Of a DNA stretch of 64,000 nucleotides, positions 1-64,000 are shown piece after piece. The stretch lies in IMG/VR virus record IMGVR_UViG_3300037042_006844, positions 62,001 through 126,000 of that record, one strand, 5' to 3'. The position numbers and the translations under genes were made by a program. The notes beneath the pieces are model-generated. The model was not told the DNA's origin, made no database searches, and worked only from the letters and a program-made list of their open reading frames with translations. Positions within the stretch are counted from its first letter, which is position 1; every line of letters begins with the position of its first letter.

Positions 1-752
1 CCGAAAATTTTGGCTACGTTTTTTTCCCAATAATCAATGAGCAATTTCATAAATTCTTGGGTTTGAACTTTGCGATGATGATCGTCTTCGGTTTGAAGGC
101 AAACGGTATCTTCACTGGGCATTTCGCTGATTTCAACGTGCTGGTTGAACCGTTTGTAATTATTGTTGTTGTGGAAAATCAAATAGTTTTTGGCTACAAT
201 GCTGAAATAGCTGAAAGCCTTTCCCTTTTCGGGGGCATATTTGTTCATATTTGCCACAAGATGGGCGACCGTTTCACGTTGAATTTCGAGCGGGCCTGAA
301 TCGAAATATGTGAATTTGAACGTATTATAAATGTTCTCTACCAGCTTTTCAAAACTGAATTTGATTCGCTCGTTGTAGATGTTGTTGCGGATGTCCCAAT
401 CCGGTTGGGCATTATATTCAACAACAGCTTCTTGGGTAGCTTTGCTAAAATAGATTTTTTCTTTCTTATTTCTACCCCGACGACGAGGACGTTTCCCTTC
501 ATCATCGTAGGGTTCTGAAGCCACTTCAACGTTAATGGCAGAGGGGTCTTGTTTTACAGACTCTATCACTTCAACATCGCTGTCACGTTGAACACTGATG
601 TTGAGAGGTGCTGTTGATTTTACCAGTTTTGGTTTTTTAACCTTTACCTTATAGACTACAGTAGTTTTTCTCTTCTTGTCTTTAGGTGGTGTAGACAAAA
701 GTTTAGCACTCTTCGATTTGGAAGATGGTTTCCTTTTATCCTTGTTTTTCAT
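1..752 (-). CDS. T4 gp55-like late-transcription sigma factor (3' end runs off window)
   Basis: Not in ORF track. Manual translation from ATG 752: Lys-rich N-terminus, then ...IYFSKATQEAVVEYN...KLVENIYNTFKFTYFD...NMNKYAPEKGKAFSYFSIVAKNYLI, resembling gp55-family sigma region 2. Confidence 0.7.
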   Translation of the reverse strand, partial: MKNKDKRKPSSKSKSAKLLSTPPKDKKRKTTVVYKVKVKKPKLVKSTAPLNISVQRDSDVEVIESVKQDPSAINVEVASEPYDDEGKRPRRRGRNKKEKIYFSKATQEAVVEYNAQPDWDIRNNIYNERIKFSFEKLVENIYNTFKFTYFDSGPLEIQRETVAHLVANMNKYAPEKGKAFSYFSIVAKNYLIFHNNNNYKRFNQHVEISEMPSEDTVCLQTEDDHHRKVQTQEFMKLLIDYWEKNVAKIF

Positions 753-1206
753 CTGCGGCAATACTGTCGTCATTGGAATTTATCCTTTTGTTATATTCAG
801 TGATGATAGCTAGCATGTCTTGAAAAAGAAACCCAACTTCATCATCTTTCTCAAACATACCACGTTCATCGATAGATTTCAACTGATTATATACGTTTTT
901 AGTAAGTTTTCCGAAATCAGTGACCCATTTTACGAGTTCCGTATTCATTTTTTCGGATTCTTCCAGGTTATTTTGAATCGTATCCAGTCGATCCAATGAC
1001 GTTTTCAATGAAATATGCAGAAATGCCGCGACACCCGTGCTCAAAATCTGTGTGAGATCATTTTGTGCTCGATCAACCATTTCTGCTTGATATACTTTTT
1101 CTAGAGCCTTTTTAAGAGCAGCGTTGGTTTTGCGGAGTGACAAATATAGGTAGGTGCTAAATCCGATAGCTAGCACTACGAGTGTAACAAGTATAGTTGT
1201 AATCAT
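736..1206 (-). CDS. hypothetical membrane-anchored coiled-coil protein
   Basis: N-terminal TM helix, coiled coil, FEKDDEVGFLF motif. Confidence 0.7.
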   Translation of the reverse strand: MITTILVTLVVLAIGFSTYLYLSLRKTNAALKKALEKVYQAEMVDRAQNDLTQILSTGVAAFLHISLKTSLDRLDTIQNNLEESEKMNTELVKWVTDFGKLTKNVYNQLKSIDERGMFEKDDEVGFLFQDMLAIITEYNKRINSNDDSIAADEKQG

Positions 1207-1214
1207 AATAGGAA

Positions 1215-1352
1215 TTATAGGTCGTCGCCAGAGTCATCAGTTTCTACGAACTCGTTGATGAATTCAATAGCATCCTCAATTAAGGACCAATCGTTGCTTT
1301 GGTTTGATTCAAGAAGGATACGACGCAGTTCTAAAAGTTCTTGGTTATTCAT
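1215..1352 (-). CDS. small acidic hypothetical protein (45 aa)
   Basis: Manual ORF MNNQELLELRRILLES...DDSGDDL*, fills gap in operon. Confidence 0.55.
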   Translation of the reverse strand: MNNQELLELRRILLESNQSNDWSLIEDAIEFINEFVETDDSGDDL

Positions 1353-1412
1353 GGGTCTAATACAGTAATATATAGTTTCCAGAATGAAAAACCAATTTTT
1401 ATTTTAGAGTTT

Positions 1413-2420
1413 TTAGAAACTAAACATTCCTCTAACCCCAGTTCCTTTACCTTTAGTATGTTTGATAACTTGCTTTTCAACGGGCACCTCTACAATTTTT
1501 TCGACCTCTCGCACAACGTCAACAGGCACCTCCACAATTTTTTCCACCTCTTTTATAACCTCGACTGGCTTTTCGACTTCGACGATTTTTTCCACTTCTC
1601 TGATTGTTTCGTGGATTTGTGGCTCATTATATTCATGTAACGCCGCTTCCGACTTCTCACTTATGTTGTATGCCAGCAACAACACAATTGCCAATGGATC
1701 AAACACCGTGATCAACACTACAATGAACCATTTGACTATCGTTCGGATGTTTGTGTTAAACTCTTCTGCCACGAATTTGAACGTGGTGATGTCTTTTTTC
1801 TGGCTGTTGTCAATTTTCAGCTTGAAAACGTCATCGTCAATTTTACTGGATTTATCGCCAGCTTCTTTTAGTTTGGCATTCTCGGTTTCAATTTGTTTAT
1901 TTAGATCAGTGATTTGATCGTTGATCTGATTCTGAATATTTTGCATTTGAATCGGATTACGAGCGATCAATGCGTTGGTAAGAGTCTCACTTAATCTGGA
2001 TTCTTGTGAGCTTCGCAGCACCATCAACTTATCAACATTGAGTTTCACATTGTCCAGCTTTTTGTTTTCTTGAGTTTTTTGTGCTTCCAAAGCAGTGATT
2101 TTGGTATTGGACAACTCGGTTTCGAGAGAGCTTTTTTGAAAAGCAGCGGTCAGATATCCAAAAATACCCAGTGAAGTAATGCACATAAGAACCACAACCG
2201 CTGTGATCATATACAATTTCATCAGTTTGTTGGCAACATGCCAGTATCGGAATAGCCAAGATGTGGTTACGAGCTTGCCAAGTTCCAATGATCCGGCCAT
2301 AATCATTGCTGCAACGATGGCACCAGAGAACAAAAGCCCAATACCATATACGCTAAAAAATGCTGCGCAGCCCGCTATCAATAGCGAGGTAAATATTACT
2401 AAATGTTTGAATTTGAACAT
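1413..2420 (-). CDS. conserved phage membrane protein with long coiled coil and C-terminal EVEK repeats
   Basis: 3 N-terminal TM helices, LELGKLV motif, coiled coil, VFDPLAIVLL helix; TATTTAT motif upstream of ATG 2420. Confidence 0.75.
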   Translation of the reverse strand: MFKFKHLVIFTSLLIAGCAAFFSVYGIGLLFSGAIVAAMIMAGSLELGKLVTTSWLFRYWHVANKLMKLYMITAVVVLMCITSLGIFGYLTAAFQKSSLETELSNTKITALEAQKTQENKKLDNVKLNVDKLMVLRSSQESRLSETLTNALIARNPIQMQNIQNQINDQITDLNKQIETENAKLKEAGDKSSKIDDDVFKLKIDNSQKKDITTFKFVAEEFNTNIRTIVKWFIVVLITVFDPLAIVLLLAYNISEKSEAALHEYNEPQIHETIREVEKIVEVEKPVEVIKEVEKIVEVPVDVVREVEKIVEVPVEKQVIKHTKGKGTGVRGMFSF

Positions 2421-2500
2421 ACCATTATAAATATTAACAAAAAAGAAAACCCCTTGCACAATCGCAAGGGGTCCGACGTAGGGTTACACTATATGGTGAG

Positions 2501-4378
2501 TTAGTATTTGTTAACAGGATGATATGTCCCATTGTGACCAATAGCTTTGCCGCCCATTAAAAATCTGTGGTTATGGCAATTCAAATGCATATACTCGCCA
2601 TCTTGCATGTATAAAGAATTGCTATCAATAATCAGTTTATCACCTTTGGAATTTTCAACCATATCGCCAGCAACCAGTGTTTTGACTGATCTCCAAACAC
2701 CGTTTCCGATATACCACAAATGACTTTCATCGACATCGAACGCATCTCCGTCGATTACGGTTCTCCAAATTGGCGCGGTTTCCAAATATGCCATCGTGAC
2801 CAAATTCCAAACACCATCCTCAGAATCACGCAGATGCATTCCCACTTTGATTTCGCTCGCAGGAATAAAACCGAGTTCTTGAGTTTCCATCAACTGCCAT
2901 GCTGCTGGGCAACCTCCACCCGTTCCCCCACCACTTGTTACACAAACGTTTTTGTTCATGGTTGCTGTGATATATCCAGTCAATGGAGTTGTTCCAGAAC
3001 TAAATACAGCTGTGTATGTGCCTTTCGCAGAAAAACTTGAGCTTTGATAAGGGTCTGCCCAATGCAGTTTACCAAATGCAAATGACACTTTTTTGCTTGC
3101 TCCAGGAGCCAGAGCACCAAATGAAGCTGGAGAAAACTCTGGATCAAGCTGTATGCCAGCAATCGGCAATCCATTGGCTGTGTTAAACCAATCGGGATTC
3201 AACGTGACTGTCATATTACCGACATTTCCAACTGGATTTGCGATAATCACACTGCCCGTAAACCGAATATTGGAAATATCTGGCAAAGTCGAACTTGGTT
3301 GTGCAGGATAAAAACAATTCTGCGTTACAGCAACGTTGTTAACAGCGTTTGTTGGCAGCGATCCCCCACAACCAGCACCAGTTGATGATGGTGCCAACGC
3401 AAAAGTTTTGATTGATGCTTGCCCCGCTGTGGTCACAACCTCATCAATACCATACTCGTAGGTGATTCCTCCGGTCCCACCTGTGCAAGTCACCAAACCC
3501 GCATAATATCTACCACCACCTACTAAATTTGCAATGAACCCTTCGAACGTAAATGTTCGTGTTCCTCCAGCAGGCCACGATGTTGTTGTGTAAATTCGAT
3601 TGTAGCCAGTGAGTGGAAGACTGTCTGGGTTTGCAACAAAACCCGGAATTTTATTAACAATCGTGATCAAATCGGATTTTCTGTTACCATCCAAACTAGA
3701 AACGCCGATTACATTAATAATACTATCTCTTGCAGCAGTAATGTTGGTTGTATTGTTGGATGCACATGCCAAACTGCTACCCACCGTCGATGATGCGTTG
3801 CATGACCCCGTGAAAAAACTTGAGGTAAACGCATTTGAAGCAACATCTTTCAACACAACTTTGTAAATTCTAGTATTCACCAAATTTGAAATATATTCTT
3901 CAGAATCATTGGCTCGCACATACGAAGATTGTTTTTCAAGTCCAGTTGACAAATTTGTGGGCTTCGAATAAACGCTGTATCGATACGCTCGACTCGATGT
4001 TTCTTTTGTCAAATAGTTTGCGTTATACACAACACTATCTGGATAAAACTGAGCATACCAAACTCCAAATCCACTGCTTGGGCTGGCTTTGATTGATGCG
4101 CTGAGATAATTTGCCCCATAGAACTCACTCATTTTCACATCTTTAGTGGTATCATAACTCACCAAACCGACACCCACACCAGCGTCACTTTTCACATTGT
4201 CGTTCGGATCACCAGTAAATGCTTTGAGTCTGGCGAGTGATGCCGACAGTGAAATGTTTTGGGTAGGCACCACCAAATCCACATTCTCCAATAACTGATT
4301 TACTGAAGAATATGGCGATCCAGAGGCAAGTTGGGTAAACGAAATCGGTCCACTTCTATTTAAGCGTTTAACAGACAT
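2501..4378 (-). CDS. virion/tail-associated protein with C-terminal Hint (intein-like) domain
   Basis: S/T/G-rich body, Gly linker, then C-PAAWQL...IKVG...DESH...LVAGD...HN. Confidence 0.7.
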   Translation of the reverse strand: MSVKRLNRSGPISFTQLASGSPYSSVNQLLENVDLVVPTQNISLSASLARLKAFTGDPNDNVKSDAGVGVGLVSYDTTKDVKMSEFYGANYLSASIKASPSSGFGVWYAQFYPDSVVYNANYLTKETSSRAYRYSVYSKPTNLSTGLEKQSSYVRANDSEEYISNLVNTRIYKVVLKDVASNAFTSSFFTGSCNASSTVGSSLACASNNTTNITAARDSIINVIGVSSLDGNRKSDLITIVNKIPGFVANPDSLPLTGYNRIYTTTSWPAGGTRTFTFEGFIANLVGGGRYYAGLVTCTGGTGGITYEYGIDEVVTTAGQASIKTFALAPSSTGAGCGGSLPTNAVNNVAVTQNCFYPAQPSSTLPDISNIRFTGSVIIANPVGNVGNMTVTLNPDWFNTANGLPIAGIQLDPEFSPASFGALAPGASKKVSFAFGKLHWADPYQSSSFSAKGTYTAVFSSGTTPLTGYITATMNKNVCVTSGGGTGGGCPAAWQLMETQELGFIPASEIKVGMHLRDSEDGVWNLVTMAYLETAPIWRTVIDGDAFDVDESHLWYIGNGVWRSVKTLVAGDMVENSKGDKLIIDSNSLYMQDGEYMHLNCHNHRFLMGGKAIGHNGTYHPVNKY

Positions 4379-4384
4379 ACGTTA

Positions 4385-5701
4385 TTATTTCGATTCCAAA
4401 GCTGCAATTCTGTCGGTAAGCTCGGTAATTTGCTGTTGTTGCTCCTGAACAGTTTTGATCAAAAGAGGAATGAATGATGTGTATTTGACCGTTTTATAAC
4501 CATGCATATCCTCACGAACAAATTCTGGGTATATTTCTTCAACGTCTTGTGCGAGCAAACCAAAATCTGGCAACCGGTTGGCATCCCAAACAAAAGACAC
4601 GGGATTCAATGGCTCCAATTTTTCATAAGCGTCTTCGATTGGAAAAATCTCATCTTTCAAACGCTCATCGGATGATGCGAACGTAGATGCTGCGATAACG
4701 TCTCCCGCCACATCCAACTGACCACTGCCGCTAAGTCGTGCCAATTTGGTCATTGCACTACCAGACGTTACCAACCAAACATTGGTATTCGGATTATAAC
4801 CAACAGGCCAGCCGTATGAACTGCTCAAATGAACATGGCATTGCGCATCGACCAACGTGGATTTTGGAAAATGTCCGATGCCGAACAAACGCTGCCGAAT
4901 TCCCATAACGGTCCAGCCACTTTTTCCAATTTTTGCAGCCACATCAGGCGTCCAAAGAGTATCTTTGCCTCCTTGTTGAGTGGCATTCGATGCATATGAT
5001 CCAGAATAGAAAATGGCAAAGTTTCTACCAGTTCGAATATAACTGCTGGATGCCTGCAAACCAATATCATACATGTCGTAAGAACGAGAATATTGTATGA
5101 AATGAGGACCATACATACCAAAAATTGCTCCCTGATTCATCTGCAATGGGCGGGATATGTTGATTCTACCAGTGCCATTATTTCCACCAACGGCAGCACC
5201 AGGGTTTGGTGCCAGCAAGTTATAAATTGTCCAATTGCTATATGTCAGAGTGTTGGTGCCATTCCAATATGTGGCGCAATTCAACAGTCCAGTGCCAGTT
5301 GGGCAACCTGTAGCTACGTTTGCAGTTAATGCATTCGTTGCGTTTGCAGCCCAGCTTGATGTTCCATGAAACGCAACTTTTGTGTTAAAATGGCTTGATG
5401 CACTAATGTAGCCTTTGAAGCTGCCAGTGAAACTACCAGTGAAATGACCTTTGGCACTACCAGAAAAACTGCCAGAATACGAACCGCTCGGCACTGATGC
5501 CATGAACGTCACTAAATCTTTGCAAGTCGCACGACGAGAATACAAATTTGTGCTGGTCGGCGCATCCGTTATTCCATTCTGGATCAGAAGAAATAAATCG
5601 TTTGGTCGAATTTTGTTGCCGGTTGCTGTTCGACCATTGATAGCACTCAAATTGCTAATTTTGATGGTCTGAACGTTTAGACTATTACAAGGGCTTGCCA
5701 T
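4385..5701 (-). CDS. tail fibre protein with C-terminal intramolecular chaperone (peptidase S74)
   Basis: SDERLKDEI...GLLAQDVEEIYPEFV...coiled-coil end; SGSF repeats. Confidence 0.85.
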   Translation of the reverse strand: MASPCNSLNVQTIKISNLSAINGRTATGNKIRPNDLFLLIQNGITDAPTSTNLYSRRATCKDLVTFMASVPSGSYSGSFSGSAKGHFTGSFTGSFKGYISASSHFNTKVAFHGTSSWAANATNALTANVATGCPTGTGLLNCATYWNGTNTLTYSNWTIYNLLAPNPGAAVGGNNGTGRINISRPLQMNQGAIFGMYGPHFIQYSRSYDMYDIGLQASSSYIRTGRNFAIFYSGSYASNATQQGGKDTLWTPDVAAKIGKSGWTVMGIRQRLFGIGHFPKSTLVDAQCHVHLSSSYGWPVGYNPNTNVWLVTSGSAMTKLARLSGSGQLDVAGDVIAASTFASSDERLKDEIFPIEDAYEKLEPLNPVSFVWDANRLPDFGLLAQDVEEIYPEFVREDMHGYKTVKYTSFIPLLIKTVQEQQQQITELTDRIAALESK

Positions 5702-5736
5702 ATGTTAATGATAAGTATTGTTTGAAATTATTATTA

Positions 5737-7101
5737 TTAATAATATCCGATCAATCGGATATAACCAGATTGGCTGTCGGTCACATTGCCGGTGACGCTA
5801 TAACACAAAATGCCAGTGGCAGCATTAATCGGAAAACTTCCTTGTCCGCCCGACGCGGTTCCATCATTCGTTCCAGATGCACGACACGCAACTAAAAGAT
5901 ACGTGTCGAAAGTGGTCGGATGTTTGATCGTTATAGTTGATATCGGGTCAGCGTCTGGACCAGTCATTGCTAAATAACCATCCAATATTACAGTTTTTGT
6001 TCCAATTGGAACTCCATGTGATGAGCAGTCAAGTGTTGCATCCACCACGGCTGTCCCCACATCGGTCTGTGTGAGAAATTGATACGGAACTATAAAAGTC
6101 GGTCCAGTTATGCCGCCAGGAGATAGTGCATCCGCTATTTTTGCATGACTTGCACTTGTTGCTCGTCTTGCATAGCTTCCACTGAACGAATAGCTTGCGC
6201 TACGAGCCACACTGCTGCTGCGAGCATAACTTGCGCTGCCATTGAACTTGCCAGAATACAATATGAATGATGCTGTATTTGCACTTAATGCAGTATCAAC
6301 GGTTAACGCGTGGAGTGCTGTTGATGCATAACCGGTTTTTAATGCGTAACTTGCGCTGCCGTTGCCAGCACCAGTATAACGCAAATAAGATGATGAGCGA
6401 GACTGTGAAGCGTAACTTGCGCTACCCGCCAACGTTGCGTAATCGGCAAGAGTGGTGTGAGTTACGCAAGACAGAGTGGTATCAGCAACATTCGCATGGC
6501 TCGATGATAATACGTAACTTGCCGTCCCATAAAACTGCGCATATTTAGCTGCTCCAGTTCCACTTTCCAACACCAACGCGTTTGATGTGGAATAAACATC
6601 CCCCGTGGCATTACCAGTAACGTTGCCCACGACATTACCAGCAACGTTTCCAGTCAAATTACCAGCAACGTTTCCAGTCAAATTACCCGTTACACCATTT
6701 GATGCTGTGATCAAGCCACTGACGGTTAATCCAGAATTAACAAACATGCCGCCGCTGGCGGTGAGAGTGATTTGACCCGTCGATCCGAGTGTAACCGTGT
6801 TGAACCCTGTGGCGGAAAATGCTGTTCCTTTGACTGAAAATTGATTGTTTAATGCCGTCAACCAACCATCCAATTTCGCAAAACCACCTTTGAACGACCC
6901 CGTGAATCGATTCGTTGGATCAGTAAAATTCACAGCGTTGGTCTGAACAAGAGCCGTCACTGTAGTCGCCAACTGGCTGAACGTAATGTTCTTGGTTTGA
7001 TTGTTCGCAATATCTTGAACAACCAACAAATCACCATTAGCTGGGCTTGGAAGGTTATCCAAGCTTTGAATTACTCTACCTTTATTAGACAAAATAGCCA
7101 T
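5737..7101 (-). CDS. tail fibre-like protein
   Basis: GNLTGNV and ASYA repeats, adjacent to S74 fibre gene. Confidence 0.7.
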   Translation of the reverse strand: MAILSNKGRVIQSLDNLPSPANGDLLVVQDIANNQTKNITFSQLATTVTALVQTNAVNFTDPTNRFTGSFKGGFAKLDGWLTALNNQFSVKGTAFSATGFNTVTLGSTGQITLTASGGMFVNSGLTVSGLITASNGVTGNLTGNVAGNLTGNVAGNVVGNVTGNATGDVYSTSNALVLESGTGAAKYAQFYGTASYVLSSSHANVADTTLSCVTHTTLADYATLAGSASYASQSRSSSYLRYTGAGNGSASYALKTGYASTALHALTVDTALSANTASFILYSGKFNGSASYARSSSVARSASYSFSGSYARRATSASHAKIADALSPGGITGPTFIVPYQFLTQTDVGTAVVDATLDCSSHGVPIGTKTVILDGYLAMTGPDADPISTITIKHPTTFDTYLLVACRASGTNDGTASGGQGSFPINAATGILCYSVTGNVTDSQSGYIRLIGYY

Positions 7102-7123
7102 ACGTTATACATATAACTATTAA

Positions 7124-7834
7124 TCACGTTAGGTTTTTGAGTTTTTTTAGTATGAATTTAACAAGTCCGCTTCGAACCACATCGTCTTCGTCAAACTTAA
7201 AAATATGAATTCCATTGGCACGACTATCATCGTCGCCAAATATATCCATAATTGGAACAAATCCACTTTTTCCGTTGATATCCGATTGACCAGGATCGCC
7301 GCACACATACAACTTGCTAAACTCGCCAACACGGGTGATTAATGTTATCAACTCTTTACGAGTCATATTTTGAGCTTCATCAGCCACAATGCATTTGGCA
7401 TTCCAGTTTAGACCACGCAAAAAGTTAGCGGGAGCACCATGAATGCGCTCTTCCTTCCTAAGCTTGTCGATGTCACATTTTTGCAATAGTTCTTCCAGCT
7501 TATCGACCAAAGGTTGAATATACGGACCCATTTTTTCATCCATTTCACCTGGAAGAAATCCCAATTTACTGTCACTACTTTCAACGGCAGTTCGAATATA
7601 AATCAATTCGCTGACCCGTTTGTCGTTGATCAAGTGAAGTCCAGCTAAAATGGACGTATAAGTTTTTGCCGTTCCGGCTGGACCGGATATGAACACCAGT
7701 TTTGTATGTTTATCTCGAAGTATTTCTATGAGCTGTTTTTGTTTCTCGGTCAATTCGACACTTTTAATTTGTATTGTGTCTCTTATTTTTGAGTTTTGAT
7801 GGACTTTTGGGCTTGTGTCTTTTCTTTTGCTCAT
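7124..7834 (-). CDS. phoH: PhoH family ATPase
   Basis: GPAGTAKT Walker A, LGFLPG, FLRG, DEAQN, GDxxQSD, VRSGLVK. Confidence 0.95.
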   Translation of the reverse strand: MSKRKDTSPKVHQNSKIRDTIQIKSVELTEKQKQLIEILRDKHTKLVFISGPAGTAKTYTSILAGLHLINDKRVSELIYIRTAVESSDSKLGFLPGEMDEKMGPYIQPLVDKLEELLQKCDIDKLRKEERIHGAPANFLRGLNWNAKCIVADEAQNMTRKELITLITRVGEFSKLYVCGDPGQSDINGKSGFVPIMDIFGDDDSRANGIHIFKFDEDDVVRSGLVKFILKKLKNLT

Positions 7835-8141
7835 TAGGTTTATCTTTGGTTAATAGAAGATTCTGCACTGCAACGAGCCGACCACAAAACTCATATTGTT
7901 CGGTGGAAATGTAATACTTGTAGATGTTATCCAAATTTTCTTTGAAACTGGACACATTCAATATTACCATATAATCGGTATTTTTGAAGCTGAAGACTTC
8001 TACGTTTGACAAATTGTTTCTGATTGCGTGTTCTATAGATGAGACCACTTGTTCAACCAGTTCAGGTTTATGTTTTCCAACAAATTCGTCCAACGTATTG
8101 AACGCTGCTGGTAGCTCCTTAGCACGAAACTGTTTTGTCAT
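7764..8141 (-). CDS. hypothetical protein
   Basis: ORF with TATTTAT motif upstream; EQYEFC motif. Confidence 0.65.
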   Translation of the reverse strand: MTKQFRAKELPAAFNTLDEFVGKHKPELVEQVVSSIEHAIRNNLSNVEVFSFKNTDYMVILNVSSFKENLDNIYKYYISTEQYEFCGRLVAVQNLLLTKDKPNEQKKRHKPKSPSKLKNKRHNTN

Positions 8142-8227
8142 ACCTTAATAAATAGATAAACGAAAAAGAATAAGGGCACCATTATTTTGGTGCCCTTTGC
8201 GGTTAAGTGAAATGTTGCAGCTATTTA

Positions 8228-8470
8228 TTAAATACGCTTCGGCTTTACACTTTTCTTTTTTGGCGCAACTTCCCCAGTCACTTCCCCGACAACTTCCACG
8301 GCAGGTTTAGATGGCTTTGGTGCAGACAAAGAAGACAGCGTTCTTTTTGCGGTTGCTTTCCATGCGTTTTTGGTTTTGTTGCTAGCATAAGCATATCCAA
8401 AACCATCTTGCAATAAACATGCAACTTCTGAGTCTGATTTTGCCGACTTAATTTTTTCTCGTAGTCCCAT
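8228..8470 (-). CDS. hypothetical protein
   Basis: ORF followed by terminator hairpin. Confidence 0.6.
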   Translation of the reverse strand: MGLREKIKSAKSDSEVACLLQDGFGYAYASNKTKNAWKATAKRTLSSLSAPKPSKPAVEVVGEVTGEVAPKKKSVKPKRI

Positions 8471-8487
8471 AATAATAATAATAAGTG

Positions 8488-8706
8488 TTACTTGTTGTTT
8501 CGTTTTGAAAGGTCTAGAATTTCTAGCTTACTACCATCAGGCCACCGTTTGATCACACGTTTCCAATGATCAAGTTCGGGTTGAGCTTCATCTCGGGTCG
8601 TGTATTCCTCATCGGAAACACGGGAGCCATTACGAACCACGACATAACGATCAGTCATTGGCTCTGCTAGTGTCTCGGTTTTTCTACCACTATATTTCAT
8701 TTGCAT
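8488..8706 (-). CDS. hypothetical protein
   Basis: ORF in operon. Confidence 0.6.
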   Translation of the reverse strand: MQMKYSGRKTETLAEPMTDRYVVVRNGSRVSDEEYTTRDEAQPELDHWKRVIKRWPDGSKLEILDLSKRNNK

Positions 8707-8873
8707 TATGTTACCTCACTATGTTGTTTTTTTGTTGATACATGTTTGTTATGTAGTCATGGGAGTATCAGCCCTCACAACTGATTCTCTAGCCACCGAT
8801 AACTCATCTTATGGCAAATTATTTGGATGTCAAGATATAAAAAAGCCACGCTAATTTCATTTATTGCGTGGCT

Positions 8874-9059
8874 TTACGGTGTTGGCGTGGTTGAACTTCC
8901 TTCTTCAACTACGGCTTTAATTTCACTTTCGATTTCTTTGATGCGCTCTTTGTAACCTGCGGCTACATCCTTGAAATCTTTTTTTGTAAAAAGTAGCTTC
9001 TCGGTCAATTCGTATACTTTTTTCTCTGCGTCAGTTTTTGATAATTTGATTGTGCTCAT
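8874..9059 (-). CDS. small coiled-coil hypothetical protein
   Basis: ATGA overlap with upstream gene. Confidence 0.6.
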   Translation of the reverse strand: MSTIKLSKTDAEKKVYELTEKLLFTKKDFKDVAAGYKERIKEIESEIKAVVEEGSSTTPTP

Positions 9060-9469
9060 AACTTTTGTAAATCGATGGTTTGTTTAACTGCCTCCATCGG
9101 AATATAAGTAGTAACAAAATTTCCCTCGTCAACAGTTTTTAAGTCTGGCAATTTGTTTTTATCCACCACGATAATAACTCCGTTGTTTTTGTCTCTGTAG
9201 TTTACCAGAGCGAACCTTGCAGCTAATTTGAAATCACTAGCCAAATAACTGCCATGTATATTGCGAGTGTTACCCTTTCCTTTCGAGGTAACTTTACCAT
9301 GTTTTTGCAATATGTCCAGTTCTTTTTTACTCATACCTCTAAATAATTCGTCGGGACCAAACGTATCCATTTGATCCAACTTATCAGCAACATCTTTGAG
9401 TTTGCCTTGCGGCTCCCAAACGAGGTAATCGTAAATGCTGCGTTCGTATAGCAATCTGTAGCGTTTCAT
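9056..9469 (-). CDS. possible ADP-ribosyltransferase-fold protein
   Basis: LFRGM ... GSYLASD..LAARFA resembles R-S-type ART strands. Confidence 0.4.
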   Translation of the reverse strand: MKRYRLLYERSIYDYLVWEPQGKLKDVADKLDQMDTFGPDELFRGMSKKELDILQKHGKVTSKGKGNTRNIHGSYLASDFKLAARFALVNYRDKNNGVIIVVDKNKLPDLKTVDEGNFVTTYIPMEAVKQTIDLQKL

Positions 9470-9587
9470 ATCAATAAATAGGCATGTGGGCACAAAAAAA
9501 GGTCAGCACATTATATGCTGACCTTTGAAATGGTGGACGTGGGGAATTATTTTTGACATTTTCTCATCACCTCCACTATTTATTGGT

Positions 9588-10169
9588 ATGGCAAAAACTC
9601 AAGTAAAATGCGAATCATGTGGAAATCTTTTTCAAAAAGAAAACAAAGAAATCAACCGTTGTAAAAAACGAGGTATCGTTGGGCACTATTGCAGTAATTC
9701 ATGTGTAGCAAAACATAGAAACTCAACAAGGACAAAACAGTATTGGGAAAAGCAATACGCTAAACACCCCACACTAAAAGGATTGGCAAACAATCGAGAA
9801 GACATATATTCTCCGTTCAGACCATTCCTAAACAAAGGACGAGCATCACTCAAAAAGAATGGATGTGATATTGATGTGGAATATCTAAAGAAACTTTGGG
9901 ATGAACAGCGAGGAAAGTGTCCATATACTGGTGTTCAAATGATATTGCCGAAAAACACACTGGATCACACAACAGTAAAATCACTGAAAAAAGCAAGTCT
10001 TGATCGTATAGATTCCTCTCAGAGTTATATCAAAGGAAATATTGAATTTGTTTGTATGGCAGTCAATTTAGCAAAAAACAATTTCACAAAAAAAGCCATG
10101 ACTTCATTTTTACGCGAAGTCATGGAATCTATGAATGCTCTTAGTGTTAATCAAGTGCAACCAACGTGA
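9588..10169 (+). CDS. HNH/His-Cys-type homing endonuclease inserted at the tmRNA 3' end
   Basis: Zn-finger CxxC...YCSxxC N-terminus; GKCPYTG...SLDRIDSSQSYIKGNIEFVC..VNLAK. Confidence 0.8.
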   Translation: MAKTQVKCESCGNLFQKENKEINRCKKRGIVGHYCSNSCVAKHRNSTRTKQYWEKQYAKHPTLKGLANNREDIYSPFRPFLNKGRASLKKNGCDIDVEYLKKLWDEQRGKCPYTGVQMILPKNTLDHTTVKSLKKASLDRIDSSQSYIKGNIEFVCMAVNLAKNNFTKKAMTSFLREVMESMNALSVNQVQPT

Positions 10170-10190
10170 CGGTGGCATTCTTCTGCACTC

Positions 10191-10571
10191 TGGACGTAAC
10201 GGGAGTTGAACCCGTGTCTTTAAGAACTGTTAGCTCCGGACTACATGTGTATGCAGTTTGAATTTGTTAGGAAATGCAATCGAAACTACCAAAAATGCAC
10301 TTCTTAGGATTTGCTGTATTTCGATTGAAACCACAGATCAACTTTTTCAATCATAGTTCGTAAATGACATTTGTTTCGGCTACCGAACGATCACCGAACA
10401 AACGGACAACCTTTATTAGGCTGCAACTGCTGCGACATTCTCGTAAGAGAAGTCATAGCTCACTACATTTTCCTTAGCGGTTAATGTTTAGATAGATTTT
10501 TTAGGAAGCCAACTATCATCTTCCACATGCCCATTGCGAACGCACTCTTAAATCGAAACCAGTATACGCCC
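10191..10571 (-). ncRNA. ssrA: tmRNA, tag peptide AKENVVSYDFSYENVAAVAA*
   Basis: Acceptor GGGCGTA/TACGTCC with G3.U70, T arm GGGTTCAACTCCC, tag ORF 10478-10416 ending AA*; CCA not encoded. Confidence 0.92.
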
Positions 10572-10600
10572 GTAATTATTTGTATCAAAGATCAAAAAAT

Positions 10601-10672
10601 TGGTTGCTGGAGTGAGTGTCGATCCCACTTGACAAACCTTATGAGAGTTCGTCCCTTGCCGAAGGTCCAGCA
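10601..10672 (-). tRNA. atypical tRNA-CAT (Met/Ile2)
   Basis: Acceptor TGCTGGA/TCCAGCA-A-CCA, loop ctCATaa, tiny D arm, T loop ATCGACA. Confidence 0.65.
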
Positions 10673-10716
10673 GTTTCTGCTAACTGTTTATAACTATAAC
10701 AGAACCCAGATAAAAG

Positions 10717-11616
10717 TCAAGTGGAAAGTGTATTTTCACACGGCTCATACAGTTTTATGTAGTCTTTTCCATATTTTTTCTCCACATATTGTATAAACGG
10801 ACCGATGTCATTTTTGCCAATCACTTGTAATTTATGAGGAAAATATGCAAATTTTGCCTCAACCTTATCGTCCATATATCCTTTCACTTCCACATAATCA
10901 CCATTCTCCAAAATAAAATCTGGAAAAAATTTTAACTTTTTTCCAGCAAATTCATATTGAAATCCGTCGGTATTTCTTTTGAAATTTACGCCATGTTCCA
11001 ATTGATAAACTACCCATGCCAATTCCCACGAACTATTACAATAATACCCTTTATACCACCCTTGCTTCCCGCGACCTCCCTTGACACGATATCCACCCGA
11101 TTTGCCTTTCATATATCCGGTTTTTACCGCCCACTCACCATAACATTTATGAGAGCAACAGATTCTTTTAGATTTTTTAGTTTTGTAAAATGGCAGTTGA
11201 CATATAGGGCAGTTCAAATAGTTGCCGGTTTTTGGATTGTTTTTATAAAATCCAATTATTGTTTTGGATTTGTCGGATAATATTTTCTTTTCAACATCAG
11301 TCCACCTATGATGCCCACCATTTTTTTGGGTATAAATTGCAGCACATTTTGATGAACAATAATTATTATCATACCTTTTCTCAAATGGGATAGCGGAATT
11401 ACAATGTAAACATTTTTTAGGGGATTTATAATATTCTTCCCGCCGCATCTCGTGTTTTTGTGGAAGATGGTCCGCAATTGTGTGTTTGTTGTGCTCTCTG
11501 CTACAAACATTAGAACAGAAATGATTTTTATATCCTTTCTTACCCATTCTTTTTATTTCGGAAATGGATTTTGGAAATTCTATACTACATTGGGAACAAT
11601 TTACTGGTATTTTCAT
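10717..11616 (-). CDS. homing endonuclease, PD-(D/E)xK type with Zn-finger repeats
   Basis: Three CxxC..CSxxC units; SSWE...FFPDFIL...YVEVKGY. Confidence 0.75.
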   Translation of the reverse strand: MKIPVNCSQCSIEFPKSISEIKRMGKKGYKNHFCSNVCSREHNKHTIADHLPQKHEMRREEYYKSPKKCLHCNSAIPFEKRYDNNYCSSKCAAIYTQKNGGHHRWTDVEKKILSDKSKTIIGFYKNNPKTGNYLNCPICQLPFYKTKKSKRICCSHKCYGEWAVKTGYMKGKSGGYRVKGGRGKQGWYKGYYCNSSWELAWVVYQLEHGVNFKRNTDGFQYEFAGKKLKFFPDFILENGDYVEVKGYMDDKVEAKFAYFPHKLQVIGKNDIGPFIQYVEKKYGKDYIKLYEPCENTLST

Positions 11617-11637
11617 ATATCAATAAATAGCAATTTG

Positions 11638-11757
11638 TGGAGCGAAAAGAAGGTTTTTGAACTGACTATTTTAGTTAGATTTGGTTCACATGGAGAATTT
11701 TGAAATCTCGCATTATCAGTTTGGAAGACTGACGCTCTACCATTGAGCTATACCCGC
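11638..11757 (-). pseudogene. degenerate tRNA-Gly(TCC)
   Basis: Perfect 5' half GCGGGTATAGCTCAATGGTAGAGC..ctTCCaa; T arm and 3' acceptor scrambled; CGCTCCA end displaced. Confidence 0.6.
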
Positions 11758-11803
11758 ATTGACCACAACTAAAGTCTATCACACAGTGTGTGCGAAGTCA
11801 AGC

Positions 11804-12652
11804 CTACTTTCGTCTTAATATCATCTTCAAATGAATATCGTCCCGCAAAGGAATATCGAAATCTTTTGAAAACGAACTCTGAATTGGCTTAAACTTAAAT
11901 CGCTTCTCGTAAATTATTTTATACGTCTTGCCATACTCTGGCATTATTTTATTCAAAATTGCTTCGTAGGTTAAAGGCAAATAGTCCTCCAGACGTTCCC
12001 GCGACCAATTCTCTTTATACCTATACATCAACACGAACCTCACAAAATTTTTATAATCTTTGTCGATGCTGCCCCATTTTGCTTCGTAATCTTTCACCAA
12101 TTCTGGATCGGCAACTTTCTTTACACGCTCGACATCTTTTTTGAAATTGAAAACTTTTTGTAAATTTTCAGATGGTATGGTATCACGAATCACTATAAAC
12201 TCAAATCCCGCGTTGAAAATGTTGTTCCAAAATTGAGTAACGCCATCTGGCGAAGAATACGAATACACTTCGTGAATAACAGACGATAGCAACAAAGTTG
12301 GACTTTTATATTTGTGAACATTCGATGCGACTTCTGACCAATTGTTTGTAAATTTGATATTTGGATACGATGATGTTGACGCACCAATCATTTCTGGAGA
12401 AATATCATATCCAATCAATGCAATGCTTGGATTGGATTGGTGTATCTGACTCAACACATAGCCGTTGGCAGACCCAAAATCCACAATCAAATCTGGTTTG
12501 ATGTGATGCAGAAAAAATAGTTTGTCACTGACACCTTTTGCCATACCACTTAAATACGATCCCAGATCAGTAAAAGGATCATTCAGCTCTTCGTCTATGG
12601 GTTTGTTAACAAAAATTTCCCATAGAATTTCATCTAATCTATGCGATGCCAT
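11804..12652 (-). CDS. class I SAM-dependent methyltransferase
   Basis: IVDFGSANG, GYDISPEMI, SSVIHEVYSY. Confidence 0.8.
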   Translation of the reverse strand: MASHRLDEILWEIFVNKPIDEELNDPFTDLGSYLSGMAKGVSDKLFFLHHIKPDLIVDFGSANGYVLSQIHQSNPSIALIGYDISPEMIGASTSSYPNIKFTNNWSEVASNVHKYKSPTLLLSSVIHEVYSYSSPDGVTQFWNNIFNAGFEFIVIRDTIPSENLQKVFNFKKDVERVKKVADPELVKDYEAKWGSIDKDYKNFVRFVLMYRYKENWSRERLEDYLPLTYEAILNKIMPEYGKTYKIIYEKRFKFKPIQSSFSKDFDIPLRDDIHLKMILRRK

Positions 12653-12703
12653 GTATGCTATAAATAGTTGAACGCTGTCATAAAACTCGACATATTTATA
12701 ACT

Positions 12704-13114
12704 ATGCCAACATCAAAATTAAAATCGGTCCTTCGCCAATTGCTGCGAGAAATTCACGAAGAGCAATCCAATATCAAACTCGACAAAAAGAACGTGTCGT
12801 TCAAAGAAATTTCGTATATTTCTGCCAAAAAAATGTTTAGGATGGAAGTTGCATTGGTAAACGTGCCACGTCATCTTGATAATCCAGATGAAATGGCACA
12901 AGCATTCAAAGATTTTCTTGAAGCGACATATCCAAAAAACACACAATTTAGCACACCAGTATTTGATGCGTTTTATGACAACAAACGCAAATCATACAAA
13001 GTGACTCGCGAAACAGACTGGCAAGTAAGTCCCGGAGCCATTGCAAATCCACATGGATGGGGTTCCTCAAAAGGTAATGCGGTCACTGCTGTCACTTTTG
13101 TAACATCACCATAA
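12704..13114 (+). CDS. hypothetical protein
   Basis: TATTTATA motif before ATG; LKSVLRQLLRE N-terminus. Confidence 0.6.
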   Translation: MPTSKLKSVLRQLLREIHEEQSNIKLDKKNVSFKEISYISAKKMFRMEVALVNVPRHLDNPDEMAQAFKDFLEATYPKNTQFSTPVFDAFYDNKRKSYKVTRETDWQVSPGAIANPHGWGSSKGNAVTAVTFVTSP

Positions 13115-13120
13115 AAGTTT

Positions 13121-13369
13121 TGACGTAGCTGTAGCCGATGTCCTGTTCTATTCCTACATTTATCTCAGCATTGCTGCTGGTTGTTCGTTAAAAACAACTG
13201 CTCCAACCTTGTCCTAATAACGTGCAGCACTACACTCGGACACTTTAGGATTACTGCTAATTTGTGGTAATAACGAGTTAAAAACTCTTCCAACATCTGC
13301 TGTGCAGCATCGAACTTCCTCTAACACTGAATGGTCAAATCCAATGCCAGCGTAGGATCGCTTGCGTCA
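13121..13369 (-). ncRNA. rnpB: RNase P RNA (compact, ~250 nt)
   Basis: P1 GACGCAAGC/GCTACGTC; GAGGAAGTTCGATG pairs with CATCGGCT (P4 with bulged U); P2 TCCTAC/GTAGGA after AGATAAAT; P3 hairpin. Confidence 0.85.
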
Positions 13370-13456
13370 AAATTAAATAATTCTTTATATAAAGGGCATC
13401 ATTGCCAATTCATATTCATATTTATATACTCAATCGGTCAACCCCGATTTGCAACA

Positions 13457-14089
13457 ATGAACACAATGAAAACCACAATGATGAAACTTGTTTTAACGAT
13501 GATGTTAACATCATTCTGTTTGGTATCAAACGGAGGCACCATTTTTGGAACCTCGCATGACCTCGGCACAAAAGGCTGGGGAACAACAGAAACATGTAAA
13601 TTTTGTCACGCGCCACATCAAAACCAAGCTGTAGCAAACGCTCCCCTTTGGAATCGCACGTTAACAGTTCAAACATATGTTCTATATGGCAGTCCTTCTT
13701 ATAAAGGAAAAGGTAATCAGCCCGGAGTAGAATCGTTGATGTGTTTGAGTTGTCACGATGGAACTGTCGCACTTGATTCTTTTGGAAACGGTGGAATCAT
13801 ACAACAAGGCACTCATATGATCGGTGAAAATCGAATGATTGGTGGTAAAGGCACCCTTGCCCACGATCATCCAATCGCATTTGCATATGATGCAGCACTA
13901 TTGGCAGAAGATAATAAACTAGTTCAGCCAGTGTCGGCAGCATTCGTTGATGCAAGCCATAATATTCCATTGTATGCAACCAAAATGGAATGTGCTTCAT
14001 GCCATGACCCGCACGATAATGGTTTCGGCAATTTTTTGCGTATGGACAATTCAGCAAGTGGATTGTGCATAAAATGCCATTTGAAATAA
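13457..14089 (+). CDS. secreted multiheme cytochrome c (doubled-CXXCH / cytochrome c3-like family)
   Basis: Signal peptide; four CXXCH (CKFCH, CLSCH, CASCH, CIKCH), CHxPH and DHPI motifs. Confidence 0.9.
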   Translation: MNTMKTTMMKLVLTMMLTSFCLVSNGGTIFGTSHDLGTKGWGTTETCKFCHAPHQNQAVANAPLWNRTLTVQTYVLYGSPSYKGKGNQPGVESLMCLSCHDGTVALDSFGNGGIIQQGTHMIGENRMIGGKGTLAHDHPIAFAYDAALLAEDNKLVQPVSAAFVDASHNIPLYATKMECASCHDPHDNGFGNFLRMDNSASGLCIKCHLK

Positions 14090-14139
14090 CACTCGAAGTA
14101 TCTAAACAACAAAAGCCATCTTTTACGATGGCTTTTTGT

Positions 14140-14349
14140 TTATATTTTCTCGACGAGGATTTGTTCCCCTAGTGATTTGTTCATGCAAACCTTTGTATTG
14201 CAAATCATACAAATCAAATTGGTAGATATTACACTGATGACTACTCCCTTCACTAGCCCCATCTCTTGCAAGCGTTGACTGTCTATTTTAATTTGAACTA
14301 GCTTGCCCTTCTCACCCAGCTTCAAATCGGTTAATCTACAGAGGCTCAT
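14140..14349 (-). CDS. feoA: FeoA family protein
   Basis: LTDLKLGEKGKLV...RLQEMGLVKGVVI...ILVE. Confidence 0.85.
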   Translation of the reverse strand: MSLCRLTDLKLGEKGKLVQIKIDSQRLQEMGLVKGVVISVISTNLICMICNTKVCMNKSLGEQILVEKI

Positions 14350-14594
14350 TAAATTTCAGTCAGTGTTTGATGAACGTGCCCTGTGGCAACTAGATTTTTT
14401 CTCGTAACATATGATCACTAGTTACAATTTTTTCTAAAATTACACCCTTAACTGACGTATAAATAGATGCTACGATAAAATTTGCTAGCAACATGCGTTC
14501 TTGGTGGTATTTATCGTCCTATATGAATTAGACGTTTATTTTGGATTCCACAAACACTTTACTGTGTTTACCATGTATCTATCGTAACAAAAAT

Positions 14595-14668
14595 TGGCAG
14601 GGGATGAAGGAATCGAACCTTCACTAGTTGATCCAAAGTCAACTGCACTACCATTATGCAAATCCCCA
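14595..14668 (-). tRNA. tRNA-Gln(TTG)
   Basis: cloverleaf, CCA. Confidence 0.9.
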
Positions 14669-14681
14669 GTTCTAAAAAAAT

Positions 14682-14755
14682 TGGTGCGGGATGAGAGAAT
14701 TGAACTCTCCACTCAACATTGGCAATGTCGTGTTATACCGATTAACTAATCCCGC
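14682..14755 (-). tRNA. tRNA-Gly(GCC)
   Basis: cloverleaf, CCA. Confidence 0.9.
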
Positions 14756-14759
14756 ACTA

Positions 14760-14847
14760 TGGAGTGTTGTGTAGGAATCGAACCTACTCCGTGTTTTACC
14801 ACATCCGTTTTGCAGACGGCTGACTTCCCATTCGTCATCAACAACAC
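14760..14847 (-). tRNA. tRNA-Cys(GCA) with long variable arm
   Basis: ctGCAaa loop, U73, extra arm TGTGGTAAAACACG. Confidence 0.8.
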
Positions 14848-14871
14848 AAATTAAACACACCAAACTAAAAA

Positions 14872-14947
14872 TGGTGGACCTGACAGGGATCGAACCTGCT
14901 ACATTCTGCTTGCAAAGCAGACGCTCTCCCAAATGAGCTACAAGCCC
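14872..14947 (-). tRNA. tRNA-Ala(TGC)
   Basis: cloverleaf, G3.U70, CCA. Confidence 0.92.
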
Positions 14948-14953
14948 AGAAAA

Positions 14954-15047
14954 TGGCGGAAGCGAAGGGTGCTGCCCCCTTAGTCGTTTTTTAGACGACG
15001 GCAGTTTAGCAAACTGCTGTGAAAACCTAACTATTCACGTCACTTCC
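14954..15047 (-). tRNA. tRNA-Ser(GCT)
   Basis: long arm, G73, atypical T loop. Confidence 0.8.
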
Positions 15048-15053
15048 AAAAAA

Positions 15054-15143
15054 TGGCGGTATACAGAGGACTCCAACCCCAGCCCCTTGCGGGACCAATC
15101 TGATTTCGAATCAGTTCTAGCACGACTGTCTAGTTTATATACC
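15054..15143 (-). tRNA. tRNA-Ser(CGA)
   Basis: long arm, G73, CCA. Confidence 0.8.
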
Positions 15144-15171
15144 AAAAATGGCGGATGAGCCATGCTCCATA

Positions 15172-15678
15172 TTAAATTTTCTTTTCTACCGTATAACCGT
15201 TGTGTATAAGAACCTCTTTACACAATTTTATAAAATCTTCTACTAACAAATCGCCTTTTGCCATATTAGCTTCTTTACAAGCCAACCCTAAATTTGTTAT
15301 TTCACATCCACCATTTTTCGACACAGGAATAATATGGTCACAATTATAGGTTTTTGGTTCTAATAAGTCAATCTTTCTTCCTGTTAAGTAACATACAGGA
15401 GTTTCTAACACTTTCTCTTTGAATTCTTTTGAAGAAAAGACTAGATCGGCTCTTTTTCCTTTACAATTTCTATTTCCATTTATAAAACTAAAATTGTCTT
15501 TTTTCCTTTTAAGAATTCCATTTAGAGTTTTTTTATAACTCTTAAATCTAATTTTTGACTTTTCTTTTTGTCCTATACCGCAATGATATGCTATAGTTCC
15601 TTTAGAACAACCTAAAAGTTTTCGTATTTCAGCATACGATCTGCCTTCACTTCTCAATCTTAATATGTTTTCTTTCAT
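15172..15678 (-). CDS. HNH homing endonuclease with N-terminal HTH
   Basis: GRSYAEIRKLLGCSKGTI; CYLTG...DHIIPVSKNG..EITNLGLACKEANMAK. Confidence 0.85.
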   Translation of the reverse strand: MKENILRLRSEGRSYAEIRKLLGCSKGTIAYHCGIGQKEKSKIRFKSYKKTLNGILKRKKDNFSFINGNRNCKGKRADLVFSSKEFKEKVLETPVCYLTGRKIDLLEPKTYNCDHIIPVSKNGGCEITNLGLACKEANMAKGDLLVEDFIKLCKEVLIHNGYTVEKKI

Positions 15679-15750
15679 ACTAATACATATGAAAGAGTTC
15701 GAATAAAAATCAATAAAAATATTCGAACCAGTATTTTTATTTTCAAAGAG

Positions 15751-15838
15751 CGGAAGCCAAGGGAATCGAACCCCTGCCGCCTTTCGACGGTTTAGTTTTC
15801 AAGACTAACGCAGCAAACCAACATCTGACCTGACTTCC
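15751..15838 (-). tRNA. tRNA-Ser(TGA), no encoded CCA
   Basis: long arm, ctTGAaa, 3' end abuts HNH cassette. Confidence 0.85.
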
Positions 15839-15844
15839 GTAAAT

Positions 15845-15919
15845 TGGTGGAGCCTAGCGGTTACGCTCCGCTGACCTCGCATTGCAAGTGCGATGTGTTA
15901 CTATTAGCACCAAGACCCC
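15845..15919 (-). tRNA. tRNA-Ala(TGC)
   Basis: G3.U70, atypical T loop AGCGTAA. Confidence 0.8.
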
Positions 15920-15928
15920 ATTAAACTG

Positions 15929-16005
15929 TGGTGCGAACGATGGGAGTCGAACCCATACTGTAGAAATTTTAAGTTTCTTGTCTCCTTCCGTTGGACTACG
16001 TTCGC
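15929..16005 (-). tRNA. tRNA-Leu(TAA), short variable loop
   Basis: cloverleaf, CCA. Confidence 0.88.
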
Positions 16006-16011
16006 AAAAAT

Positions 16012-16089
16012 TGGTAGCATCGACTGGATTCGAACCAGCACTGTTTTCATTTTGAGTGAAACGCCTCCTTCCAATTGGGCTACGATGCC
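16012..16089 (-). tRNA. tRNA-Leu(CAA), short variable loop
   Basis: cloverleaf, CCA. Confidence 0.88.
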
Positions 16090-16092
16090 ATT

Positions 16093-16337
16093 ATGAACTA
16101 CCCACCCGCTAAAGCAAGTGGGTTTCCCCGTTGCTCTAACATTAGGGTTTCTATAGGGTAGTTCCTACCCTTTACAAACTCTGTTTTTGGAAATGAGAAG
16201 TCCAAGATATTCTTGGCCGCATTCACATCTCTATCGTGATTTGTGTTACAATTGAGAAAGTATCAAACTATTGTCAATGGGTCGCATTCATCCCAAACCC
16301 TATAGGGAATTGGGTTTTCTGCTCCCACAAAGATAAA
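16093..16337 (-). mobile_element. internally deleted IS200/IS605 element (TnpB C-terminal remnant plus both ends)
   Basis: Reads NCNTNHDRDVNAAKNIL; right end hairpin ...GGGTAGTTCAT; left end TTTAT..TGGGAGCAGAAAA. Confidence 0.8.
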
Positions 16338-16351
16338 TTACAAAAAAATCG

Positions 16352-16912
16352 TCAAAACTTTTCGAGTGTGATTACGTCCAGCCCATTTTTCCATGCGTTT
16401 AGGTAATTCTCACTTTTTTGTTTGTTCCGCATATCCCACACGGTTGTTGCACCTACGCACGGATCAATCAACTCAAGCAAACTTGGAGTCCAAGTCGGAT
16501 CAACGATGTCTTCAAGAACTAAAATACCACCAGATTTAACTTTTGGCAAGTAGTTTTTCAAAAAGAACACCATCGACTCATATGAATGAGGACCGTCGTC
16601 TATCACTATATCAAAAAAATTGTTCTGAAACAAATTCGCGGATTCAATCGTGTATCCGTCTCTTTGCATAAACGTAATTCGACTTTTGTCTACGAAATTA
16701 CAATCGTTTATGTCCATCCCATATATTTGGGCATTTGTAAAAAAATCTCTCCATGTTGTGATCGATCCGCCGCTTCCGACTCCCAACTCTAGCACGTTTG
16801 CTGTGGAGTGTTGTCTAGGAGAAAAGAGTTTATCATAAAACTCGTCATAATATCCTAAAACTTCTTTGTCGGTTCGCGGTCCTATTTGAATTGAAAACTC
16901 TTTGAATGTCAT
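16352..16912 (-). CDS. class I SAM methyltransferase (TDK...VLELGV...IDDGPH family)
   Basis: LELGVGSG, YGMDI, IDDGPH, GGILVLED. Confidence 0.85.
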   Translation of the reverse strand: MTFKEFSIQIGPRTDKEVLGYYDEFYDKLFSPRQHSTANVLELGVGSGGSITTWRDFFTNAQIYGMDINDCNFVDKSRITFMQRDGYTIESANLFQNNFFDIVIDDGPHSYESMVFFLKNYLPKVKSGGILVLEDIVDPTWTPSLLELIDPCVGATTVWDMRNKQKSENYLNAWKNGLDVITLEKF

Positions 16913-16949
16913 ATGTTCAACAATACATAGATCGTCAATAACTAAAAAG

Positions 16950-17027
16950 TGGTGGCACCGACAGGATTTGAACCCGCACATTTTCCGGTCTAAACGGAAC
17001 GTCTCCTTCCAGTTGGACTACAGTGCC
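16950..17027 (-). tRNA. tRNA-Leu(TAG), short variable loop
   Basis: cloverleaf, CCA. Confidence 0.88.
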
Positions 17028-17039
17028 TCTAGTAAAAAA

Positions 17040-17117
17040 TGGTGGTGATGACTGGATTCGAACCAGCACTGTTTACCTCCTCAAGGTAACGCCTCCTTCC
17101 AATTGGGCTACATCACC
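17040..17117 (-). tRNA. tRNA-Leu(GAG), short variable loop
   Basis: cloverleaf, CCA. Confidence 0.88.
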
Positions 17118-17127
17118 GATCTTAAAA

Positions 17128-17205
17128 TGGTCCACCCGCACAGATTTGAACTGTGGTTATTCTTGCTCCCAGGGCAAGTGCCATACCAGGCTAGGCGACG
17201 GATGG
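17128..17205 (-). tRNA. tRNA-Pro(TGG)
   Basis: cloverleaf, CCA. Confidence 0.85.
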
Positions 17206-17211
17206 AATAAA

Positions 17212-17285
17212 TGGTAGGCAGTAGTGGAGTCGAACCACTCATTTACGGATGTAAACCGAACGTTATACCGATTAACTAACCGCCC
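17212..17285 (-). tRNA. tRNA-Val(TAC)
   Basis: cloverleaf, CCA. Confidence 0.88.
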
Positions 17286-17319
17286 ACACTAAAATTGTTA
17301 ACTGTCACTACATTTCAAC

Positions 17320-17420
17320 TTTACCGCCATATGGGTTCTGCTTTCGGCATATCACCCAGTGACCGATCAAGTGTTTTGCTTTTCAGCGGGGACACCAGAG
17401 AGAGTTTCAACCCCAACCAC
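17320..17420 (-). ncRNA. conserved structured leader of tRNA array 1
   Basis: Shares TTGAAACTC and TTGATnGGTC..TGGGTG.TATGCCGAAAGCAGAACCCATA with 35568-35685. Confidence 0.6.
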
Positions 17421-17426
17421 ATATAC

Positions 17427-17454
17427 ATCTTACCATATCTCACCAACTTGTCAA
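17427..17454 (-). promoter_or_regulatory. sigma70-type promoter of tRNA array 1
   Basis: TTGACA-16 bp-TAAGAT. Confidence 0.75.
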
Positions 17455-17479
17455 CAGGCTTTTTGCAAAACATTTCAAC

Positions 17480-17614
17480 AAAAAAACCGTTGGTCATTTT
17501 AAGACCAACGGTTACTTGAGAATGTTCGGGAAAAAGCAACCATCAGCCTCAGGTCAAACTAGGTTGACCCGCGAGCACTAACAAGGATGATTGCAGACTG
17601 TTTTTCATGTTCAT
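17480..17614 (-). promoter_or_regulatory. leader-peptide attenuator 1 (MNMKNSLQSSLLVLAGQPSLT*)
   Basis: ORF 17614-17549; 15-bp antiterminator 17548-17534 with 17517-17503; terminator 17513-17480. Confidence 0.8.
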
Positions 17615-17723
17615 TAATACATATAACGAAAATTTGAAAAACGTTAAAAATTTCTGTATTTACACAACAAAAAACCGTTGGATTGCTCCAACGGTCGCGG
17701 AAATGGATTGATAATCTATTATC

Positions 17724-18428
17724 TTAGAATGTCAATCTGAGACCCGCACAATACACCAAATCGTTTTCAAACTGCTTTAGTGCAAATGCTTTAGTTGTGG
17801 TTTGCCAATTGCCATTGTCATACCAAGCAACTTCGGCGTATGGGGTAACTGTTCCCCATTTATATGCAAACGGACGAGTCAACGTTGCCTTGGCATTCAA
17901 AGCTTCGTAGTCAGTCATCTTGCCCCATTCGACTGCTGGAGTAAGAACCAGACCGAGGAAGAGTTTTTGAGCACGTTCAGCACCCACAAAATAACCATTC
18001 TGATTTAGTTCAAAATTGAATGCTCCACGAACATATGGGGTGATCCAAGGGTTCGCAATCGCCAGCTTTGCGCCAGCTTCGGTTGAATTTCCGATGCCAC
18101 TTGACACGGTTTGATGGCGCAGAACAGTTGCATCTGCACGAAACGAGATGTTGGTTGAGACTGGAAGGCTTCTGCCAAGACCCAACAACCAGTGGCTTTG
18201 ATCTTGACTGCCATTTGCCAATAGCAATCCGCTGACATACACATCAGCATACTTGAGTGATTTCACTGCACCAATTCCGGCGTATGGAGTATCGGTGGCA
18301 TAGGTAACGCCGTTAACCACGTATGCAGTTGTATAACCACCTTCGACGGCAACAGTTGCGACATCTGCCGCACGGACAATAGTTACAGCCGCCAGTAGTG
18401 TTAATACGAACAATGTTAGTTTCTTCAT
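17724..18428 (-). CDS. outer-membrane beta-barrel protein (TorF-like putative porin)
   Basis: Signal peptide, amphipathic strands, C-terminal GLRLTF. Confidence 0.75.
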   Translation of the reverse strand: MKKLTLFVLTLLAAVTIVRAADVATVAVEGGYTTAYVVNGVTYATDTPYAGIGAVKSLKYADVYVSGLLLANGSQDQSHWLLGLGRSLPVSTNISFRADATVLRHQTVSSGIGNSTEAGAKLAIANPWITPYVRGAFNFELNQNGYFVGAERAQKLFLGLVLTPAVEWGKMTDYEALNAKATLTRPFAYKWGTVTPYAEVAWYDNGNWQTTTKAFALKQFENDLVYCAGLRLTF

Positions 18429-18706
18429 AGTCTATCTTACTTATCTTTCTTTTTGTTGTGTTTGTTGTTGTTTAGAACTGCTCACCACATCAACATTTTT
18501 TACCACTATCGTTTTTTGGACAATAGTAGGATTGTTGTTGTGTGTTGCACAGTCCTCCGTTTTTAGAAACTATGCAGCACCCACTGCTTAGTCCAAAAAA
18601 TCTGCTAAAAAATCGTCTAACGTATCCTAACATAAAGCATCCTTTCATACTACATTGTGGCAATATATATCATTGCGTATGCTATAGATATGTTTTATTT
18701 TGGGAC

Positions 18707-19042
18707 TCAGGATTGCTTGCGAAGCTTGCGTTGAATGGTTTTATCTTTTTCTGGCATGTAGGCATAGAACGCAGTATTCTTCGTAGAATCTTCTTCAAGA
18801 ATGCGAATCGTGTCCATAGAAATACCAGCAATTTTTACTATTGCGCTTCGAATAAATTCAAAATTGCTGCTACCAGAAGTTATGATGCCCATGCCATAAG
18901 CTAGTGGACGATAACTGACTTCTTGAATTCCATAATGATTTTTCAAGGTATTGCGAACCAATGTTTTCAACCCATCGTTGAAAACAGCAGCAGCAATTTC
19001 TTGCATACTCATATTGTTGTTTATAATGATACTGTCATTCAT
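18707..19042 (-). CDS. hypothetical protein
   Basis: ORF behind TTGACG..TATAAT promoter. Confidence 0.6.
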   Translation of the reverse strand: MNDSIIINNNMSMQEIAAAVFNDGLKTLVRNTLKNHYGIQEVSYRPLAYGMGIITSGSSNFEFIRSAIVKIAGISMDTIRILEEDSTKNTAFYAYMPEKDKTIQRKLRKQS

Positions 19043-19139
19043 ACATGCTTATATTATACCGAATTTTGTTTCCGTCAAGAGAAAAAAATACACCCGCCCG
19101 AAAGCAGGTGTATTTTCGTTATAAAACTGAATTTAGATT

Positions 19140-22100
19140 TTAGAAAAATTTTCTATAGTCTGAGAGCGAAAACCCTTCGCCCCAAGCTTTTCGCTTTGGT
19201 TCTGGCTTTGCCTCCGGGCGAGTTGCTTTTGTTGCTGCGCCCAATGTTTTAGATGTGTCTGTTGGCCCATCTGCTGGTTTCTCTGCTGGTTTCTCTGCTT
19301 TGCCAGCAGAAACGGCTGTGTTATAAATATTTTTTGGATTTTTGCGGTTAAACACTTGACGCAACGATCCAGCCACCGCAATGATGTCGGTCATAGCTTT
19401 TGTCAATTCTGTATTGAATGTCATAATCTCATTGCTGGTAACTTCTTTAAGAAAGTCCTTGTCTGCTTCAAGTTCTTTTTTAATGGCAGCGGGATTGCCA
19501 ACGCTTTGTTGGAAACCAGCCGAGCTTTTTACAATGGAATTATAAACTGAGTTCAGAAAAACTTTCAGTGCAACCAAACCTTTTGCATCGGTTGCTTTTG
19601 CTGCCATCAAAGTTTGAAGACGTTGCGGCAAATTTTTGAATACAGTGTCTGCTTTCAACGTTGCAAGTTGTTTGCTCAACTCGGGATTGCTATAACCAGT
19701 TGCTCCCGCTGCTGGTTTTGCACCTGCTGGTGCGCCAGCTTCTTTGAACACGTTCGGCTCTTCTTGATCCTCATCTCGCTCTTTTCGCTCTTTCCGAATT
19801 GGCATTCCCGCTGGCGCAGTTCCCGCTGGCTTTGGAGCGGGTGCTGGTGCTGCTGCTGGAGCGGATGCTGTTGGTGATCCAAGCAAATCTAAACCTTGTG
19901 TTGCTTTATCGACAATAGGGTTGACTTTACCATCCGTCTTTTTATTGACCACAACGTCACCCAGAGTATAGATATTGGTTGCCAAATCACGCAACACTGG
20001 TTTTGTCAATGTCGTTGGATTTGTGCGGTTCAACAATTCTCCAAGATCGATCATGCGTGACAAAAACACTTTGACAGTTTTGATTTTGTTTGCGTCCAAT
20101 GGAGTGTTACCACCTGGCAATGCTGCTGGAGGAGTTCCTGGAGGAGGAGTTGCTGGATTTGGGTCTTTCGGAGGATCAACTGGAATGGTTTTTGGATCAG
20201 TTGGTGCCGTTGGACTTGGATTAGGGTTGGCGGGCGTAGGCGTTTCTGTTGGAGGAACGGTCAACGGTTCTGGCAACGGCTTGCTTGCTTCGGGAGTTGC
20301 GCCATACAGCCAGCTTCTAACCTTCGTCAAATATGGATAAACGCCAGGGAATACTTTGTCTTTGGTTTTGAAAAAGTCCAGAATGTCTTTCTCGGTTTTC
20401 ATACCAAGCTGACTTTCCATATTATTCAAAAATTTCAAATAATCGCTCTCAACTTGTTTGTAATCGAGTCGGGCATTTTTACCACCGACTTTTGGACCAC
20501 CAAACATGAAATTCTTTGCAGCGGTCAATGGGTTGGCTTCTGAAATAATTGCCAATCCAGTTCCGTCTGCTTTCAATTCGGCTTTGAGGTAATCAATTTC
20601 GGCTTGTTGTTTTGACACCGCTCGCTCTTGCAATCCAAACTTTTTCTTCAAAGCACCAGTAACACCTTTGCGCATCATTTGGTTTGCAACGTTCGGGTTC
20701 GCCAACAATGCTTGTGCCTCTGCTGGAGTGGTAACGTTATTTAACCAACCGTTAATTGCTCGTTGAGGAATTCCAGTCTGTTGTTCTGCGCCCTTGATAT
20801 CACTGAAATCACGCAACGCATTCAATGCCGAAATTTTTGGTTGCAACGCTGCCATATTAACACTGGTTGGAGCCATTGCTGCTGCTGCTGCGCCGCCTCC
20901 TGGCAAACCTTGATTTGCAGCCAACGCAGACACATTGTTGGGGTCTGTGCCAGCTAATGGATATTCTCCAGTTGGTTGCGCGTCAAGGGAAGCTTGAGCT
21001 GGGTCTGTTGTTGCGAATGGATATGCTCCAGGGCCTTCACCATCAACGGGTGCTACTGGTGCTGCGGATGTTACGGCATCGTCACCCGTGGCTGGAACAT
21101 CCGTCCCAGCCATACTCGAAGCATCGCCAGTCTCGCCAGTAGCAGGAGTGTCGCCAATGCTATACTCTGCTTCTGGATCTGGAACGGGTTCGGAATACGG
21201 AACGTCTGTTCCCGCTGCTTGTGAAGGATCGGTGGTTCCAGTTACACCACTAGCTGGATCATCACCGATGCTATAATCTGCGGCTGGACTTGCTGGACCT
21301 GGCAATGCGGCTCCACCTGGATCGGCACCACCCAGCCAGCCAGCAATTTGGTCATAAAACATACCCAGCAATTTACCAACGGCAATACCAGAACCAGACA
21401 CCATTGCACCTTTCGCAGCAGCTTGAGCAGGAGTTTCACCTTTGACCATGCCCAAAAGAGTTCTTAAAGCTGTGCCGATCAAGAATTTTTTAAGAAGCGG
21501 AATAGCCACCAAGGCTCCGCCTCCGCTAGAAAGTGCCATAACAGACACCAAACCTCCCACAATCATATTGGATAGTGTAGGATGTTGACGAGCAAAAATA
21601 CCCAACTCGTCGAGAATATTGTCGGCACCTTTAACCAGACCAGTGCTGCGCAATTTATCGATCAACTGTTGAATGTGACCCATACCAGCTTGAACTTCTG
21701 CCGGTGTAGGAGGAGCACTCAACTTGGGATTTTTGGAAAGATTGGCGAAACGTTTACCAATCAAAGCACCAACTTTATCAATATTGACTGGATTGGTTTT
21801 TTGATCTTCGGCAGTCGGTGTAAATGGACTTGGTCCACCACCAACAATTTTCTCCGTATTCTTTTTGAGAGTGCCAAACAAATTTTGAACCATTTGTTGG
21901 TTTTTAGCATCGCCAAACCCCTTGCCTAGCGGCGTTGTCATGTAGGATTTGGCACGGGCTAAACCACGTTGGAAAATATCTTCTTTTAGAACTGGGTGCT
22001 CATTAAGATATTCGCACAAAATATCTACTTGAATGTCGTGAGCAGTTTGTTCACCCAACTGAATAGCGTAATACAGGTTTTGTTTTTTGTCCAAACCTGA

Positions 22101-22205
22101 ATAAATTTCAGAGAGTAGTTTTTTAGAAGTGGATTGTGAAGCAACGAACTCGGTGACGAGATTCCTTACTAAAGTATCTTTTGCTAGTTGTTTGAATTGT
22201 GCCAT
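19140..22205 (-). CDS. large Pro/Ala-rich hypothetical protein (probable virion/internal protein)
   Basis: 1021 aa, hydrophobic Gly-rich segment, internal YSIGD and TDP repeats. Confidence 0.75.
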   Translation of the reverse strand: MAQFKQLAKDTLVRNLVTEFVASQSTSKKLLSEIYSGLDKKQNLYYAIQLGEQTAHDIQVDILCEYLNEHPVLKEDIFQRGLARAKSYMTTPLGKGFGDAKNQQMVQNLFGTLKKNTEKIVGGGPSPFTPTAEDQKTNPVNIDKVGALIGKRFANLSKNPKLSAPPTPAEVQAGMGHIQQLIDKLRSTGLVKGADNILDELGIFARQHPTLSNMIVGGLVSVMALSSGGGALVAIPLLKKFLIGTALRTLLGMVKGETPAQAAAKGAMVSGSGIAVGKLLGMFYDQIAGWLGGADPGGAALPGPASPAADYSIGDDPASGVTGTTDPSQAAGTDVPYSEPVPDPEAEYSIGDTPATGETGDASSMAGTDVPATGDDAVTSAAPVAPVDGEGPGAYPFATTDPAQASLDAQPTGEYPLAGTDPNNVSALAANQGLPGGGAAAAAMAPTSVNMAALQPKISALNALRDFSDIKGAEQQTGIPQRAINGWLNNVTTPAEAQALLANPNVANQMMRKGVTGALKKKFGLQERAVSKQQAEIDYLKAELKADGTGLAIISEANPLTAAKNFMFGGPKVGGKNARLDYKQVESDYLKFLNNMESQLGMKTEKDILDFFKTKDKVFPGVYPYLTKVRSWLYGATPEASKPLPEPLTVPPTETPTPANPNPSPTAPTDPKTIPVDPPKDPNPATPPPGTPPAALPGGNTPLDANKIKTVKVFLSRMIDLGELLNRTNPTTLTKPVLRDLATNIYTLGDVVVNKKTDGKVNPIVDKATQGLDLLGSPTASAPAAAPAPAPKPAGTAPAGMPIRKERKERDEDQEEPNVFKEAGAPAGAKPAAGATGYSNPELSKQLATLKADTVFKNLPQRLQTLMAAKATDAKGLVALKVFLNSVYNSIVKSSAGFQQSVGNPAAIKKELEADKDFLKEVTSNEIMTFNTELTKAMTDIIAVAGSLRQVFNRKNPKNIYNTAVSAGKAEKPAEKPADGPTDTSKTLGAATKATRPEAKPEPKRKAWGEGFSLSDYRKFF

Positions 22206-22370
22206 AAATATGTCTGGTTAACATATAAATATATGAAAAATTGAGACGGGGGAAAAAAAAGAAGAAAAAAAAGAAGAAAAAGAAGATCCTTCGCGTGAGA
22301 CTACCGTTTTGGGTGTTGACCTTTGGTTGTGATTTTTTGACGTTTTAAGTGAGTCTGCTATTTATATATA

Positions 22371-22916
22371 ATGGACCATATATATCAAAATCCACAATTT
22401 GGAGAAAACTGGTTCACGTATCCAAACCTTTACAGAGACATGGTAAAAAAATTTCCGTCTGGCAGTAAATTTGTTGAAATTGGATCGTGGAAAGGAAAAT
22501 CGGCTGCGTTCATGGCAGTAGAAATAGCCAACTCAGGAAAAAATATTGAATTCACATGCGTCGATACGTTTCACAACTGCCAATGGTTTCCTCTCCCAGA
22601 GGGAGCGCAGCTATATGACGTATTCAAAAATAATATGCGACCGTTGGAGCGATACTATCGGGATTTACGAATGTCATCTTTGGATGCCGCCAAATTGTTT
22701 GAAAATGCCTCTCTCGATTTTGTTTTCATCGATGCCCAGCACGAATACGAATTCGTAAAAAACGACATCGTTGCTTGGCTACCAAAAATTAAAGCTGGAG
22801 GAATTTTAGCTGGTCACGATTATCTAAAACAATGGTCTGGTATAATATCGGCAGTAAACGAATTGCTATCTCCGAAAATCGAAGTATCGGAGCTTTGTTG
22901 GATACACTCTGTATAA
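22371..22916 (+). CDS. class I SAM methyltransferase (Methyltransf_24-like)
   Basis: VEIGSWKGKS, FIDAQHEYE, GGILAGHDY. Confidence 0.9.
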   Translation: MDHIYQNPQFGENWFTYPNLYRDMVKKFPSGSKFVEIGSWKGKSAAFMAVEIANSGKNIEFTCVDTFHNCQWFPLPEGAQLYDVFKNNMRPLERYYRDLRMSSLDAAKLFENASLDFVFIDAQHEYEFVKNDIVAWLPKIKAGGILAGHDYLKQWSGIISAVNELLSPKIEVSELCWIHSV

Positions 22917-22954
22917 CAAAAAAAGCAACAAACTAAGTTTGTTGCTTCTTAAAT

Positions 22955-23029
22955 TGGCTGGCACTGTAGGACTTGCACCTACAATCTCTCGGTTCAGAGC
23001 CGATTGCGATTCTATTACGCTAAGTGCCA
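22955..23029 (-). tRNA. tRNA-Gln(CTG)
   Basis: cloverleaf, CCA. Confidence 0.82.
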
Positions 23030-23031
23030 AT

Positions 23032-23105
23032 TGGAGCCTAATACTGGAATCGAACCAGTGTTTGATCATTACGAGTGAACTGTTTTACCACTAAACTAAT
23101 CAGGC
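23032..23105 (-). tRNA. tRNA-Thr(CGT)
   Basis: cloverleaf, CCA. Confidence 0.88.
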
Positions 23106-23139
23106 ATAAATGTATTCTCTGACAGATTTTTTCAAAAAA

Positions 23140-23213
23140 TGGAGCCTCCAGCGGGTAACGCTCCTGCGTTTCAGCTTTACCAAAGCCGTGTAATACTTTT
23201 ATACTATGGAGGC
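23140..23213 (-). tRNA. tRNA-Thr(GGT)
   Basis: cloverleaf, atypical T loop. Confidence 0.8.
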
Positions 23214-23331
23214 ATTGAAAGGGCGACGACACGTTTTTGGAACCATGTCGTCGCATCTCCCGTAATGACATTTTCGGCACTCATACGTCCAAATTGACGT
23301 TCCATAGTCATCACTCCCCTTCAGGAGAAAT

Positions 23332-23410
23332 TGGTAGGCATGGTAGGGATCGAACCTACATTGATCCAATTATACGCCAACTGTTTCGAAGACAGTGCTA
23401 TTACATGCCC
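23332..23410 (-). tRNA. D-armless tRNA-Arg(TCG)-like RNA
   Basis: Acceptor, anticodon and T arms intact; 7-nt linker instead of D arm; expanded variable region. Confidence 0.65.
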
Positions 23411-23453
23411 GTTCTAAATCTATATATACATATTACCAGACTTTTGATAGATG

Positions 23454-24611
23454 TCAATCCGAAAGTTTTGATAAAATCGCATCGACGTATTTATCCACTC
23501 TGGACTGTGCCATTTCTTGTGGTAAATTAGGTTCTGCTTGAATACGATCCAAATATCTTTGCATCCGCCCAAACAAATCTTCACAGTCAATTTCGTCTTT
23601 TGTCCAATGCCACGCTTTGAGAGCAGTTTCATAGTTGACGAGAATTTTGCAATATTTGAAAGCTATGTCGGGTCCACTCAAACGAAGGTATGTTGCTTCT
23701 TCAGACTCGATTGGATATCCAAAATGATATTGCGTATATCCGCCGCCGAAATGTAACATCTCCCGATCTTTATTGGCTATTGAATCGAAAACAACACTGT
23801 CTCCGTCAATACCTGGTATGGCAAACATGTTGGTCAAAATTGATGCATTGTCCATCGTTCCCATTTTATCGTCGCCATAAAACCGTCGAAAAAATGTTGA
23901 AAACATCCATAAAGTTTCATCTCCAGCACCATCACAAGTAATTTCCAAATCGATATCCTCAAATTTTGTGCCTTTTGGATACCGAGAATAGCCAAAAAAA
24001 TTGGACAGTTTAGATATGGCGCAATAATCCGATTGCCATTCTTCCCAAACTCGATTCACAACATACGATTTTATCAAACTACGATCATAACAATCCATGA
24101 TGTGTGATAAAGATTTAAGGTCTGTCAAGAACAAAAACGAATGATAATGTGATTGCGACTGATTGCAGAAAAGTGGTCTGTTGATCATATGCCCGAAGCA
24201 TTTGTAGTCGCCAATTTCTAGTTTTGAAAATATGCGGTCGATGTATCCTTTTTTCATTATCAATACATCTTCGTCCATAAAACACAAAGTAGCATCGGTG
24301 TGTCTATGAAATGCGACTTGAGCAGCATTATACAGAATGTGAGGGTGTGTAGATACGGTGCGATCATCTCTGAACGTATCAAAATAAAAATACCGCAGCT
24401 TATTGTTACCGTGCTTTTTGTTGGTCAAATCACATATTTTTTGGTTTGCGGAACCCAATTGAGGATGTGCATTGAATTTCGCGCCACCATTGGCTATATA
24501 AACTTCATCGACCTCATCCATGATGAACTGTTCATAAAACCTCACCCATAAATTGACCATTTGGGGATTTCCATAACCTGTTACTATTAAAACTCTTGGT
24601 TTATCACGCAT
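23454..24611 (-). CDS. GT-A fold glycosyltransferase-like protein
   Basis: LCFMDEDVLI DxD motif; paralog of 36979-38148. Confidence 0.55.
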   Translation of the reverse strand: MRDKPRVLIVTGYGNPQMVNLWVRFYEQFIMDEVDEVYIANGGAKFNAHPQLGSANQKICDLTNKKHGNNKLRYFYFDTFRDDRTVSTHPHILYNAAQVAFHRHTDATLCFMDEDVLIMKKGYIDRIFSKLEIGDYKCFGHMINRPLFCNQSQSHYHSFLFLTDLKSLSHIMDCYDRSLIKSYVVNRVWEEWQSDYCAISKLSNFFGYSRYPKGTKFEDIDLEITCDGAGDETLWMFSTFFRRFYGDDKMGTMDNASILTNMFAIPGIDGDSVVFDSIANKDREMLHFGGGYTQYHFGYPIESEEATYLRLSGPDIAFKYCKILVNYETALKAWHWTKDEIDCEDLFGRMQRYLDRIQAEPNLPQEMAQSRVDKYVDAILSKLSD

Positions 24612-24643
24612 ATGGCAATAAATAGACCACGCTCAAACGTAAA

Positions 24644-24720
24644 TGGCGGTCACAGTGGGATTTGAACCCACATTCGTCTCGTTAGGACCGAGATGCTGTA
24701 TCCATTTTAGCTATGCGACC
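24644..24720 (-). tRNA. tRNA-Arg(CCT)
   Basis: cloverleaf, CCA. Confidence 0.85.
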
Positions 24721-24721
24721 T

Positions 24722-25459
24722 TCAAAAAAGCTTTCCATTGTGGGACTTCAAATGATCAATCAATATTTGATTTTCTGAACCATGCGTCACTCCCAAAGTT
24801 TTATACCGAACCAGTTTTGCTTCTTCTTTTTCAAGCAGATTTCCAAACCATTTGAAATGGTGGGTAAAAGAAGGTTTTTCAAATTTCACGCCGACTCGAT
24901 TGTAATTTTCAGTGAAATGGTGTCCCGAACTGACTGCCATTGACTGTTTTGCCAACGTGACTTTGAAATCCCATGCTTTCAACAACGCACCCGTAAGGTT
25001 CATTTCTACTGGAAATTGCTCCCATATCGTTGGAGTAGGTGTTATATGCAACGGAATGCTACCATCCTGGGTAACACGATCCACCATCTGCCCCCACACA
25101 AAATCTGAATTTGACATGCTCACATCCCGTATTAAACTGTGCATGTCATCGTAACCGGGAGTAACATGAAGTTCATCCAAATCAGCTGGAATATACCAAT
25201 CAGTCGGAGACATTTCAAGCCTAACACGATTTGCGAACCGCGCATCCATGTCTGGACTGAATAAGTCGTTGCATGATGGGCAGACCCGAATATTACTATC
25301 CACGTATTGGAGCATTTCATTGTATGTGGGATTCTCTTTACCTCGACTCACACCAAACACAAAATCTGTAACGCCGATTTTTTTGTAATGGTCAATGAAA
25401 TGTGGGATCAATTCGATATTCGCATGAAGCGAGCAAATAACTGTAATATGTATTGGCAT
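24722..25459 (-). CDS. glycosyltransferase family 2-like protein
   Basis: LIPHFIDHY..IGV, WYIPADLDE, HHFKW. Confidence 0.8.
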   Translation of the reverse strand: MPIHITVICSLHANIELIPHFIDHYKKIGVTDFVFGVSRGKENPTYNEMLQYVDSNIRVCPSCNDLFSPDMDARFANRVRLEMSPTDWYIPADLDELHVTPGYDDMHSLIRDVSMSNSDFVWGQMVDRVTQDGSIPLHITPTPTIWEQFPVEMNLTGALLKAWDFKVTLAKQSMAVSSGHHFTENYNRVGVKFEKPSFTHHFKWFGNLLEKEEAKLVRYKTLGVTHGSENQILIDHLKSHNGKLF

Positions 25460-26228
25460 GATACATATAAATAGATTGGAATCTGATGTCGTGGATATTT
25501 GCAATTTGCGATGCAAACACTGCGCCCATTTTGCGCAGGTGTATAAAAAGAACCAATATTCGTTTGACGAGTTCAAAAACGACCTCAACGTTTTATCCAA
25601 AGTTCTTCACACCGACAGTTTTTATTTATGCGGAGGTGAGCCTTTGATGCTGGGGAAAAATGTTGAAAAATACATTGCCTGCATTCGTGAGTCGGGGATA
25701 TCGGATAAGGTTGGATTCATTACTAATGGAATACTTTTACCAAAATTTGAGCACGTCATACCTACTGTGGACGAAATAGTGTTATCCGTGTATAAAAGTC
25801 GCCATTACAATTCGTTGATCAAATGGATGGATGAAAAGCTGGACTTGTATCCAAACATTACTGTGGTAACGAGAAACACATTTGAAACTATTTACGATCC
25901 GAGCATGACCAAAGAGGAATCAGATTGCAGCTGGAAATATTGCGAAGCAAAAAAAACATGCAATTTTCTGTATAAAGGCAATTACTATAAATGCGCCCAG
26001 TCTATAAAAATACTTGATCTATTTAAGCATCTCGGAATGTCAAAGCCACCCATACAAACTGATAACGGTGTTGATTTATATGCAGAAAATCTCGAATCAA
26101 GACTGGCGACGTTTATCAACACTGACATCAAACTACACACTTGCAATGTTTGCAGAGTTGGATATCTTTGGGCGCCTGGAGGCAAAACTGAACCGTGGCG
26201 CGAGTTGACAGAGAATGAATTGGTGTGA
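25458..26228 (+). CDS. radical SAM protein
   Basis: CNLRCKHC, GGEP, ITNG, C-terminal Cys cluster. Confidence 0.9.
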   Translation: MIHINRLESDVVDICNLRCKHCAHFAQVYKKNQYSFDEFKNDLNVLSKVLHTDSFYLCGGEPLMLGKNVEKYIACIRESGISDKVGFITNGILLPKFEHVIPTVDEIVLSVYKSRHYNSLIKWMDEKLDLYPNITVVTRNTFETIYDPSMTKEESDCSWKYCEAKKTCNFLYKGNYYKCAQSIKILDLFKHLGMSKPPIQTDNGVDLYAENLESRLATFINTDIKLHTCNVCRVGYLWAPGGKTEPWRELTENELV

Positions 26229-26230
26229 TT

Positions 26231-26998
26231 TCAAAAAAGTCTGCCACCGTGGGATTTCAGATGATCGACCAACCTTTGGTTCTCCGTATAATAACCCAAC
26301 CCTAGATTTTTATACCGAGCCAATTTTGTTTCTTCTTTTTCAAGCAAATTTCCAAACCATTTGAAATGGTGGGTCAAAGATGACTTTTTGAATTGATAGT
26401 TTAGCCAACTATAACCGTCTCTGCAATGCTCTGACACTTTGTAGTATTCTGTCCAATGATGCCCTTCCCAAATTGCTATTGGTTGTTTGACAATCGAAAT
26501 TTTTTCATCGCACGCCCATAGCAACGATTTTGTGATATTCGTTTGATTCGGAAATTGCTCCCATATCGTTGGAGTAGGTGTTATGTGCAACGGAATGCTG
26601 CCATCGTGAGTGGTGCGGTCAACGAGCGTTCCTCTCAAAAAATCGGTGTTGAATAAATCCATATCGTGGATCAAATCGTGAACATTATCATACCCAGGAA
26701 CAACGTGAAACTCATCCAAATCAGCTGGAATATACCAATCATTCGGAGATAATTCTTCTCGGATGCGGTTTGCAAATGCCGCTTCTGGTGCTCCGCTCAA
26801 CGGTTCATCATACGATTTACATAGTCGAATAGTAGGATCATTGTATTGAGCGATTTGATCCCATACAGGGTTATTTACACCATTCCAAATTCCCAATACG
26901 AAATTGGTCACTCCAAACTTCTTATAGTGATCTAGGAAATGAGGAAGTAACTCTATATTAGTATGAATCGAGCAAATAACGGTGATATTTATTGGCAT
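26231..26998 (-). CDS. glycosyltransferase family 2-like protein
   Basis: Close paralog of 24722-25459. Confidence 0.8.
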   Translation of the reverse strand: MPINITVICSIHTNIELLPHFLDHYKKFGVTNFVLGIWNGVNNPVWDQIAQYNDPTIRLCKSYDEPLSGAPEAAFANRIREELSPNDWYIPADLDEFHVVPGYDNVHDLIHDMDLFNTDFLRGTLVDRTTHDGSIPLHITPTPTIWEQFPNQTNITKSLLWACDEKISIVKQPIAIWEGHHWTEYYKVSEHCRDGYSWLNYQFKKSSLTHHFKWFGNLLEKEETKLARYKNLGLGYYTENQRLVDHLKSHGGRLF

Positions 26999-27028
26999 GT
27001 ATATATATAGATTAGTCGGTTTGAAAAT

Positions 27029-28408
27029 ATGCTGATACCATTAATAATACCGCCCGCGCCTTATTTGACCAACCCAAAAGCTTTGATGCCGCTCGGGATA
27101 CTGTATGTTGCTGGTTACATCGAAAGTCAAAAAGATACTTGCGTGTTGATTGATTTGGGCGGCGTTGATGATTACGTGTCGCACACAATAAAAGAGCTTA
27201 AAAGCTTGCCGAAATTTTCTTATGTTGGCATAACCGCAACAACTGGGCAAATATATTATGTGTTGAAAATTGTAAAAGAGATTCGAAAAGAATTTCCAGA
27301 TGTGAAAATCATTGGTGGCGGACCGCATTTTACTCACGCTTGCATTGCCCATAAAAAGAATCCAACAAGAGTGCAAAAATTCGTTGACGATTTCAATCAA
27401 TATTTCGACACGTATGTTCTTGGAGACGGAGAAAAAGCATTTTATGAGGCAATGGCAACAAACAAAAAAGTTGTTGATGCAACGGCACCATCAAGTCCGT
27501 CATACATTTCCACAGAAGAATTGGTGAACCTACCGTTCCCAGCCAGACATTTGCTCGATATCAAATCATACCAATACGATTTTGGCTGCAAATCCGTGGT
27601 CACAAACAACGCCATTAGTTTGATGTCACAACGTGGATGCCCGTATGGATGCCGATTTTGTTCAAGCAGAGTGGACAGATATAGTCGGCTGATCCGAAAA
27701 TCACCAGTGGATAAAACAATAGATGAAGTCAGATTACTATATACCACTTATGGATATACGGACTTCGCATTTTATGACGATGAGTTGAATGTTCATCCAG
27801 AACTAAACTCATTTCTCACAAAATTCAAAGATATTCAAATGGAGCTTGGGGTTGAGTTTAGGTTCAGAGCGTTTTTGAAGTCCAACATTGTGACAAAAAA
27901 TCAAATGAAAGAGCTAAAAAATGCTGGCATGACTGTTGCCATCATCGGCGGCGAATCTGGTTCTGAAAGAATGCTTAAAAACATGAACAAAAAATCAACG
28001 GTTGAACAGAATACAAAATTTGTTGATTATGCCAAAGAATATGGTGTGTATGCAAAATGCATTATGTCATTGGGACATCCTGGAGAATCAGACGAAACTC
28101 TGCAAGAAACGGAAAACTGGCTGGAGAAAGTCCAACTAGCCGATGTCAATTTTACCATCATATCGTGCCTACCATCTTCATTCTATTATGATAGTGCTTT
28201 CAAAAGAGACGACGGCATTTGGGTTTATACTGTTCCAGAAACCAAAGATCGGTTATACAGTTTCGATGTGGATTTCCACTCCAAACCAAACATACTGAAT
28301 GGAAATTTGGATTATGGATACGAATCCACTGTGTATACAGACTTCTTAAAACCAGAAGATTTGGTTAAATGGCACTCTCATTTGGAGAGAAAATTCAAAC
28401 CCGCGTAA
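27029..28408 (+). CDS. B12-binding radical SAM protein
   Basis: PLGILYVAG, GGPH, GDGE, RGCPYGCRFC, ESGS. Confidence 0.92.
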   Translation: MLIPLIIPPAPYLTNPKALMPLGILYVAGYIESQKDTCVLIDLGGVDDYVSHTIKELKSLPKFSYVGITATTGQIYYVLKIVKEIRKEFPDVKIIGGGPHFTHACIAHKKNPTRVQKFVDDFNQYFDTYVLGDGEKAFYEAMATNKKVVDATAPSSPSYISTEELVNLPFPARHLLDIKSYQYDFGCKSVVTNNAISLMSQRGCPYGCRFCSSRVDRYSRLIRKSPVDKTIDEVRLLYTTYGYTDFAFYDDELNVHPELNSFLTKFKDIQMELGVEFRFRAFLKSNIVTKNQMKELKNAGMTVAIIGGESGSERMLKNMNKKSTVEQNTKFVDYAKEYGVYAKCIMSLGHPGESDETLQETENWLEKVQLADVNFTIISCLPSSFYYDSAFKRDDGIWVYTVPETKDRLYSFDVDFHSKPNILNGNLDYGYESTVYTDFLKPEDLVKWHSHLERKFKPA

Positions 28409-28426
28409 CGGATATAGGCAAAAAAA

Positions 28427-28504
28427 TGGCGGACACGGCAGGACTTGAACCTGCGACAAATCGCTTCGTAGGCGATTGCTCTAATCCAACTGAGCTACGT
28501 GTCC
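28427..28504 (-). tRNA. tRNA-Arg(ACG)
   Basis: cloverleaf, CCA. Confidence 0.92.
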
Positions 28505-28511
28505 GAAAAAA

Positions 28512-28589
28512 TGGTAACTCTGGTAGGGATCGAACCTACATTATCCAATTATGCGCTATCCGGATAGAAGCCGGTGCCATTACAGAGTC
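28512..28589 (-). tRNA. D-armless tRNA-Arg(TCT)-like RNA
   Basis: Same architecture as 23332-23410. Confidence 0.65.
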
Positions 28590-28598
28590 ATTGTAAAT

Positions 28599-28674
28599 TG
28601 GTTGCCCCAGTTGGCTTTGCTCCAACCACCTTCGCCTTATCAAGACGCTGCTCTACTAAATGAGCTATGGGGCA
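28599..28674 (-). tRNA. tRNA-Ile(GAT)
   Basis: cloverleaf, atypical T loop. Confidence 0.8.
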
Positions 28675-28683
28675 GTTATAAAT

Positions 28684-28758
28684 TGGCGGGCATAACGAGA
28701 ATCAAACTCGCCTTGTTCGATAGACAGTCGAACCGATGACTCAGCCTCTTCTATGCCC
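28684..28758 (-). tRNA. tRNA-Asp(GTC)
   Basis: ctGTCta, G73, weak D arm. Confidence 0.72.
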
Positions 28759-28860
28759 ATATTATGTATTTGATCTTTTGCCACGGAAGCTTTTCACACC
28801 GTGAATATTGCATCAAACACATAACAAAATTGGATTTTTCAAAGGATTTCACGTTTAACG

Positions 28861-28937
28861 TTCCTGTGATGGGATTTGAACCCACATCTATGCCCCACAC
28901 TGGGGTTGCTCTGTCTCTGCAATTGAGCTACACACGT
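28861..28937 (-). pseudogene. tRNA-like sequence, 5-nt anticodon loop, no CCA
   Basis: Good D and T arms, broken acceptor. Confidence 0.45.
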
Positions 28938-29012
28938 CTATCTTCTGAGTATAAATCACCAGTCATGAGCCGGTGCAAACCTCTTTGGTCAGCTTAACCA
29001 AATAACTTAAAT

Positions 29013-29088
29013 TGGGGTGATATATGGGTGCTGCCCCCATTCCTTCGGCTTCACAAGCCAAAATACTAGCTGGTATACGAATATCACC
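29013..29088 (-). tRNA. tRNA-His(GTG)
   Basis: G-1:C73, atypical T loop. Confidence 0.8.
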
Positions 29089-29110
29089 ATTGCTAAAACT
29101 GTCTTAAAAC

Positions 29111-29461
29111 TTATCGGTCATCCCGAATGTCTGGCATATCCACATCAACGGGTTCGCCAGAACTTGGATCGGGTTCGTTGTCAAGGAACGGTTGGATGCG
29201 ACTCCAATATTTATCTGACAACTTGCCGTAACCATGTCTCCACGCCATGCTTCTGGCGAGGTCTTCAATGGTTTCGTCCTTCCATCCGCGTTCTTGGCGC
29301 GTCTGCCAGAGTTGCTTTATAGTATTAGCAAGCTCTTCGTCGCTCATATAGGACAACCGTTGTTTGTGTTTAATTACGCTGCTTGGCATTCCGCCTTCGG
29401 CAACGTTTTCGTTCAGACGAAATACATTACCACCAGTTTTTTGATATAGTTTTTGGCTCAT
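29111..29461 (-). CDS. hypothetical protein
   Basis: TATTTATA motif before ATG. Confidence 0.6.
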   Translation of the reverse strand: MSQKLYQKTGGNVFRLNENVAEGGMPSSVIKHKQRLSYMSDEELANTIKQLWQTRQERGWKDETIEDLARSMAWRHGYGKLSDKYWSRIQPFLDNEPDPSSGEPVDVDMPDIRDDR

Positions 29462-29515
29462 ATAACATATAAATATGTTTGAACCTCATTAAAAAACAAA
29501 AATCACAAAAATCAA

Positions 29516-29725
29516 TCAAGATTGATCAGATTTTGAAATTTTCTTCGCATGAACTTCTCGATGTATCTTTGGCGTTATCCAAACTCGCCCAGCGAGATGG
29601 TCCGGCCAAACGGACACAGAGTAATATTTGTTATCGGGGATGTCGCACCATTTGCGTAGTTGAGCATCCATTCCGAGCGGATCAGCAACATAAGCGGCGT
29701 ATTGTTGTGCTGTTAATGTTTTCAT
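29516..29725 (-). CDS. hypothetical protein
   Basis: small ORF within array. Confidence 0.45.
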   Translation of the reverse strand: MKTLTAQQYAAYVADPLGMDAQLRKWCDIPDNKYYSVSVWPDHLAGRVWITPKIHREVHAKKISKSDQS

Positions 29726-29889
29726 AAATTGGTGCTGTGCTCTCCACGCCGTCACTCTGTTTTACCGAATTTACCGGTCGGCAGTCATTTATGGGGTCAG
29801 TTACCCATTAGTTATTCAGGAGTTGCACCCGAGTATATTACGACTTTCACGTAAGCACTACTACATGTGTTACTTTGATAACTAAAAAA

Positions 29890-29967
29890 TGGTGGACCGG
29901 GTGGGATTTGAACCCACAACATATCGGGTAAGAGCCGATTACTCTAATCCAGTTGAGCTACCGATCC
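29890..29967 (-). tRNA. tRNA-Lys(CTT)
   Basis: cloverleaf, CCA. Confidence 0.9.
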
Positions 29968-29985
29968 ATTGTAATTGTTGTAAAG

Positions 29986-30058
29986 TGGTCCTCCCATCTG
30001 GACTTGAACCAGAACACTGCGCTAATCAGGCACAGGGACTGCATTATCGTATAGGAGG
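29986..30058 (-). tRNA. atypical tRNA-Ile(GAT)
   Basis: acceptor/T/anticodon arms present, unpaired D region. Confidence 0.6.
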
Positions 30059-30064
30059 ATAAAT

Positions 30065-30191
30065 TGGTGCAAGTGGTGGGTAATGCTCCCACACGAATCG
30101 TCTGGTTAAAAGCCAGTTGCCCGAAAAGCCAGTTGCCCGAAAAGCCAGTTGCCCGAAAAGCCAGTTGCCCGTCTATTGTGGCTTCACTTGC
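30065..30191 (-). tRNA. tRNA-Lys(TTT) interrupted by internal 16-bp x4 tandem repeat
   Basis: Removing 3 copies restores cloverleaf with ctTTTaa. Confidence 0.65.
30108..30171. repeat. tandem repeat AAAAGCCAGTTGCCCG x4
   Basis: exact copies. Confidence 0.95.
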
Positions 30192-30240
30192 GTAAATCTT
30201 CGATATGTCAATGACCTAAAATCATCTTAGCAGACTTTTT

Positions 30241-30645
30241 TCAAACGTCAACAACCTTTTTTCTAACACAGTTCATCACGTTTCTAGCACGTTTGGACGG
30301 AGATGGAAACATGAACGGTCTGCTTTTACCGTTTACATACGGTGGGGTTTTTCCAACGCTTGTGTATTGCGCTGCTGTTATGTCAATTATTTTGCCATCA
30401 ATATTTTGCAGCCACCAATGACTGATGTTGTTACTATCTTTGGCTTGAAACGGTTTGAATGTTTCGATCAACTGAAATTCTTTCATTAAACAATACAACG
30501 CTTCGGTTGCAACATAGCAATGACCATACATTGGATTGCCAGCATTTGTTTTGCGATATTCGGGCTTCAATAACTTGGGATGCAAACAGCTTGTTATGGC
30601 ATCGACCAACTGTATAACTTTTGAGTTTGTAGTAGTGTCTATCAC
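30241..30645 (-). CDS. hypothetical protein with GHCY...HWWL..D motif (papain/transglutaminase-like triad)
   Basis: motif spacing. Confidence 0.55.
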   Translation of the reverse strand: MIDTTTNSKVIQLVDAITSCLHPKLLKPEYRKTNAGNPMYGHCYVATEALYCLMKEFQLIETFKPFQAKDSNNISHWWLQNIDGKIIDITAAQYTSVGKTPPYVNGKSRPFMFPSPSKRARNVMNCVRKKVVDV

Positions 30646-30768
30646 AATAATACATATGATAGACTACCGCGAAATCATTCACCGTCCCGTGACACCACAG
30701 GTCCATAGATATACTCCGATTCATCTATGTTAAACTTGAGCAATATCAAGCACGATTACTACTAAAAC

Positions 30769-30842
30769 TGGTGGCAATGGCGGGACTTGAACCCACAACT
30801 TGTGCAGTTATCAACGCACTACTCTAATTGAGTTACATCGCC
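30769..30842 (-). tRNA. tRNA-Ile(GAT)
   Basis: cloverleaf, bulged anticodon stem. Confidence 0.72.
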
Positions 30843-30848
30843 AAAAAA

Positions 30849-30926
30849 TGGTGGTTCTGACAGGATTCGAACCTGCACTACCTAGCTTCTGAGACTAGTG
30901 CCTCCTTCCAATTGGGCTACAGAACC
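30849..30926 (-). tRNA. tRNA-Leu(CAG), short variable loop
   Basis: cloverleaf, CCA. Confidence 0.88.
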
Positions 30927-31146
30927 AAAAATGTTTACTGGATTTCACATTGTTCCATTACATTATTTTTCATCACGTTCATGAAAATTAATACAACGTC
31001 TATCAGTGTCCATACGGTTATTACATCGCAGTGTTCGCACTATACATCATGGAATCGCACCATGTCCTCCCAGCGTATTGGCTGCTGTGCTACTATTACA
31101 CCAATGTATAACAACACTTTGCGCCTTCATCCGTATGTTAAAAAAA

Positions 31147-31238
31147 TGGTGGTGGAGGTGAGATTCGCACTCACATTGTTTACCACAAGGGTATGGGTTT
31201 TACAGACCCACGCTTTCAACTATTCAGACCACTCCACC
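31147..31238 (-). tRNA. tRNA-Tyr(GTA)
   Basis: long arm, CCA. Confidence 0.82.
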
Positions 31239-31243
31239 ACAAA

Positions 31244-31789
31244 CTAGCTAAAATTGTATTCTAAAATTTTCTCAATGGCTACTATTCCTTTGTCGTTAAT
31301 CTCTCTGGTTCCAACACCAGCAAAATTTTCGGTCAATTTTGGAATATAGTCAATGACTTCAAATTCTCCCAATGCATAGTTGAATTTGTTCCATTTATTA
31401 CCCTCTTGGTCAAAAACAAATGTAGGTTTCTGATTGTCAATAGCCATTTGAACCGCCCAACCAGTGCCACCACTGACCTTTTTCTTATCTAAAAATTTAC
31501 CTACAGCGAATATGGATTCGGCATTTTTGACTTGAAACCAATTTCTTGCTAACAAGTTCTGAATATACCGGGCTTGTCCTTGTGGATAACGTTTCATTGC
31601 TTTATTGGCAATTAAAACGTGTTCAAATCCTTCATTTAGTTGTTCGGCGGATAAGATTTCTCTGTTCTGGCCTTCTTGTTTATGACCACCAAAAGAATAA
31701 GCGATGGTTTTAACGCCATATTTATTGCCTTCGTTTTCCCATTCCATATCGGCTCCGGGACAGCCGCCACTATGACAAATATAACTCAT
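31244..31789 (-). CDS. SLOG-superfamily (DprA/MoCo-carrier-like) Rossmannoid protein
   Basis: HSGGCPGAD, RN, GGTGWA, FAGVGTRE. Confidence 0.7.
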   Translation of the reverse strand: MSYICHSGGCPGADMEWENEGNKYGVKTIAYSFGGHKQEGQNREILSAEQLNEGFEHVLIANKAMKRYPQGQARYIQNLLARNWFQVKNAESIFAVGKFLDKKKVSGGTGWAVQMAIDNQKPTFVFDQEGNKWNKFNYALGEFEVIDYIPKLTENFAGVGTREINDKGIVAIEKILEYNFS

Positions 31790-31811
31790 AACTATTCAAA
31801 ATTATCAACAT

Positions 31812-32336
31812 TTAATTATACCGAGATGGAGGTGGAGCATCAGCTTCACCAGCAGCTACAAGATCCATGTATTTTTTATAATATTTTTCATGATCTGGCA
31901 ATTCTTTCACACCTTTCCAATCGTGGGGAAGCGATTCTTTTTTGAAAGGAAGTGCTTGCCGTCTATCTTTCATTACGAATACGTCGTATGGATAGTCCAC
32001 ATATTCAAACATCGAAAGATTCTCGTGTATTACGCTTATATTTTTATCAATTACGCCTCTTAAATGGGCAGTTATGATGTATTTTCGCCCGTAATACCCA
32101 GCAGCGATTTTATCGTCAGTAAAAAATATTTCCCCTTTGCTTTGAAATGTAGGACGACCGTGTGTTCCTGGAGTTTTTAATCCAAAATGAAATAACGGAA
32201 AGTTCTTATTGGTTCCGTGATAGAACAATTTTGGAGCACCATTACCATCCAATAGAATTGGATACTCTATCTCATCGAATTGCGCTTCTTCTTCCGTCAT
32301 TAATCGGAACGTATTTATGTCGGTTCGTTTGAACAT
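31812..32336 (-). CDS. ADP-ribosyltransferase-like protein
   Basis: LFYHGT...IFFTDDK.AAGYY. Confidence 0.55.
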   Translation of the reverse strand: MFKRTDINTFRLMTEEEAQFDEIEYPILLDGNGAPKLFYHGTNKNFPLFHFGLKTPGTHGRPTFQSKGEIFFTDDKIAAGYYGRKYIITAHLRGVIDKNISVIHENLSMFEYVDYPYDVFVMKDRRQALPFKKESLPHDWKGVKELPDHEKYYKKYMDLVAAGEADAPPPSRYN

Positions 32337-32375
32337 GTCTATAAATATTTGCAAACTGAACTATAATCTAAAAAT

Positions 32376-32450
32376 TGGCCCGATAGGTTGGTAACGCTCC
32401 AACATCCTCCGTTCTTCAGACGGATGCTAATCGATTTCAGCTACTATCGG
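32376..32450 (-). tRNA. tRNA-Phe(GAA)
   Basis: cloverleaf, atypical T loop. Confidence 0.78.
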
Positions 32451-32458
32451 ATAAAAAA

Positions 32459-32534
32459 TGGCCCGGCAGATTGGTAACTCTCCAATATCCTTCGCTCGCA
32501 AGAGCGAATACTCTTATATTTAAGCTACTACCGG
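32459..32534 (-). tRNA. tRNA-like RNA with non-canonical anticodon arm
   Basis: Body paralogous to adjacent tRNA-Phe; arm TTCGCTC-TTGC-GAGCGAA; CCA intact. Confidence 0.55.
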
Positions 32535-32542
32535 ATAAAAAA

Positions 32543-32620
32543 TGGTGGACGTAGAGGGATTCGAACCCTCAACTTCTAGGTTATACACCAATTACTCTAA
32601 TCCAATTGAGTTATACGTCC
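32543..32620 (-). tRNA. tRNA-Ile(TAT)
   Basis: cloverleaf, loop tgTATaa. Confidence 0.7.
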
Positions 32621-32624
32621 AATA

Positions 32625-32699
32625 TGGGGTGATATGCGGGTTACGATCCCGCACAAACAGTTCCACAAACTGTTATGCTACCACTACATCAATATCACC
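32625..32699 (-). tRNA. tRNA-His(GTG)
   Basis: G-1:C73, CCA. Confidence 0.82.
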
Positions 32700-32791
32700 A
32701 TTACTATATCTAGAATCGTTGGAGCACTGTGTAGGAATCGAACCGACATACATCTTTCGATTGCTACACTACATTTGTAGTGCATTGCCAA

Positions 32792-33037
32792 TTATCTATA
32801 GTTTATATCACTAAAATCTGACTCTTCAACGCGGTCACTCGTATCAACTAACTCTGCTACTCTCATCCAATTTTTGCAATCGTAGTTTCCACATAAAAGA
32901 GAATAGTCACTCAGAGCACTGTCTGATCCTTGATATGCTTTCATTTTCTCTCCACAGTCTGGACACCGCATATCAAACCACTCACACCGCCCTCTACTTT
33001 CTATTTCATCCCGTGTAATATTTTTCATATTTTTCAT
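32792..33037 (-). CDS. small Zn-ribbon hypothetical protein
   Basis: CPDC...CGNYDC. Confidence 0.45.
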   Translation of the reverse strand: MKNMKNITRDEIESRGRCEWFDMRCPDCGEKMKAYQGSDSALSDYSLLCGNYDCKNWMRVAELVDTSDRVEESDFSDINYR

Positions 33038-33046
33038 AACTAAAAT

Positions 33047-33135
33047 TGGTGGTAGTGACAGGATTCGAACCTGTAAGTTTAGCCAGTGGCAATGCGTTTA
33101 CAGCGCATCTCCTTCGCCAATTTGGATACACTACC
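33047..33135 (-). tRNA. tRNA-Tyr(GTA)
   Basis: long arm, CCA. Confidence 0.9.
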
Positions 33136-33167
33136 ATTACCCTCAAAGCGTGATGCTTTGAGGAAAG

Positions 33168-33255
33168 CTCTAGGAGTTGGACTTGAACCAACGACGGGGT
33201 TATTCACCCTACAGATTAACAGTCTGTTGCCTGCTACCAACTCGGCTACCCTAGA
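33168..33255 (-). tRNA. tRNA-Asn(GTT) with long variable arm, no CCA
   Basis: ctGTTaa, G73, extra arm GGGTGAATAACCC. Confidence 0.78.
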
Positions 33256-33273
33256 ATTAAACTACACTAAAAA

Positions 33274-33347
33274 TGGCTCCCGAAGATGGACTCGCACCAC
33301 CACAAACTGGGTAACAGCCAGCCGTGCTACTTTGACACTACTCGGGA
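33274..33347 (-). tRNA. tRNA-Asn(GTT)
   Basis: cloverleaf, CCA. Confidence 0.82.
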
Positions 33348-33367
33348 ATACTACTACTAGTATAAAA

Positions 33368-33443
33368 TGGCCCTCCATGCGAGACTCGCACTCGCTACTG
33401 CATCGTGACAGGATGCTATGATAAACTCATTCAACAATGAAGG
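33368..33443 (-). tRNA. tRNA-Asp(GTC)
   Basis: ctGTCac, G73. Confidence 0.75.
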
Positions 33444-33590
33444 GTAACTACTAAAATTGTTCCACGTTATTTGGCAAGAAGGTGGACAAACTTACCCGTG
33501 ACGTTCTCGCTCTCTGGGTCTCGTCATGCGCTTGGACTTTGAATTTAAGGGTTATTCCAAGTAACCTGTGTTTCCTTAGCTTTCGGAAAT

Positions 33591-33667
33591 TGGAGCATCG
33601 TGTGGGTAACGCTCCCACTCAGTATCTTGTTTGGAAGACAAGTGCCTCACTTCTCAGCCAACGATGC
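33591..33667 (-). tRNA. tRNA-Gly(TCC)
   Basis: cloverleaf, U73. Confidence 0.8.
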
Positions 33668-33677
33668 GTTTATAAAA

Positions 33678-33753
33678 TGGCATCCACCATAGGAATCGAA
33701 CCTACCCACTGAGATTTGGAGTCTCTGTCGCCAGCCTTGGAACATGGGTGGAT
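33678..33753 (-). tRNA. tRNA-Trp(CCA)
   Basis: ctCCAaa, G73. Confidence 0.8.
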
Positions 33754-33764
33754 ATATCATAAAT

Positions 33765-33840
33765 TGGTGGTCCAGTAGGGAGTTAAACCCTAAATTCAAC
33801 GTTCGTAATGTTGTGTGATATTCAGTTTCACCACCGGACC
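33765..33840 (-). tRNA. tRNA-Arg(ACG)
   Basis: cloverleaf, CCA. Confidence 0.78.
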
Positions 33841-33845
33841 GTAAA

Positions 33846-33920
33846 TGGTAGTCTATGTGGGTGCTGCCCCCACGTTTCCAGTTTGAAAAACTAGCGAACT
33901 AGCTGATGTTCGAATAGACC
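33846..33920 (-). tRNA. tRNA-Glu(TTC)
   Basis: cloverleaf, atypical T loop. Confidence 0.78.
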
Positions 33921-33929
33921 ATTGTAAAT

Positions 33930-34006
33930 TGGAAACCCCACTTGGATTCACACCAAGGTTTCTGGCTCAGAGCACACAGAAGTCCTAATCACTAGACGAT
34001 AGGGTT
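33930..34006 (-). tRNA. Glu-like tRNA body with expanded 12-nt anticodon loop
   Basis: TTCTG-TGTGCTCTGAGC-CAGAA; acceptor and CCA intact. Confidence 0.5.
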
Positions 34007-34010
34007 AAAT

Positions 34011-34086
34011 TGGCAACCTCACTCGGAGTCGAACCGAGTTCCCCGGACTGAGAATCCAGAATCCTTTCCTATTAGACGATGAGGTC
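34011..34086 (-). tRNA. tRNA-Glu(CTC)
   Basis: cloverleaf, CCA. Confidence 0.9.
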
Positions 34087-34095
34087 GTTGTAAAT

Positions 34096-34187
34096 TGGAG
34101 CCTCCAGTCAGACTCGAACTGACAAAGGATGATTAATCCATTCTTGATTACAAATCAAGGCCGATAACCAATTCCGGGCATGGAGGC
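34096..34187 (-). tRNA. tRNA-Thr(TGT) with long variable arm
   Basis: ttTGTaa, extra arm GGATTAATCATCC. Confidence 0.8.
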
Positions 34188-34253
34188 AGTAAATTTTCTA
34201 TACTTTATTTATGGAAATTACCTCAGTAATTCCGTCATCGCCCTATGTATATA

Positions 34254-34853
34254 TTATTTCTTAATCACGCAAGTAAGGCTTGCGTTAAGATGAAATGTTC
34301 CATCACGATTGTAGTGATGCCGTTCACGAAATTCGCTGCGAATTGCATTCAATGCAGCATCTTGCGAATCGAGATCGTTTGCGAGAAAATCATAAGTAGT
34401 TGGCAGTCTGTCAACATACTCTGATCCCGCAGCAAAAGATGTGTGTAAATCCTCCATCACAAAATATCCATTGGGCTTAACTTTTGGCCAATAATATTTC
34501 AACGCATCTTGCTGATGTGACATGTAATGACTTCCGTCATCCATCATGATATCAATCTCGCCATCTGCAAACGTGCTGTAAACTTCTTCCAGCAAAGCGT
34601 TTTTCGTAATGTAAACAAAACGATCATGTAACGGAACCTCTGGACGATAGCCGCAATCAATTCCGTAGATGGTTGCGTTTGGAAAATATTCCAACCATGT
34701 TTGAGTGCTCGCCCCAAAATAAACACCGATTTCAACTACTTTTCGAACGTCATATCGAATCGGTCCAAAAAACTGCTCGTAAAAATCCATGTATCTGTGA
34801 CCCCAGGCTTTATCAGTCTGGTATTTTATTCCAATGTCTTGTAGTAATCCCAT
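34254..34853 (-). CDS. class I SAM methyltransferase
   Basis: TDK..H.Y, VEIGV, DDGSH, MEDL. Confidence 0.85.
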   Translation of the reverse strand: MGLLQDIGIKYQTDKAWGHRYMDFYEQFFGPIRYDVRKVVEIGVYFGASTQTWLEYFPNATIYGIDCGYRPEVPLHDRFVYITKNALLEEVYSTFADGEIDIMMDDGSHYMSHQQDALKYYWPKVKPNGYFVMEDLHTSFAAGSEYVDRLPTTYDFLANDLDSQDAALNAIRSEFRERHHYNRDGTFHLNASLTCVIKK

Positions 34854-34884
34854 ATACTATTAAATAGTGTCATTTGAAATTAAA

Positions 34885-35529
34885 CTATAGTTTTTCAATC
34901 ACACAAGTAATACTGCTCGGATAGTGGAACGTTCCGTCACGATTATAAAAATGTTTTGCACCAAACTCCGTGTCACGGATGTTGTTCAACTCAGCGTCTT
35001 GCGTAACGGCATTGTTTTTCAAAAAATCATAAGTGGTTGGTAATCGATCTCGATTTGCGAGCAGCCTTCGCTGTGAAGGTGGCAGACAACTTTCGGAATC
35101 TGCTCGTATGGCGGATGTGGATAAATCTTCCATCACAAAATAGCCGCCATGTTTGATCTTTGACCAGTAAAATTTAATTGCGTCGTGCTGATGTGATATT
35201 TTATGACTACCATCATCAATCAGAATATCGATGTCATTATCGGTGAATGAAGAATAAACTTCTTCCAGCAAAGCGTTTTTCGTAACGTAAACAAATCTGT
35301 CATGTGGAGAAACTAATTCGCAGTGTATGCAATCGATTCCATAAATCGTGGCGTTTGGAAAATAATCCAACCACACTCTGATACTGGAACCACGATGCAC
35401 ACCAATCTCAATAACTTTGCGGACATCAAACCGTATCGGACCAAAAAATTGTTCATAGAAATCCATGTATTTGTGATACGTGGCTTTGTCAGTTTGATAT
35501 TGCATTCCTAAATCGTGAAGTAAACCCAT
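34885..35529 (-). CDS. class I SAM methyltransferase (tandem paralog)
   Basis: Highly similar to 34254-34853. Confidence 0.85.
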   Translation of the reverse strand: MGLLHDLGMQYQTDKATYHKYMDFYEQFFGPIRFDVRKVIEIGVHRGSSIRVWLDYFPNATIYGIDCIHCELVSPHDRFVYVTKNALLEEVYSSFTDNDIDILIDDGSHKISHQHDAIKFYWSKIKHGGYFVMEDLSTSAIRADSESCLPPSQRRLLANRDRLPTTYDFLKNNAVTQDAELNNIRDTEFGAKHFYNRDGTFHYPSSITCVIEKL

Positions 35530-35567
35530 GCTGTATACATATACAGAAAATAGCGATCTCAACCGCA

Positions 35568-35685
35568 CTTTCATCGCCCTATGGGTTCTGCTTTCGGCAT
35601 AACACCCACGGACCAATCAATTGATTTTCCCAGACTTTACCTTTTTCACTGGCGGCGGCTCAACAGATGGAGTTTCAAGCCCGTT
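35568..35685 (-). ncRNA. conserved structured leader of tRNA array 2
   Basis: Second copy of 17320-17420 element. Confidence 0.6.
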
Positions 35686-35701
35686 TCTAAATTGTTCTTA
35701 C

Positions 35702-35821
35702 AGTCTATCAGCTTTTTATCACTTGTCAACTGTCTTTTTTCGCTCACCTTTCGGCTCGCTCGTTGGTCAACCTTTCGTCGCTCAACTATAATAATCTTAT
35801 CACACTTCCTATCACTGTCAA
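35702..35821 (-). promoter_or_regulatory. tandem sigma70 promoters of tRNA array 2
   Basis: TTGACA-16-TAAGAT (35821-35794) and TTGACA-16-TAGACT (35729-35702). Confidence 0.7.
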
Positions 35822-35846
35822 CGATCTTCTTTCAAAAAAATTCCAA

Positions 35847-35986
35847 CAAAAAACCGTCACTCATTTCTGGGTGACGGTTGATATTCTTTCTTCAGTTATG
35901 TATACAAAATATCAGCGTCCACCCTTTCTTGTAAAGGTGGTATTATACCAATCACGCTTAATGTCATGTTTACAAACGACTTGCAT
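35847..35986 (-). promoter_or_regulatory. leader-peptide attenuator 2 (MQVVCKHDIKRDWYNTTFTRKGGR*)
   Basis: ORF 35986-35912; protector hairpin, antiterminator over stop codon, terminator AACCGTCAC/GTGACGGTT + U tract. Confidence 0.8.
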
Positions 35987-36017
35987 ACACAAATATATAT
36001 CTGCGACTTTGCGAAAC

Positions 36018-36881
36018 TTAACGTTTTTTTGCAGATTTTTTCGCTCTACGCAATTCTAATGCAACTGCTTCTCTCACAAGAGATTTCAACTCAGCAGAAG
36101 TAATTGTTTCGCCCATTGCTTCTGGATCGGGGTCTCCTCCGTATGGGTCGCCGTATCCAAATGGTGATGGTTCATCACTACGCACACGATATTCTGGTCC
36201 ACGGCCTGGCTCATCGCGATCAATGTTTGGAGTTTTGTGGCGTTTTTCGTAAAACCTTGGATATGCATGAGGAAGATCAGCATAAACCAATTCTGGGTCG
36301 ATTTTGATGTTGAAACGCAAAACACCTTTGCCAGTCATCTTGCTGGTATCAACATTCCTCCAATTGTTATCGATCACCGTAACACCAGAAGTTCCGTCAA
36401 CAAGTTTAATAGCTTCCAATTCATCTTTGATTTTTTTGGCTGCTTGGCTCCAAACTTTTGGGTTGATGCCGTCCACATAAAAATTGATTGTGCCATTTTT
36501 ATCAAACGCAGAATCACCATCTGGCGACATCCAAGTAGGAGACAATTTAGCTTGGGGATCGGCATTTTTAATGAACGTCCACACACTATCGTCGATATCG
36601 TGAATAACGTTGAGCACACCAGCAGAATCATCTGGCATACTATAATCCGTAGATTCGTCCACAGACTTCGATCCTTTTAATTTTGCAAGCTTCTTCTTTA
36701 GCATCGCTACATATCGCTCGACTGAGCCATAGTTTTTCTTGGCGAATGCCTTGGGTGGATTTGCAATTAATGCCTCTAGGCTTTTAATGTCGGCGGCAGA
36801 ATCATCCGCTGCCCCTTTACCTTTGTATTCTTCGGCAATCAATGCACGGAGCAGTTTTTTAAGTTGGTCTTTTTTGGTCAT
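36018..36881 (-). CDS. hypothetical protein
   Basis: LKKLLRALIAEE and LKSLVRE motifs common in huge-phage virion proteins. Confidence 0.7.
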   Translation of the reverse strand: MTKKDQLKKLLRALIAEEYKGKGAADDSAADIKSLEALIANPPKAFAKKNYGSVERYVAMLKKKLAKLKGSKSVDESTDYSMPDDSAGVLNVIHDIDDSVWTFIKNADPQAKLSPTWMSPDGDSAFDKNGTINFYVDGINPKVWSQAAKKIKDELEAIKLVDGTSGVTVIDNNWRNVDTSKMTGKGVLRFNIKIDPELVYADLPHAYPRFYEKRHKTPNIDRDEPGRGPEYRVRSDEPSPFGYGDPYGGDPDPEAMGETITSAELKSLVREAVALELRRAKKSAKKR

Positions 36882-36978
36882 AAATTTGGTTTCTTAACTA
36901 GTTTACGAAAATCCTTAGCGTCCATAATTTATAAATATAACAACAAAACGAATTCTTACCGAAAATCAATCAAAATGA

Positions 36979-38148
36979 TCACACACCAGCAATGTGCTTA
37001 AAAGCGTCCGTATAAACATTCTTATCGAATATGCTATTACCCGACGCATCCATCAAATCGTCGATTTTCATTTTGTTTAAGAAATAGTCGTCTGTGATCG
37101 CAAAATTTTCTTCGTATGCTGGAACAAATTGTGCAAACTCGGCGTTGTTTTTGACCACATCAAATATGAGTTTATAAACATAATAGCGTCGATAGATTTC
37201 CAACACAGTGCTATGATATCCCGAATCTTTAATATAGTGGTCCATTTCTGAAAATATAGACTGCTCCAACAAGTTCGTCTGCTTGAATGCGAACCTATAC
37301 AAACACGAAGCACTTCCAATGTGATATTGGAATTGTTGCAACATCAACGCTTGTGGATTTGGCTGCAAATGCCAATTTCGGACGTGGTATCCGCCATGAA
37401 AATAATACGCAAACTGATCTTCATATGTGGGTGTTCCCGCAGCATATGTTTGTAAATCGTGTGCTTTATTGATCCGATTAAGAAGCTCAGATGAAAATTT
37501 GACAAACGTGTCCATTGCGGTTTCTATTTCAAACGTATATGGCCTGCCACGCAAAACAATTTGATCCCCTGGCATGTGGCTATGTGCTTCCAGAATATCG
37601 TTTGGATTGAAACACGATTTGCGAATCAAAAGAGTTGTTGGTTGAAAATGCGGAAATGTAAACGGCCTTAAATTTTCGAACAGATTATCTTCCTGCATAA
37701 TTTGTCGTTCGAAACTGATAAAATGCTCGTTATTGGTGCAGCCACGGGTCGCCCCCACAACATCCAAATCATTACTACCGATGCGGCGCATGAAACGCTG
37801 CAACAAATCAGCGTTCAATATAAAATCGTCATCTTCCATGATCAATATTGTATCACGAATCTCCGCCCAATGTTTTTCAAGCAAATATCGAATGTTGACT
37901 CCGTGATTTGCCATTGTCGGTTCGAGAAAATCAAACGTTACAGCTGGGTCGTTGGCACTCAGCCCAGTAAAAAAGTCACGAACAATTTTCAGTTCGGCAT
38001 CGTCTCTTCGATCCGGCCCCTCCGAAACAGCAATAAAAAGGTTGTCGAATAACGGATTCAATCTGGCTCTCCAGTTAAGTATTCGGAGATACATCAACAA
38101 TGGATCGCTCACAGAAATCAACAACTGCGTGGAGTTTTTAACGTTCAT
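36979..38148 (-). CDS. GT-A fold glycosyltransferase-like protein
   Basis: ILIMEDDDFI; paralog of 23454-24611. Confidence 0.55.
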   Translation of the reverse strand: MNVKNSTQLLISVSDPLLMYLRILNWRARLNPLFDNLFIAVSEGPDRRDDAELKIVRDFFTGLSANDPAVTFDFLEPTMANHGVNIRYLLEKHWAEIRDTILIMEDDDFILNADLLQRFMRRIGSNDLDVVGATRGCTNNEHFISFERQIMQEDNLFENLRPFTFPHFQPTTLLIRKSCFNPNDILEAHSHMPGDQIVLRGRPYTFEIETAMDTFVKFSSELLNRINKAHDLQTYAAGTPTYEDQFAYYFHGGYHVRNWHLQPNPQALMLQQFQYHIGSASCLYRFAFKQTNLLEQSIFSEMDHYIKDSGYHSTVLEIYRRYYVYKLIFDVVKNNAEFAQFVPAYEENFAITDDYFLNKMKIDDLMDASGNSIFDKNVYTDAFKHIAGV

Positions 38149-38188
38149 ATTGTAACATGATCTACTATATATAGTTAAATGTTACGTT

Positions 38189-38995
38189 ATGAAACGAGAT
38201 ATCGCCATATTCACCATAGTTAAAAACGAACCATATTTTCTTCCGAAATGGATCGAATATTATAGCAAATCGTTCGACAAACGCGACATGTATGTATTGG
38301 ACAACGAAAGCACAGACGGCAGCACCAACAATTTGTGCGTCAACGTTGAGAAAGTTATTACCGCCAGTGTAAACCCAAACAACCTCAATTACATTTGGAT
38401 AACTGACGTGGTCAAAGCACAATTTCAAAAGCTTTTGAACTCTTATAATTATGTTTTCTATGTTGACGTTGATGAATTCGTCATTTCCACCGAAACTCCA
38501 AATCTACGCAATTATTTGGACAGACAGATTGCCGAAGGCAGAAAATGCTTCATATCCAACGGTTGGTTTCTGATCCACTATCCCGAAAAAAACGAGATCG
38601 GTTTTGACTACAACAAATCAATGTTGAGTCAACGCCAATATGCGTATCAATTTAATCACTATGACAAGCCGTTTTGCGCAAACTACTTTTTGGATTTTGC
38701 CGCTGGGCAGCATTTTGCCCACACCGAACTTCCCTATTCCAGCACAAGACGCACCGACCCAGAAATATTATTGCTCCACGCCAAATTGTTTGATATGGAA
38801 TACAGCGTTAATCGCTATAAACAACAAATGCACATGTTTGACCAAATCGAGCCTGGAGTTTTTGACAACGACCACCATTGGATCATTAAAAAAGAGTATG
38901 ATTCGTTTTTAGATTATCATTACAAACATCGGTTTGATGATACCGTGGAGCATTTGGAACAGTTGTTGCATTACGATTACACAAACCTATTCTGA
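38189..38995 (+). CDS. glycosyltransferase family 2-like protein
   Basis: TIVKNE..FLPKWIEYY, DNESTDGST, VDVDEF. Confidence 0.88.
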   Translation: MKRDIAIFTIVKNEPYFLPKWIEYYSKSFDKRDMYVLDNESTDGSTNNLCVNVEKVITASVNPNNLNYIWITDVVKAQFQKLLNSYNYVFYVDVDEFVISTETPNLRNYLDRQIAEGRKCFISNGWFLIHYPEKNEIGFDYNKSMLSQRQYAYQFNHYDKPFCANYFLDFAAGQHFAHTELPYSSTRRTDPEILLLHAKLFDMEYSVNRYKQQMHMFDQIEPGVFDNDHHWIIKKEYDSFLDYHYKHRFDDTVEHLEQLLHYDYTNLF

Positions 38996-38999
38996 CCAC

Positions 39000-39794
39000 A
39001 TGAAAAAAGATGTCGCCATATTTACGATAGTCAAAAACGAACCCTACTTTCTTCCGAAGTGGATCAAATACTACAGTCAATTTTTTGATAAATGCGACAT
39101 GTCGGTTCTCGATGACGCGACCAATGATGGCAGCACCGACAATCTTGACATCGACGTAGTGAAACTGCCAATCCGCAGCAAACTTGATTACGGACAGAAC
39201 GGATTCTATATCAGAGAGCGGTTTGCGCAATTATTGGAAAGATACCATTACGTGTTCTGCACAGACGTAGATGAATTCATTACTCCGACTCACTCACCCA
39301 ATCTGAGGATGTATATTGACAACGAAATTTCTACAGGCAGAAACTGTTTTATTGCCACAGGATGGATAATTGTTCACTATCCAGAAAAAGGCGATTTCGC
39401 GTTTGATTATACAAAACCCATATTGAACCAACGGCAGAACGTCAATGATTCTCCGCCATACAATAAACCTTACGGTGCCAACTATGTTTTGAGCTACAAC
39501 ATTGGTCAACACACAGCATCCAATGAACAACCATATTCACAAGAACAGCGCAGTGATCCAAACGTCATTTTAATTCACGCCAAGTTATTTGACATGGATT
39601 TTAGCATCAATCGTTACCGCCACACATTCAGAACATACGATACCATATTGCCAACGGTCCCCGCAATAGAAAAAGATTTTGTTCTGCATGGCGAAGATGC
39701 CGAATTTATCAAATATCATTACACACAACGCTTCAATGGAACTGTGCGTAATTTGGATAAACTGTTGTATTTCGATTTCAAAAACATGTTCTAG
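39000..39794 (+). CDS. glycosyltransferase family 2-like protein (tandem paralog)
   Basis: same motifs. Confidence 0.88.
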   Translation: MKKDVAIFTIVKNEPYFLPKWIKYYSQFFDKCDMSVLDDATNDGSTDNLDIDVVKLPIRSKLDYGQNGFYIRERFAQLLERYHYVFCTDVDEFITPTHSPNLRMYIDNEISTGRNCFIATGWIIVHYPEKGDFAFDYTKPILNQRQNVNDSPPYNKPYGANYVLSYNIGQHTASNEQPYSQEQRSDPNVILIHAKLFDMDFSINRYRHTFRTYDTILPTVPAIEKDFVLHGEDAEFIKYHYTQRFNGTVRNLDKLLYFDFKNMF

Positions 39795-39797
39795 GCA

Positions 39798-39850
39798 GTG
39801 AACTACACCGACCCTAAAGGGATAGGGGTTTTACGCTCCCAAGATATAAA
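39798..39850 (-). mobile_element. miniature IS200/IS605-derived palindromic element (PATE-like)
   Basis: GTGAACTAC...hairpin...TTTTACGCTCCC..ATAAA, same ends as 16093-16337. Confidence 0.6.
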
Positions 39851-39894
39851 AAACCCCAGCCTTGCGACTGGGGTTTTGCGTCTAACACTTGTTG

Positions 39895-40914
39895 CTATTT
39901 ATCGTTGAGCAAATAGTTGTTGCTGATTGCTTTGAAACTGAAATTCTCGGTCAATCCTCGAACGACCACACCTTCACGATCTGCGTTTGGATTCAACATG
40001 CTTTTTCCATCTGCATACGCCAACATGTTGTCCACCAAAGCCTCGGCGGGTAATACATAAGCCCACTCCATGACTGGAACCATGTTCAACTTTAACGTTT
40101 CCAATGTATCTTTCAACTCGCTCACAGTCATTCTACGACCTTCGTCGATGTAATATCCCGTAAAGAAAAACACTGTGCGTTTGGCCAATCCGTATAAATT
40201 ACCTTGAATGCCTGGACCAACCAATTCACCTTGCAACGCAATGTTTTTACGCAACTCGGTCAACTTCCCTGGCATTTGTAGTTCATTTGCTGCTTGCCAG
40301 AACGCATTTCCCTCACTGGGTTTCAATTCGAGGTTTCGGCTGCATACTCCAAACTCACCGTTGCGAAAATATGCGGTAAAACTTGAACCGTCCAATTTTT
40401 CAGTAACATATGCATTTTGCCCCCGCAAATCAATCATACAATCACTTGCATAATTCTGAATACGTTCCTCGTCGGTCTTTGGAATAAAAGAAGGAAACCA
40501 TCCCTTTACTTCTCCAGACAATTGTGCTGGACCTCCAGCTTCGTATTTTATCACGTTCAATGCCACGGTTAAATCATCTCCCTCTTTTAGATTAGGAAGG
40601 CTCCAAGGCAGCGGAGTCAATAGACCTTGAGAAATTTGTCCACACAAACGAACAGTTTTCAAACGAAATCCCTCTTGTCCATTTGCCATTTTTTTGAAGC
40701 AACGTGCTCTCAAAAATTCAAATTGCGGCATTACTGGCAAAAAACTGTCGATCTCATAATAAACAGCAAGATCGCCCACGTTAAATTCATTCTTTTTGAC
40801 AACAACTTTCCATCCCTTGACAGTTGCTACAACAATAGCGTCAGCACCAACAATGGGTTGAATGTCGAGGATTTTAACTACACTGGCTAATTTACGTTCT
40901 GGTTCCATACACAT
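39895..40914 (-). CDS. ATP-dependent RNA ligase, DRB0094/Rnl5-like family
   Basis: RKLAS N-domain, YEIDS, KTDEERIQN, TEKLDGSS, QGELVGPGIQGN, EGVV, FKAISN. Confidence 0.92.
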   Translation of the reverse strand: MCMEPERKLASVVKILDIQPIVGADAIVVATVKGWKVVVKKNEFNVGDLAVYYEIDSFLPVMPQFEFLRARCFKKMANGQEGFRLKTVRLCGQISQGLLTPLPWSLPNLKEGDDLTVALNVIKYEAGGPAQLSGEVKGWFPSFIPKTDEERIQNYASDCMIDLRGQNAYVTEKLDGSSFTAYFRNGEFGVCSRNLELKPSEGNAFWQAANELQMPGKLTELRKNIALQGELVGPGIQGNLYGLAKRTVFFFTGYYIDEGRRMTVSELKDTLETLKLNMVPVMEWAYVLPAEALVDNMLAYADGKSMLNPNADREGVVVRGLTENFSFKAISNNYLLNDK

Positions 40915-40928
40915 AACAATTTTTTCTA

Positions 40929-41011
<83 letters not shown>

Positions 41012-41016
41012 GACTC

Positions 41017-41280
41017 TCAATGTTTCTTGCGTCGAAGATTTACATACTCTGGTGATGATGTGGCATACGCTATATCATCATTCAACTTTACAATTCTTAG
41101 TCCATTGCCAAAAAACATTGCGGCGGCGACTATAATATCCCACACGCTGTGCAAGATTTGCCCTTCCAGAAAATGATTAGCTGCCACAAATATTGCAAAT
41201 CCCGACATGATCACCACAACCCAACAATACCATCCACTATTGGTAATGTTCCTATATATCGTTAAAAGTTTTTTCACCAT
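41017..41280 (-). CDS. small membrane protein
   Basis: two hydrophobic helices. Confidence 0.5.
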   Translation of the reverse strand: MVKKLLTIYRNITNSGWYCWVVVIMSGFAIFVAANHFLEGQILHSVWDIIVAAAMFFGNGLRIVKLNDDIAYATSSPEYVNLRRKKH

Positions 41281-41312
41281 GACAATAATTATAAACCGCG
41301 ATGTTGAAAGTG

Positions 41313-41558
41313 TCAATCCAATTCCGTCTGTGTCTGATTTTTTCGAATGTATTGATGTCGAGCCAGGCCAAACATTATACACCCCAATATTATCATGTAT
41401 GCACAACCAACGTATTTACCCTCTTCGAATTTAGCACCCGCTGTGAAAAAGTCAAGAGTCCCCAAAAAAACCCCCAACCGCCCCACCCAAGGGTTTTCGA
41501 ATAATTTGGCTGCTGTTGCAACCACAACCGATATCCCACTTATAATCATCAATTTCAT
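41313..41558 (-). CDS. small membrane protein
   Basis: hydrophobic. Confidence 0.45.
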   Translation of the reverse strand: MKLMIISGISVVVATAAKLFENPWVGRLGVFLGTLDFFTAGAKFEEGKYVGCAYMIILGCIMFGLARHQYIRKNQTQTELD

Positions 41559-41596
41559 GCAGTTCCCCCTTATTATTATTAGTATTATTAGTATTA

Positions 41597-41782
41597 TTAA
41601 GCCCCATTATTATTATTATCATTCCCATCTACATATACCATTGCTATGACTGCTCCTGTGAGCAACATGCACGTTGGTATGGTTGGATGAGGACTCACTG
41701 ACGCAATGAAATATGCTCCAGCCGAGGTCAACACCGCCAAATACATTCTGCAACACAACTCCAATATATACTTACGGTTCAT
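41597..41782 (-). CDS. small membrane protein
   Basis: hydrophobic. Confidence 0.45.
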   Translation of the reverse strand: MNRKYILELCCRMYLAVLTSAGAYFIASVSPHPTIPTCMLLTGAVIAMVYVDGNDNNNNGA

Positions 41783-41799
41783 ACAATTAAATAGCTATC

Positions 41800-42108
41800 T
41801 TAATCACCATCGACATCATAATTATGTTTGGCTGGAAACAGACTCTCCACCAATTCGTTGTGTTGTTGCTGCAACACAGACATTTTTGCAGCAATGATCT
41901 CCATGTCTTTCAAAATTTTGGCGTGACGGATTCCTTTTTTGGAATTGGCTTTGTAAATTGTGGTATAAACAAATCCGCCTGAAGTTCCGATCATGGGGTT
42001 GAAACAATTTATGGTCGAGTCCAACAGTTCTTCCACCGTCATTTCGCACATGCCCCAGAATGAATCGGCAACATAAACTTTATCTCCAACTTTATATTTT
42101 TTGTTCAT
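41800..42108 (-). CDS. hypothetical protein
   Basis: KYKVGDKVYV SH3-like start. Confidence 0.55.
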   Translation of the reverse strand: MNKKYKVGDKVYVADSFWGMCEMTVEELLDSTINCFNPMIGTSGGFVYTTIYKANSKKGIRHAKILKDMEIIAAKMSVLQQQHNELVESLFPAKHNYDVDGD

Positions 42109-42492
42109 ATGTTATGGTCCGTGGCTATTGTGTTCGTCGTGATAAAAATCAACATCAATATCGTTTGGTATGCTGAGTTTGTCAAACAGTTTTTTAAGAA
42201 ATTTCGCGGATATTGTAATTAGTAGTGTGACGATCAACCAAGGCCAACAAAACATCGCCTCCACGCCATCTAATGGAGCATAAAATCTGTTGATGAGTAT
42301 TGCGAATAATACCCCGATCAAAAAATAGACTATGATAATTGCTGTCAGTCCCATTGCCAGTTTTGCTAGTTCAATCAAAAACACACTCATTCGTCGTCTT
42401 TCATTAGGTATTGAATCACCGATATCATTATTATTGTAGTAAAAAACAGAACGACACACAAACCCATGTCGGTCATGTCGGTATTTTCGGAA

Positions 42493-42729
42493 TTAAAATT
42501 CATCGTCATCCTTTGCAGCCGCTTTTCTGGATTTATCGTCGTCCTTCTTGCCGCATTTATATTCGAAAATGCTAAATGCCTCTTTAGCGTTTCTGCCATG
42601 CGCCCAATCGTCCATGCTGCAATTGGGTCTTGGATTTTTGCAATATATAGTCACCCCATCGGTGGGGTCGTATCTTTGACCAGTGACGATTGTGAGATCG
42701 CCTTTGCAATTTGGACACTTGTATTTCAT
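42493..42729 (-). CDS. small Zn-ribbon protein
   Basis: CPNC...CKNPRPNC. Confidence 0.55.
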   Translation of the reverse strand: MKYKCPNCKGDLTIVTGQRYDPTDGVTIYCKNPRPNCSMDDWAHGRNAKEAFSIFEYKCGKKDDDKSRKAAAKDDDEF

Positions 42730-42960
42730 ATGTTATTATGATACCATCTATTTCAGTTTTGTCAACGACTTGCGTCCCACAACATATACCCGCCCAAAAA
42801 TACAGCGATGGGTCCAAGCAATATGGTGTATAACATGCGGGTTCGTATCTGTGGATCGTGTGAACCGTTGTATATTTTATATGCATGTATGATTATAAAA
42901 TATCCGCACAAACCCATTGTGCCATGCAGCCATAAATATTGTGCAATGTTCATATGTTTT

Positions 42961-43344
42961 TCAATCGCTGTGATCTGTGTCAGTCCACCAACTTTTGGAA
43001 CTACCTGCTATAAAACTTTCGGTTGTTGGATAGTAAACGTCCATAACATGTTTTGCATGGTTCATTTGTTTCCATGGAACTTTTGAACATTTGCTTCGAA
43101 GGTCGTCCAACTCGCCGAGAAGCCGTTTTTCGTTGAGGGCATCCACAATCAATTTAACATCGGCAACGTTCTCTTCGAACTCACAATAACCATTGATCAA
43201 TCTTTTTGGTATGGACTGTCCCACTATTTTTTCGTATACACAATACTCTTTGCCTCCGAGGGTGTCTGGCAGGTCGTCAAACTCGGCGAAATACCACGGT
43301 AATGATGACTCCTCCCCAACGGGATATGTTGTTGTTTTGCTCAT
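42961..43344 (-). CDS. hypothetical protein
   Basis: ORF in operon. Confidence 0.5.
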   Translation of the reverse strand: MSKTTTYPVGEESSLPWYFAEFDDLPDTLGGKEYCVYEKIVGQSIPKRLINGYCEFEENVADVKLIVDALNEKRLLGELDDLRSKCSKVPWKQMNHAKHVMDVYYPTTESFIAGSSKSWWTDTDHSD

Positions 43345-43581
43345 AAATCTGTTTTGCTGCTTAATTTAATGTATAAATATCTGGCGATCAATGCTATGAA
43401 TGCCGCCAAAACAAGTTCTGATGCCCACCACATTTTCCAAGAAAACGCCACGGTCAATGCTGGACACGCAAAGTTCCAAGCTTGCGTAACCAAATATGGC
43501 AGAAATGCGGCTACGAAAAGTCCAATAATTGCAACGCCAGCGATTATTGCGGCTAGTATCAATAAACTCGTTATCATAACA

Positions 43582-43905
43582 TTAAATATGTTTGAAGACT
43601 TCATTTTCTGCTTTTTTCCAAACTCTGGCTTGGTTGATCGCCAATTTTGCTTCGGCAAACCGCAACAAATCATCGGTGTTGAAACCGTTTCTTCGTGCAG
43701 CATCCATGAGCAATAGATAACAATCAGCCCATTCCATGATGTCATTGGGACTGTCAATCAATTCCTGCACTTCTTCTTTCAGATGATGCAGTGGACCGAG
43801 ACATCCCCTTTCAGCGGGTGTTCCAAATGCTTTGGACGAAAATTCAAAATATCGTTGCCAAAATTCGTTGTATTTTTCGAGGTCGCTAAGTTGTGGTGAG
43901 TTCAT
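43582..43905 (-). CDS. dATP/dGTP pyrophosphohydrolase-like protein (DUF550, MazG-like)
   Basis: FG...GPLHHLKEEVQE...EWAD...DAARR.G...KLAINQARVW. Confidence 0.8.
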   Translation of the reverse strand: MNSPQLSDLEKYNEFWQRYFEFSSKAFGTPAERGCLGPLHHLKEEVQELIDSPNDIMEWADCYLLLMDAARRNGFNTDDLLRFAEAKLAINQARVWKKAENEVFKHI

Positions 43906-44114
43906 GTTTGTCCTACTAAATATCGTTGTCCTCGTTTCCAACCACTGGGATTATCAAGTTGAGGGCATCCCAAATTTTCATTTTCCACTTTGGTTTTGCC
44001 ATGTCCAATAATATTGGAATAACCACCACTGTCTGCTTCGTATAATACTACTTTCTAACGAAGTTCCTCTGGTGTCATTTTATTTAATGCTTTCAATAAT
44101 GCGTTGTATGTCAT
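43902..44114 (-). pseudogene. 70-codon gene with in-frame TAG at codon 20
   Basis: MTYNALLKALNKMTPEELR*KVVLYEAD...; frame ends in ATGA overlap with next gene. Confidence 0.6.
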
Positions 44115-44376
44115 AGGTTTTTATGTTATGCTTTTTCTTTTGGTGGCCCCGGAAACCTGTTTATATGCCAAAAATTTGTGATGGGACTCTCAATCAATTC
44201 AGTTTGACAATCCAGCAACATTCCAGCTACGATATCCCTGTAGATTTCACTTCGATCACATAGTGGTTGTTCGGGCATTTCAAGCCGATTCATGCGATCC
44301 AAAACATCTTCCAACACAGCAATCTTCACGGTCAATTCAGTATAATTAGACATATATATGTGAAAAAAGAAAACGG

Positions 44377-44793
44377 TCAGCCCCAAATATCACTGTAATA
44401 CAGTCCCAAATAACGCAGTCCCATCCTGTATCTATTTTCCCAAGCAGTCACCTGAGCAGCATATTCATCATAGTCACTGGATATACGACTCGGAATTTTA
44501 TTCCATAGTGCCTCACCAGTGTCATATGCCAATGCAAATTGAATATGTTCAAGAATGATTCTCCATTCATCAATGGTCATGGTTCCATCAATCTCTCCTG
44601 TAAAGTTCAGATTGCGCAATGGTGGAATGTGGGTGCTGATGCCAAGATTTTCAATAAGATATGTCACCCTGGGCAACATATATACACTGAATTGAACGTG
44701 CAATCCATACATGTCCATGCGATTGCATCCATATTTCCATCGGTCATATATCAAACTTCGAAACAAATTTTTCATAGCTCTAGGTATCATCAT
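44377..44793 (-). CDS. hypothetical protein
   Basis: conserved-looking C-terminus GLRYLGLYYSDIW. Confidence 0.6.
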   Translation of the reverse strand: MMIPRAMKNLFRSLIYDRWKYGCNRMDMYGLHVQFSVYMLPRVTYLIENLGISTHIPPLRNLNFTGEIDGTMTIDEWRIILEHIQFALAYDTGEALWNKIPSRISSDYDEYAAQVTAWENRYRMGLRYLGLYYSDIWG

Positions 44794-44854
44794 GTTATAA
44801 CAACCATGTTACCATCCAAATCACAGAATGTCAATGACCCTCAACAGGAATAGG

Positions 44855-45310
44855 AATAAAATAGGAACAGCATTGACGGCTTTGATGGACAAATAAATAA
44901 AATAGGAACAGCATTGACGGCTTTGATGGATATGCTCATTGATGGATATGCGAAATCGATCATGAAAATGCCGCCACAGTGTTAAATTGAAAAATCCCAT
45001 AAATGAAACAAAAAGTATGTGTCCAAATCATTGATTTCACACAAGCCAACAATGAGCATGTGTCTGTCAAAGCCAGCAATGAGCATGTGTTGATTCAAAG
45101 CCCATCACAATGAGCATATGTTGATTCAAAGCCCAAAAACTGCCATGTGTCTGTCAAAGCCCATCACAATGAGCATATGTTGATTCAAAGCCCAAAAACT
45201 GCCATGTGTCTGTCAAAGCCCATCACAATGAGCATATGTTGATTCAAAGCCCATCACAATGAGCATATGTTGATTCAAAGCCCAAAAACTGCCATGTGTG
45301 CTAGAAAGCT
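44855..45310. repeat. direct-repeat block (35-bp x2, then ~9 tandem 27-31-bp units)
   Basis: units AAGCCCATCACAATGAGCATATGTTGATTCA and AAGCCCAAAAACTGCCATGTGTCTGTCA. Confidence 0.9.
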
Positions 45311-45528
45311 CTCGCGGGCAGGGGTCGAGACCCGGCCTGCCATGTTCAGAACCACTTGACGGGAGTCCCCCTACCCCCTCCCCCCCATACTTGGCGTTTT
45401 GAGGCAGGGATATATACCCCCACCCCCGTCAAGTGTATAAACTGGGCAGGGGTGCGGCATACCCCTACCCGTTGTGAGTTTATATTGGCACTGCCCCCAC
45501 AGCTTGTGTGCCAAGTGGCTGGGACTCT

Positions 45529-46062
45529 CTATGCCCACTCACTGAAGAAGCATTCCTTGCCGTCCCAAGGGTGAGCACTGCTGTAGCTGGTGAGGCGGAA
45601 GAACACGCGGTTGTCGAGCGTCAAGTTAATCTTGTATTGCTCCCCCTCGCCCAAAGTGCTCGGGTTTGGCAGCACCGGCATGGTGTAACCGCTCATCGCT
45701 CCATCGCGATGCGTAGTTCTGGCTGGCAGCTTCGCCAGCCGTGCCGTCTTGTCGGTGAGCTTGATCACCATGTAGAAGTCGATGTTGGTCTGGTCGTAGC
45801 CCCATGAGCAGACGAACACATCGCCCACCTTGACGTTGGGCTTGGGCGGGGTCGCGAGGGTGCAACTGTCAATGGGGATCTCGCGGGTATACATCAGATC
45901 GCGAGCGAACACCCGCAACTTGCCCGGGCTTTTGCTGCCAGCGTAGGTGATGACATAGACCGTGTCGCTCGGCATCACAACGTCGCCATACGCGTTGACG
46001 GTGGTGGTGGTGGTGACGAACTGACCCTTGCGGAAGGACTTGGTGGCTGTGTTTGTATTCAT
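45529..46062 (-). CDS. early hypothetical protein
   Basis: SWGYDQTNIDFYMV motif; own promoter. Confidence 0.7.
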   Translation of the reverse strand: MNTNTATKSFRKGQFVTTTTTVNAYGDVVMPSDTVYVITYAGSKSPGKLRVFARDLMYTREIPIDSCTLATPPKPNVKVGDVFVCSWGYDQTNIDFYMVIKLTDKTARLAKLPARTTHRDGAMSGYTMPVLPNPSTLGEGEQYKINLTLDNRVFFRLTSYSSAHPWDGKECFFSEWA

Positions 46063-46183
46063 ATCAATATTGTAGCACCCTTTTTATAGAAGTCAAGGGC
46101 TATCTGTCGTGGCCAAAAACCCACACTCTGCGGAATGTGGGGTCTGCTCGGTCTATACGATGTATCTATTACTATTAATACTA

Positions 46184-46387
46184 CTACTCGATGCGGACGC
46201 TGCGGTTTGCAGCAAAGTCAAACCGATAATTGACGGGGTCGGTGCTCTCGGCGGCTCGACCCGCATCAGGAACCCACCAGCGGCTCAGTAGCTCGTCTGC
46301 TGCTGCCGCTGCCTCTGCCTCGGTCGCAAAGCGCAGACCGTTGGTTGACCATTTGCCCTCTACCAGAACTTCGATTTTGTAGCTCAT
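46184..46387 (-). CDS. early hypothetical protein
   Basis: NGLRFATEAEA; own promoter. Confidence 0.65.
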   Translation of the reverse strand: MSYKIEVLVEGKWSTNGLRFATEAEAAAAADELLSRWWVPDAGRAAESTDPVNYRFDFAANRSVRIE

Positions 46388-46427
46388 TGTGTTAAGATTA
46401 TATCAGAAATGCCCGGGGTTGTCAAGC

Positions 46428-46619
46428 TCAGTCCACCTTGCCGCTGGCGTTGCGGATTTCAATGAACCGCTCATAGCTGTCCCACAGATCGGGAAATGCA
46501 GCCTTGAGGCGAGCGTAGTTGATGCTGTCAGCCGCCAATGCGGCCTGCGCGATGTTGGATGCGAATGAACCGCCATAACGCTTCATTGCCTTGAGGATTT
46601 TGATGTCGTGATCAGTCAT
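46428..46619 (-). CDS. early hypothetical protein
   Basis: YGGSFA...AD..N..RLKAAFPDLW. Confidence 0.7.
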   Translation of the reverse strand: MTDHDIKILKAMKRYGGSFASNIAQAALAADSINYARLKAAFPDLWDSYERFIEIRNASGKVD

Positions 46620-47013
46620 AAAATTGAATGGTTGCGCTGCCGTGTGGGGCAGCAGTGCCGTATTATTCCACCTCGGCGGGGTTGAGGATGCGGCTGATGG
46701 CGTGACGGGTCAACCCGTCGATGCCGTTGCCCTTGGTGCGCTTGTCACCAGCCGCGATGGCGTTGGCGACCAGGAACGCCGCGCTCTTGCCCTTGCAAGC
46801 CACGATCACCGTGTTGCTGCCGACCGCGAAGTGCCACTTGCGGCTCGCGGGCTTGAAGGTGACGTTGCCGACCGTGTAGGTTTTCGTAATGTTCATCGTG
46901 GTAATAGAATAACATACCCAGGAGCACAAGTCAACAGCTTTCGATAAAAAGTTACGAATATTTGAAACTAACTTGACCTCGCTGTGGCCACAGCTTCCTA
47001 GTTATATACGTAT

Positions 47014-47775
47014 ATGATATCCGCAATCTGTTGTATTTCTGATCGCCCTGATGATTTGTTGCCACACTTTTTCAAACACTATGTCAGCATGGGTGTTGAG
47101 CGTTTTTATTTTGGTATATACGGAGCAGAAAACAATGACATCTGGCGTAGTGTTCAGCGTTATGCTGGCGATTTGGATGTTCGATTGACCAAGTTATATA
47201 CCACATTGTTCTTTGATTCGGTTGCGGAATCGACATTCAAAACTGAAATATCGGCGCAGTTGCATCATCCATTATACAAAAATAGCTGGTATGTGCCAGT
47301 TGATATTGACGAGCTTCATACCATTGACGGCTATAATTGCTATCAGCATTTGACAGAAGATGTGCAGTCTGAAGGTGCTGATTATGTTAATGCTTGGATG
47401 TATGATCGTATTGCGAGTGACGGCAGCATTCCAGCCGCGATTCGACCCGACATTTCAATATGGGATCAGTTTCCACACTGTGATCAAATCAGTGTGAAAA
47501 TTCTTGAGGGAAAATCCTGTGTCAGCAAAGTGATGTTGGCAAAAACACCCATTCCAGTTCGATTGGGGCATCATGCTCCAGGACATATGGGAACCGAGGA
47601 TTTATATCGGAAATTCAGCCAAGAAGGTGTCACCCATCATTTCAAATGGTTCGGTAATGTTCAGCAACGAGAAGTATTCAAGTATGAATCGAACATCACC
47701 TACAATTTTACTTGGACGTGGGAACACCAGCGGGTGATTGACCACATTGCTGCTCGCGGTGGCCGGATGTTCTGA
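47014..47775 (+). CDS. glycosyltransferase family 2-like protein
   Basis: paralog of 24722/26231 genes: PHFFKHY, VDIDE, HHFKWFG. Confidence 0.8.
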   Translation: MISAICCISDRPDDLLPHFFKHYVSMGVERFYFGIYGAENNDIWRSVQRYAGDLDVRLTKLYTTLFFDSVAESTFKTEISAQLHHPLYKNSWYVPVDIDELHTIDGYNCYQHLTEDVQSEGADYVNAWMYDRIASDGSIPAAIRPDISIWDQFPHCDQISVKILEGKSCVSKVMLAKTPIPVRLGHHAPGHMGTEDLYRKFSQEGVTHHFKWFGNVQQREVFKYESNITYNFTWTWEHQRVIDHIAARGGRMF

Positions 47776-48402
47776 ATATATGTTCAGACCAGTTTGAAAA
47801 AAATGCCCGAATGGATCGTGGAGACAGATTACATGTTTCCGACTTCCGCGATGAGTCCCAACAGTTCATAGGGAATTAAACAGGACTCGCTAAACAGCTA
47901 AAACAACCATTATTTCCCATTGATTAGCCCATTCGGTAAATCAATTTAGCTGGCAGTAATCCATCTGGTGTATGTATTACATTTATGACGTATGGTGAAT
48001 TTCGGATTCCAGCCGAACTCAGTCCTCTAGCGTCTATTACCAGCCAAAGCCAAAAATTAAATTTGAGGATTTCACGCTTTATTCGTTCCGAATGAAGGGC
48101 TTTGACCCATATACCCCACTGGAGGGCGGGTGCTTTAGATTTAAGCTACATCGTCTATCTCAAAAAAATTGGTGGATGCTATCGTGACCCTTACGCCGGA
48201 TTTTTACCGGAGCAACATAATCTAACCCGTGGCAAAACGGAGATAACCTATGCTGCTACTCAAAGAAGGATCTGTGGTTTGCAATCACTTAGCCTTCTAA
48301 AAAATCAATATAGAGCTTTTCAACCCGCCCACTGAAGGGCTATGCTTAATCTTACATCACGCAAGGAATCACCCCTGGTGAAAGAGGCTCTATAAAATTG
48401 AA

Positions 48403-48473
48403 TGATGTCGGTGGGACTCGAACCCACATCAAGCCCTTGAACGGGCTTCTCTACCATTGAGCTACACACATCA
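48403..48473 (-). ncRNA. tRNA-like RNA, 6-nt anticodon loop, no CCA
   Basis: canonical D and T arms, arm AAGCCC-GTTCAA-GGGCTT. Confidence 0.5.
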
Positions 48474-48478
48474 AAAAA

Positions 48479-48554
48479 TGGTGGGAACATCGGGACTCGA
48501 ACCCGAAACCAATAGCTTAAAAGGCTACTGCTCTACCAATTGAGCTATATTCCC
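48479..48554 (-). tRNA. tRNA-Lys(TTT)
   Basis: canonical cloverleaf, CCA. Confidence 0.95.
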
Positions 48555-48628
48555 AAAATCGTATCAGTGAAACGAAGTGTCCCGAACTGTTGGCTTACAA
48601 TTTCACCGAAATTTCAAAAGAACAAAAA

Positions 48629-48916
48629 CTGTGCTGATGGAGCGGGACGCTTAGGCTAGTTTCACAACTTCGCTTCGGGCTTTATTGTTACTACCGCTCT
48701 CACCAACAAAGAAAGTATAGCAGGTCCACACGGAAGGGCAAGCCTTTTTTGAAAAAAGTTGCAATTATTTTCAAAATCTATCGAAATGGCTTTGTGGCCA
48801 CAAAGCCCGACACTCGCCGGGCTGTGCTGATGGAGCGGGACGCTTAGGCTAGTTTCACAACTTCGCTTCGGGCTTTATTGTTACTACCGCTCTCACCAAC
48901 AAAGAAAGTATAGCAG
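48629..48916 (-). repeat. 95-bp exact direct repeat x2 (48629-48723, 48822-48916), probable small RNA
   Basis: each begins at a -10 TATACT; 5'/3' ends pair. Confidence 0.8.
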
Positions 48917-49375
48917 ACCACCGGGGCAGTGTCAACAGCTTTCAACATAAAAAGCTGCAATTATTTTATGGCCATGCACCGCACCAAAAATAGCACTCAC
49001 CGCCGCTGAGATCGTTTGTGCTCCCAGCGCATTACAGTGAGTGCCACGAACAGGCACGGAATCAAAATAAAATACACAGCAAGGGTGTCCACCACGCCGC
49101 ACAGGACTTTGGTCATTCTGCTAGTCATTATAGTCATTTCTGAATGTATCTGTCAGCCGTTTGCATTGTTCTGGAGTGAAATATTCAAACTCAACAGTGC
49201 CATACTTGGCATCACTCTCGCCATGCTCGTATGCACCCTCATATGCCATTCTGTCAAGCTCGGCTAGCGGCGGCTTGATTCCAGCATAAATGGGAATGCC
49301 ACAAGCTCCATGTATGTATCCCCTTTCCCAGTAGGGATTCTCGATCAAAGCGTCTTTCAGTTTACTCATATAAAT

Positions 49376-49621
49376 TTAGGATTGTGTTGACCCGGAGAAA
49401 ACCGCTTCCATGAACCGCATTGCATCGCGTTTTGTCCACGACCAGCCCAAAAGCTCGGTTTCACCGATGCCGCGATACAACCGCCACGGGCTTTTGCTGC
49501 CCGGTTCTGCTCCTGGCTTGAAGATCAAACCGACCTCTTTGCCATTGACAGTCAAAACGTGCAGATTGGCAAGGCAACGGCTTTGTTTCTGCTCCCAGTT
49601 AAATTTGGTGCTCGATTTCAT
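49376..49621 (-). CDS. early hypothetical protein
   Basis: own promoter. Confidence 0.55.
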   Translation of the reverse strand: MKSSTKFNWEQKQSRCLANLHVLTVNGKEVGLIFKPGAEPGSKSPWRLYRGIGETELLGWSWTKRDAMRFMEAVFSGSTQS

Positions 49622-49663
49622 TGTGTTAAGATTATATCAGAAATGGCTGGCTGTGTCAATAGC

Positions 49664-49912
49664 CTATTCGCTCAACAAAAACAAACGACGACCATACACC
49701 CGAATCTCGTCCAATGCGACGCTGTCCCATGTGCCGTTCCAAATGTAGGCCTGCCAGCGCATCAATGCGGCAACAGCTTCGATTGTGGTGAACGTGGGCT
49801 TGAAATCTGGCAATGCAAACCCCTCCAGATGTGATTGATCAACGTGTGTCAAATTGGCGTTGCTGCGAGCGAGTTTATAAGCCCGATCAAATTGCGGTTT
49901 CGTCATACCCAA
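49664..49912 (-). CDS. early hypothetical protein
   Basis: own promoter. Confidence 0.55.
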   Translation of the reverse strand: MGMTKPQFDRAYKLARSNANLTHVDQSHLEGFALPDFKPTFTTIEAVAALMRWQAYIWNGTWDSVALDEIRVYGRRLFLLSE

Positions 49913-50024
49913 ATATACTACAGGAATCAGCCACGGATGTCAACAGCAAAATGATAAAAAGCTCTGGCCACAAAAAATCCGCACAGCTTTGCAGCCATGC
50001 GGATATATGTCGGATCAACCTGGG

Positions 50025-50102
50025 CTATATGCCCGCCAAACTGTCATATGTGGCGTAGTTGACCTTGGTGTCATCACTCCAATGCAAGTCTCGCTCAATC
50101 TT
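50025..50102 (-). pseudogene. displaced original 3' end of DUF2958 gene
   Basis: KIERDLHWSDDTKVNYATYDSLAGI* parallels KIERDRYWSPPDKEVEYWKLDSLVGA*. Confidence 0.75.
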
Positions 50103-50192
50103 TTTTCAACTTTTCTAATGTTTTATTTTCTAATGGAATATTTATTAATGGTATGGGAAGAAAAAAACTGAATCGAACAAAGGAAGAATTAA

Positions 50193-50882
50193 ATGCGCTC
50201 AATAGAATTAGACTCCGAAGATATTACGAAAACCATCGTGATGAAATCAAACAAAAAAACCTCAAACGATATTTTGAATCAAAAGAGCGGAGGAATATAC
50301 AAAATAGTAAACAAAATTGATGGTAAATATTATGTAGGGTCCACCAAAAATTTTAGCAGTAGATGGAAAGAGCATGTTTATGATCTAGCTAGAAATATCC
50401 ATCATAACAACTATCTTCAAAATGCGTGGAATAAATATGGTAAAAACAATTTTGCGTTTATCATTGCCGAAAAAATTGATGACATGACAAAACTAAGAAT
50501 GGTTGAACAGACGTATTTGAATATTGCCAAACTAACTGAATCACATGTTTATAATATAAACTGGACATCCAGTGGCGGGAGTCATTTTCTAGGAAAAAAA
50601 CACACAGCGGAAAGTAGACAGAAAATGTCATTGGCCAATAAAGGTAGAGTTATTTCAAATAAAACCAAATTGATCAAAAAAACTCAAAACACAGGAAACT
50701 CTAATCCAAACGCAGATCGTTCAATATATCACTGGAAAAATATATTTACTGGAGAAATATTTGTAGGCTCACGTTATGAGTTCCGTAAAACTCATAACGT
50801 CAGCAAATACAGCGACCGGGATATTATGGATGGTTCTTGTTACAGAACCAAATCTGGATGGACACTAAGCCCCAACCAGTGA
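50193..50882 (+). CDS. GIY-YIG homing endonuclease with NUMOD3 motif
   Basis: GIYKI..YYVGS, HHNNYLQNAWNKYG, GKKHTAESRQKMS. Confidence 0.92.
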   Translation: MRSIELDSEDITKTIVMKSNKKTSNDILNQKSGGIYKIVNKIDGKYYVGSTKNFSSRWKEHVYDLARNIHHNNYLQNAWNKYGKNNFAFIIAEKIDDMTKLRMVEQTYLNIAKLTESHVYNINWTSSGGSHFLGKKHTAESRQKMSLANKGRVISNKTKLIKKTQNTGNSNPNADRSIYHWKNIFTGEIFVGSRYEFRKTHNVSKYSDRDIMDGSCYRTKSGWTLSPNQ

Positions 50883-51173
50883 ATCCAACTTCCAATATTC
50901 AACTTCTTTGTCCGGCGGCGACCAGTAACGGTCTCTCTCAATTTTTAATTGAAATGGTCCTTTGATTGATTCCATCTCTTCAATAGTGGCAATAGAACCG
51001 TGCTCGACACAACCCATGCCCAGGTCGGCGTAGCCGTAGAGAATGCCATCCTCAATGCCAGTGATCAGCCAAGTGGCACTGCCCCACGGAGTGAACAGCT
51101 TGCAAACGGGACGGGTGCCGCGATAACCCGCCTTGACCAACCGCGCTTCGATTTCTTTAGTAAGTAGCTTCAT
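50865..51173 (-). CDS. DUF2958 family protein
   Basis: MKLLTKE..KLFTPWGSATWL...GYADLGMG..E.G...IERD. Confidence 0.85.
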   Translation of the reverse strand: MKLLTKEIEARLVKAGYRGTRPVCKLFTPWGSATWLITGIEDGILYGYADLGMGCVEHGSIATIEEMESIKGPFQLKIERDRYWSPPDKEVEYWKLDSLVGA

Positions 51174-51340
51174 CGTGGTAATAGAATAACATACCCAGGA
51201 GCTGAAGTCAACAGCTATCGTATAAAAAGTGCAATTTATTTTGCTGTGGCCAGGGTTACCGATCGGGAATATTTCGTTCCAAAGCGGCACCAAAACCGTC
51301 ATATGTTACCGCTCGGGAACTTTGCTGACCTCACTGGTTC

Positions 51341-51393
51341 ATGAACTACCCACCCGCTAAAGCAAGTGGATTTTCTGCTCCCACCAATATAAA
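51341..51393 (-). mobile_element. miniature IS200/IS605-derived element (PATE-like)
   Basis: First 29 bp identical to 16093-16121, fused directly to left-end motif. Confidence 0.7.
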
Positions 51394-51497
51394 TATAGCA
51401 GATTTGCCGTCCAGGGCAAGCAATTTCTTATAAATAATCCAGTTTTTTCTGGCCAGAAAGCCCAGCCGAAGCTGGGCGTTGCGGAGCCGATATAGGC

Positions 51498-51704
51498 TCA
51501 GTCCTCGTCGTTGCCAAAGACTTTGTCCTGGCATTTCTGGCACATGCCAGAGATACCATACTCCCGCTCGGAGATGGCATCGCGGAACGTGTCCGCCCGC
51601 CCACCGCAGCAGACGCATCCCTTGCTCGCGATGGCGAGGTCGCGACCCCTCCCGAACAGGGAGAAGGCGAGCTTTTCTTTGAAACTGTCCATGTCGTTCA
51701 TCAT
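51498..51704 (-). CDS. small Zn-finger early protein
   Basis: FRDAISEREYGISGMCQKCQDKVF. Confidence 0.7.
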   Translation of the reverse strand: MMNDMDSFKEKLAFSLFGRGRDLAIASKGCVCCGGRADTFRDAISEREYGISGMCQKCQDKVFGNDED

Positions 51705-52571
51705 GTGTAAAGAATACCAGAACCAACGGTGCGAGTCAACAGCAAAATGCGATTTTTATTATTATTAAAAATTTTCTCTGGCCATGAGCAGAATTTTGAA
51801 GCTCTGCTCTGGCATTGCAATCTAGCGAGGTCCGCCACGAATCACATACTTGATGGCACTGATTGTATTGCTGTTCCACTTGTAAACGTGGGCATCAACG
51901 TCAAGGTTCATGTGAGCAGCCATGTCCCAGGAATCATAGCCGCTGGTGAAGTTTTCAACCGCGATGCGCCGAGCTTTGGGAAACTTCCGCATAGCCGATT
52001 CGATGAGTTCAGAACGTGTTTTCATTGTGACTAAATTGTATCAGAAATGCCGGTAACGTCAAGCCCTTTCAATGAAAAAAGTTCTGGCCACAAGGGCATT
52101 GCCACCACAGCAACGCCCCGCGATGAAATCACATTGAGATGAGATGCAGATGTTTGTCGAAACCGTCGCAATAGCCCATTTTGAAACTGTCCATTGCAAT
52201 CGTATCGTTTTTGCGCTCGACCATGCGATACATGCTCCATCGATCTGGACGAGCATCGAATGAAATATCGGCATCCCGGAGGCCTGCTGCCATGCCGATG
52301 TAAAATATATCGGCGAGAAATTCAAACCGCTTGTCGATCATGTCTATATATTTGCTCATATTCTTATTTTGTCTCTTACCAGCATTCGAGGGCGTAACCC
52401 TCGACATCCGTCTCAAATTTCCGCATTGCCTCCGCAGCAGCTTTCAGCGCAGTATTGCCTTGTGCTCGAATGTGCCATCGTTCTCCGAAGCCATCGACGA
52501 GATACAGAAATGCTCTGTAGTCCCCTGGCATTTTCTCTTGAACTGCCAGCTCAAAAAATTTCAATTTTCCA

Positions 52572-52970
52572 CTATTCATCGACCGCAGCCACCTCGGGCA
52601 CCGGAACTTCCTTTTGCAGCAAAACCGCTTTGCCGTCGGCATAATGCAGAATGGCAATGGGGTCAGTCCACGAATCCCAAGCATCATTAACGTCATTCTG
52701 GACTTGCTTGACGATGTCCGTGACATGCTCACCGAAAGTCACCCGATCATATTGACCCACCCGGTGCCAGCGGCAGCCGCAGCATTTGCAATCCACACCA
52801 GAGGCAACACCGTCGAAATAGATGTCCACCGATTCAGCCCGGGCGTTGGCGAGGTCTGGAGTCTCGGCTTGAATATAGACTCGCCGACACACGTTCGCAT
52901 TCGTGCGGAAAGAACCGCCACTGTTATTTTGCAGAAACAGAAACCAAGGAATGTTGTTCGTCATGTCCAA
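52572..52970 (-). CDS. conserved phage hypothetical protein
   Basis: QNNSGG...IYFDG...DCKCCG.RW. Confidence 0.7.
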   Translation of the reverse strand: MDMTNNIPWFLFLQNNSGGSFRTNANVCRRVYIQAETPDLANARAESVDIYFDGVASGVDCKCCGCRWHRVGQYDRVTFGEHVTDIVKQVQNDVNDAWDSWTDPIAILHYADGKAVLLQKEVPVPEVAAVDE

Positions 52971-53096
52971 ATACTACAGGAACCAGTGGCACAAGTCAAC
53001 AGATTTCGATAAAAAGTGCAAAATAATTCAAAACAGCTGTGGCCACAAAAAAGCCCCAGTCACTCGACTGGAGCTTGAACCGTTATCTGGCTGGGT

Positions 53097-53795
53097 CTAT
53101 ACTGCGACCACAAACCCGCTTGTGTCGCGCTTTGCCTTGCCCTTGGCTTTCAGCCCGACCACCACACCATTAGGATCATTAAACCGCACATCCGAATCAT
53201 CACCGTTAATGACCGGGCGACCGAGATAAGTTGCGGGAAGGGTCTTGCCCGAAAACACCACGGCAACATTCATTCCCATGCTAACCGCTTTGGCAATCAC
53301 CGAGTCATTAGACTCGCTTTTGCTGAACGTGAGATGCAGATTCGCGGGTAATTTCTTCCGCCAGTCGAGCACGGAGGAATCTTTGGTGTAATCGTAGAAT
53401 TGCACGTTGGGGAAAATCTGCATTACATTCTTGCCGTTGAGCAGAACATCTTCCCATCGGATGTCAGATGTGCCATTGAGACGAACCGCAGGAATGAGAT
53501 TCTCCTTGGTTGCCTTTTTGATCAAAGCCGCGATGTCATCCACCAGATCCAGCATAAACTGGGTTTGATCCTTGACGAACCGGACAGTTTTGGCAATCCG
53601 TGCCGCTTTGACGTTCGAGAAGGCACCGCGACCCGCAGTAAACAAACAAGCGGAGCGGCACCCCTTGCTTGCGTGTTTGCAGGTGTTCATCACACCCGAT
53701 TCATCGGAAGGAGCGAGATACAGAATCCCAGTCAATACTCCAACTTTGACTCCCTTAACCGTTTTGGCATCGGCGTTAACAGATAGTAATTTCAT
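53097..53795 (-). CDS. gp88-like (radical-SAM-related) phage protein
   Basis: C...S.GC..AC, RLNGTSD, FYDYTK, HLTFS, GDDSD.RF.D. Confidence 0.75.
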   Translation of the reverse strand: MKLLSVNADAKTVKGVKVGVLTGILYLAPSDESGVMNTCKHASKGCRSACLFTAGRGAFSNVKAARIAKTVRFVKDQTQFMLDLVDDIAALIKKATKENLIPAVRLNGTSDIRWEDVLLNGKNVMQIFPNVQFYDYTKDSSVLDWRKKLPANLHLTFSKSESNDSVIAKAVSMGMNVAVVFSGKTLPATYLGRPVINGDDSDVRFNDPNGVVVGLKAKGKAKRDTSGFVVAV

Positions 53796-55078
53796 CGTTT
53801 TAATAGGATACAGGAACCAAGGGGGCAAGTCAATATCATTATGAATATTTTTGTGGATTTATTTTGCATTCCCCCGCACTTTGTTGTTGACAAACATGCT
53901 GCGCCCGGTCAGGCCCCCCGCGCAGCGCAAGCTGCTGCGCAGCAAGCACTTACGCAAGCGGAGCAGCCGAGCCTAGACAGTGAACGGTGGCTTGTAGGGG
54001 CGATTTGGGGTGACGAATGCGGACGTATTGAAATGCAACGCGTGGCATTCGTTGTAAGCGCGGCGATGCTCATCGGTGCCGTTTACGGCAATGCTGAGCA
54101 TCTCCTTGCTGCGCTCGTCGCCAGTGCTCCAAACCCGATGGTCATCCGACATATAAAAGAACCAGTCGTGGCGGCGGAGGTTTTCCCTATAAGTTTGTAT
54201 ATCGATCATCATTGTAAATATATTACATCACGCAATCGTGACGTGTCAACGCCAGAAACCTGGCCACAAAAAAGGGGCTTTGATATCAAAGCCCCGTGCA
54301 TCGTTCGATATATGTTCAGCAGAATCTAGAACTGCCAGCCGTTCTCGATCAGGCGGCAGCACGAATCGCACTTGTCATAGTGCCGCTGAATCTTGACTTG
54401 CTCGCCGCAAATCTTGCAGGTCTTCCAGACGGAGTTCTGCTCGACGTTGCGCCGAAACGCTTCGGTTTCCTCGTAGTCAGCGGGGTCGCAGTCTTCCCAG
54501 TGACCGTAATTGGAGTCGTAGTAGCTCATATGTATGCCTATCAGTTTACAGGGTTATTGGTGGAAATCAAGAATTTTTTTCAGAAATTTCAATAGTCGTC
54601 GGCGCGGTCTTGACAGTCGTCCTCTCCGGGGAGGTCGAGCATTTTGTCTTCCCGCCAAGTGGTCCCTCCCACGCACACATCGGCTTTGGGATATGCGGCT
54701 ACAGCTTCGGCGAGCGTGTCGAAATCATCGAGCCACTTGCGGCTTGCCCGACCAGCGAGCACGGATGAGCGAGGATATACCCCGTGCTCATACACCGTAA
54801 AAAGGCTGTTGCTGTATGTGTCGCCCCGACCCATCTCAATCGTCTGGTATGTTTTCATCTTGAAAAATTATATCAGATCCACGGTTGACCGCAATAGAAA
54901 TCGACACATTTTATACGATTGTGGATCTTCTTATGATGATGTTAGCATAGCTTATGTCCGCAGGCCCCCCGCGCAGCTTAAGCTGCTGCGCAGCAAGCAC
55001 TTACACAAACACATCGTAGATGTGCAAAAAAGCCGGAGCAGCTTGCGCCACTCCAGCTTGCAATGCCATGCTGGCAGT

Positions 55079-55618
55079 CTAGGCTTTCGCCTTGTAGATG
55101 ACTGCAAGGCGACCCCGCCCACTATCGGTCTTGACTCGCCCGACTTCAATGACCGTGCCAGCTTTGACGAGTTTCTGCAACCGCAGATACAATACTGGCT
55201 GAGTCAAACCAGTCTTGGCGATCAATGCTTTCATGGTGAACTTGCCCCGGGGCAGCACGATCTCTTTGGTGATCTTGCTCTTGCGTCCACGCCGCTTTGG
55301 TTGTCCAGCTTCGCTTTGCAGCTTCGCGACCACATTATCAAACATCACATTGGCTTGCTCCAGAGTTACTGGACTCCATGCACTTTTACCCCATGCAGCG
55401 GCTCCGGGATACTGCTCGTAAGTCACTTCAACTTTCTTGCCATTCGGCAATGGAGTCCCCGCAGCAATCGTCTTGATGACGAACACCTCGTAGTCGTAAT
55501 GTCTGCCGTCCTTCAGACGCTCATACAATGCAACGCCGCTTTCCTTGCGAAGCTGTTTGAAAACTTGATCGCCAGATCGGTCAGCGTTCATCGTAAACTC
55601 TTTTTGTAGCAATTTCAT
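55079..55618 (-). CDS. hypothetical protein with C-terminal winged helix
   Basis: RRGRK linker, wHTH ending GRGR...Y. Confidence 0.65.
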   Translation of the reverse strand: MKLLQKEFTMNADRSGDQVFKQLRKESGVALYERLKDGRHYDYEVFVIKTIAAGTPLPNGKKVEVTYEQYPGAAAWGKSAWSPVTLEQANVMFDNVVAKLQSEAGQPKRRGRKSKITKEIVLPRGKFTMKALIAKTGLTQPVLYLRLQKLVKAGTVIEVGRVKTDSGRGRLAVIYKAKA

Positions 55619-56933
55619 AAGTCTGTTATTATTCCAACACCAAATCAATTTCGTTCAAAAACACCGCATTCCATTTTCCTTCAAGATCCATCACCATCAC
55701 TAATTCTTCTTCGCACAGATCGTATGCAGCGAGCATGAAAGTTTTACTGGTTGAACTGTAGTCCGGGCGATTCCATCTTATGATGGCACCGACTTTCAAT
55801 TTTGAAATATCCATAAAAACTGCTCAATGGCTGTTGCGTTCACTGCGATGCCCGATAGTGCCGAAACCGTAGGCAGTCAAATACTTTCCATCATTCGCAA
55901 CTTTGTGTTCCTCCGGACTCGATTCGACAACGTGATCTTGTAATACGTTGCATTCTTTGTTGATTGCCAACAGAAACGCCATGCGTTCTTTGTATGAGGG
56001 CAAAGGAGTTGAGTTAGAATTATTATTATTGTTGTCGTTCATAAAATGTGTGTTATGTTAAATGTTCTGGTTCTTCATCCATTCATCGGCGCAAGAAATC
56101 CACGCCTCTGGTTCAACCATGCTGTCAGCCATGACATTCCGCAGTTCTTCCCGATTGTCGCACACCTGCTTGGCGTAGCGATGCAATGCTTCCAGCACAA
56201 ACACTTGATGCAAGCTGTTGCTGGACATGTATGCTTTCACAACTTCAATATTGCTTTTGCGCTTTGCTGTTCTCATAGATTTCATCGTTTGGTAATTATA
56301 CAGGAACCGTAGGTGATGTCAATGGAAAAAGAGAGTGGCGATGCCGACAATCAACACACCGAACACTATCCCGGAGAACACGCTCCCCAAAAAGTAGCCG
56401 ACACAAGCGCACACCACCACCAAAGCCAGTGGACGCACATTCAATCGAATGGATTTCATCATTGACCATACTATACAGGACCAGCGTCGCTTTGTCAACA
56501 GCTAACTAGTGGAATCCTGGCCAGCTAAAAAAGCAACAAAAAACCCGCCTTTTGGGCAGGTTTTGTATGCGTTTGGCTGCATTGCAGCTACGATTCGCTA
56601 TAACGCTTGCCGTATTTGGCATGGCGTTTATAGAGCTTTTGGCTCTCCAAACGCCGCATTGCGGGGTTCAACTCACCCCAAGACTTGCGAACCTTGACCG
56701 ACATGGGCTTGATTTTATATGATCGACTCATGCCAATAATTATACAGAACTTTGGAACAATGTCAATCCTGGTTTTCAGACTCATATTCGGACGGCTGAA
56801 CATGAGTTTTCTTGCTGGTGGTCTTGCCGTCTTTGTCGTTTTTACGTTTGCGATCCTGATTGCGATCCCACTTCTTGTGTCCCTTGTTGTCTCTGTAGCT
56901 CTTGCCCATACGATATAGATTCTTATGCCAGTC

Positions 56934-57227
56934 TTATGCTAGACGATAGATATTTGCTGGCTTGCCTCGACCGCCAGTTTTGAGGGTGCTATCCACAACG
57001 TAGCGTCCAGTGCTCACATTGCGAGCCACAAAAGCTCGAATGGTTGGTGATTTCACGGTTGGATTAAGTTTTTCCAGATCAACGATGGAGAATTTTCCAT
57101 CAGAAGTCTCAGTGATGTTGATTGGCTTGCGACCCAGCTTGGCGGGTGTTCGAGTCTTTGCAACCCGAGTGGTTACTGCGACTGTGGTTGTGGTTGGTGT
57201 TGATGTAACTGTATTTGTTGCTTCCAT
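56934..57227 (-). CDS. small winged-helix DNA-binding protein
   Basis: GRKP...GGRGKPANIY. Confidence 0.6.
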   Translation of the reverse strand: MEATNTVTSTPTTTTVAVTTRVAKTRTPAKLGRKPINITETSDGKFSIVDLEKLNPTVKSPTIRAFVARNVSTGRYVVDSTLKTGGRGKPANIYRLA

Positions 57228-57994
57228 ATGTTTGTTTTGTTTTGTTTTCTATCTTCTACAAGTTTATTCTATAATGTGTTTACTGTCAAGAACTTGAATA
57301 TTTTTATTTTGTGATCTTGCTGACCACGGTGTTTCCAAACGAACTGCGAGAGCCATTGCTGTTGTAGGTTTGGTTGGCTGGTTTGTTGTATGTGCCGACT
57401 GGCTTGCCTTTGCTGTCGTAGGCGCGTTCGTTGGTTTCGTCTTCGTTGATGTAGCCCAGATATTCACCCTTGCTACCATACTGGCGTTTGATGTTCATAA
57501 ATTTATATTTTGCTGGCGGGAGAGTTCGCCTTTGCCTTTTTGCTTTTGCGTTTCTCGGACGGCTTGAATGCTGCTGCTTCCGCTGCTATGCGGCTGATCA
57601 CGTCGGCCTGATCCATTCTCTGTTCAATATAGTCTAGAAATTCTCGTATGATGCATGTATCTCGTTTCGTTGCCAAATCTTCTTCAACCGCATTGCGTTT
57701 CCATTTTTGATAGGATTGCAAAACACCGTTGTAAGACTCCTTGTATACCGCTGGTGAGGTCATGTGTTTTTTGGTCACAGATATAAGTATCAAGGATGTG
57801 TTGCCAGATAATAAATTAAAAAGAACAGTGCAGCCATTATGATGGGCACCGCAAATACCATTACCCATCCAACCATTCGGGATGCTGCCAATGCAGATCG
57901 CTTTTCCTCTTCAAATTCAAATTGTTCACGTTCAGTGTCAGTCATATATAAAATGGGGCTTTTTAGCCTAACCCCAAGGACAGTCTGTTGTTGT

Positions 57995-58780
57995 TCAGTT
58001 CCGATACGTTCCGAACGGCAATGGCACAACCTTTGTATCATCGGGGCGAAGCTCCGTCACCAAAGTATTGCCATCCGTCGCGGGATCAACCAGGGCTTCA
58101 CCATCACCACCTGGTTCTGGCAGCACCAGAACATCCACCTCCTCGGTTGCCAGACCCAGAGCTTCACGGGTTTCCTTGCCTTCCTTGCTGTTCCAATCAA
58201 AGAAGATTTCATTAACATCCCCAGTTTCAAAAGTCTGCTCGCCCACGAATCCACCGCCTTCATCGGCAACTTGCTGCCAGAAGCTCAAAGTGGGATACTT
58301 GGCACTTGCAAACAAAAAGAACTCGGTTGCTGGACTCCATGCAGTTTGATAGCCGATTGTGGCTGTTGCAGTTCCGTTGTCACCGTCTGCGATGTCCCAG
58401 CCGGTAGCATCGTAGGCACCCCACTTGGTTCCCCAATTAGTGTTGCACCAGGAATACCAATCGGCACTACCATGCTCTGCCATTAGAGCATCATACTGTT
58501 CTTTGGTGATGCCGATACCCCAAGGTTTAGCCTCGGTGAGCGAATAGGCATCGAGTTTGCCCTCGGCTTTCAGCGTATTGTAAGCATCCCATAACGCAGC
58601 AATTTCCTCGGCGGTCTGGATTTTGGCTGGAGCAGATGTGCCAACCAACGCTTCTGGCATGGGATGCACACTTTGAAAATTGAATGTATTGTCTGGATCC
58701 TGACTGACCGCATTCACGAACCGTTCAACGTCGAGCTTGGGACCAGTAATCACAAGGTTGGTGCTAACATGATTAGGCAT
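57995..58780 (-). CDS. DUF1281/YubB ferredoxin-like domain protein
   Basis: MPNH..., WYSW..NWGTKW, TAWSP. Confidence 0.8.
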   Translation of the reverse strand: MPNHVSTNLVITGPKLDVERFVNAVSQDPDNTFNFQSVHPMPEALVGTSAPAKIQTAEEIAALWDAYNTLKAEGKLDAYSLTEAKPWGIGITKEQYDALMAEHGSADWYSWCNTNWGTKWGAYDATGWDIADGDNGTATATIGYQTAWSPATEFFLFASAKYPTLSFWQQVADEGGGFVGEQTFETGDVNEIFFDWNSKEGKETREALGLATEEVDVLVLPEPGGDGEALVDPATDGNTLVTELRPDDTKVVPLPFGTYRN

Positions 58781-59362
58781 AATATATTGTATTTTCTGTG
58801 TTTTCTGTGTTTTCTGTTCTACCGTCTAAATTAAGAATAAGGGATATTGTTAGGATGTCAACTTTGAAAATCAATCGACATCAGGATCGGCATCGATGTT
58901 AATCCGTGTAAATAGATTATCAGGCAGAAAATAAATAGTTTCGCGACTCTCGTCGAAATCGTGAGTGATGCCAAGGCTGTGAGTAGCGTCAGCCATAGTG
59001 ATCGGCTTTTCAGAAACCAGTTCATACAGAGCTGGTTTCTGCGATCCGGACCATAAAACCGCCGCCAGTTGTCGAAATTGTGGTGTAGTCATATATAAAA
59101 ATATCAGACATTGCTGTTCAGATCATCCGCGAGGTCGTGGTTGATCTCGAAAGAACCATGCACATATCCGCCATCCTCCGGCAAATTGCCATCCTCTGCC
59201 TCGGCACACGCATCCTCGTAAGTAGAAGCAAAAATTACCATATCCGCAGTCATCGTCCACGAAACGGGAATGATGAATTGTTTGAGTTTCGGTGTATCAG
59301 TAGTCATATCAGTCATATAAAAAGTGTAAGGGATATTGTTAAAATGTCAATAGCTGGTGTTC

Positions 59363-59710
59363 TCAATCAAAAATATTTCCGCCATCGCTCGACAGTTCGA
59401 TCCAGGGATTGTGCTTGCGAGCGAGCTTGAGCACTTCCACCACAACGGCATCGTAAGGCTTTCCGCGAGTCTTGCAACAATCAAAATCGATGGATTTGCG
59501 GTAAATGCAACACGTTTCGCAGCCGTCAGCCCCCTCGCCATTGAAATACAAACTGCCAAGCTCCACAGTGGGCTTTGTGCCCGGTTCTCTCAGACCGTTC
59601 ACGATTGGCACCGTGCTACGATCAAATACAGCTTGAGCATCCGCCAAAAACGCTTTCCATTGCTCATCGGTGAATGCCTTGCGCGATTTCCAGTAATGTG
59701 TGTATCCCAT
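59363..59710 (-). CDS. conserved phage hypothetical protein
   Basis: MGYTHYW...FNG...CKTRGKPYD...SSDG. Confidence 0.7.
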   Translation of the reverse strand: MGYTHYWKSRKAFTDEQWKAFLADAQAVFDRSTVPIVNGLREPGTKPTVELGSLYFNGEGADGCETCCIYRKSIDFDCCKTRGKPYDAVVVEVLKLARKHNPWIELSSDGGNIFD

Positions 59711-59782
59711 AAAATTGTTGAATGTAGTGGTTATTTGGGGCTTTTTGACCTGACCCCAAGGTTCTCCTTGGCGATCCAAAAC

Positions 59783-60217
59783 TCAAGCTGCAACCGCAGT
59801 GGACTCAACCGCAGAGGTTGCCTTGGTCTTGGAAAGATTCGCCCGATTGGCAGTCAGCACTCGGGTATTGATGAACAAATGAGCGGGCTTGCCCTTCTTA
59901 CCAGAGGTAACAGTCTTGGCAAGCTTGGTGAACTGCCCAGTCTTGACTCCCTCCAGAATGTGCTTGCGAACGGTGAGCTTGTTCACGCCAGCGTTCAGGG
60001 CGACCACATCTCGCATGGCGAAAGTCTTGTTGAGGATCAACTTCAACTCTGCCTTGGGGCGACCAACAGCACGCTTCACACCCTTCTTGCCCTTGACCTT
60101 ACCCTTACCCTTGCCCTTGGACTTGGACGGCTTGACTGCCACAGTGGGCAATACGGCATTGGCGGTAACATCCGCAACAGCAGCGGTCACGGGCAGAACA
60201 TTGGAATCAGAATTCAT
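59783..60217 (-). CDS. basic winged-helix DNA-binding protein
   Basis: Lys-rich, GRPK, GKKGKPAHLF. Confidence 0.6.
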   Translation of the reverse strand: MNSDSNVLPVTAAVADVTANAVLPTVAVKPSKSKGKGKGKVKGKKGVKRAVGRPKAELKLILNKTFAMRDVVALNAGVNKLTVRKHILEGVKTGQFTKLAKTVTSGKKGKPAHLFINTRVLTANRANLSKTKATSAVESTAVAA

Positions 60218-60458
60218 TTTTTTGTGTTTTGTTTTTCGTTGTGTGCCGCACGTTATTGTGCGTCGATCACACTACTAATATAACACGGTTCCATTAAACG
60301 TCAACAGTTTCCAACACTATTCCGCCATTTAGTTGCAAATCATTGATTATCAATAGCTTACACAGCCCGGCGGCCGGGTCACAGCATCCAAAACTTTTTT
60401 CAAAATAATTGCACGAAGCTGTTGACTTTGTCTGTGGATTTGCTATACTTTTCTCACG

Positions 60459-60806
60459 ATGAACGCAGAAACCAAGTCCTTCATTCAACTGAAACTGGCG
60501 ACCAATGTCGCATGGGCGACCCGCGCCGTGGCGATGATCTACACGCTCCAAACCGCCGATGAGCAGGAGAGCGGCACAACCCACAACCTCAACGGTGTCG
60601 GGTTCAGCGGGTGCGATGCTGAGATTTTGAGCAGCTTCGCGAAGCAACTCGCCAAGGGACGCACGTTGAGCGCAAAGCAGATGGCGATTGTGTTCCGCAA
60701 GATGCCGCGCTACTGGCGGCAAGTGGCGGGTTTCATCCCGCAGGACAAGATGGATGCCATTGAGGCGCAAGCCAAGCTGGCACTGCCCGTGGCAGCTAAG
60801 GCGTAG
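60459..60806 (+). CDS. conserved phage hypothetical protein
   Basis: QTADE...NGVGF...D...SFA..LSAKQ; promoter TTGACT..TATACT. Confidence 0.75.
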   Translation: MNAETKSFIQLKLATNVAWATRAVAMIYTLQTADEQESGTTHNLNGVGFSGCDAEILSSFAKQLAKGRTLSAKQMAIVFRKMPRYWRQVAGFIPQDKMDAIEAQAKLALPVAAKA

Positions 60807-61185
60807 CCCGCCAATACATAGCGAGTTGCCATGCTGCCGAAAGGCAGCTTTTTTGTGGCCAGGTTTCTTATCCATATTCAAGCTATTTGACACGGTGAAA
60901 ATCGATGTTACCATCTATCATATGAACGTATTCGATTTCTATAAATCTATCACCTGCAGCATTGCAGATTATTTGATCTTTATAGCATCAATGGCTGTGC
61001 TGTATCTGGCGTTTAGTGTGATCGTGACATTTCTGGTTGACCAGTTTTGCAAAATTATTATGTTCATTCGCGCCCCCATCCGCATCCCCGAAACCGACAG
61101 CAATAGTAATAAGAATAAAACAACTAATTCAGTGGAATAAGTTCCCGATTGACTTTCGCCGAATCGGGGTTATACTTTAGGAACA

Positions 61186-62544
61186 ATGAATTTGGATCAA
61201 TTGCTTGAACCTCAACGGGATCATGCTGTGCGTGGTCTCAACAGTCTGTTGCTCAACGGTGCTTTTGCCGATTTGAGCGAAACCGGTTGTGGCAAGACTT
61301 ATGTCGCATCATGGCTCGCCAAACACCTAAACGTCCCCGTGGTTGTCGTTTGCCCGAAAGTGGTCAAGCGCAACTGGACCAAAGTTTTGGGGTCGTTTGG
61401 CATCAAAGCCAATGTCGTTATCAATTTTGAGCTTCTCATGCGCGGCAACACTCCGCATTTGACGTTTAAGAATGGGAAGGACGACAACTCCAGTTTCTAT
61501 CAGATTCACTTCCCCAAGGATGCCCTTATCATCATCGATGAGGTTCACAAGTGCAAGGGTTGGAACAGCAAGAACAGCGATTTTCTGGTTGCTTGCAAGC
61601 AACAAGGTTTCAAGCTGTTGCTGTTGAGCGCAACTGCTGCGACCAATCCTTTGGAGATGCGTTCTTTTGGGTTTGCAACTCTGCTGCACGATCTCACGAA
61701 TTTTCGCAAGTTTCTGGCAGATGCTGGTGCATACACCAGTCGTTTCGGTGGATACCAGATTGATTTGACTTGTGACCGGACGCTCAAAGCGATGGGCAAC
61801 ATGCACCTTGATTTGTTCACCAAGCTGGAAATTGCTGGACGTATGACCCGCAAACAATTTGGCAAGATTTTCCCGGATAATCGGGTGATTGCCGATGCGT
61901 TTGACATGGGGACCAATACCGCCAAGATTCAGAAAGTGTATGAAATCATGGAGCGGGAGCTTGCGCAACTCGAAGAATCGAGCCGTCATTATAAGGAACA
62001 CCAGTTCGCTATCATGACCAAAGCTCGTCGTCTGGCGGAACTGCTCAAGGTTCCCACGATGGTCGAGATGATTGAGGATCTATTCGATGAAGGCATCAGC
62101 CCCGTTTGTTTCGTAAACTACACCGAGACTGTGGATGCGATTCGAAGCAAGCTGGAAAAGAACAGCAAGCTGGCGAATCACCTCAACTTTATTGTTGGTG
62201 GTCAGAGCGAAAAGGTGCGCAATGCTGGCATCGATGCTTTCCAGAACAATACTCGTCGGATCATGATTGCCAACCTTGCAGCTGGCAACGCGGGTGTGGA
62301 TTTGCACGATTTGCTGGGCGGGCATGGTCGTCATTCGATCATCAGCCCGAGCTTTAGCGCGATTCATTTGATCCAGGCTCTGGGTCGTATTCACCGTGCA
62401 GAGGGCAAAACCCCTTGCATCCAAACGATTCTGTTTGCTCTTGGCACGATTGAGGAAGTGGCATGTAAACGAGTTCAAGCCAAGATTAACAACACCGACA
62501 TGTTGAATGACGGTGATTTGACTAGTGGTATCAAGATTATATAA
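61186..62544 (+). CDS. superfamily 2 (SNF2-like) helicase
   Basis: TGCGKT, DEVH, SAT, QALGRIHR. Confidence 0.9.
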   Translation: MNLDQLLEPQRDHAVRGLNSLLLNGAFADLSETGCGKTYVASWLAKHLNVPVVVVCPKVVKRNWTKVLGSFGIKANVVINFELLMRGNTPHLTFKNGKDDNSSFYQIHFPKDALIIIDEVHKCKGWNSKNSDFLVACKQQGFKLLLLSATAATNPLEMRSFGFATLLHDLTNFRKFLADAGAYTSRFGGYQIDLTCDRTLKAMGNMHLDLFTKLEIAGRMTRKQFGKIFPDNRVIADAFDMGTNTAKIQKVYEIMERELAQLEESSRHYKEHQFAIMTKARRLAELLKVPTMVEMIEDLFDEGISPVCFVNYTETVDAIRSKLEKNSKLANHLNFIVGGQSEKVRNAGIDAFQNNTRRIMIANLAAGNAGVDLHDLLGGHGRHSIISPSFSAIHLIQALGRIHRAEGKTPCIQTILFALGTIEEVACKRVQAKINNTDMLNDGDLTSGIKII

Positions 62545-62937
62545 GAAACATATGGCAACGAAAATCGTAGCAGTTTGGTATCCATTGAATACTGTCCGGG
62601 CAGGCCGCCGGGAGGTCATGACCGTCGAGAGCGATGCCGACATCAAAAAAGCGTTCGGTCTTTTATTGTTCGACAAAGCTGCCAACAATCTGTTGGTGAA
62701 TTATGGTGGTAAACTGTATATCATCGAGGCAACCGACAGAATTAAACGCATTTACACCCGTCGAGTGACGGAGTATCATCCTTTGAGCGACATGGTCAAA
62801 ATCTAGGTCGCTCATCTTCAACGGGGTTAACCTCCCCGTTATCTACAAAAACAAAAGGTCATTTCATTGTGGTTTCTCGCCCGTCTAACCTAAAAAGACG
62901 GGCATTTCTTTTGTCCACATGCATATGTATATGATAT

Positions 62938-63165
62938 ATGCCACCACAACCGCCGCCAACAGAATGGAAAACCGGAAGCATCGACATACGAGGCTTGCAA
63001 ACCAAATTGCAATCCTATGTGATCGTGCGTTCCAAATACAATGACCCGAGCTTGCCGTTGCTGCAAGACTTGATTAATGCTATAATCGCCAACCTTCAGA
63101 GCCTACAAACGCAGATAAATACTGGAGCAACCGTGGTGAATCTGCACACGTTCTGGGGATTGTAA
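62938..63165 (+). CDS. hypothetical protein
   Basis: late-type motif upstream. Confidence 0.5.
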   Translation: MPPQPPPTEWKTGSIDIRGLQTKLQSYVIVRSKYNDPSLPLLQDLINAIIANLQSLQTQINTGATVVNLHTFWGL

Positions 63166-63292
63166 GCGCAATCCTGGCCAGGATTGTTATGCAAAAAGCC
63201 CCAACAGTGGAATAAATCCGTTGGGGCTTTGTCTTTCTGTGTGTCTCACAAAATCAACGGGAATATGACAAACTCGTTGGTCATGAAAGAAT

Positions 63293-63625
63293 CTAGTTTT
63301 TATCCCACCGCTTGCGCCATTTTTCTTTTTCTGATACCTTTTTGCCAGCCTCGGTGATTTCATATATCGGCTGACCATCGTCATCGCTGCCAACCACTTC
63401 TACATATCCTTTGCTGCAAAGATACTCCATCTGAATAGCATGGATGAATTGCGTGGCAAGCTCTCGATCCATACCAGTAGTTTTCATTAAATCACATAAT
63501 GTGTTTTCGATTGTGACTTCTGTTTCCACAGCATCTGAATCTTTTGATAAACAATGTGCTAGAAACTCGTCGTTTGTGCCAGAGAAAAAATCAGGGAATA
63601 TAGTGCTATTGATCAATCTGTTCAT
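63293..63625 (-). CDS. hypothetical protein
   Basis: ATGA overlap with upstream ORF. Confidence 0.55.
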   Translation of the reverse strand: MNRLINSTIFPDFFSGTNDEFLAHCLSKDSDAVETEVTIENTLCDLMKTTGMDRELATQFIHAIQMEYLCSKGYVEVVGSDDDGQPIYEITEAGKKVSEKEKWRKRWDKN

Positions 63626-64000
63626 ATGATTGATGTTACCGCCGATTTTTCGGGTGTCAACTTGAAAAACTCCCGATACGCCGACCGAGGAATTTTCTGT
63701 TTCGGATATAAATTCCGCAATTCTTTTCCCGCAACAAATCGAACTTTTATTGTTGGAAACTCGGTGATGTCGGTGATTATGTATATCAATTCATCATAAA
63801 TCTTTCGGTCTGCCGGTGACGCATGAACAGGATCATGAATCTTTCGACCACTGCCCACCATAAAGCTTGGAGCGAAATTGCAGCCACCTTTGGTAAAACA
63901 TTTATGTTCAAAATATGTTTGATCCACTTTGTGCATGTGATCAAAGCCAGATCCATTGACATAATCCAAACAGTCGAACCATTTGGTCAATTGCAATTGA
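63622..64000 (-). CDS. hypothetical protein (5' end outside window)
   Basis: open frame, possible nuclease-like. Confidence 0.5.
   Translation of the reverse strand, partial: QLQLTKWFDCLDYVNGSGFDHMHKVDQTYFEHKCFTKGGCNFAPSFMVGSGRKIHDPVHASPADRKIYDELIYIITDITEFPTIKVRFVAGKELRNLYPKQKIPRSAYREFFKLTPEKSAVTSII

What the first reader, a model, noticed from the sequence alone, without database searches (positions are those of the whole stretch)
14595..35986. Codon-matched leader-peptide attenuators controlling two phage tRNA arrays: a candidate tRNA-depletion sensing system
Seen: each array is preceded by a tiny ORF plus mutually exclusive antiterminator/terminator. Leader 1 after MNMKN uses only S,L,Q,V,A,G,P,T, and array 1 encodes Ser x3, Leu x4, Ala x2, Gln, Val, Gly, Pro, Cys. 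Leader 2 contains Q,K,H,D,I,R,W,Y,N,T,F,G (plus V,C) and no S/L/A/P. Array 2 encodes Gln, Lys, His, Asp, Ile, Arg, Trp, Tyr, Asn, Thr, Phe, Gly, plus Glu and one Leu. The two leaders are nearly complementary in composition, as are the arrays. Known: trp/his-type attenuation, and host anticodon nucleases (e.g. PrrC, PARIS AriB) that deplete tRNAs and are countered by phage tRNAs. Inference: ribosome stalling on any codon whose tRNA is cut or uncharged allows read-through into the array supplying that tRNA. I know of no description of this in phages.
Basis: partly seen in the sequence, partly recalled or inferred. Interest (0 to 1): 0.95.

Follow-up and report, generated by a model that had tools for sequence, protein, structure and literature searches.

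The report
Leader-peptide attenuators before phage tRNA arrays
In a family of uncultivated giant phages, each of two tRNA gene arrays is preceded by a tiny translated reading frame and a switchable terminator, and each frame is built almost only from the amino acids whose tRNAs lie in the array behind it, which looks like a way for the virus to measure its tRNA supply.

Summary
The window comes from a 303-kb uncultivated phage. Upstream of each tRNA array lies the same module: a promoter-like motif, a short ORF without a 5' leader, an intrinsic terminator, conserved sigma70-like promoter(s), a new pseudoknotted RNA, and then the tRNAs.

About 170 related loci from viral and metagenome contigs carry the module. 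They give 20 distinct type-1 and 24 distinct type-2 leader peptides.
- **Type-1 cores:** 254 of 272 residues are V, P, L, A, S, G or Q. Type-1 arrays encode almost only those tRNAs.
- **Type-2 cores:** 381 of 392 residues are T, H, R, E, W, N, Y, I, F, K, D or C. Type-2 arrays match these.
- **Off-set residues** sit at the ends of the peptides.

Folding shows a segment at or next to the stop codon pairing with the terminator's 5' arm. The pairing forms when a ribosome is modelled stalled inside the ORF and is lost when the ribosome reaches the stop codon.

Three parts of the reading are not supported or not tested. Matching of synonymous codons is no better than random. The window has one tRNA-Ser, not three. 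The attenuator cannot be the only control, because conserved promoters lie downstream of it. The trigger (tRNA depletion) is inferred. I found no prior description.

The parts
17616..17625 (-). Promoter-like -10 motif (TATATGTATT) 7 nt before the leader-1 start codon
   Evidence: A TATATATT-type motif lies 5-10 nt before the ATG in all leader loci. The same motif sits directly before other genes in the window. Function as a promoter is inferred.
17549..17608 (-). Leader-1 ORF, 19 codons plus stop (alternative in-frame ATG at 17614)
   Evidence: Homologous ORFs occur in all type-1 loci. Of its 18 residues after Met, 15 are in {V,P,L,A,S,G,Q}, and all 7 of those amino acids are present.
17586..17594 (-). 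Segment 1 (inside the ORF), pairs with segment 2 in the full-length fold
   Evidence: Minimum-energy fold of the full leader. Each type-1 clade has an equivalent pairing built from different sequence.
17534..17550 (-). Segment 2, the 5' strand of the antiterminator; begins inside the stop codon
   Evidence: Forms a 17-bp helix with 17517..17501 in the transcript cut before the terminator's 3' arm. With a ribosome modelled stalled mid-ORF, pairing of the terminator arm is worth -12.4 kcal/mol against -3.9 +/- 2.1 for shuffles.
17501..17517 (-). Segment 3, overlapping the terminator's 5' arm
17479..17513 (-). Intrinsic terminator 1 (11-bp stem, 7-nt loop, U-tract)
17427..17454 (-). Sigma70-like promoter (TTGACA, 16 nt, TAAGAT, with TG) downstream of terminator 1
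   Evidence: Present in every locus read.
17321..17414 (-). Pseudoknotted RNA element, copy 1
14595..17285 (-). tRNA array 1, in transcription order: Val, Pro, Leu(gag), Leu(tag), [methyltransferase gene], Leu(caa), Leu(taa), Ala, Ser(tga), [HNH endonuclease gene], Ala, long-arm 'Cys(gca)', Gly(gcc), Gln(ttg)
14111..14136 (-). Terminator-like hairpin after array 1
35990..36001 (-). Promoter-like motif (GATATATATTTG) before leader 2
35912..35986 (-). Leader-2 ORF, 24 codons plus stop
   Evidence: Of its 23 residues after Met, 18 are in {T,H,R,E,W,N,Y,I,F,K,D,C}, and 11 of those 12 amino acids are present. There are 24 distinct homologues.
35919..35940 (-). Conserved hairpin inside the leader-2 ORF
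   Evidence: The equivalent hairpin in relatives shows compensatory changes.
35906..35924 (-). Segment 2 of leader 2 (last codons, stop codon and the next bases)
   Evidence: -10.2 kcal/mol against -3.4 +/- 2.0 for shuffles.
35869..35889 (-). Segment 3 of leader 2, overlapping the terminator's 5' arm
   Evidence: In relatives 93.8% of cells are paired, against 19-62% when the partner is slid.
35847..35879 (-). Intrinsic terminator 2
35702..35821 (-). Two sigma70-like promoters (35821..35794 and 35729..35702) with short GNRA hairpins between them
35571..35682 (-). Pseudoknotted RNA element, copy 2 (longer P2 hairpin)
34254..35529 (-). Two paralogous FtsJ-like/Methyltransf_24 methyltransferase genes between the element and array 2
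28427..34187 (-). Proximal part of array 2, the part that leader 2 could plausibly feed: Thr, Glu, Arg, Trp, Gly(tcc), Asp, Asn x2, Tyr, His, Ile, Phe, Tyr, Leu(cag), Ile, Lys, Ile, Arg(tct)-like, Arg, with small genes between
   Evidence: A convergent + strand radical-SAM gene ends at 28408.
22920..24720 (-). Distal tRNAs (Arg cct, Arg tcg-like, Thr ggt, Thr cgt, Gln ctg) and the terminator 22950..22920; probably a separate transcription unit

Best explanation
Each module is a ribosome-mediated transcription attenuator of the trp/his type, but it sits in front of tRNA genes rather than biosynthetic genes.

**Proposed sequence of events**
1. A promoter whose -10 element lies only 5-10 nt before the ATG makes a leaderless or nearly leaderless transcript. 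This transcript encodes a 17-28 codon peptide.
2. The core codons of type-1 leaders specify Ser, Gln, Pro, Ala, Leu, Gly and Val. Those of type-2 leaders specify Tyr, Thr, His, Ile, Lys, Arg, Trp, Asp, Asn, Phe, Cys and Glu. These are the amino acids served by the array behind each leader.
3. If all these codons are decoded quickly, the ribosome reaches the stop codon and covers segment 2. The terminator then forms and the transcript ends.
4. If the ribosome is held at any core codon because a charged cognate tRNA is short, segment 1 is masked and segment 2 is free. Segment 2 pairs with the terminator's 5' arm, and RNA polymerase reads through into the array.
5. Without any ribosome, segments 1 and 2 pair first and the terminator forms.

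The read-through adds to a basal supply from the conserved sigma70-like promoters downstream. The result is a per-class feedback loop: a shortage of decoding capacity for one class of amino acids raises transcription of the tRNA array for that class.

**Shown here:** the anatomy, its conservation, the composition match, and the competing pairings in silico.

**Inferred:** translation of the ORFs, stalling, read-through, and the cause of the shortage (a host anticodon nuclease, host tRNA loss after shut-off, or phage codon demand).
For: - **Conserved module.** It is found in 46 viral and more than 80 metagenome loci, with exactly two copies per genome.
- **Sampling by leader sequence.** Searching with leader sequence instead of the RNA element still finds the matching array downstream. 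This held for 27 type-1 and 8 type-2 stretches.
- **Near-clean tRNA partition.** Over 53 type-1 and 25 type-2 distinct loci, type-1 arrays hold 392 tRNAs for V, P, L, A, S, G, Q against 7 others. Type-2 arrays hold 188 for T, H, R, E, W, N, Y, I, F, K, D, C against 4 others.
- **Leader cores.** 254 of 272 (type 1) and 381 of 392 (type 2) residues are in the own set, while the flanks are mixed.
- **Correlation with tRNA gene counts.** Spearman r for core residue counts is +0.69 and +0.83 against the own array, and -0.75 and -0.72 against the other array.
- **Chance and composition controls.** Joint probabilities run from 1e-6 to 1e-3 per leader.
- **Substitutions stay in set.** 19 of 22 in type 2 (expected fraction 0.64, P = 0.018) and 12 of 15 in type 1 (expected 0.44, P = 0.0045).
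- **In-frame indels.** Indels inside the ORFs are multiples of three, while those after the stop codon are not.
- **Antiterminator pairing.** With a ribosome stalled mid-ORF, pairing of the terminator's 5' arm is worth -10 to -17 kcal/mol, against -3 to -6 for shuffles. z is -3 to -6.6 in all type-2 and most type-1 leaders.
- **Ribosome position.** The arm is paired with probability 0.6-1.0 for stalls at core codons. This falls to 0.01-0.4 when the ribosome is at the last codons or the stop.
- **Full-length folds** give segment 1:2 plus the terminator.
- **Three type-1 clades** build the same three pairings from different sequences.
- **L014/L059.** A G-to-A change in segment 3 is compensated in both partners, segment 4 and segment 2 (read).
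- **Off-set residues** lie where the model says stalling cannot signal: positions 2-4 and the last codons.
- **Missing Shine-Dalgarno is not an objection.** Only 2 of 42 long ORFs in this phage have one.
- **Natural variants** carry the type-1 core as the C-terminal tail of a longer upstream ORF, so a ribosome does pass through it.
Against: - Conserved near-consensus promoters lie between attenuator and array, so the arrays do not depend on read-through.
- One locus (L121) lacks the leader altogether.
- There is no synonymous-codon matching beyond amino-acid identity.
- Some arrays, such as L024, lack detectable tRNAs for His, Tyr, Asp and Glu although their leader keeps those codons.
- Many main-clade type-1 leaders have no Val codon although tRNA-Val is the first gene of every type-1 array.
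- Covariation support for the antiterminator is modest, because its sequence hardly varies.
- Some main-clade type-1 antiterminators are weak, for example L009 and L047 at -5.4 to -6.5 kcal/mol with z about -0.4.
- An equilibrium measure without a ribosome does not separate real leaders from shuffles.
- In the window, 1.3 kb of methyltransferase genes separate leader 2 from the first tRNA.
- There are no transcript, ribosome or experimental data of any kind.
Confidence: 0.65

Rival explanations
1. The hairpin is only an insulating terminator that ends the upstream operon in front of a strong tRNA promoter. The small ORF is then incidental, or encodes a peptide with its own function, and the arrays are transcribed only from the sigma70-like promoters.
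For: - Conserved consensus-like promoters lie directly after every terminator.
- In many loci the upstream gene has no terminator of its own.
- L121 has a plain terminator, promoter, element and array, with no leader.
- There is no codon-level matching.
Against: This reading does not explain several findings.
- Two complementary amino-acid sets track the two array types across clades whose peptide sequences differ.
- Substitutions stay within the set.
- Off-set residues are confined to the ends of the peptides.
- The stop codon always abuts a segment that is complementary to the terminator's 5' arm.
- An ORF-internal segment pairs with that same segment in every clade.
Confidence: 0.15
2. The attenuator is real, but its output is not tRNA supply. 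On this reading the terminated leader transcript (about 110-140 nt) or its peptide acts in trans, as rnTrpL/peTrpL do in Sinorhizobium. Alternatively, read-through serves to interfere with the downstream promoter.
For: Attenuator-derived sRNAs and leader peptides with trans functions are documented (PMC7968998 and PMC7298713, listed). The type-2 peptide core is strongly conserved in sequence, not only in composition.
Against: Type-1 peptides differ greatly in sequence between clades while keeping their composition. That argues against a specific peptide or sRNA target. Interference would lower tRNA output exactly when decoding is slow, which makes no regulatory sense.
Confidence: 0.08
3. Translation-independent sensing. 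On this reading the row of codons in the leader RNA binds the anticodons of the array's tRNAs directly, like a multi-specifier T-box, and that binding sets the terminator/antiterminator choice.
For: A run of codons is by definition complementary to the anticodons of the matching tRNAs. T-box leaders do sense tRNA directly (general knowledge).
Against: - There is no T-box or any other Rfam match, even at E up to 10.
- There is no Stem-I-like scaffold.
- A conserved ATG, an open frame, in-frame indels and the placement of the stop codon all point to translation.
- The lack of synonymous-codon matching to the anticodons argues against direct pairing even more than it argues against decoding.
Confidence: 0.03

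Closest known systems
Leader-peptide transcription attenuators of enterobacterial amino-acid operons (trpL, hisL, leuL, pheL; theory in PMC1183508)
   Same: - A short ORF lies upstream of the regulated genes.
- An intrinsic terminator follows it.
- Three competing pairings (1:2, 2:3, 3:4) are present.
- The stop codon lies next to segment 2, with about 60-80 nt from the stop to the U-tract.
- The regulatory codons are cognate to what the operon supplies.
   Different: - The regulated genes are tRNAs, not biosynthetic enzymes.
- The leader holds one or a few codons for each of 7 or 12 amino acids instead of a run for one.
- The transcript appears to have no 5' leader, and there is no Shine-Dalgarno sequence.
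- A strong promoter follows the attenuator.
- There is no sequence or Rfam relationship.
Multivalent attenuators (thr operon: Thr + Ile; ilvGMEDA: Leu + Val + Ile) and the pheST attenuator
   Same: One leader senses several amino acids. In pheST a gene of the translation apparatus is under leader-peptide control (general knowledge).
   Different: Known cases sense two or three amino acids, whereas these sense 7 and 12. Here two complementary leaders in one genome together sample 19 amino acids. The product is the tRNA itself.
Leaderless polycysteine sORF attenuators of mycobacteria (bioRxiv 10.1101/834739, listed)
   Same: A leaderless short ORF whose translation reports on the supply of its amino acid and controls downstream genes.
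   Different: That case involves a single amino acid, cellular genes and a different mechanism for the downstream effect. It has no link to tRNA genes.
T-box riboswitches
   Same: They read tRNA status and choose between a terminator and an antiterminator upstream of translation-related genes.
   Different: T-boxes bind one uncharged tRNA directly, without a ribosome, and have Stem I and the T-box bulge. None of that is present here, and there is no Rfam hit.
Phage tRNAs as counter-defence (T5 tRNA against PARIS, PMC11464382; mycobacteriophage tRNAs, PMC10264068; AriB specificity, PMC12409363)
   Same: This is the biological setting: host systems cut tRNAs and phage tRNAs replace them. The window also holds an Rnl1-like RNA ligase, a tmRNA and tRNA-associated methyltransferases.
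   Different: Those papers, as far as the searches show, describe no regulation of the phage tRNA genes by decoding status.
Cis-acting processive antitermination RNAs (HK022 put, Bacillus EAR): comparison for the pseudoknotted element only
   Same: A compact structured RNA about 100-125 nt long, directly downstream of a promoter, at the head of a long and largely untranslated operon (general knowledge).
   Different: There is no sequence or structure similarity and no Rfam hit. The function is entirely untested.

Membership tests
Ribosome-mediated (leader-peptide) transcription attenuator | Short ORF upstream of, and on the same strand as, the regulated genes | tested here: met
   ORFs of 17-28 codons occur in the window and in about 170 related loci.
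Ribosome-mediated (leader-peptide) transcription attenuator | Regulatory codons specify the amino acid(s) whose supply the regulated genes serve | tested here: met
   Met at the amino-acid level. Core residues are 254/272 and 381/392 in the own set, and the arrays are partitioned the same way.
   Randomising synonymous codons gives P = 0.07-0.99 across 26 leaders. This is not a defining feature of the classical family, but it was claimed.
Ribosome-mediated (leader-peptide) transcription attenuator | Intrinsic terminator between the ORF and the regulated genes | tested here: met
   98-100% of cells are paired in relatives, with compensatory changes.
Ribosome-mediated (leader-peptide) transcription attenuator | Antiterminator that uses the terminator's 5' arm and is blocked by a ribosome at the stop codon | tested here: met
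   Met in silico only. Complementarity is conserved (93.8% of cells paired), but covariation is scarce.
Ribosome-mediated (leader-peptide) transcription attenuator | Anti-antiterminator (segment 1:2) overlapping the ORF | tested here: inconclusive
   It is present in the full-length minimum-energy folds of every clade. It is invariant in the main type-1 clade and only 77% paired in type 2.
Ribosome-mediated (leader-peptide) transcription attenuator | Regulated genes depend on transcription that passes the attenuator (no promoter in between) | tested here: not met
   Sigma70-like promoters lie after each terminator in every locus read.
Ribosome-mediated (leader-peptide) transcription attenuator | Read-through rises when the cognate charged tRNA is limiting, and requires translation of the ORF | not testable with these tools
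   Needs reporter or in vitro assays.
Rfam leader families (Trp, His, Leu, Thr, Phe leaders) and T-box (RF00230) | Covariance-model match | tested here: not met
   No such hit at gathering score or at E up to 10.
Processive antitermination RNA (put/EAR-like): for the pseudoknotted element | Structured RNA immediately downstream of the promoter of a long operon | tested here: met
   The element begins a few nt after the predicted start site. Its structure has 11 pairs with compensatory changes, and 0 of 500 shuffles reach its score.
Processive antitermination RNA (put/EAR-like): for the pseudoknotted element | Makes RNA polymerase resistant to downstream terminators | not testable with these tools

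The most novel reading that the evidence does not exclude
A virus carries a two-channel sensor of decoding capacity. Two complementary leaderless leader peptides together sample 19 of the 20 amino acids. Each gates read-through into the tRNA array that serves its own half, so the phage tops up the class of tRNAs that has become limiting, for example after a host anticodon nuclease fires. This would be the first leader-peptide attenuator known to control tRNA genes. It comes with a previously undescribed pseudoknotted RNA at the head of each array, which may keep RNA polymerase processive through the untranslated array.
Probability: 0.5. Interest if true: 0.92.

Novelty: new variant of a known kind. 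Interest (0 to 1): 0.86.

Why it matters
Why phages carry tRNA genes has been argued for fifty years. The candidates are codon compensation, replacement of host tRNAs lost after shut-off, and escape from tRNA-cutting defence systems. A built-in sensor that couples tRNA gene transcription to how fast particular codons are decoded would show that the phage treats tRNA supply as a regulated quantity.

It would also make the question testable. One could ask which shortages open which attenuator.

For RNA biology it would extend leader-peptide attenuation in two ways. The regulated product would be the tRNA itself, and a single leader would read many amino acids at once. The two complementary leaders would also be compact, portable reporters of decoding capacity by amino-acid class. 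The pseudoknotted RNA element is a new structured RNA family in its own right.

Tried and rejected
- **Rfam.** At gathering score and at E up to 10, nothing but tRNAs and tmRNA matched. No leader family, T-box or riboswitch hit the leaders or the element.
- **Cultured relatives.** Megablast and blastn of the region and tblastn of a large neighbouring protein against 50,697 phage records gave no match. The RNA ligase is at most 48% identical to cyanophage ligases.
- **Bacterial genomes.** The element is absent from 185,579 genomes. The one homologue of the neighbouring outer-membrane-like protein lies on a 4.7-kb scaffold of a Bacteroidota MAG with no leader beside it. The host stays unknown.
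- **Is the RNA element a small protein gene?** An open frame exists in some copies but is broken by 1-nt and 19-nt indels, while the base pairs covary. This was rejected.
- **Codon-level matching.** Rejected.
- **First antiterminator test.** This measured the ensemble energy gained by pairing the terminator arm with no ribosome present. It did not separate real leaders from shuffles, because segments 1 and 2 compete almost isoenergetically. It was replaced by the stalled-ribosome version.
- **Base composition as the cause of the amino-acid bias.** Rejected with nucleotide-shuffled ORFs.
- **A third copy of the module.** The covariance model finds exactly two per genome. The tRNA-Lys(ttt) cluster at 48.5 kb has a different upstream repeat.
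- **Literature.** Seven searches for leader peptides or attenuators with phage tRNA genes found no description. The library lacks most subscription journals.

Full report
**Source and layout.** The window is bases 62,001-126,000 of IMGVR_UViG_3300037042_006844, a 303,564-bp uncultivated phage contig. All 33 tRNA and tmRNA genes found by ARAGORN lie on the - strand, so upstream means higher coordinates. Rfam finds only tRNAs and a tmRNA at gathering score.

Reading the - strand upstream of the first tRNA of each array shows the same order of parts twice:
1. an A/T-rich TATATATT-like motif;
2. an ATG 5-10 nt later that opens a short ORF;
3. a hairpin region;
4. an intrinsic terminator;
5. one or two near-consensus sigma70-type promoters;
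6. a 95-115-nt sequence that the two sites share, including an identical 22-mer (0 expected by chance);
7. the genes.

Module 1 leads straight into tRNA-Val at 17285. Module 2 leads into two paralogous FtsJ-like methyltransferase genes and then tRNA-Thr at 34187.

**tRNA content.**
- Array 1 holds Val, Pro, Leu x4, Ala x2 (one with a degenerate T-arm), one Ser(tga), Gly(gcc) and Gln(ttg).
- It also holds a tRNA that ARAGORN calls Cys(gca). This tRNA has a Ser-type long variable arm and sits where relatives have Ser(gct).
- A convergent + strand B12/radical-SAM gene ends at 28408, 19 nt from tRNA-Arg on the other strand. Leader 2 can plausibly feed only the stretch 35529..28427. The five distal tRNAs (24720..22955) are probably a separate unit.

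**Relatives.**
- Homologues of the outer-membrane-like gene upstream of leader 1 brought in six viral contigs. Every one has a small ORF, terminator and promoter before a Val-Pro-Leu... array.
These are mostly freshwater, with some marine.
- The pattern was absent from 185,579 bacterial genomes.
- The pattern comes in two sizes, and genomes covered well enough have one of each. A covariance model finds exactly two copies per genome.
- Searching instead with the leader sequences recovered the same association. That search included three contigs in which a different sequence replaces the shared RNA.

**The composition match.** The loci give 20 distinct type-1 and 24 distinct type-2 leader peptides.
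- *Type-1 examples:* the window's MKNSLQSSLLVLAGQPSLT, MKNQSVQSSVVAGQSSPALLPSLS and MNSVSQPSQASQLPSGS. The sequences differ but the composition is the same.
- *Type-2 examples:* the window's MQVVCKHDIKRDWYNTTFTRKGGR and MRVHYTNIKRWDTFTNCECVDGDIV.
- *Core residues.* The type-1 core runs from position 5 to the last residue but one. In it, 254 residues are in {V,P,L,A,S,G,Q}, 17 are in the other set and 1 is Met. The type-2 core runs from position 4 to the seventh residue from the end. In it, 381 residues are in {T,H,R,E,W,N,Y,I,F,K,D,C} and 11 are in the other set. The flanks are mixed.
- *Arrays.* Over 53 type-1 and 25 type-2 distinct loci the arrays divide the same way. There are only 7 and 4 tRNAs on the 'wrong' side.
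- *Correlation.* Core residue counts correlate with tRNA gene counts of the own array (Spearman 0.69 and 0.83). They correlate negatively with the other array (-0.75 and -0.72).
- *Coverage.* The two core sets together cover all 19 non-Met amino acids.

**Controls for chance.**
- Against the phage's own amino-acid usage, the joint probability of the observed purity and coverage is 2.4e-4 (window leader 1) and 1.3e-3 (window leader 2). For relatives it is 1e-6 (L006), 1.5e-5 (main type 1) and 1.1e-4 (main type 2).
- Nucleotide-shuffled ORFs rule out base composition as the cause.
- No other sORF in the window reaches leader 1's purity.
- Alternative residues seen in core columns stay in the own set more often than single-base neighbours predict. 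The counts are 19 of 22 (P = 0.018) and 12 of 15 (P = 0.0045).
- Indels within the ORFs are multiples of three. Those after the stop codon are not.

**What does not match.**
- With the amino acids held fixed, the synonymous codons are not decoded by the array's anticodons better than random synonymous codons.
- Some arrays lack detectable tRNAs for residues their leader keeps.
- Many main-clade type-1 leaders have no Val codon.
- The match is therefore to amino-acid identity at family level, not to the anticodons of each array.

**RNA structure.**
- The leader regions fold much better than shuffles (z = -3.7 and -4.1).
- In transcripts cut just before the terminator's 3' arm, a segment that begins in or just after the stop codon (type 1), or spans the last five codons (type 2), pairs with the terminator's 5' arm. 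In window leader 1 this is a 17-bp helix.
- In full-length RNA the best fold is an ORF-internal segment paired with that same segment, plus the terminator. This is the classical 1:2 / 2:3 / 3:4 layout.
- I modelled a ribosome as covering -14 to +15 around the P site and blocking pairs across it. The terminator arm is then paired with probability 0.6-1.0 for stalls at core codons, and 0.01-0.4 at the last codons or the stop.
- With a mid-ORF stall, pairing of the arm is worth -10 to -17 kcal/mol against -3 to -6 for shuffled upstream sequence. A few main-clade type-1 members are weaker.
- The positions where stalling cannot signal are the positions that carry the off-set residues.
- Pair counts on alignments: terminator plus inner hairpin, 98.8% of cells paired with compensatory changes, and 0 of 500 shuffles reach it. 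Type-2 antiterminator, 93.8% paired against 19-62% for slid partners, but with little covariation because the sequence is nearly invariant. Segment 1:2 in type 2 is only 77% paired.
- The three type-1 clades build all three pairings from different sequences.
- In L014/L059 a G-to-A change in segment 3 is matched by C-to-T in both of its alternative partners (read).

**Translation signals.**
- The leaders have no Shine-Dalgarno sequence, but neither do the phage's genes. Only 2 of 42 long ORFs have one, against 7% in random sequence.
- Many genes have a TATTTAT/TATATAT-type motif 4-10 nt before the ATG.
- In the main clades the leader motif forms a plausible -10 element, with TTG-type -35 elements 17-18 nt upstream.
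- I infer leaderless or near-leaderless leader mRNAs. Leaderless sORF attenuators have a precedent in mycobacteria (bioRxiv 10.1101/834739, listed).
- A recurrent natural variant has the type-1 core as the C-terminal tail of a longer upstream ORF.

**The downstream promoters and the RNA element.**
- Every locus read has TTGACA-type promoters after the terminator. L121 has these but no leader. The attenuator cannot be the sole source of array transcription, and I read it as an inducible addition to a basal supply.
- The shared sequence after the promoters is a structured RNA. It has a 4-bp P1 and a 9-bp helix that forms a pseudoknot with it, a variable hairpin, and a long interrupted helix. Across 21 sequences, 94% of cells are paired, 11 pairs show compensatory changes, and 0 of 500 shuffles reach its score.
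- It is not in Rfam.
- It is not coding, because frame-breaking indels occur while the pairs covary.
- Its position directly after the start site and 30-60 nt before the first tRNA, with no terminator or ribosome site after it, argues against a riboswitch. It fits a cis-acting element for processivity, protection from Rho, or 5' processing. This is a guess.

**Mechanism, and which steps are shown.**
- *Shown:* the anatomy, its conservation, the composition match and its statistics, and the competing pairings in silico.
- *Inferred:* that the ORFs are translated; that slow decoding of a core codon holds the ribosome where segment 2 is free to sequester the terminator arm; and that read-through raises tRNA output.
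- *The natural cause of slow decoding is open.* Amino-acid starvation is an unlikely purpose, since more tRNA does not help. A shortage of the tRNAs themselves fits better. Candidate causes are host anticodon nucleases (PMC11464382, PMC10264068, PMC12409363), host tRNA decay after shut-off, and phage codon demand.
- The neighbourhood suits a genome invested in tRNA integrity. It holds an Rnl1-like RNA ligase (PHROG E = 1.4e-86), a tmRNA, and methyltransferases inside the arrays.

**Comparison with known systems, and novelty.**
- It works like a trp/his-type attenuator and meets most structural criteria of that class.
- It fails the criterion that no promoter lies between the attenuator and the regulated genes. 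It has no sequence relationship to the known leader families.
- It is not a T-box.
- It differs from every described case I know of, or could find in seven literature searches, in three ways. It regulates tRNA genes. One leader reads 7 or 12 amino acids. Two complementary leaders in one genome match two complementary arrays.
- I file it as a new variant of a known kind.

Noticed in passing
window 17321-17414 and 35571-35682 (- strand); alignment A4, model R1: A pseudoknotted RNA of about 95-115 nt, absent from Rfam, lies directly after the sigma70-like promoters and just before the arrays. There are exactly two copies per genome. Eleven base pairs show compensatory changes. Its function is unknown; it may be a processivity or 5'-processing element.
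   Followed up: partly
L010:5840-5975, L176:3695-3830, L177 (same region): Three contigs have the normal type-1 leader, terminator and promoter, but a different conserved sequence of about 130 nt in place of the pseudoknotted element, again directly before tRNA-Val. It has no Rfam hit.
   Followed up: partly
window 48630-48930 (- strand): A tandem duplication lies upstream of tRNA-Lys(ttt). Each unit is a TTGACA-17-TATACT promoter plus a sequence of about 95 nt. This may be another RNA element, of a different kind from the two modules.
   Followed up: no
window 14760-14844 (- strand): A tRNA with anticodon GCA (Cys) has a Ser-type long variable arm. It sits where relatives carry Ser(gct), one base away in the anticodon. 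It could be a Ser-charged tRNA that reads Cys codons, an anticodon variant that escapes a nuclease, or a decaying gene.
   Followed up: partly
window 30769-30842; L030, L031, L037, L014 ('ctct'): tRNA genes predicted with 8-nt anticodon loops (four-base anticodons gata or ctct) recur at a conserved place in type-2 arrays. This is the form of +1 frameshift-suppressor tRNAs.
   Followed up: no
window 28515-28589 and 23335-23410 (- strand): Two paralogous, weakly scoring tRNA-like genes have Arg anticodons (tct, tcg), a poor or missing D-arm and a long extra region.
   Followed up: no
window 35529-34885, 34853-34254, 16981-16352 (- strand), 22371-22916 (+): Four Methyltransf_24/FtsJ-like methyltransferase genes are embedded in or next to the tRNA arrays. 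They are candidates for tRNA or rRNA modification enzymes.
   Followed up: partly
window 15172-15678 (- strand): An HNH endonuclease with an HTH domain lies inside array 1, at the place where relatives have further Ser tRNAs. It may be a homing element that displaced them.
   Followed up: no
window 39895-40914 (- strand); 10191-10571 (- strand): An Rnl1-like RNA ligase (PHROG 968, E = 1.4e-86; best phage relatives are cyanophage ligases at 44-48% identity) and a phage tmRNA. Together with the arrays these form a tRNA/translation-maintenance region.
   Followed up: partly
window 27029-28408 and 25458-26228 (+ strand); 24722-25600, 26231-26998 (- strand); 31812-32354 (- strand): B12-binding radical-SAM and radical-SAM genes, two family-2 glycosyltransferases and a weak ADP-ribosyltransferase-like ORF are interspersed with the array-2 tRNAs.
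   Followed up: no
L034, L040, L058, L109, L144, L164, L168: A recurrent variant has the type-1 leader core as the in-frame C-terminal tail of a longer upstream ORF with VTVSEP-like repeats. The terminator, promoter and array behind it are unchanged.
   Followed up: partly
whole window: Shine-Dalgarno motifs are essentially absent (2 of 42 long ORFs). Many genes have a TATTTAT/TATATAT-type motif 4-10 nt before the ATG, which suggests widespread leaderless or very short-leader mRNAs in this phage.
   Followed up: partly

Follow-up and report, generated by a model that had tools for sequence, protein, structure and literature searches.

The stretch of DNA analyzed here (the window) is 64,000 nucleotides long and comprises bases 62001-126000 of a 303.5 kb IMG/VR virus record, which carries a T4-type major capsid gene (Gp23, 239 bits). 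It holds 33 tRNA genes and a tmRNA gene, all on the minus strand. Two long tRNA arrays, A and B, are each preceded by a sigma70-like promoter, and a folded RNA element of about 90-135 bases, here called the leader, lies between the promoter and the array. In array A the leader is followed by an A/U-rich linker and by tRNA-Val(UAC). In array B of the window it is followed by two tandem methyltransferase ORFs and only then by tRNA-Thr(UGU). The features of the locus are collected in the table.

Features of the window that bear on the two leader RNAs. Positions are those of the window; the strand is given where it was assigned.
Feature	Position	Strand	Description
Promoter of array A	17427-17454	minus	TTGACA, 16 nt, TAAGAT, with TG before the -10 box
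Leader RNA copy A (type A)	17323-17414	minus	covariance model hit of 100.8 bits
S1 of copy A	17414-17411 with 17391-17388	minus	pseudoknot helix
L1 of copy A	17410-17397	minus	loop
S2 of copy A	17396-17392 with 17374-17370	minus	pseudoknot helix
P2 of copy A	17387-17378	minus	GNRA hairpin
A-rich joiner of copy A	17377-17375	minus	precedes the S2 return strand
P3 of copy A	17367-17323	minus	irregular hairpin; upper part at 17358-17332 is the initially annotated hairpin motif
Apical hairpin (tip of P3), copy A	17346-17355		GCCGAAAGC
Linker	17286-17322	minus	A/U-rich, 37 nt, between P3 and the first tRNA
tRNA-Val(UAC)	17212-17285	minus	first gene of array A
Array A	17427-14111		leader-containing unit
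Methyltransf_24 ORF	16352-16912		embedded between tRNA genes; 30% identical to the tandem pair
HNH endonuclease ORF	15172-15678		embedded between tRNA genes
Intrinsic terminator	17485-17513	minus	end of the preceding unit, about 30 nt upstream of promoter A
Intrinsic terminator	17673-17696	minus	hairpin plus T-run, upstream of promoter A
Region between these terminators	17514-17672		about 160 nt with no long ORF
Proximal promoter of array B	35702-35729	minus	TTGACA, 16 nt, TAGACT
Second promoter-like site	35821-35794		upstream of the proximal promoter
Region between these promoters	35730-35793		short GNRA-capped hairpins (GAAA loops)
Leader RNA copy B (type B)	35547-35681	minus	covariance model hit of 94.1 bits
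S1 of copy B	35681-35679 with 35659-35657	minus	pseudoknot helix
L1 of copy B	35678-35665	minus	loop
S2 of copy B	35664-35660 with 35624-35620	minus	pseudoknot helix
P2 of copy B	35652-35630	minus	long form
P3 of copy B	35617-35573	minus	irregular hairpin; hairpin motif at 35582-35608
Apical hairpin (tip of P3), copy B	35596-35605		GCCGAAAGC
P4 of copy B	35571-35547	minus	hairpin of type B; weak terminator-like site at 35566-35553 is its tip
Two tandem Methyltransf_24 ORFs	35529-34885 and 34853-34254	minus	69% identical to each other; inserted between leader B and the first tRNA
tRNA-Thr(UGU)	34187-34096	minus	first tRNA after leader B
Intrinsic terminator	35852-35879	minus	equivalent of 17485-17513, upstream of the promoters of copy B
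Third tRNA cluster	23410-22955	minus	0.5 kb, no leader
Promoter of the third cluster	23457-23430		TTGACA-16-TAATAT, about 19 nt before the first tRNA
Terminator of the third cluster	22950-22920		strong
tmRNA gene	10191-10571	minus	tag AKENVVSYDFSYENVAAVAA
RNA ligase ORF	39895-40914		phage RNA ligase family phrog_968, E = 1.4e-86

The hairpin motif was found exactly twice in the window, whereas no match is expected by chance even with 3 mismatches allowed. The two copies align over about 200 nt at 76% column identity, and the core is 85% identical over 60 nt. Blocks upstream of the hairpin, GGGNUUGAAACUC..UCUG and UUGAUYGGUC, are shared as well. The initial annotation, in which two diverged copies of a structured RNA were placed first in the transcripts of both array promoters, is thus confirmed as an observation, with two corrections: the element is slightly larger than had been annotated, and copy B in the window does not directly precede a tRNA. 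A covariance model built from the family finds only these two sites in the whole 303.5 kb genome, and exactly two sites in a complete 295.8 kb relative. The apical hairpin of P3 is identical in both window copies but is present in none of the roughly 100 other family members, and even the closest relatives of copy A (L099 and L148; L numbers denote individual sequences retrieved in this analysis) have a different tip. This suggests recent exchange between the two copies within the genome, or joint selection. Other genomes sometimes share tips between their A and B copies and sometimes do not.

To find relatives, a neighbouring protein was used first and led to six related viral contigs. In five of them an 85-88% identical element lies upstream of a Val-Pro-Leu tRNA array, although the protein itself is only 45-65% identical. 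Three pattern scans of the viral collection then gave 47 distinct instances on about 50 IMG/VR contigs, and a metagenome scan gave at least 80 further loci, all 80 of which are matched by the model. The element was found mostly in freshwater; the sequencing runs that hold this stretch of the window are DNA runs labelled lake water, freshwater and sediment metagenomes, no RNA run holds the sequence, and among the metagenome contigs a few are marine or TARA records. Three further pattern hits (L083, L084, L086) are GC-rich coding sequence with no model hit. The only hit in bacterial genome contigs (L056, a Verrucomicrobiota MAG) lies inside a secretion-ATPase-like ORF of 575 aa with 58% GC and scores 17.5 bits, and is a chance match. 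Among GenBank phages no blastn match was obtained for the 521-nt region and no tblastn match for the 1021-aa neighbouring protein.

Two paralogous types were distinguished, and many contigs carry both. Type A has UUGAUCGGUC and is followed 19-37 nt after P3 by tRNA-Val(UAC), or by tRNA-Pro where Val is missing; tRNA-Val(UAC) is the first tRNA in 24 of 29 viral instances and in 26 metagenome instances. Type B has UUGAUUGGUC, a long P2 and the extra hairpin P4, and in most relatives directly precedes tRNA-Thr(UGU). A distant type C (L085, L087) keeps the core of L1 and all of P3 and also heads a 16-tRNA array. In nearly all relatives the promoter has the architecture TTGACA-16-TAnnnT with the -10 box ending 12-19 nt before S1, and the TAGACT -10 box is conserved in type B relatives. 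The exceptions to adjacency with the tRNA are cases where ORFs have been inserted after the leader: a methyltransferase in the window, L130, L091 and L092 (the insertion in L130 and L091 being the same as in the window), and an endonuclease-like ORF in L102. In one relative, L011 (contig 3300032324_000938), the same promoter and tRNA-Val array are separated by an unrelated leader of about 145 nt (7838-7982) with no model hit, no Rfam hit and a fold z-score of -1.6, while the type B leader is still present on that contig (L057). This may be a non-homologous replacement.

The structure was examined by comparative analysis, as folding energy alone is not significant against shuffled sequences (z = +0.9 and -0.16 for the two copies) and no energy argument was used. 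An alignment of 46 sequences (A3) supports an H-type pseudoknot in which S1 (GGGG with CCCC) and S2 (GGUGU with ACACU) interlock and the S2 5' strand abuts the S1 3' strand, followed by P3, a 45-nt irregular hairpin of four segments. In A3, 96.3% of 960 cells pair, against 35-50% when partners are slid by 1-3 columns; nine pairs change on both sides, and no shuffle out of 500 reaches the observed covariation score. The S1 closing pair occurs as CG (16), GC (16), UA (7) and UG (1) and is never unpaired; S2 column 24:83 occurs as UA (17), GC (15) and AU (8); S2 column 27:80 as UA (23) and AU (17); and P3 column 94:126 as AU (21) and CG (17). In the separately collected metagenome set, some contigs of which are the same assemblies as the IMG/VR records, the figure is 94.5% against 33-53%, with an alignment made by a model of which S1 was not part. 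RNAalifold predicts S1 and P3 unaided. In type C, S2 reads CUUU with AAAG by eye, which again pairs.

P2 behaves as an optional module. It is absent in subtype A', is 3 bp with GAAA, GUAA or AUAA loops and compensating stems (GCU with AGC, against AAC with GUU) in type A, and is 4-6 bp with a conserved AAGGUAAAG loop in type B; in subtype B' it carries an extra nested GNRA hairpin whose stem also covaries. P4 was examined in a separate alignment (A4) and is 9 bp with one bulged U. It is 100% paired, and 8 of its 9 pairs change on both sides. Its loop is CUGAGG in nearly all members and UUGAGA in the window. The same CUGAGG hexamer follows a hairpin in the region between the two tandem terminators upstream of promoter A, which may be a small transcript of its own. 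The unpaired parts of the leader are the most conserved, namely L1 (UUGAAACUCYAUCU), the AAAA joiner before the S2 3' strand, the GWUA/GA internal loop of P3, and the GGCGAU at its base. K-turn, sarcin-ricin and 11-nt receptor readings of the GWUA/GA loop were checked by eye and none fits the canonical patterns. A resemblance of GGCGGTAA in copy A to the RfaH ops site is specific to this one copy, since relatives have GGCGAT, and is coincidence.

These data refute the reading that the element is not an RNA at all but a stretch of DNA duplicated along with methyltransferase genes, a small ORF or a DNA binding site. Methyltransf_24 paralogues do lie downstream of both copies in the window, but those downstream of A and B are only 30% identical while the leader core is 85% identical at the DNA level, and in most relatives no methyltransferase follows. 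A 9-codon ORF with its ATG inside the hairpin ends at the same place in both window copies; however, the ATG is ATC in several members, insertions and deletions break any reading frame, and the length differences between subtypes are not multiples of three. Compensatory changes in five helices have no explanation at the DNA or protein level.

An Rfam scan, which had been proposed beforehand as a check, gave no hit at gathering score to the leader across the window with Rfam 15 (riboswitches, ribozymes, EAR/epsC, GOLLD, ROOL, manA and Y RNA included), and only noise at E up to 10 on either copy. Literature searches found no description of the element. A self-cleaving ribozyme that trims the 5' end or separates the leader from the array is very unlikely. 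Pseudoknotted, highly conserved small RNAs in phage tRNA regions have precedents, and HDV-like ribozymes next to phage tRNAs are reported to exist, but no ribozyme family in Rfam matches. The nested double pseudoknot of HDV-like folds has a hairpin between P2 and the P1 return strand and a catalytic C in the joiner; here no hairpin separates the S2 5' strand from the S1 3' strand, and the joiner is AAAA. A sensor leader, either a riboswitch-like aptamer or the binding site of a phage or host regulatory protein that tunes or times array expression through a Rho- or nuclease-dependent output rather than a terminator hairpin, is unlikely. The pseudoknot, invariant junction nucleotides and optional peripheral stems are typical of aptamers, and an A-rich joiner next to a G-C-rich S1 would suit minor-groove triples. 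Nevertheless, no expression platform is visible in type A, P4 has no T-run in most type B members, no Rfam riboswitch matches, and no candidate ligand emerges from the gene context, the downstream genes being tRNAs.

The initial annotation had also made the element part of the same control module as nearby attenuators, and this link is not supported. The strong hairpin-plus-T-run sites lie upstream of the promoters and end the preceding units. Between the promoter and the genes, type A has no G+C-rich hairpin followed directly by a U-run, and the weak site in copy B is the tip of P4, whose stem covaries and in which the U's of the window form part of the stem.

The invariant loops L1, GWUA/GA and CUGAGG are typical of a recognition surface, and it is conceivable, though unlikely, that RNase P cleavage at the first tRNA releases a compact stable RNA of about 110-160 nt that acts in trans as a decoy or sponge for a host or phage protein or RNA, resembling the spacer-derived small RNAs of bacterial tRNA operons or the unexplained T4 species 1 and 2 RNAs. 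Co-transcription with tRNAs would give such an RNA a defined 3' end through the A/U-rich linker and RNase P. The T4 RNAs (rnaC, rnaD) are small structured RNAs co-transcribed with the tRNA cluster of a T4-type phage, but they lie at the 3' end of that cluster and not after the promoter, and the covariance model run with filters off gave no hit on T4 70908-71171. A trans-acting RNA would not need two paralogues, each kept strictly at the head of one array for as long as the family has existed, nor a fixed distance from the promoter. GOLLD and ROOL are also structured non-coding RNAs often found next to tRNA genes in phages and prophages, with unknown function (PMC5737381). They are several hundred nucleotides long and have no fixed place at the head of an array, and neither matched in the Rfam scan of the window.

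A role in processing, folding or stability, in which a structured 5' cap-like domain protects the primary transcript from 5'-end-dependent nucleases or insulates folding and RNase P processing of the first tRNA, also appears unlikely. In its favour, the element lies at the very 5' end of the transcript, with S1 starting roughly 5-14 nt after the predicted start site, and a linker of constant character and a U before the tRNA +1 position are seen throughout. However, the leader is kept where 0.6-1.4 kb of ORFs separate it from the first tRNA, which shows that adjacency to the tRNA is not required, and the short third cluster, with a similar promoter, is processed without it. A simple protective stem-loop would not need invariant loop sequences or a pseudoknot, and since tRNAs are excised quickly, protecting the 5' end of the precursor gains little.

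The position of the leader points to a role in cis tied to the promoter rather than to the first tRNA. There are two paralogues, each at the head of one array throughout the family and at a fixed short distance from the -10 box, and they stay in place when ORFs are inserted. Units with a leader are long and largely untranslated; in the complete relative, array A carries nine tRNAs plus the tmRNA over about 2.6 kb to a strong terminator, and array B is at least 3.3 kb. The short 0.5 kb third tRNA cluster has a similar promoter but no leader. In relatives the tmRNA lies at the end of array A, downstream of the type A leader. Pfam searches of the phage record found no RNA polymerase beta subunit, sigma70 region 2 or NusG, and it carries a T4-type capsid gene, so host polymerase presumably does the transcribing; psbA was not found either. 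Long untranslated transcripts are the classical substrates of Rho, and rRNA operons and, by proposal, CRISPR arrays protect themselves with leader elements: boxA upstream of CRISPR arrays is proposed to block Rho (PMC7862264 citing Stringer et al. 2020).

What the analysis establishes is a new, conserved, non-coding structured RNA that forms the 5' leader of the two long tRNA-array transcripts in a clade of uncultured T4-like jumbo phages; that it is a genuine structured leader RNA is held with very high confidence. From the 5' end the order of parts is S1, the 14-nt invariant loop L1, S2, the S1 return strand, the optional hairpin P2, AAAA, the S2 return strand and P3, to which type B adds P4; an A/U-rich linker and the first tRNA follow. 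Its function, including any association with RNA polymerase, is inferred only. In the reading we favour, with a probability of about 0.35, the nascent leader folds as soon as it leaves the host RNA polymerase and acts in cis on that same elongation complex, either directly, as HK022 put RNA does, or by recruiting host factors, as boxA leaders of rRNA operons and CRISPR arrays do. This would make transcription of several kilobases of untranslated tRNA and tmRNA genes processive and resistant to Rho-type premature termination, and RNase P cleavage at the first tRNA would then release the leader. The initial interpretation is therefore only partly supported: an unknown structured RNA transcribed first from both array promoters, here and in dozens of related phages, is borne out, whereas processive antitermination or processing is plausible from position alone. 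No strong intrinsic terminators were found inside the arrays, and there is hence no visible read-through target; sensitivity of tRNA arrays to Rho is an assumption. Internal promoter-like sites occur within the arrays, which reduces the need for processivity, and one relative, L011, has a different, unrelated leader at the same place. The host may lack Rho or handle termination differently; none of 25 ORFs in the window has a Shine-Dalgarno sequence before its start codon, and many have instead a TATATRTATA-like motif within about 5-20 nt of the ATG (for example at 26999-27028, 35530-35545 and 38149-38188), which recalls T4-type late promoters and implies very short 5' UTRs.

Comparison with elongation-control elements gave partial resemblances. 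HK022 putL and putR are, like the leaders, two related phage RNAs, each placed shortly after an early sigma70 promoter of a long operon and consisting of two structural domains with conserved irregularities (PMC9378689). put has a short triplex in stem I, and here an A-rich joiner lies next to the pseudoknot. put RNA binds the beta-prime zinc-binding domain and suppresses pausing and termination without protein factors. On the other hand, put is about 70 nt long and made of two stem-loops in a V shape, whereas the leader is 92-135 nt with a pseudoknot, an optional hairpin and the irregular hairpin P3; no sequence similarity was recognised, and the genes downstream are tRNAs and a tmRNA, not mRNAs. 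The boxA (Nus-factor) leaders of rRNA operons, lambda nut sites and CRISPR arrays also head long untranslated arrays and are thought to keep Rho from ending transcription early. L1 contains CUCU or CUCC, as boxA cores do (E. coli GCUCUUUAACAA), and reads ACUCUAUC or ACUCCAUC against E. coli GCUCUUUA, a partial match to the E. coli boxA of at best about 6 of 8 core positions. No full boxA match was found, and the candidate sequence sits inside a pseudoknot loop rather than in an open linker. There is no conserved boxB-type hairpin, as P2, which could stand for it, carries GNRA loops in type A, is absent in subtype A' and has a different form in type B. EAR (eps-associated RNA, Rfam epsC) is a cis-acting structured RNA proposed to make polymerase read through distal terminators in a long operon, but it lies inside a Bacillus polysaccharide operon and not at the 5' end of a transcript. 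It remains possible, although unlikely, that the leader is a second, structurally unrelated class of factor-independent RNA antiterminator after put, a pseudoknotted nascent RNA that would ride on host RNA polymerase and make it processive over kilobases of tRNA and tmRNA genes and that T4-like jumbo phages would have evolved specifically for their tRNA arrays.

The RNA ligase ORF, together with the arrays and the tmRNA, shows heavy investment of this phage in tRNA biology. ARAGORN reported tRNAs with odd anticodon loops (a four-base GAUA, a two-base call, and CUCU in a relative) and a CUA-anticodon (amber-reading) tRNA in a relative, at window 30769-30842 and 48402-48473, L007 480-555 and L209 17502-17577, and several first tRNAs after type B leaders are not called at all. 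Large phages carry tRNA arrays of 20-35 genes, and little is known of how such long untranslated units are transcribed and controlled. A widespread RNA with very clear covariation, at a fixed place at the head of both arrays, makes this question directly testable through one element of about 100 nt. If the element acts on RNA polymerase, it would be a new RNA fold for elongation control and a possible tool for expressing long non-coding arrays; if it does not, it is still a new phage RNA family that should be added to RNA family databases.

What the first reader, a model, noticed from the sequence alone, without database searches (positions are those of the whole stretch)
17480..17614. Attenuator 1 samples individual isoacceptor codons
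Codons AGT CTG CAA TCA TCC TTG TTA GTG CTC GCG GGT CAA CCT include four different Leu codons (read by the array's TAG, CAA, TAA, GAG tRNAs) and three different Ser codons in 13 positions. Directly after the stop, GGCTGATGGTTGCTT can pair over all 15 nt (G.U allowed) with AAGTAACCGTTGGTC, the 5' arm of the terminator. A ribosome at the stop would mask it. Suggests sensing at isoacceptor level rather than amino-acid level.
Basis: partly seen in the sequence, partly recalled or inferred. Interest (0 to 1): 0.85.

Follow-up and report, generated by a model that had tools for sequence, protein, structure and literature searches.

The report
Leader-peptide attenuator before phage tRNA genes
A giant uncultured phage places a tiny translated "test" gene and a transcription stop signal in front of each of its two tRNA gene clusters, and each test gene is built from the codons that its own cluster's tRNAs read, so the phage probably senses its tRNA supply and tops it up.

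Summary
The pairing beats shuffled controls (z = -3.9). An in-ORF segment can sequester the same 15-nt segment, giving a trp-like 1:2 / 2:3 / 3:4 layout.

The module recurs in about 170 related loci from IMG/VR and metagenomes. Both alternative folds show covariation. All ORF indels are multiples of 3. A -10 box lies 4-9 nt before the ATG, which suggests a leaderless mRNA.

The leader peptides (31 distinct) are 85% L/P/V/A/Q/G/S, which are the amino acids of the downstream array's tRNAs. A paralogous module at 35986..35852 heads the other array (Thr, Arg, Asn, Tyr, His, Ile, Lys, Asp, Phe), and its leader is made of those residues.

I conclude these are ribosome-mediated attenuators that sense decoding capacity for the codons their arrays serve. 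One caveat is that a conserved sigma70-type promoter sits between the terminator and the array, so attenuation can only modulate an upstream promoter's contribution. I found no precedent in the searchable literature.

The parts
17673..17696 (-). Terminator T0 of the upstream 234-aa gene (18428..17724). It isolates the leader unit from upstream transcription. Its arms resemble those of T1.
   Evidence: Terminator scan; motif CCAACGGTTTTTT occurs exactly twice in the window.
17616..17621 (-). P1 -10-like box TGTATT, 7 nt before the ATG at 17608. This implies a leaderless or nearly leaderless leader mRNA (inferred; the transcription start is not mapped).
   Evidence: A TATATT/TGTATT box 4-9 nt before the ATG is conserved in both leader families, often with TTGATT/TTGACN 17 nt upstream.
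17549..17608 (-). Codons 4-18 encode only S, L, Q, V, A, G and P.
   Evidence: Homologous ORFs in 31 distinct peptide versions. All ORF indels are multiples of 3. The composition signal is frame-specific.
17586..17594 (-). Region 1 (GCAAUCAUC, codons 5-8). It pairs with GAUGGUUGC of region 2 and acts as the anti-antiterminator.
   Evidence: MFE folds, (-8.9 kcal/mol alone). The equivalent helix in relatives is 97% paired with a UA/AU covarying pair.
17551..17570 (-). Hairpin B (GGGUCAA...UUGACCU) at the end of the ORF, reaching the first base of the stop codon. It may act as a pause or spacer hairpin.
   Evidence: -8.1 kcal/mol. The equivalent hairpin covaries in relatives (CG/UA/GC at one pair).
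17534..17548 (-). Region 2, the antiterminator strand GGCUGAUGGUUGCUU, immediately after the stop TGA (17551..17549).
   Evidence: It is masked by a ribosome at the stop codon. In relatives it is a wobble-weakened copy of the terminator 3' arm.
17503..17517 (-). Region 3, AAGUAACCGUUGGUC, which contains the 5' arm of the terminator.
17479..17513 (-). Intrinsic terminator T1: 11-bp stem (6 G-C pairs), 7-nt loop and a 7-U tract.
   Evidence: -18.0 kcal/mol. Conserved position in all relatives.
17427..17454 (-). P2: sigma70-type promoter TTGACA-16-(TGg)TAAGAT, lying between the terminator and the array.
   Evidence: The same TTGACN...TGnTAnnnT element follows the T-run in 67 of 76 distinct modules.
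17323..17414 (-). Conserved structured RNA of unknown class between P2 and the first tRNA. It is part of the regulated transcript.
   Evidence: Conserved in about 170 loci. Covarying helices. No Rfam match at E <= 10.
14595..17285 (-). Regulated tRNA array 1: Val(tac), Pro(tgg), Leu(gag), Leu(tag), methyltransferase ORF, Leu(caa), Leu(taa), Ala(tgc), HNH ORF, Ala(tgc), Cys(gca), Gly(gcc), Gln(ttg).
35852..35997 (-). Paralogous second attenuator, used as supporting evidence. Its parts are:
- -10 box TATATT, 35997..35992
- leader MQVVCKHDIKRDWYNTTFTRKGGR*, 35986..35912
- region 1 CCACCUUU, 35940..35933
- region 2, 35927..35908
- region 3, 35885..35869
- terminator, 35879..35852
   Evidence: It has 13 distinct homologous leaders. 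The 2:3 duplex has p <= 0.003 in 20 of 20 modules.
35573..35821 (-). Downstream part of module 2: two TTGACA promoters (35821..35794 and 35729..35702) and a paralogue of the conserved RNA (35682..35573). Two methyltransferase genes follow, then array 2 (34187 downwards).

Best explanation
The element is a ribosome-mediated (leader-peptide) transcription attenuator placed ahead of tRNA array 1 of an uncultured 304-kb phage.

Proposed mechanism:
1. A promoter-like element (P1) starts a transcript at or within a few nucleotides of the ATG at 17608, so the leader mRNA is probably leaderless.
2. A ribosome translates 19 codons. Codons 4-18 call only for Ser, Leu, Gln, Val, Ala, Gly and Pro, the amino acids served by the tRNAs of the downstream array in this phage lineage.
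3. If all these codons are decoded quickly, the ribosome reaches the stop codon and covers region 2 (17548..17534). Once the ribosome has left, region 1 (17594..17586) can re-pair with region 2. Either way the terminator 3:4 forms, and the P1 transcript ends at about 17480.
4. If any of these codons is decoded slowly, the ribosome stalls over region 1. Region 2 then pairs with region 3, the terminator cannot form, and RNA polymerase reads on through P2, the conserved RNA and the tRNA genes.

The result would be a multi-codon, negative-feedback top-up of tRNA transcription, added to the basal transcription from P2. A second module of the same design, with a leader made of the complementary set of amino acids, would control array 2.

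Shown by computation:
- the sequence features and the alternative pairings, with their covariation
- conservation of the reading frame
- the match between leader composition and array content, in two paralogous families.

Inferred only:
- that the ORF is translated
- the transcription start
- that stalling causes read-through
- that the sensed variable is the supply of the phage's own tRNAs.
For: Anatomy
- The ORF, the stop codon abutting region 2, and the terminator are all present.
- The 2:3 duplex is -19.0 kcal/mol, z = -3.9.

Energetics
- With region 1 free, 1:2 + B + 3:4 is -34.9 against -25.0 for B + 2:3, so the terminator wins.
- With region 1 covered, B + 3:4 is -26.1 against -25.0 for B + 2:3. 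These are nearly equal, so a pre-formed antiterminator can persist.
- With the ribosome A site on codons 2-16, all 11 arm nucleotides are paired upstream before region 4 is made. With the A site on the stop codon, only 4 of 11 are.

Conservation
- The same order (P1, short ORF, terminator, P2, conserved RNA, tRNA-Val...) appears in relatives at 44-65% protein identity.
- It is found in 173 modules from IMG/VR and metagenomes.

Coding
- The ATG and stop are kept in 44 distinct peptides.
- ORF indels are multiples of 3.
- In several phages the leader tail is fused in frame to a longer ORF.
- The composition signal exists only in frame 0 (85% against 41% and 35%).

Covariation
- The terminated fold is 90.6% paired, with 38 double-change cells against 12.7 in shuffles (0 of 500 shuffles reach it).
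- The antiterminator is 86.6% paired against 31-49% when the partner is slid, with 10 double-change cells against 2.6 (0 of 500).
- Region 2 fits its own terminator arm better than arms of other families: -15.0 against -10.7 +/- 0.9 kcal/mol, P = 5e-5.

Leader-array match
- 52 distinct arrays behind family-1 leaders contain essentially only Leu, Pro, Val, Ala, Gln, Gly and Ser tRNAs. Nine arrays behind family-2 leaders contain Arg, Thr, Asn, Trp, Tyr, Ile, Lys, Glu, His, Asp and Phe.
- Family-1 leaders are 85% L/P/V/A/Q/G/S (bulk 43%). Family-2 leaders are 72% R/T/N/W/Y/I/K/E/H/D/F.
- For the two leaders of this window alone, Fisher P = 3.3e-4.
- The own-set fraction is 0.94 in the middle of family-1 leaders, against 0.40 at residues 2-3 and 0.66 at the last two. 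That is where a stall would act.
- One alignment column holds six different residues, all from the array set.
- A divergent relative (L104) has a 43-residue leader with all 20 amino acids (P = 0.014).
Against: - A well-conserved sigma70-type promoter (P2, 17454..17427) lies between the terminator and the array, here and in 67 of 76 distinct modules. The array therefore does not depend on read-through, and the size of any attenuation effect is unknown.
- At equilibrium the full-length leader folds into the terminator at every modelled stall position (P about 0.8-0.98). Anti-termination would have to be kinetic. From my memory, the same is true of trp.
- There is no Shine-Dalgarno sequence. Translation rests on an inferred leaderless start.
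- Each codon occurs only 1-4 times, not in the long runs seen in his, leu or phe leaders.
- The window's array has no Ser tRNA although 4 of 18 leader codons are Ser. The leader does not track recent gains and losses of single tRNA genes.
- In the commonest clade the 2:3 duplex is only modestly better than shuffles (median z about -2).
- The main family-2 clade shows no significant 1:2 pairing.
- Some relatives have lost the leader or replaced it with a 60-90-codon ORF.
- There are no expression data, no cultured relative, and the host is unknown.
Confidence: 0.65

Rival explanations
1. The attenuator is real, but it senses the host's amino-acid or aminoacylation state (general charged-tRNA availability or starvation), not the supply of the phage's own tRNAs. 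It would couple the P1 contribution to host physiology.
For: - A ribosome cannot tell phage tRNAs from host tRNAs and reads only aminoacyl-tRNA availability. This follows from established knowledge of attenuation.
- The leader keeps four Ser codons although the window has no Ser tRNA.
- The codon-level match given the amino acid is weak.
Against: Two paralogous leaders split the amino acids exactly as the two arrays split the tRNAs. A general starvation sensor has no reason to do that.
Confidence: 0.15
2. One reading: the leader is tuned to individual isoacceptors, with one codon per tRNA species of the array, rather than to amino acids.
For: - In the window, CTG, TTG, TTA and CTC match anticodons tag, caa, taa and gag.
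- L002 lacks both tRNA-Leu(taa) and the TTA codon.
Against: - Four Leu codons among five has P = 0.31 under bulk usage.
- Pooled codon match given the amino acid is 73% against 66.5% expected.
- L005-type leaders use TTA and CTC without taa or gag tRNAs in their arrays.
- Ser codons have no Ser tRNA in this window.
Confidence: 0.08
3. P1-ORF-T1 is an independent small gene, either a micropeptide or a small RNA with its own terminator. The terminator mainly insulates P2 from upstream transcription, and there is no regulatory read-through.
For: - The unit has its own promoter-like box and a strong terminator, and it is followed by a separate promoter.
- At equilibrium the terminator always wins.
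Against: - Peptide sequences vary freely within the array's amino-acid set (for example L/Q/P/A/V/S at one position), which is unlike a functional peptide.
- Region 2 covaries with the terminator arm, which a plain terminator does not need.
- Two families have complementary compositions that match their arrays.
Confidence: 0.08
4. The ORF is a chance ORF, and the hairpin is simply the terminator of the upstream gene.
For: Short ORFs are abundant in any intergenic region.
Against: - The upstream gene has its own terminator, T0.
- The ORF, its frame, its stop position and its composition are conserved across about 170 loci.
Confidence: 0.02

Closest known systems
Classical leader-peptide attenuators of enterobacterial amino-acid operons (trpL, hisL, leuL, pheL; the multivalent thrL and ilvL). 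Recalled from established knowledge, not tested here.
   Same: - A short ORF whose codons report the availability of specific charged tRNAs.
- Four segments forming 1:2, 2:3 and 3:4.
- A stop codon placed so that a terminating ribosome masks region 2.
- An intrinsic terminator.
- Sampling of several amino acids, as in thrL and ilvL.
   Different: - The genes downstream are tRNA genes, not biosynthetic enzymes.
- 7-12 or more amino acids are sampled once to a few times each, instead of runs of one to three.
- The mRNA is probably leaderless.
- A strong promoter lies downstream of the terminator.
- The elements are phage-encoded and occur as two paralogous copies with complementary leaders.
pheM-pheST attenuator of E. 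coli, a leader peptide controlling a component of the translation apparatus. Recalled from memory.
   Same: Ribosome-mediated attenuation that feeds back on the decoding machinery for the very codons in the leader.
   Different: It regulates an aminoacyl-tRNA synthetase for one amino acid. Here the products are the tRNAs themselves, for many amino acids.
Leaderless polycysteine short ORFs acting as Cys-responsive attenuators in mycobacteria (bioRxiv 10.1101/834739; found).
   Same: A short regulatory ORF that begins at the 5' end of the transcript, has no Shine-Dalgarno sequence, and controls downstream operon expression through ribosome stalling.
   Different: Those have single-amino-acid (Cys) runs, control cysteine metabolism genes, and are cellular rather than phage-encoded.
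T-box riboswitches
   Same: They sense tRNA status and switch between a terminator and an antiterminator.
   Different: T-boxes bind uncharged tRNA directly, need no translation, and regulate synthetase and amino-acid genes. No T-box model matched here.
Tandem P1/P2 promoters of rRNA-tRNA operons in E. coli (PMC5179076, listed; the P1/P2 behaviour is from memory).
   Same: Stable-RNA genes driven by two promoters in series, one regulated and one more constitutive.
   Different: Regulation there acts on initiation (ppGpp/DksA, Fis). No leader peptide or terminator lies between the two promoters.

Membership tests
Ribosome-mediated (leader-peptide) transcription attenuator | Short ORF in the 5' leader, upstream of an intrinsic terminator | tested here: met
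   ORF 17608..17549; terminator 17513..17485 with a U7 tract. Conserved in relatives.
Ribosome-mediated (leader-peptide) transcription attenuator | Antiterminator (2:3) mutually exclusive with the terminator (3:4) | tested here: met
   15-bp 2:3 pairing at -16.9 kcal/mol against -18.0 for 3:4; z = -3.9 against shuffles. Covariation in relatives. Swap test P = 5e-5.
Ribosome-mediated (leader-peptide) transcription attenuator | Anti-antiterminator (1:2) with region 1 inside the ORF | tested here: met
   GCAAUCAUC/GAUGGUUGC appears in the MFE fold. The helix is 97% paired with one covarying pair in 32 relatives. It is not significant in the main family-2 clade.
Ribosome-mediated (leader-peptide) transcription attenuator | Stop codon positioned so that a terminating ribosome covers region 2 | tested here: met
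   Region 2 starts 0-7 nt after the stop, or overlaps the last codons, in all families. Footprint model for the window.
Ribosome-mediated (leader-peptide) transcription attenuator | Leader codons correspond to the product of the regulated genes | tested here: met
   Family-1 leaders are 85% L/P/V/A/Q/G/S and their arrays carry those tRNAs. Family 2 is complementary. Window-only Fisher P = 3.3e-4.
Ribosome-mediated (leader-peptide) transcription attenuator | The ORF is translated, and translation changes termination efficiency | not testable with these tools
   The evidence is indirect only: frame conservation, indels in multiples of 3, frame-specific composition, and in-frame fusions.
Ribosome-mediated (leader-peptide) transcription attenuator | The terminator lies between the only promoter and the regulated genes | tested here: not met
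   A conserved sigma70-type promoter, P2, follows the terminator. Attenuation can therefore govern only the P1-derived share of transcription. This is not a strict defining feature, because internal promoters exist in known attenuated operons (from memory).
T-box riboswitch | Stem I with specifier loop, and a T-box antiterminator bulge that matches Rfam RF00230 | tested here: not met
   No T-box hit at gathering score in the window, nor at E <= 10 in 17250..17750.
Plain intrinsic terminator of the upstream gene | The hairpin follows the upstream coding gene directly, with no conserved elements between | tested here: not met
   The upstream gene has its own terminator T0 (17696..17673). About 160 nt with a conserved promoter box and ORF lie between T0 and T1.

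The most novel reading that the evidence does not exclude
Large phages run closed-loop control of their own tRNA supply. Each tRNA array is preceded by a leaderless 'test' ORF assembled from the codons that the array's tRNAs read. A shortage of any one of 7-12 or more tRNA species would stall the test ribosome and open a terminator, boosting transcription of the whole array. Such a shortage could come from a mismatch with host codon usage, from host shut-off, or from tRNA-cleaving host defences. That would make the system an inducible tRNA replacement and counter-defence circuit, and the first case of leader-peptide attenuation governing tRNA genes.
Probability: 0.5. Interest if true: 0.9.

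Novelty: new variant of a known kind. Interest (0 to 1): 0.85.

Why it matters
Phage tRNA arrays are usually discussed as passive codon-usage supplements or as replacements for tRNAs destroyed by host defences. How their expression is controlled is largely unknown. Here the sequence and comparative evidence points to a sensor that reads decoding capacity for the codons each array serves. The phage appears to reuse the attenuation logic known from amino-acid operons, but for many amino acids at once and on a leaderless mRNA.

If confirmed, this would:
- extend leader-peptide attenuation to stable-RNA genes and to viruses;
- give a simple experimental handle on when and why phages need their own tRNAs, using two small cassettes with predicted, non-overlapping specificities;
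- provide compact natural sensors of tRNA availability for many codons.

Tried and rejected
- Isoacceptor-level design. I tested Leu and Ser codon diversity against bulk usage (P = 0.31 and 0.82) and codon match given the amino acid (292/401 against 267 expected). The claim is not supported.
- Known RNA families. An Rfam scan of the window at gathering score, and of 17250..17750 at E <= 10, gave only tRNAs, the tmRNA and noise. There is no T-box, riboswitch or known leader family.
- A remembered E. coli precedent. I recalled a leader-peptide attenuator before tRNA-Phe gene pheV. The roughly 105 nt upstream of pheV in MG1655 show no leader ORF or terminator, so I dropped the idea. The pheU sequence was not read.
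- Literature. Seven searches found no report of attenuation of phage or cellular tRNA arrays. They did find the mycobacterial leaderless attenuators.
- Cultured relatives. Megablast and blastn against 50,697 phage records gave no match. The RNA-ligase neighbour hits cyanophages and others at under 50% identity, so the host stays unknown.
- Relatives of the protein upstream of module 2. Only the source contig itself was found.
- First version of the 2:3 test. Too narrow a region-2 window wrongly gave no signal for family 2. I corrected this.
- A joint alignment of the window clade and the L003 clade (A1) put region 2 out of register between subclades. I therefore did not use it for pair counts and used the per-sequence duplex test and the swap test instead.
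- Equilibrium modelling of stalled ribosomes does not by itself predict anti-termination, so the argument rests on co-transcriptional order and on the energy balance.
Full report
SOURCE AND ORIENTATION

The window is part of IMGVR_UViG_3300037042_006844, a 303,564-bp viral contig. It carries 33 or more tRNA genes and a tmRNA, all on the minus strand. No cultured phage in a 50,697-record collection resembles it at the DNA level. All features below are on the minus strand.

THE OBSERVATION

- GGCTGATGGTTGCTT (17548..17534) follows the stop TGA (17551..17549) directly.
- It can pair over 15 nt (10 Watson-Crick, 5 G.U) with AAGTAACCGTTGGTC (17517..17503). That segment includes the whole 5' arm of a textbook intrinsic terminator: 11-bp stem, 7-nt loop, U7 tract (17513..17485).
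- The duplex is -19.0 kcal/mol. None of 300 shuffles of the region-2 window does as well (z = -3.9).
This pairing appears in the minimum-free-energy fold, so the locus has the full 1:2 / 2:3 / 3:4 layout of a trp-type attenuator.

ANATOMY OF THE LOCUS, 5' TO 3'

1. A 234-aa gene (18428..17724).
2. Its terminator T0 (17696..17673).
3. A -10-like box TGTATT (17621..17616).
4. The leader ORF.
5. Hairpin B (17570..17551).
6. Region 2, then region 3 and terminator T1.
7. A near-consensus sigma70-type promoter P2 (TTGACA-16-TGgTAAGAT, 17454..17427).
8. A conserved RNA of about 92 nt (17414..17323).
9. tRNA array 1 (17285..14595): Val, Pro, four Leu, two Ala, Cys, Gly and Gln. A methyltransferase ORF and an HNH ORF are inserted in it.

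CONSERVATION

- Relatives found through the 234-aa protein (44-65% identity) all have a short ORF, terminator and TTGACA promoter upstream of a Val-Pro-Leu... array.
Most are from freshwater lakes.
- Together these contain 173 modules. There are 31 distinct leader peptides of the type in this finding (family 1) and 13 of a second type (family 2).
- Start and stop codons are kept throughout, and all ORF indels in the alignment of the window's clade are multiples of 3.
- In several phages the leader's C-terminal half is fused in frame to a 60-90-codon ORF.
- A TATATT/TGTATT box lies 4-9 nt before the ATG in both families, often with TTGATT/TTGACN 17 nt upstream. The mRNA is therefore probably leaderless or nearly so, which explains the missing Shine-Dalgarno sequence.
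- By this alignment the window's start codon is the second ATG (17608), giving the peptide MKNSLQSSLLVLAGQPSLT.

THE SECOND MODULE

The window contains a paralogous module at about 35997..35573.
- Its leader is MQVVCKHDIKRDWYNTTFTRKGGR.
- Region 1 is CCACCUUU, and region 2 overlaps the last codons and the stop.
- It has a terminator (35879..35852), two TTGACA promoters and a paralogue of the conserved RNA.
- Two methyltransferase genes follow, then array 2 (Thr, Glu, Arg, Gly, Asp, Asn, Asn, Tyr, His, Ile, Phe...).

LEADER COMPOSITION MATCHES THE ARRAY

- The 52 distinct arrays behind family-1 leaders contain essentially only Leu, Pro, Val, Ala, Gln, Gly and Ser tRNAs. The nine behind family-2 leaders contain Arg, Thr, Asn, Trp, Tyr, Ile, Lys, Glu, His, Asp and Phe.
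- Family-1 leaders are 85% L/P/V/A/Q/G/S, against 43% in bulk genes.
- Family-2 leaders are 72% R/T/N/W/Y/I/K/E/H/D/F. The rest is mostly V, G and C. In relatives, Val and Cys tRNA genes lie in the cluster that precedes module 1, consistent with the distal end of array 2, and a Gly(tcc) gene lies in array 2 of this window.
- For the two leaders of this window alone, the 2x2 table (15/3 against 5/17) gives Fisher P = 3.3e-4.
- The signal is confined to the reading frame: 85% against 41% and 35% in the other frames for family 1, and 71% against 49% and 47% for family 2.
- The signal is concentrated in the middle of the ORF: 0.94 there, against 0.40 at residues 2-3 and 0.66 at the last two. That is where a stalled ribosome would cover region 1 while leaving region 2 free.
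- Substitutions ignore chemistry but stay in the set. One column holds L, Q, P, A, V and S.
- A divergent relative (L104) has a 43-residue leader with all 20 amino acids (P = 0.014), the same overlap of region 2 with the stop, and then a Trp-Lys-Ile-Lys array.

RNA STRUCTURE

- On 32 family-1 sequences the terminated fold (1:2, hairpin B, 3:4) is 90.6% paired, against 28-49% for slid partners. It has 38 double-change cells against 12.7 +/- 2.7 in shuffles (0 of 500).
- The mutually exclusive antiterminator is 86.6% paired against 31-49% for slid partners, with 10 double-change cells against 2.6 (0 of 500).
- Across families with different terminator stems (AACCGUUGGUC, AACCCGUCAUC, AACCCACCAAUC, AACCCCACCUAUC, AACCGUCAC...), region 2 changes in step. 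Its own arm gives -15.0 kcal/mol against -10.7 +/- 0.9 for swapped arms (P = 5e-5).
- In the window's clade, region 2 is a wobble-weakened copy of the terminator's 3' arm. All five variable positions are A-to-G or C-to-U changes that keep pairing.
- In family 2, the 2:3 duplex beats all shuffles in 20 of 20 modules (median z -5.7).

ENERGETICS OF THE WINDOW'S LEADER

| Structure | kcal/mol |
|---|---|
| 1:2 | -8.9 |
| Hairpin B | -8.1 |
| 2:3 | -16.9 |
| 3:4 | -18.0 |

- With region 1 free, 1:2 + B + 3:4 (-34.9) beats B + 2:3 (-25.0) by 10 kcal/mol.
- With region 1 covered by a ribosome, the choice is B + 3:4 (-26.1) against B + 2:3 (-25.0). These are nearly equal, so an antiterminator formed first can hold.
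- With the ribosome on the stop codon, region 2 is masked.

This is the behaviour expected of a classical attenuator. It rests on thermodynamic models, not on experiment.

THE ISOACCEPTOR CLAIM

- Four distinct Leu codons among five, and three Ser codons among four, are unremarkable for this genome's codon usage (P = 0.31 and 0.82).
- Given the amino acid, leader codons are only slightly more often directly decodable by the array's anticodons than expected (292/401 against 267).
- The window has no Ser tRNA.
- Leaders of relatives use TTA and CTC without the matching Leu tRNAs.

A ribosome necessarily senses codon by codon, but nothing shows selection at the synonymous level.

CAVEATS

- P2 lies between terminator and array, here and in 67 of 76 distinct modules. 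Attenuation can therefore only add P1-derived transcripts to a basal P2 level.
- Equilibrium folding favours the terminator at all stall positions.
- 2:3 is only modestly significant in the commonest clade, and 1:2 is absent from the main family-2 clade. There the simpler rule [quoted passage not shown] would apply.
- Some relatives have lost or lengthened the leader.
- Translation, the transcription start and the regulatory effect are all inferred.

COMPARISON WITH WHAT IS KNOWN

- The design is that of enterobacterial leader-peptide attenuators, closest to the multivalent thrL and ilvL. In target logic it is closest to pheM-pheST (from memory).
- Leaderless attenuator ORFs are known in mycobacteria (10.1101/834739).
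- It is not a T-box.
- Seven literature searches found no attenuator in front of tRNA genes, in phages or cells.
- A precedent I remembered for E. coli pheV is not borne out by the sequence.

I therefore rate it a new variant of a known kind: a known mechanism with a new regulated product, a new many-codon leader design, and a new (viral) setting.

VERDICT

- The attenuator interpretation is well supported by comparative evidence.
- The isoacceptor refinement is not supported.
- The function is most likely feedback control of tRNA-array transcription by decoding capacity (confidence about 0.65).

Noticed in passing
window 35852..35997 (minus strand), continuing to 35573: A second, paralogous leader-terminator-promoter module heads tRNA array 2. 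Its leader (MQVVCKHDIKRDWYNTTFTRKGGR) is built from the amino acids of that array.
   Followed up: yes
window 17323..17414 and 35573..35682 (minus strand); about 170 related loci: A conserved structured RNA of about 92-110 nt lies directly after the P2 promoters and before the tRNAs.
- Its helices covary: GGGS/SCCC, AUCG/CGAU, UGGGU/ACCCA, and a terminal hairpin.
- By eye there is a covarying pseudoknot between AUCUG[G/A/U]UG and CA[C/U/A]UUGAU.
- It has no Rfam match.
Its function is unknown. It could be a processing signal or a cis-acting antitermination RNA.
   Followed up: partly
window 17673..17696 vs 17485..17513: The upstream gene's terminator T0 shares its arm sequences (ACCGTTGG / CCAACGGTTTTTTGTTG) with the attenuator's terminator T1. 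The relative L002 has a different T0, so this may be a local duplication.
   Followed up: no
window 16352..16981, 34885..35616, 34254..34853, 15172..15678 (minus strand): Three Methyltransf_24/FtsJ-like methyltransferase genes and an HNH endonuclease gene are interspersed among the tRNA genes. The methyltransferases may be RNA-modifying enzymes co-transcribed with the arrays. The HNH gene may explain rearrangement of array 1.
   Followed up: partly
window array 1 (14595..17285) vs relatives L002, L003, L005: Relatives carry Ser(tga), Ser(gct) and Ser(gga) tRNAs in this array. The window has no Ser tRNA anywhere, yet its leader keeps four Ser codons.
   Followed up: partly
window 30769..30842 and 48402..48473 (minus strand): Two tRNA-like genes have abnormal anticodon loops. 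ARAGORN reports a four-base anticodon 'gata' for one and a two-base 'tc' for the other. The first might be a frameshift-suppressor-type tRNA.
   Followed up: no
window 33594..33667, 23143..23213, 15848..15919 (minus strand): Several tRNAs were found only by Rfam. They share an unusual T-arm (GGAGCGTTACCC...) and were assigned Gly(tcc), Thr(ggt) and Ala(tgc) with relaxed ARAGORN settings.
   Followed up: partly
window 13331..14089 (+ strand): A 252-aa ORF with several CXXCH haem-binding motifs (Paired_CXXCH_1 and cytochrome c7-like hits). This is a multihaem cytochrome gene in a phage genome, on the strand opposite to the tRNA region.
   Followed up: no
window 10191..10571 (minus strand): A phage-encoded tmRNA with tag peptide AKENVVSYDFSYENVAAVAA. 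Relatives carry it too, with similar tags.
   Followed up: no
window 39895..40914 (minus strand) and 27029..28408 (+ strand): An RNA ligase gene (PHA02142 OB-fold plus RNA_ligase domains), whose best matches are in cyanophages at under 50% identity, and a B12-binding radical SAM enzyme gene lie near the tRNA arrays. The ligase may serve tRNA repair.
   Followed up: partly
loci L035, L081, L161, L183, L133; L101/L163; L104: Variants of the leader occur in relatives.
- In some, the leader tail is fused in frame to a 60-90-codon ORF. In L081 this ORF carries tandem VTVSQP repeats.
- In L101/L163 the leader is lost while region 2 and the terminator are kept.
- L104 has a 43-residue leader containing all 20 amino acids.
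   Followed up: partly

Follow-up and report, generated by a model that had tools for sequence, protein, structure and literature searches.

Leader-peptide attenuators of transcription are exemplified by the trp operon of E. coli, where a short translated leader ORF (trpL) is followed by three mutually exclusive pairings (1:2, 2:3 and 3:4), the last of which is an intrinsic terminator with a U tract, and where the stop codon lies next to or on segment 2, so that a terminating ribosome favours the terminator. Similar leaders tie the expression of decoding components or amino-acid supply to decoding speed, as in pheST and in the thr and pheA leaders, and thrL and pheL carry long runs of the sensed codon (pheL is discussed in PMC3082878). 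In the mef(E)/mel element, a non-repetitive leader peptide controls attenuation of antibiotic-resistance genes in response to ribosome-targeting drugs (PMC4335068). T-box riboswitches link attenuation to tRNA status through an antiterminator/terminator switch, but bind tRNA directly and have no leader ORF. In Sinorhizobium meliloti, the released attenuator RNA rnTrpL and its leader peptide peTrpL can both have functions in trans (PMC6614838, PMC7968998).

Here we analyse a putative element of this kind, identified from sequence alone, in a giant phage and about 80 relatives, where it lies upstream of the phage tRNA gene array. In its inferred working principle it is closest to the trp-type leader-peptide attenuator. 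It shares with trpL a short ORF inferred to be translated, three predicted alternative pairings, a stop codon on segment 2, candidate control codons about 15-25 nt upstream of segment 2 and an intrinsic terminator with a U tract. It differs from trpL in having no tandem identical control codons, a peptide core conserved as a sequence, no Shine-Dalgarno sequence, and a start signal 6 nt before the ATG that suggests a leaderless or near-leaderless mRNA. It also differs in its phage setting, in the two promoter-like sites and the structured RNA that follow the terminator, and in the downstream genes, which are tRNAs and not biosynthetic enzymes. The conserved Thr codons recall thrL, although this leader usually has only 3 Thr and no aminoacyl-tRNA synthetase or biosynthetic gene lies downstream. 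With mef(E)/mel it shares a non-repetitive leader, alternation of an antiterminator and a terminator and, by inference, a stalled ribosome as the signal instead of one amino acid, but no resistance gene is present here. No T-box or any other Rfam family matched the region at E<=1. The element has no sequence relationship to rnTrpL/peTrpL, although functions in trans of that kind could explain why the peptide sequence is conserved.

Architecture of the element

The window is the whole stretch of DNA analysed, 64,000 nt in length (positions 62,001 to 126,000 of the 303,564-bp viral contig IMGVR_UViG_3300037042_006844). The element lies on its minus strand, after the stop of a 287-aa gene of unknown function (36881-36018), and comprises, together with the region that follows it, these features:

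36001-35993, minus strand: gene-start signal GATATATAT, 6 nt upstream of the ATG
35986-35912, minus strand: small ORF of 24 codons plus TGA (ATG at 35986, TGA at 35914-35912), MQVVCKHDIKRDWYNTTFTRKGGR, the putative leader peptide
35940-35919, minus strand: hairpin H1, CCACCTTT (35940-35933) with AAAGGGTGG (35927-35919), inside the ORF at codons 16-23, extended by GCGTG (35957-35953) with ACGC (35918-35915)
35924-35906, minus strand: segment 2, GGGTGGACGcTGATATTTT, the 5' strand of the predicted antiterminator, which includes GGTGGACG and TGATAT and contains the TGA stop
35914-35879, minus strand: hairpin H2
35888-35869, minus strand: segment 3, AAGAATATCAacCGTCACCC, which can pair either with segment 2 (antiterminator, including H2) or with segment 4 (terminator)
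35879-35848, minus strand: intrinsic terminator, AACCGTCAC (35879-35871), a 10-nt loop, GTGACGGTT (35860-35852), then T6 (35853-35848)
35821-35794, minus strand: promoter-like site P1, TTGACA-N16-TAAGAT preceded by TG
35729-35702, minus strand: promoter-like site P2, TTGACA-N16-TAGACT preceded by TG
35681-35546, minus strand: conserved structured RNA block (35681-35571) plus a covarying hairpin (35570-35546), the inferred leader of the tRNA-array transcript
35529-34885 and 34853-34254, minus strand: two paralogous methyltransferase genes
34187-34096, minus strand: first tRNA of the array, Thr(UGU)

The observation behind the original prediction, a 24-codon leader with 1:2, 2:3 and 3:4 pairings, was confirmed, the ORF having 15 distinct amino acids and the codon pairs listed there. 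The minimum-free-energy fold of 35945-35840 is H1+H2+terminator at -31.0 kcal/mol (z = -4.75 against dinucleotide shuffles, beaten by 0 of 200). When the 3' arm of the terminator (segment 4) is blocked, the best fold is the antiterminator that had been proposed, GGTGG.ACG.TGATATTTT with AAGAATATC..CGTCACC. Two corrections are needed. A tRNA-Val(tac) gene is present in the window at 17212-17285, so that the statement that Val is absent from the array is wrong, and H1, the proposed protector, is extended by GCGTG/ACGC.

Conservation in relatives

Megablast of 34000-38000 against GenBank phages gave no match. The close relatives (L014-L018; relatives are designated by L and a number) are about 99% identical and give no information. 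Divergent relatives of the upstream protein (47-60% identity over part of its length) keep the whole intergenic region of about 500 nt, even where the flanking genes differ: in L019 a GP88-like gene lies upstream, and in L021 glycosyltransferases lie downstream. Pattern scans of viral and metagenome collections gave about 80 distinct versions, several on contigs of 100-300 kb. A scan with the 14-mer ATATCAACCGTCAC was too unspecific, the matches returned being mostly chance hits, although it gave the first four divergent members. A scan of genome contigs with the ORF-core pattern gave at least 120 matches, none of those returned being a family member, and so provided no clue to the host. A covariance model built from 37 versions aligns 81 distinct members and finds exactly one copy in the window, at 35844-36006 on the minus strand; no second copy, which the original prediction had named attenuator 1, was found at E<=0.001.

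The ORF is open from a conserved ATG in 78 of 78 members and encodes 21-30 residues, with the core Y/C-x-x-I-K-R-(x)-W-(Y)-N/D-T-(T)-F-T. Indels upstream of the H1 3' arm are multiples of three. Pairwise Nei-Gojobori counts give pN/pS 0.43 over the first 17 codons and 0.19 in the 11-codon core, against 0.79-1.02 in the other two sense frames, both of which carry stops in all 34 sequences, and 0.75-1.49 in the antisense frames. Translation of the ORF is thus inferred from purifying selection. No Pfam-A family matched three representative peptides at E<=10, a search of low power at this length.

There is no Shine-Dalgarno sequence before the ORF, but only 3 of 42 long ORFs in the window have an SD-like sequence. 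Instead, many genes carry (C)TAT[AT]TA[TA] shortly before the ATG; TAT[AT]TA[TA] lies 4-7 nt before the ATG of 14 ORFs of >=100 aa, against 2% of random 30-nt windows. Examples are upstream of the ATGs at 26998, 25459, 12652, 11616, 34853, 32336 and 24611 (minus strand) and 22371 (plus strand). The small ORF has the same signal with a 6-nt spacer, and the motif is conserved upstream of it in relatives. It may be a phage-specific promoter producing leaderless or very short-leader mRNAs, or an AU-rich initiation signal.

Two other readings of the region were rejected. Some gene callers predict an antisense gene of 159-181 aa across it. However, the T tract at 35848-35853 is T6 in the window and T7 in the otherwise nearly identical contigs L014-L018, and this 1-nt difference creates or destroys the spurious 159-aa antisense ORF within the same species; moreover, the gene is not called in L015 or L017, antisense pN/pS is 0.75-1.49, and the stop-free runs fit a pyrimidine-rich strand. 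An extended -10 promoter inside the ORF (TGGTATAAT, 35951-35943) was also considered, but it is destroyed by an in-frame 3-nt deletion in L021, which keeps the ORF.

RNA structure and folding

The terminator-state structure (H1, H2 and terminator) pairs in 99.0% of cells, on an alignment fitted to the structure of the model. Seven pairs have changes on both sides, a count reached by 0 of 500 shuffles, and slid controls pair in only 27-49%. H1 carries most of the covariation (AU/CG/GC and CG/UA): 3 of its 7 scored pairs show double compensatory changes and 98.8% of cells pair. H2 is nearly invariant apart from G-U changes, while its loop varies and is the least conserved part. Covariation of the short CGYT/GRCG stem, checked by eye, showed no consistent pattern. 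A terminator scan finds a 12-pair stem in the window, and the GC-rich stem of 9-12 bp is followed by T6-T7. The terminator arms are identical in 15 of the 18 relatives found by a search that did not use the terminator; the three variants, plus L296, keep the pairing through compensatory changes (variants L283, L287 and L296), segments 3 and 4 changing together.

The nucleotides of segment 2, with the family consensus TGRCGG(C)TGATAT, are conserved although the reading frame over them differs (frame 0 in 21 members, frame 2 in 57). The stop codon always lies on this segment, being either the TGA of TGATAT (21 members) or a TAA/TAG 10 nt later (56), and is 27-46 nt before segment 3. The 6-bp extension that turns H2 into an antiterminator (TGRCGG with CCGTCA) can pair in 93.9% of cells, against 13-61% when slid, but shows only one-sided, pair-preserving changes (G-U/A-U and C-G/U-G); segment 3 is almost invariant, and most members were collected with a terminator-anchored pattern. 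In L296, a G-to-A change in segment 3 is matched by C-to-T in both segment 4 and segment 2, allowing a 1-nt register shift, which is a single event.

In the window, the protector is H1 extended by GCGTG/ACGC, which overlaps GGGTGGACG. In most relatives it is not H1 but a long-range pairing of codons 5-10 (TATACA.ATATTAA.CGY) with segment 2 (GRCG.TGATAT.TGTATA), which encloses H1. The central 10 pairs of this helix hold in 96.9% of cells and one lineage shows a compensatory UA-to-CG double change, although the AT-repeat content makes slid controls high at +/-2. This pairing fits the near-invariance of the synonymous sites in codons 5-8.

RNAs starting at the ATG were folded for 10 representatives. 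Transcripts ending just after segment 2 adopt 1:2 enclosing H1 in 8 of 10, and transcripts ending after segment 3 adopt H1 plus the long 2:3 helix in 5 of 10; in L050, L163 and L019, 1:2 remains the best fold at this point, and in the window and L021 other folds win, that of the window being without 2:3. The terminator is formed in all 10 full transcripts, together with 1:2 in 8 of them. In folds that included 23 nt upstream of the ATG, the full fold is about 2-12 kcal/mol more stable than the best fold with segment 4 blocked. This is the energy landscape of a classical attenuator, as predicted from sequence.

Genomic context

P1 and P2, both scoring 10/12 in a promoter scan, are sigma-70-like sites with TG-extended -10 elements (TGaTAAGAT and TGaTAGACT), conserved in position in relatives, although some (L147, L204) keep only the second. 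GTTGACA...TGATAGACT of P2 is conserved in about 40 relatives. The structured RNA behind P2, of about 135 nt, is highly conserved, and RNAalifold on 40 sequences predicts 38 pairs, 14 of them with compensatory changes. It contains an invariant palindrome AATCAATTGATT, its terminal hairpin has a CTGAGG-like loop, and in most relatives it is followed directly by the first tRNA. A search of 33500-37000 against Rfam 15 at E<=1 returned only tRNAs and weak chance hits, and the block is a candidate new leader RNA of phage tRNA arrays.

A same-strand tRNA array follows the element in 56 of the 59 members with at least 500 nt of downstream DNA, and the first tRNA detected is Thr(UGU) in 46 of these 56. 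This tRNA has the anticodon loop TTTTGTAAA, whereas its body differs between phages (75-92 nt, some with a long extra arm); in about 10 relatives, ARAGORN misses an odd tRNA-like sequence with the same loop and reports His or Arg as the first tRNA. In the window, the two methyltransferase genes (Methyltransf_24/FtsJ-like, phrog_21658, from Pfam and PHROGs) are inserted between the RNA block and the first tRNA, as in a few relatives, whereas most relatives have none here and L021 has glycosyltransferase genes instead.

ARAGORN finds at least 31 tRNA genes in the window, two tRNA-like genes with odd anticodon calls (a 4-nt 'gata' and a 2-nt 'tc'; 30769-30842 and 48402-48473) and a tmRNA gene with tag AKENVVSYDFSYENVAAVAA (10191-10571), all on the minus strand. 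Rfam finds two further tRNA-like hits not listed by ARAGORN (33594-33667 and 33681-33754, minus strand), one of them scoring weakly as tRNA-Sec. Upstream of the element, Pfam and PHROGs found nothing for the 287-aa protein or for a 389-aa protein. An RNA ligase gene (PHA02142 OB-fold plus RNA_ligase domains) and two family-2 glycosyltransferase genes lie just upstream (39895-40914, minus strand, and 38189-39794, plus strand), and the RNA ligase keeps this neighbourhood in the divergent relatives L019-L023.

Discussion

The reading that we favour, although we consider it about as likely as not, is that the element is a ribosome-dependent transcription attenuator, forming a conserved module of about 160 nt immediately upstream of the control region of the phage tRNA array. 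What the comparative data establish is an ORF under selection as a peptide and carrying the normal SD-less gene-start signal of the phage, a covarying H1, conserved alternative partners for segment 2, a stop codon on that segment, a strong intrinsic terminator and linkage to the tRNA array. The switching itself, including any dependence of termination on translation, is inferred. In this view, without a ribosome 1:2 would form, then 3:4, and transcription would stop; a ribosome that runs to the stop codon would cover segment 2, with the same outcome. A ribosome delayed within the conserved core (codons about 5-19 in the window, including Thr-Thr-Phe-Thr) would melt segment 1 and H1 but leave segment 2 free to pair with segment 3 as it emerges, so that the terminator could not form and RNA polymerase would read on across P1 and P2 into the leader RNA and the tRNA genes. 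Extra transcription of the array would thus be coupled to poor decoding, through tRNA shortage or another translation defect.

The interpretation given in the original prediction was only partly supported. The inferred translation of the short ORF, the alternative pairings ending in an intrinsic terminator, the position of the stop codon and the synteny with the tRNA array all speak for it. In contrast, the argument drawn from 15 amino-acid types is not supported, since random 24-mers of this phage's composition have 13.7 +/- 1.4 distinct residues and P(>=15) = 0.29. What is conserved is the peptide sequence and not codon diversity, which suggests either specific sensed codons or a nascent-chain effect. 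The comparison of leader codons with the tRNA set has no power, given that more than 30 tRNAs cover nearly every codon and almost any ORF would match. There is also no run of identical control codons: 65 of 78 leaders hold 3 Thr and, of all leader Thr codons, 76% are ACA, against 26% of Thr codons in the long ORFs of the window, but these sequences are related to one another and three or more Thr in 24 residues is not unusual (P = 0.20). Moreover, the two strong sigma-70-like sites P1 and P2 lie between the terminator and everything downstream, so that the tRNAs do not depend on read-through and this is not a simple operon leader.

The chief rival, which appears less likely, is a stand-alone micro-gene whose 21-27-residue peptide acts in trans on an unknown target, the terminator merely ending this small unit and shielding the tRNA promoters from upstream transcription, with the alternative pairings as by-products of mRNA structure. 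The selection on the peptide, the ORF's own gene-start signal, the position of the terminator directly before P1 and P2 and the absence of two-sided covariation in the antiterminator all speak for it. However, the C-terminal third of the peptide is not conserved and changes frame while the nucleotides beneath it (TGRCGG, TGATAT) are conserved, the stop codon is held on segment 2 in both frames, H1 covaries inside the ORF, the near-invariance of the synonymous sites of codons 5-8 fits an RNA pairing role, and the peptide matches no Pfam family. A small RNA of about 140 nt, possibly dual-function and ended by the terminator, with H2 or its loop acting by base pairing or protein binding, seems improbable, although it is compatible with the attenuator model rather than an alternative to it, and also with a micro-gene. 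The unit is compact, with a start signal and a terminator, its stems are conserved, and attenuator RNAs and leader peptides acting in trans have precedent (PMC6614838, PMC7968998), but the H2 loop, the obvious seed region, is poorly conserved, no target is known, and the coding signature indicates that translation matters.

The specific proposal that the leader samples many different codons to sense the overall supply of the phage's tRNAs is unlikely. The linkage of the element to the array and the lack of richness in any one amino acid agree with it, but the residue diversity is what random peptides give and codon variety is not what is kept. Finally, a chance ORF in the 3' untranslated region of the 287-aa gene, followed by that gene's ordinary terminator, is contradicted by the comparative data. 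The ORF does start 31 nt after the stop of that gene and the window shows no -35 element upstream of it, but the element is kept with its ORF behind unrelated genes, such as the GP88-like gene in L019, and occurs in 81 distinct sequences with a coding signature; conserved partner segments, a selected ORF and a covarying H1 precede the hairpin and U tract independently of the upstream gene.

A bolder version of the attenuator model, which is doubtful on present evidence, is that giant phages carry a translation-sensing switch that feeds back on their own tRNA supply. Ribosomes may falter on the conserved leader for lack of charged tRNA-Thr(UGU), the first tRNA of the array and the one that reads the ACA codons dominating the leader, or because host defences cut or deplete tRNAs. 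Transcription from a phage-type promoter would then read through the terminator into the leader RNA and the tRNA array, restoring decoding capacity, and this would matter most late in infection, when the host-type promoters P1 and P2 may be off.

How phages control their tRNA arrays is essentially unknown, and our literature searches found no described attenuator or leader peptide upstream of a phage tRNA cluster. The kind of mechanism is familiar; what is new is the viral setting, the SD-less micro-ORF with a conserved peptide, and the position in front of a tRNA array. In practice, the module, consisting of the micro-ORF, the terminator, tandem promoters, a novel structured RNA and tRNA-Thr(UGU), is a sequence signature that marks the start of tRNA arrays in a large group of uncultivated giant phages, and it is amenable to study with synthetic constructs. 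If the model holds, this would be a leader-peptide attenuator in a virus, built on an SD-less and probably leaderless micro-ORF, which would control decoding components and not amino-acid biosynthesis, and it suggests feedback between translation performance and phage tRNA supply.
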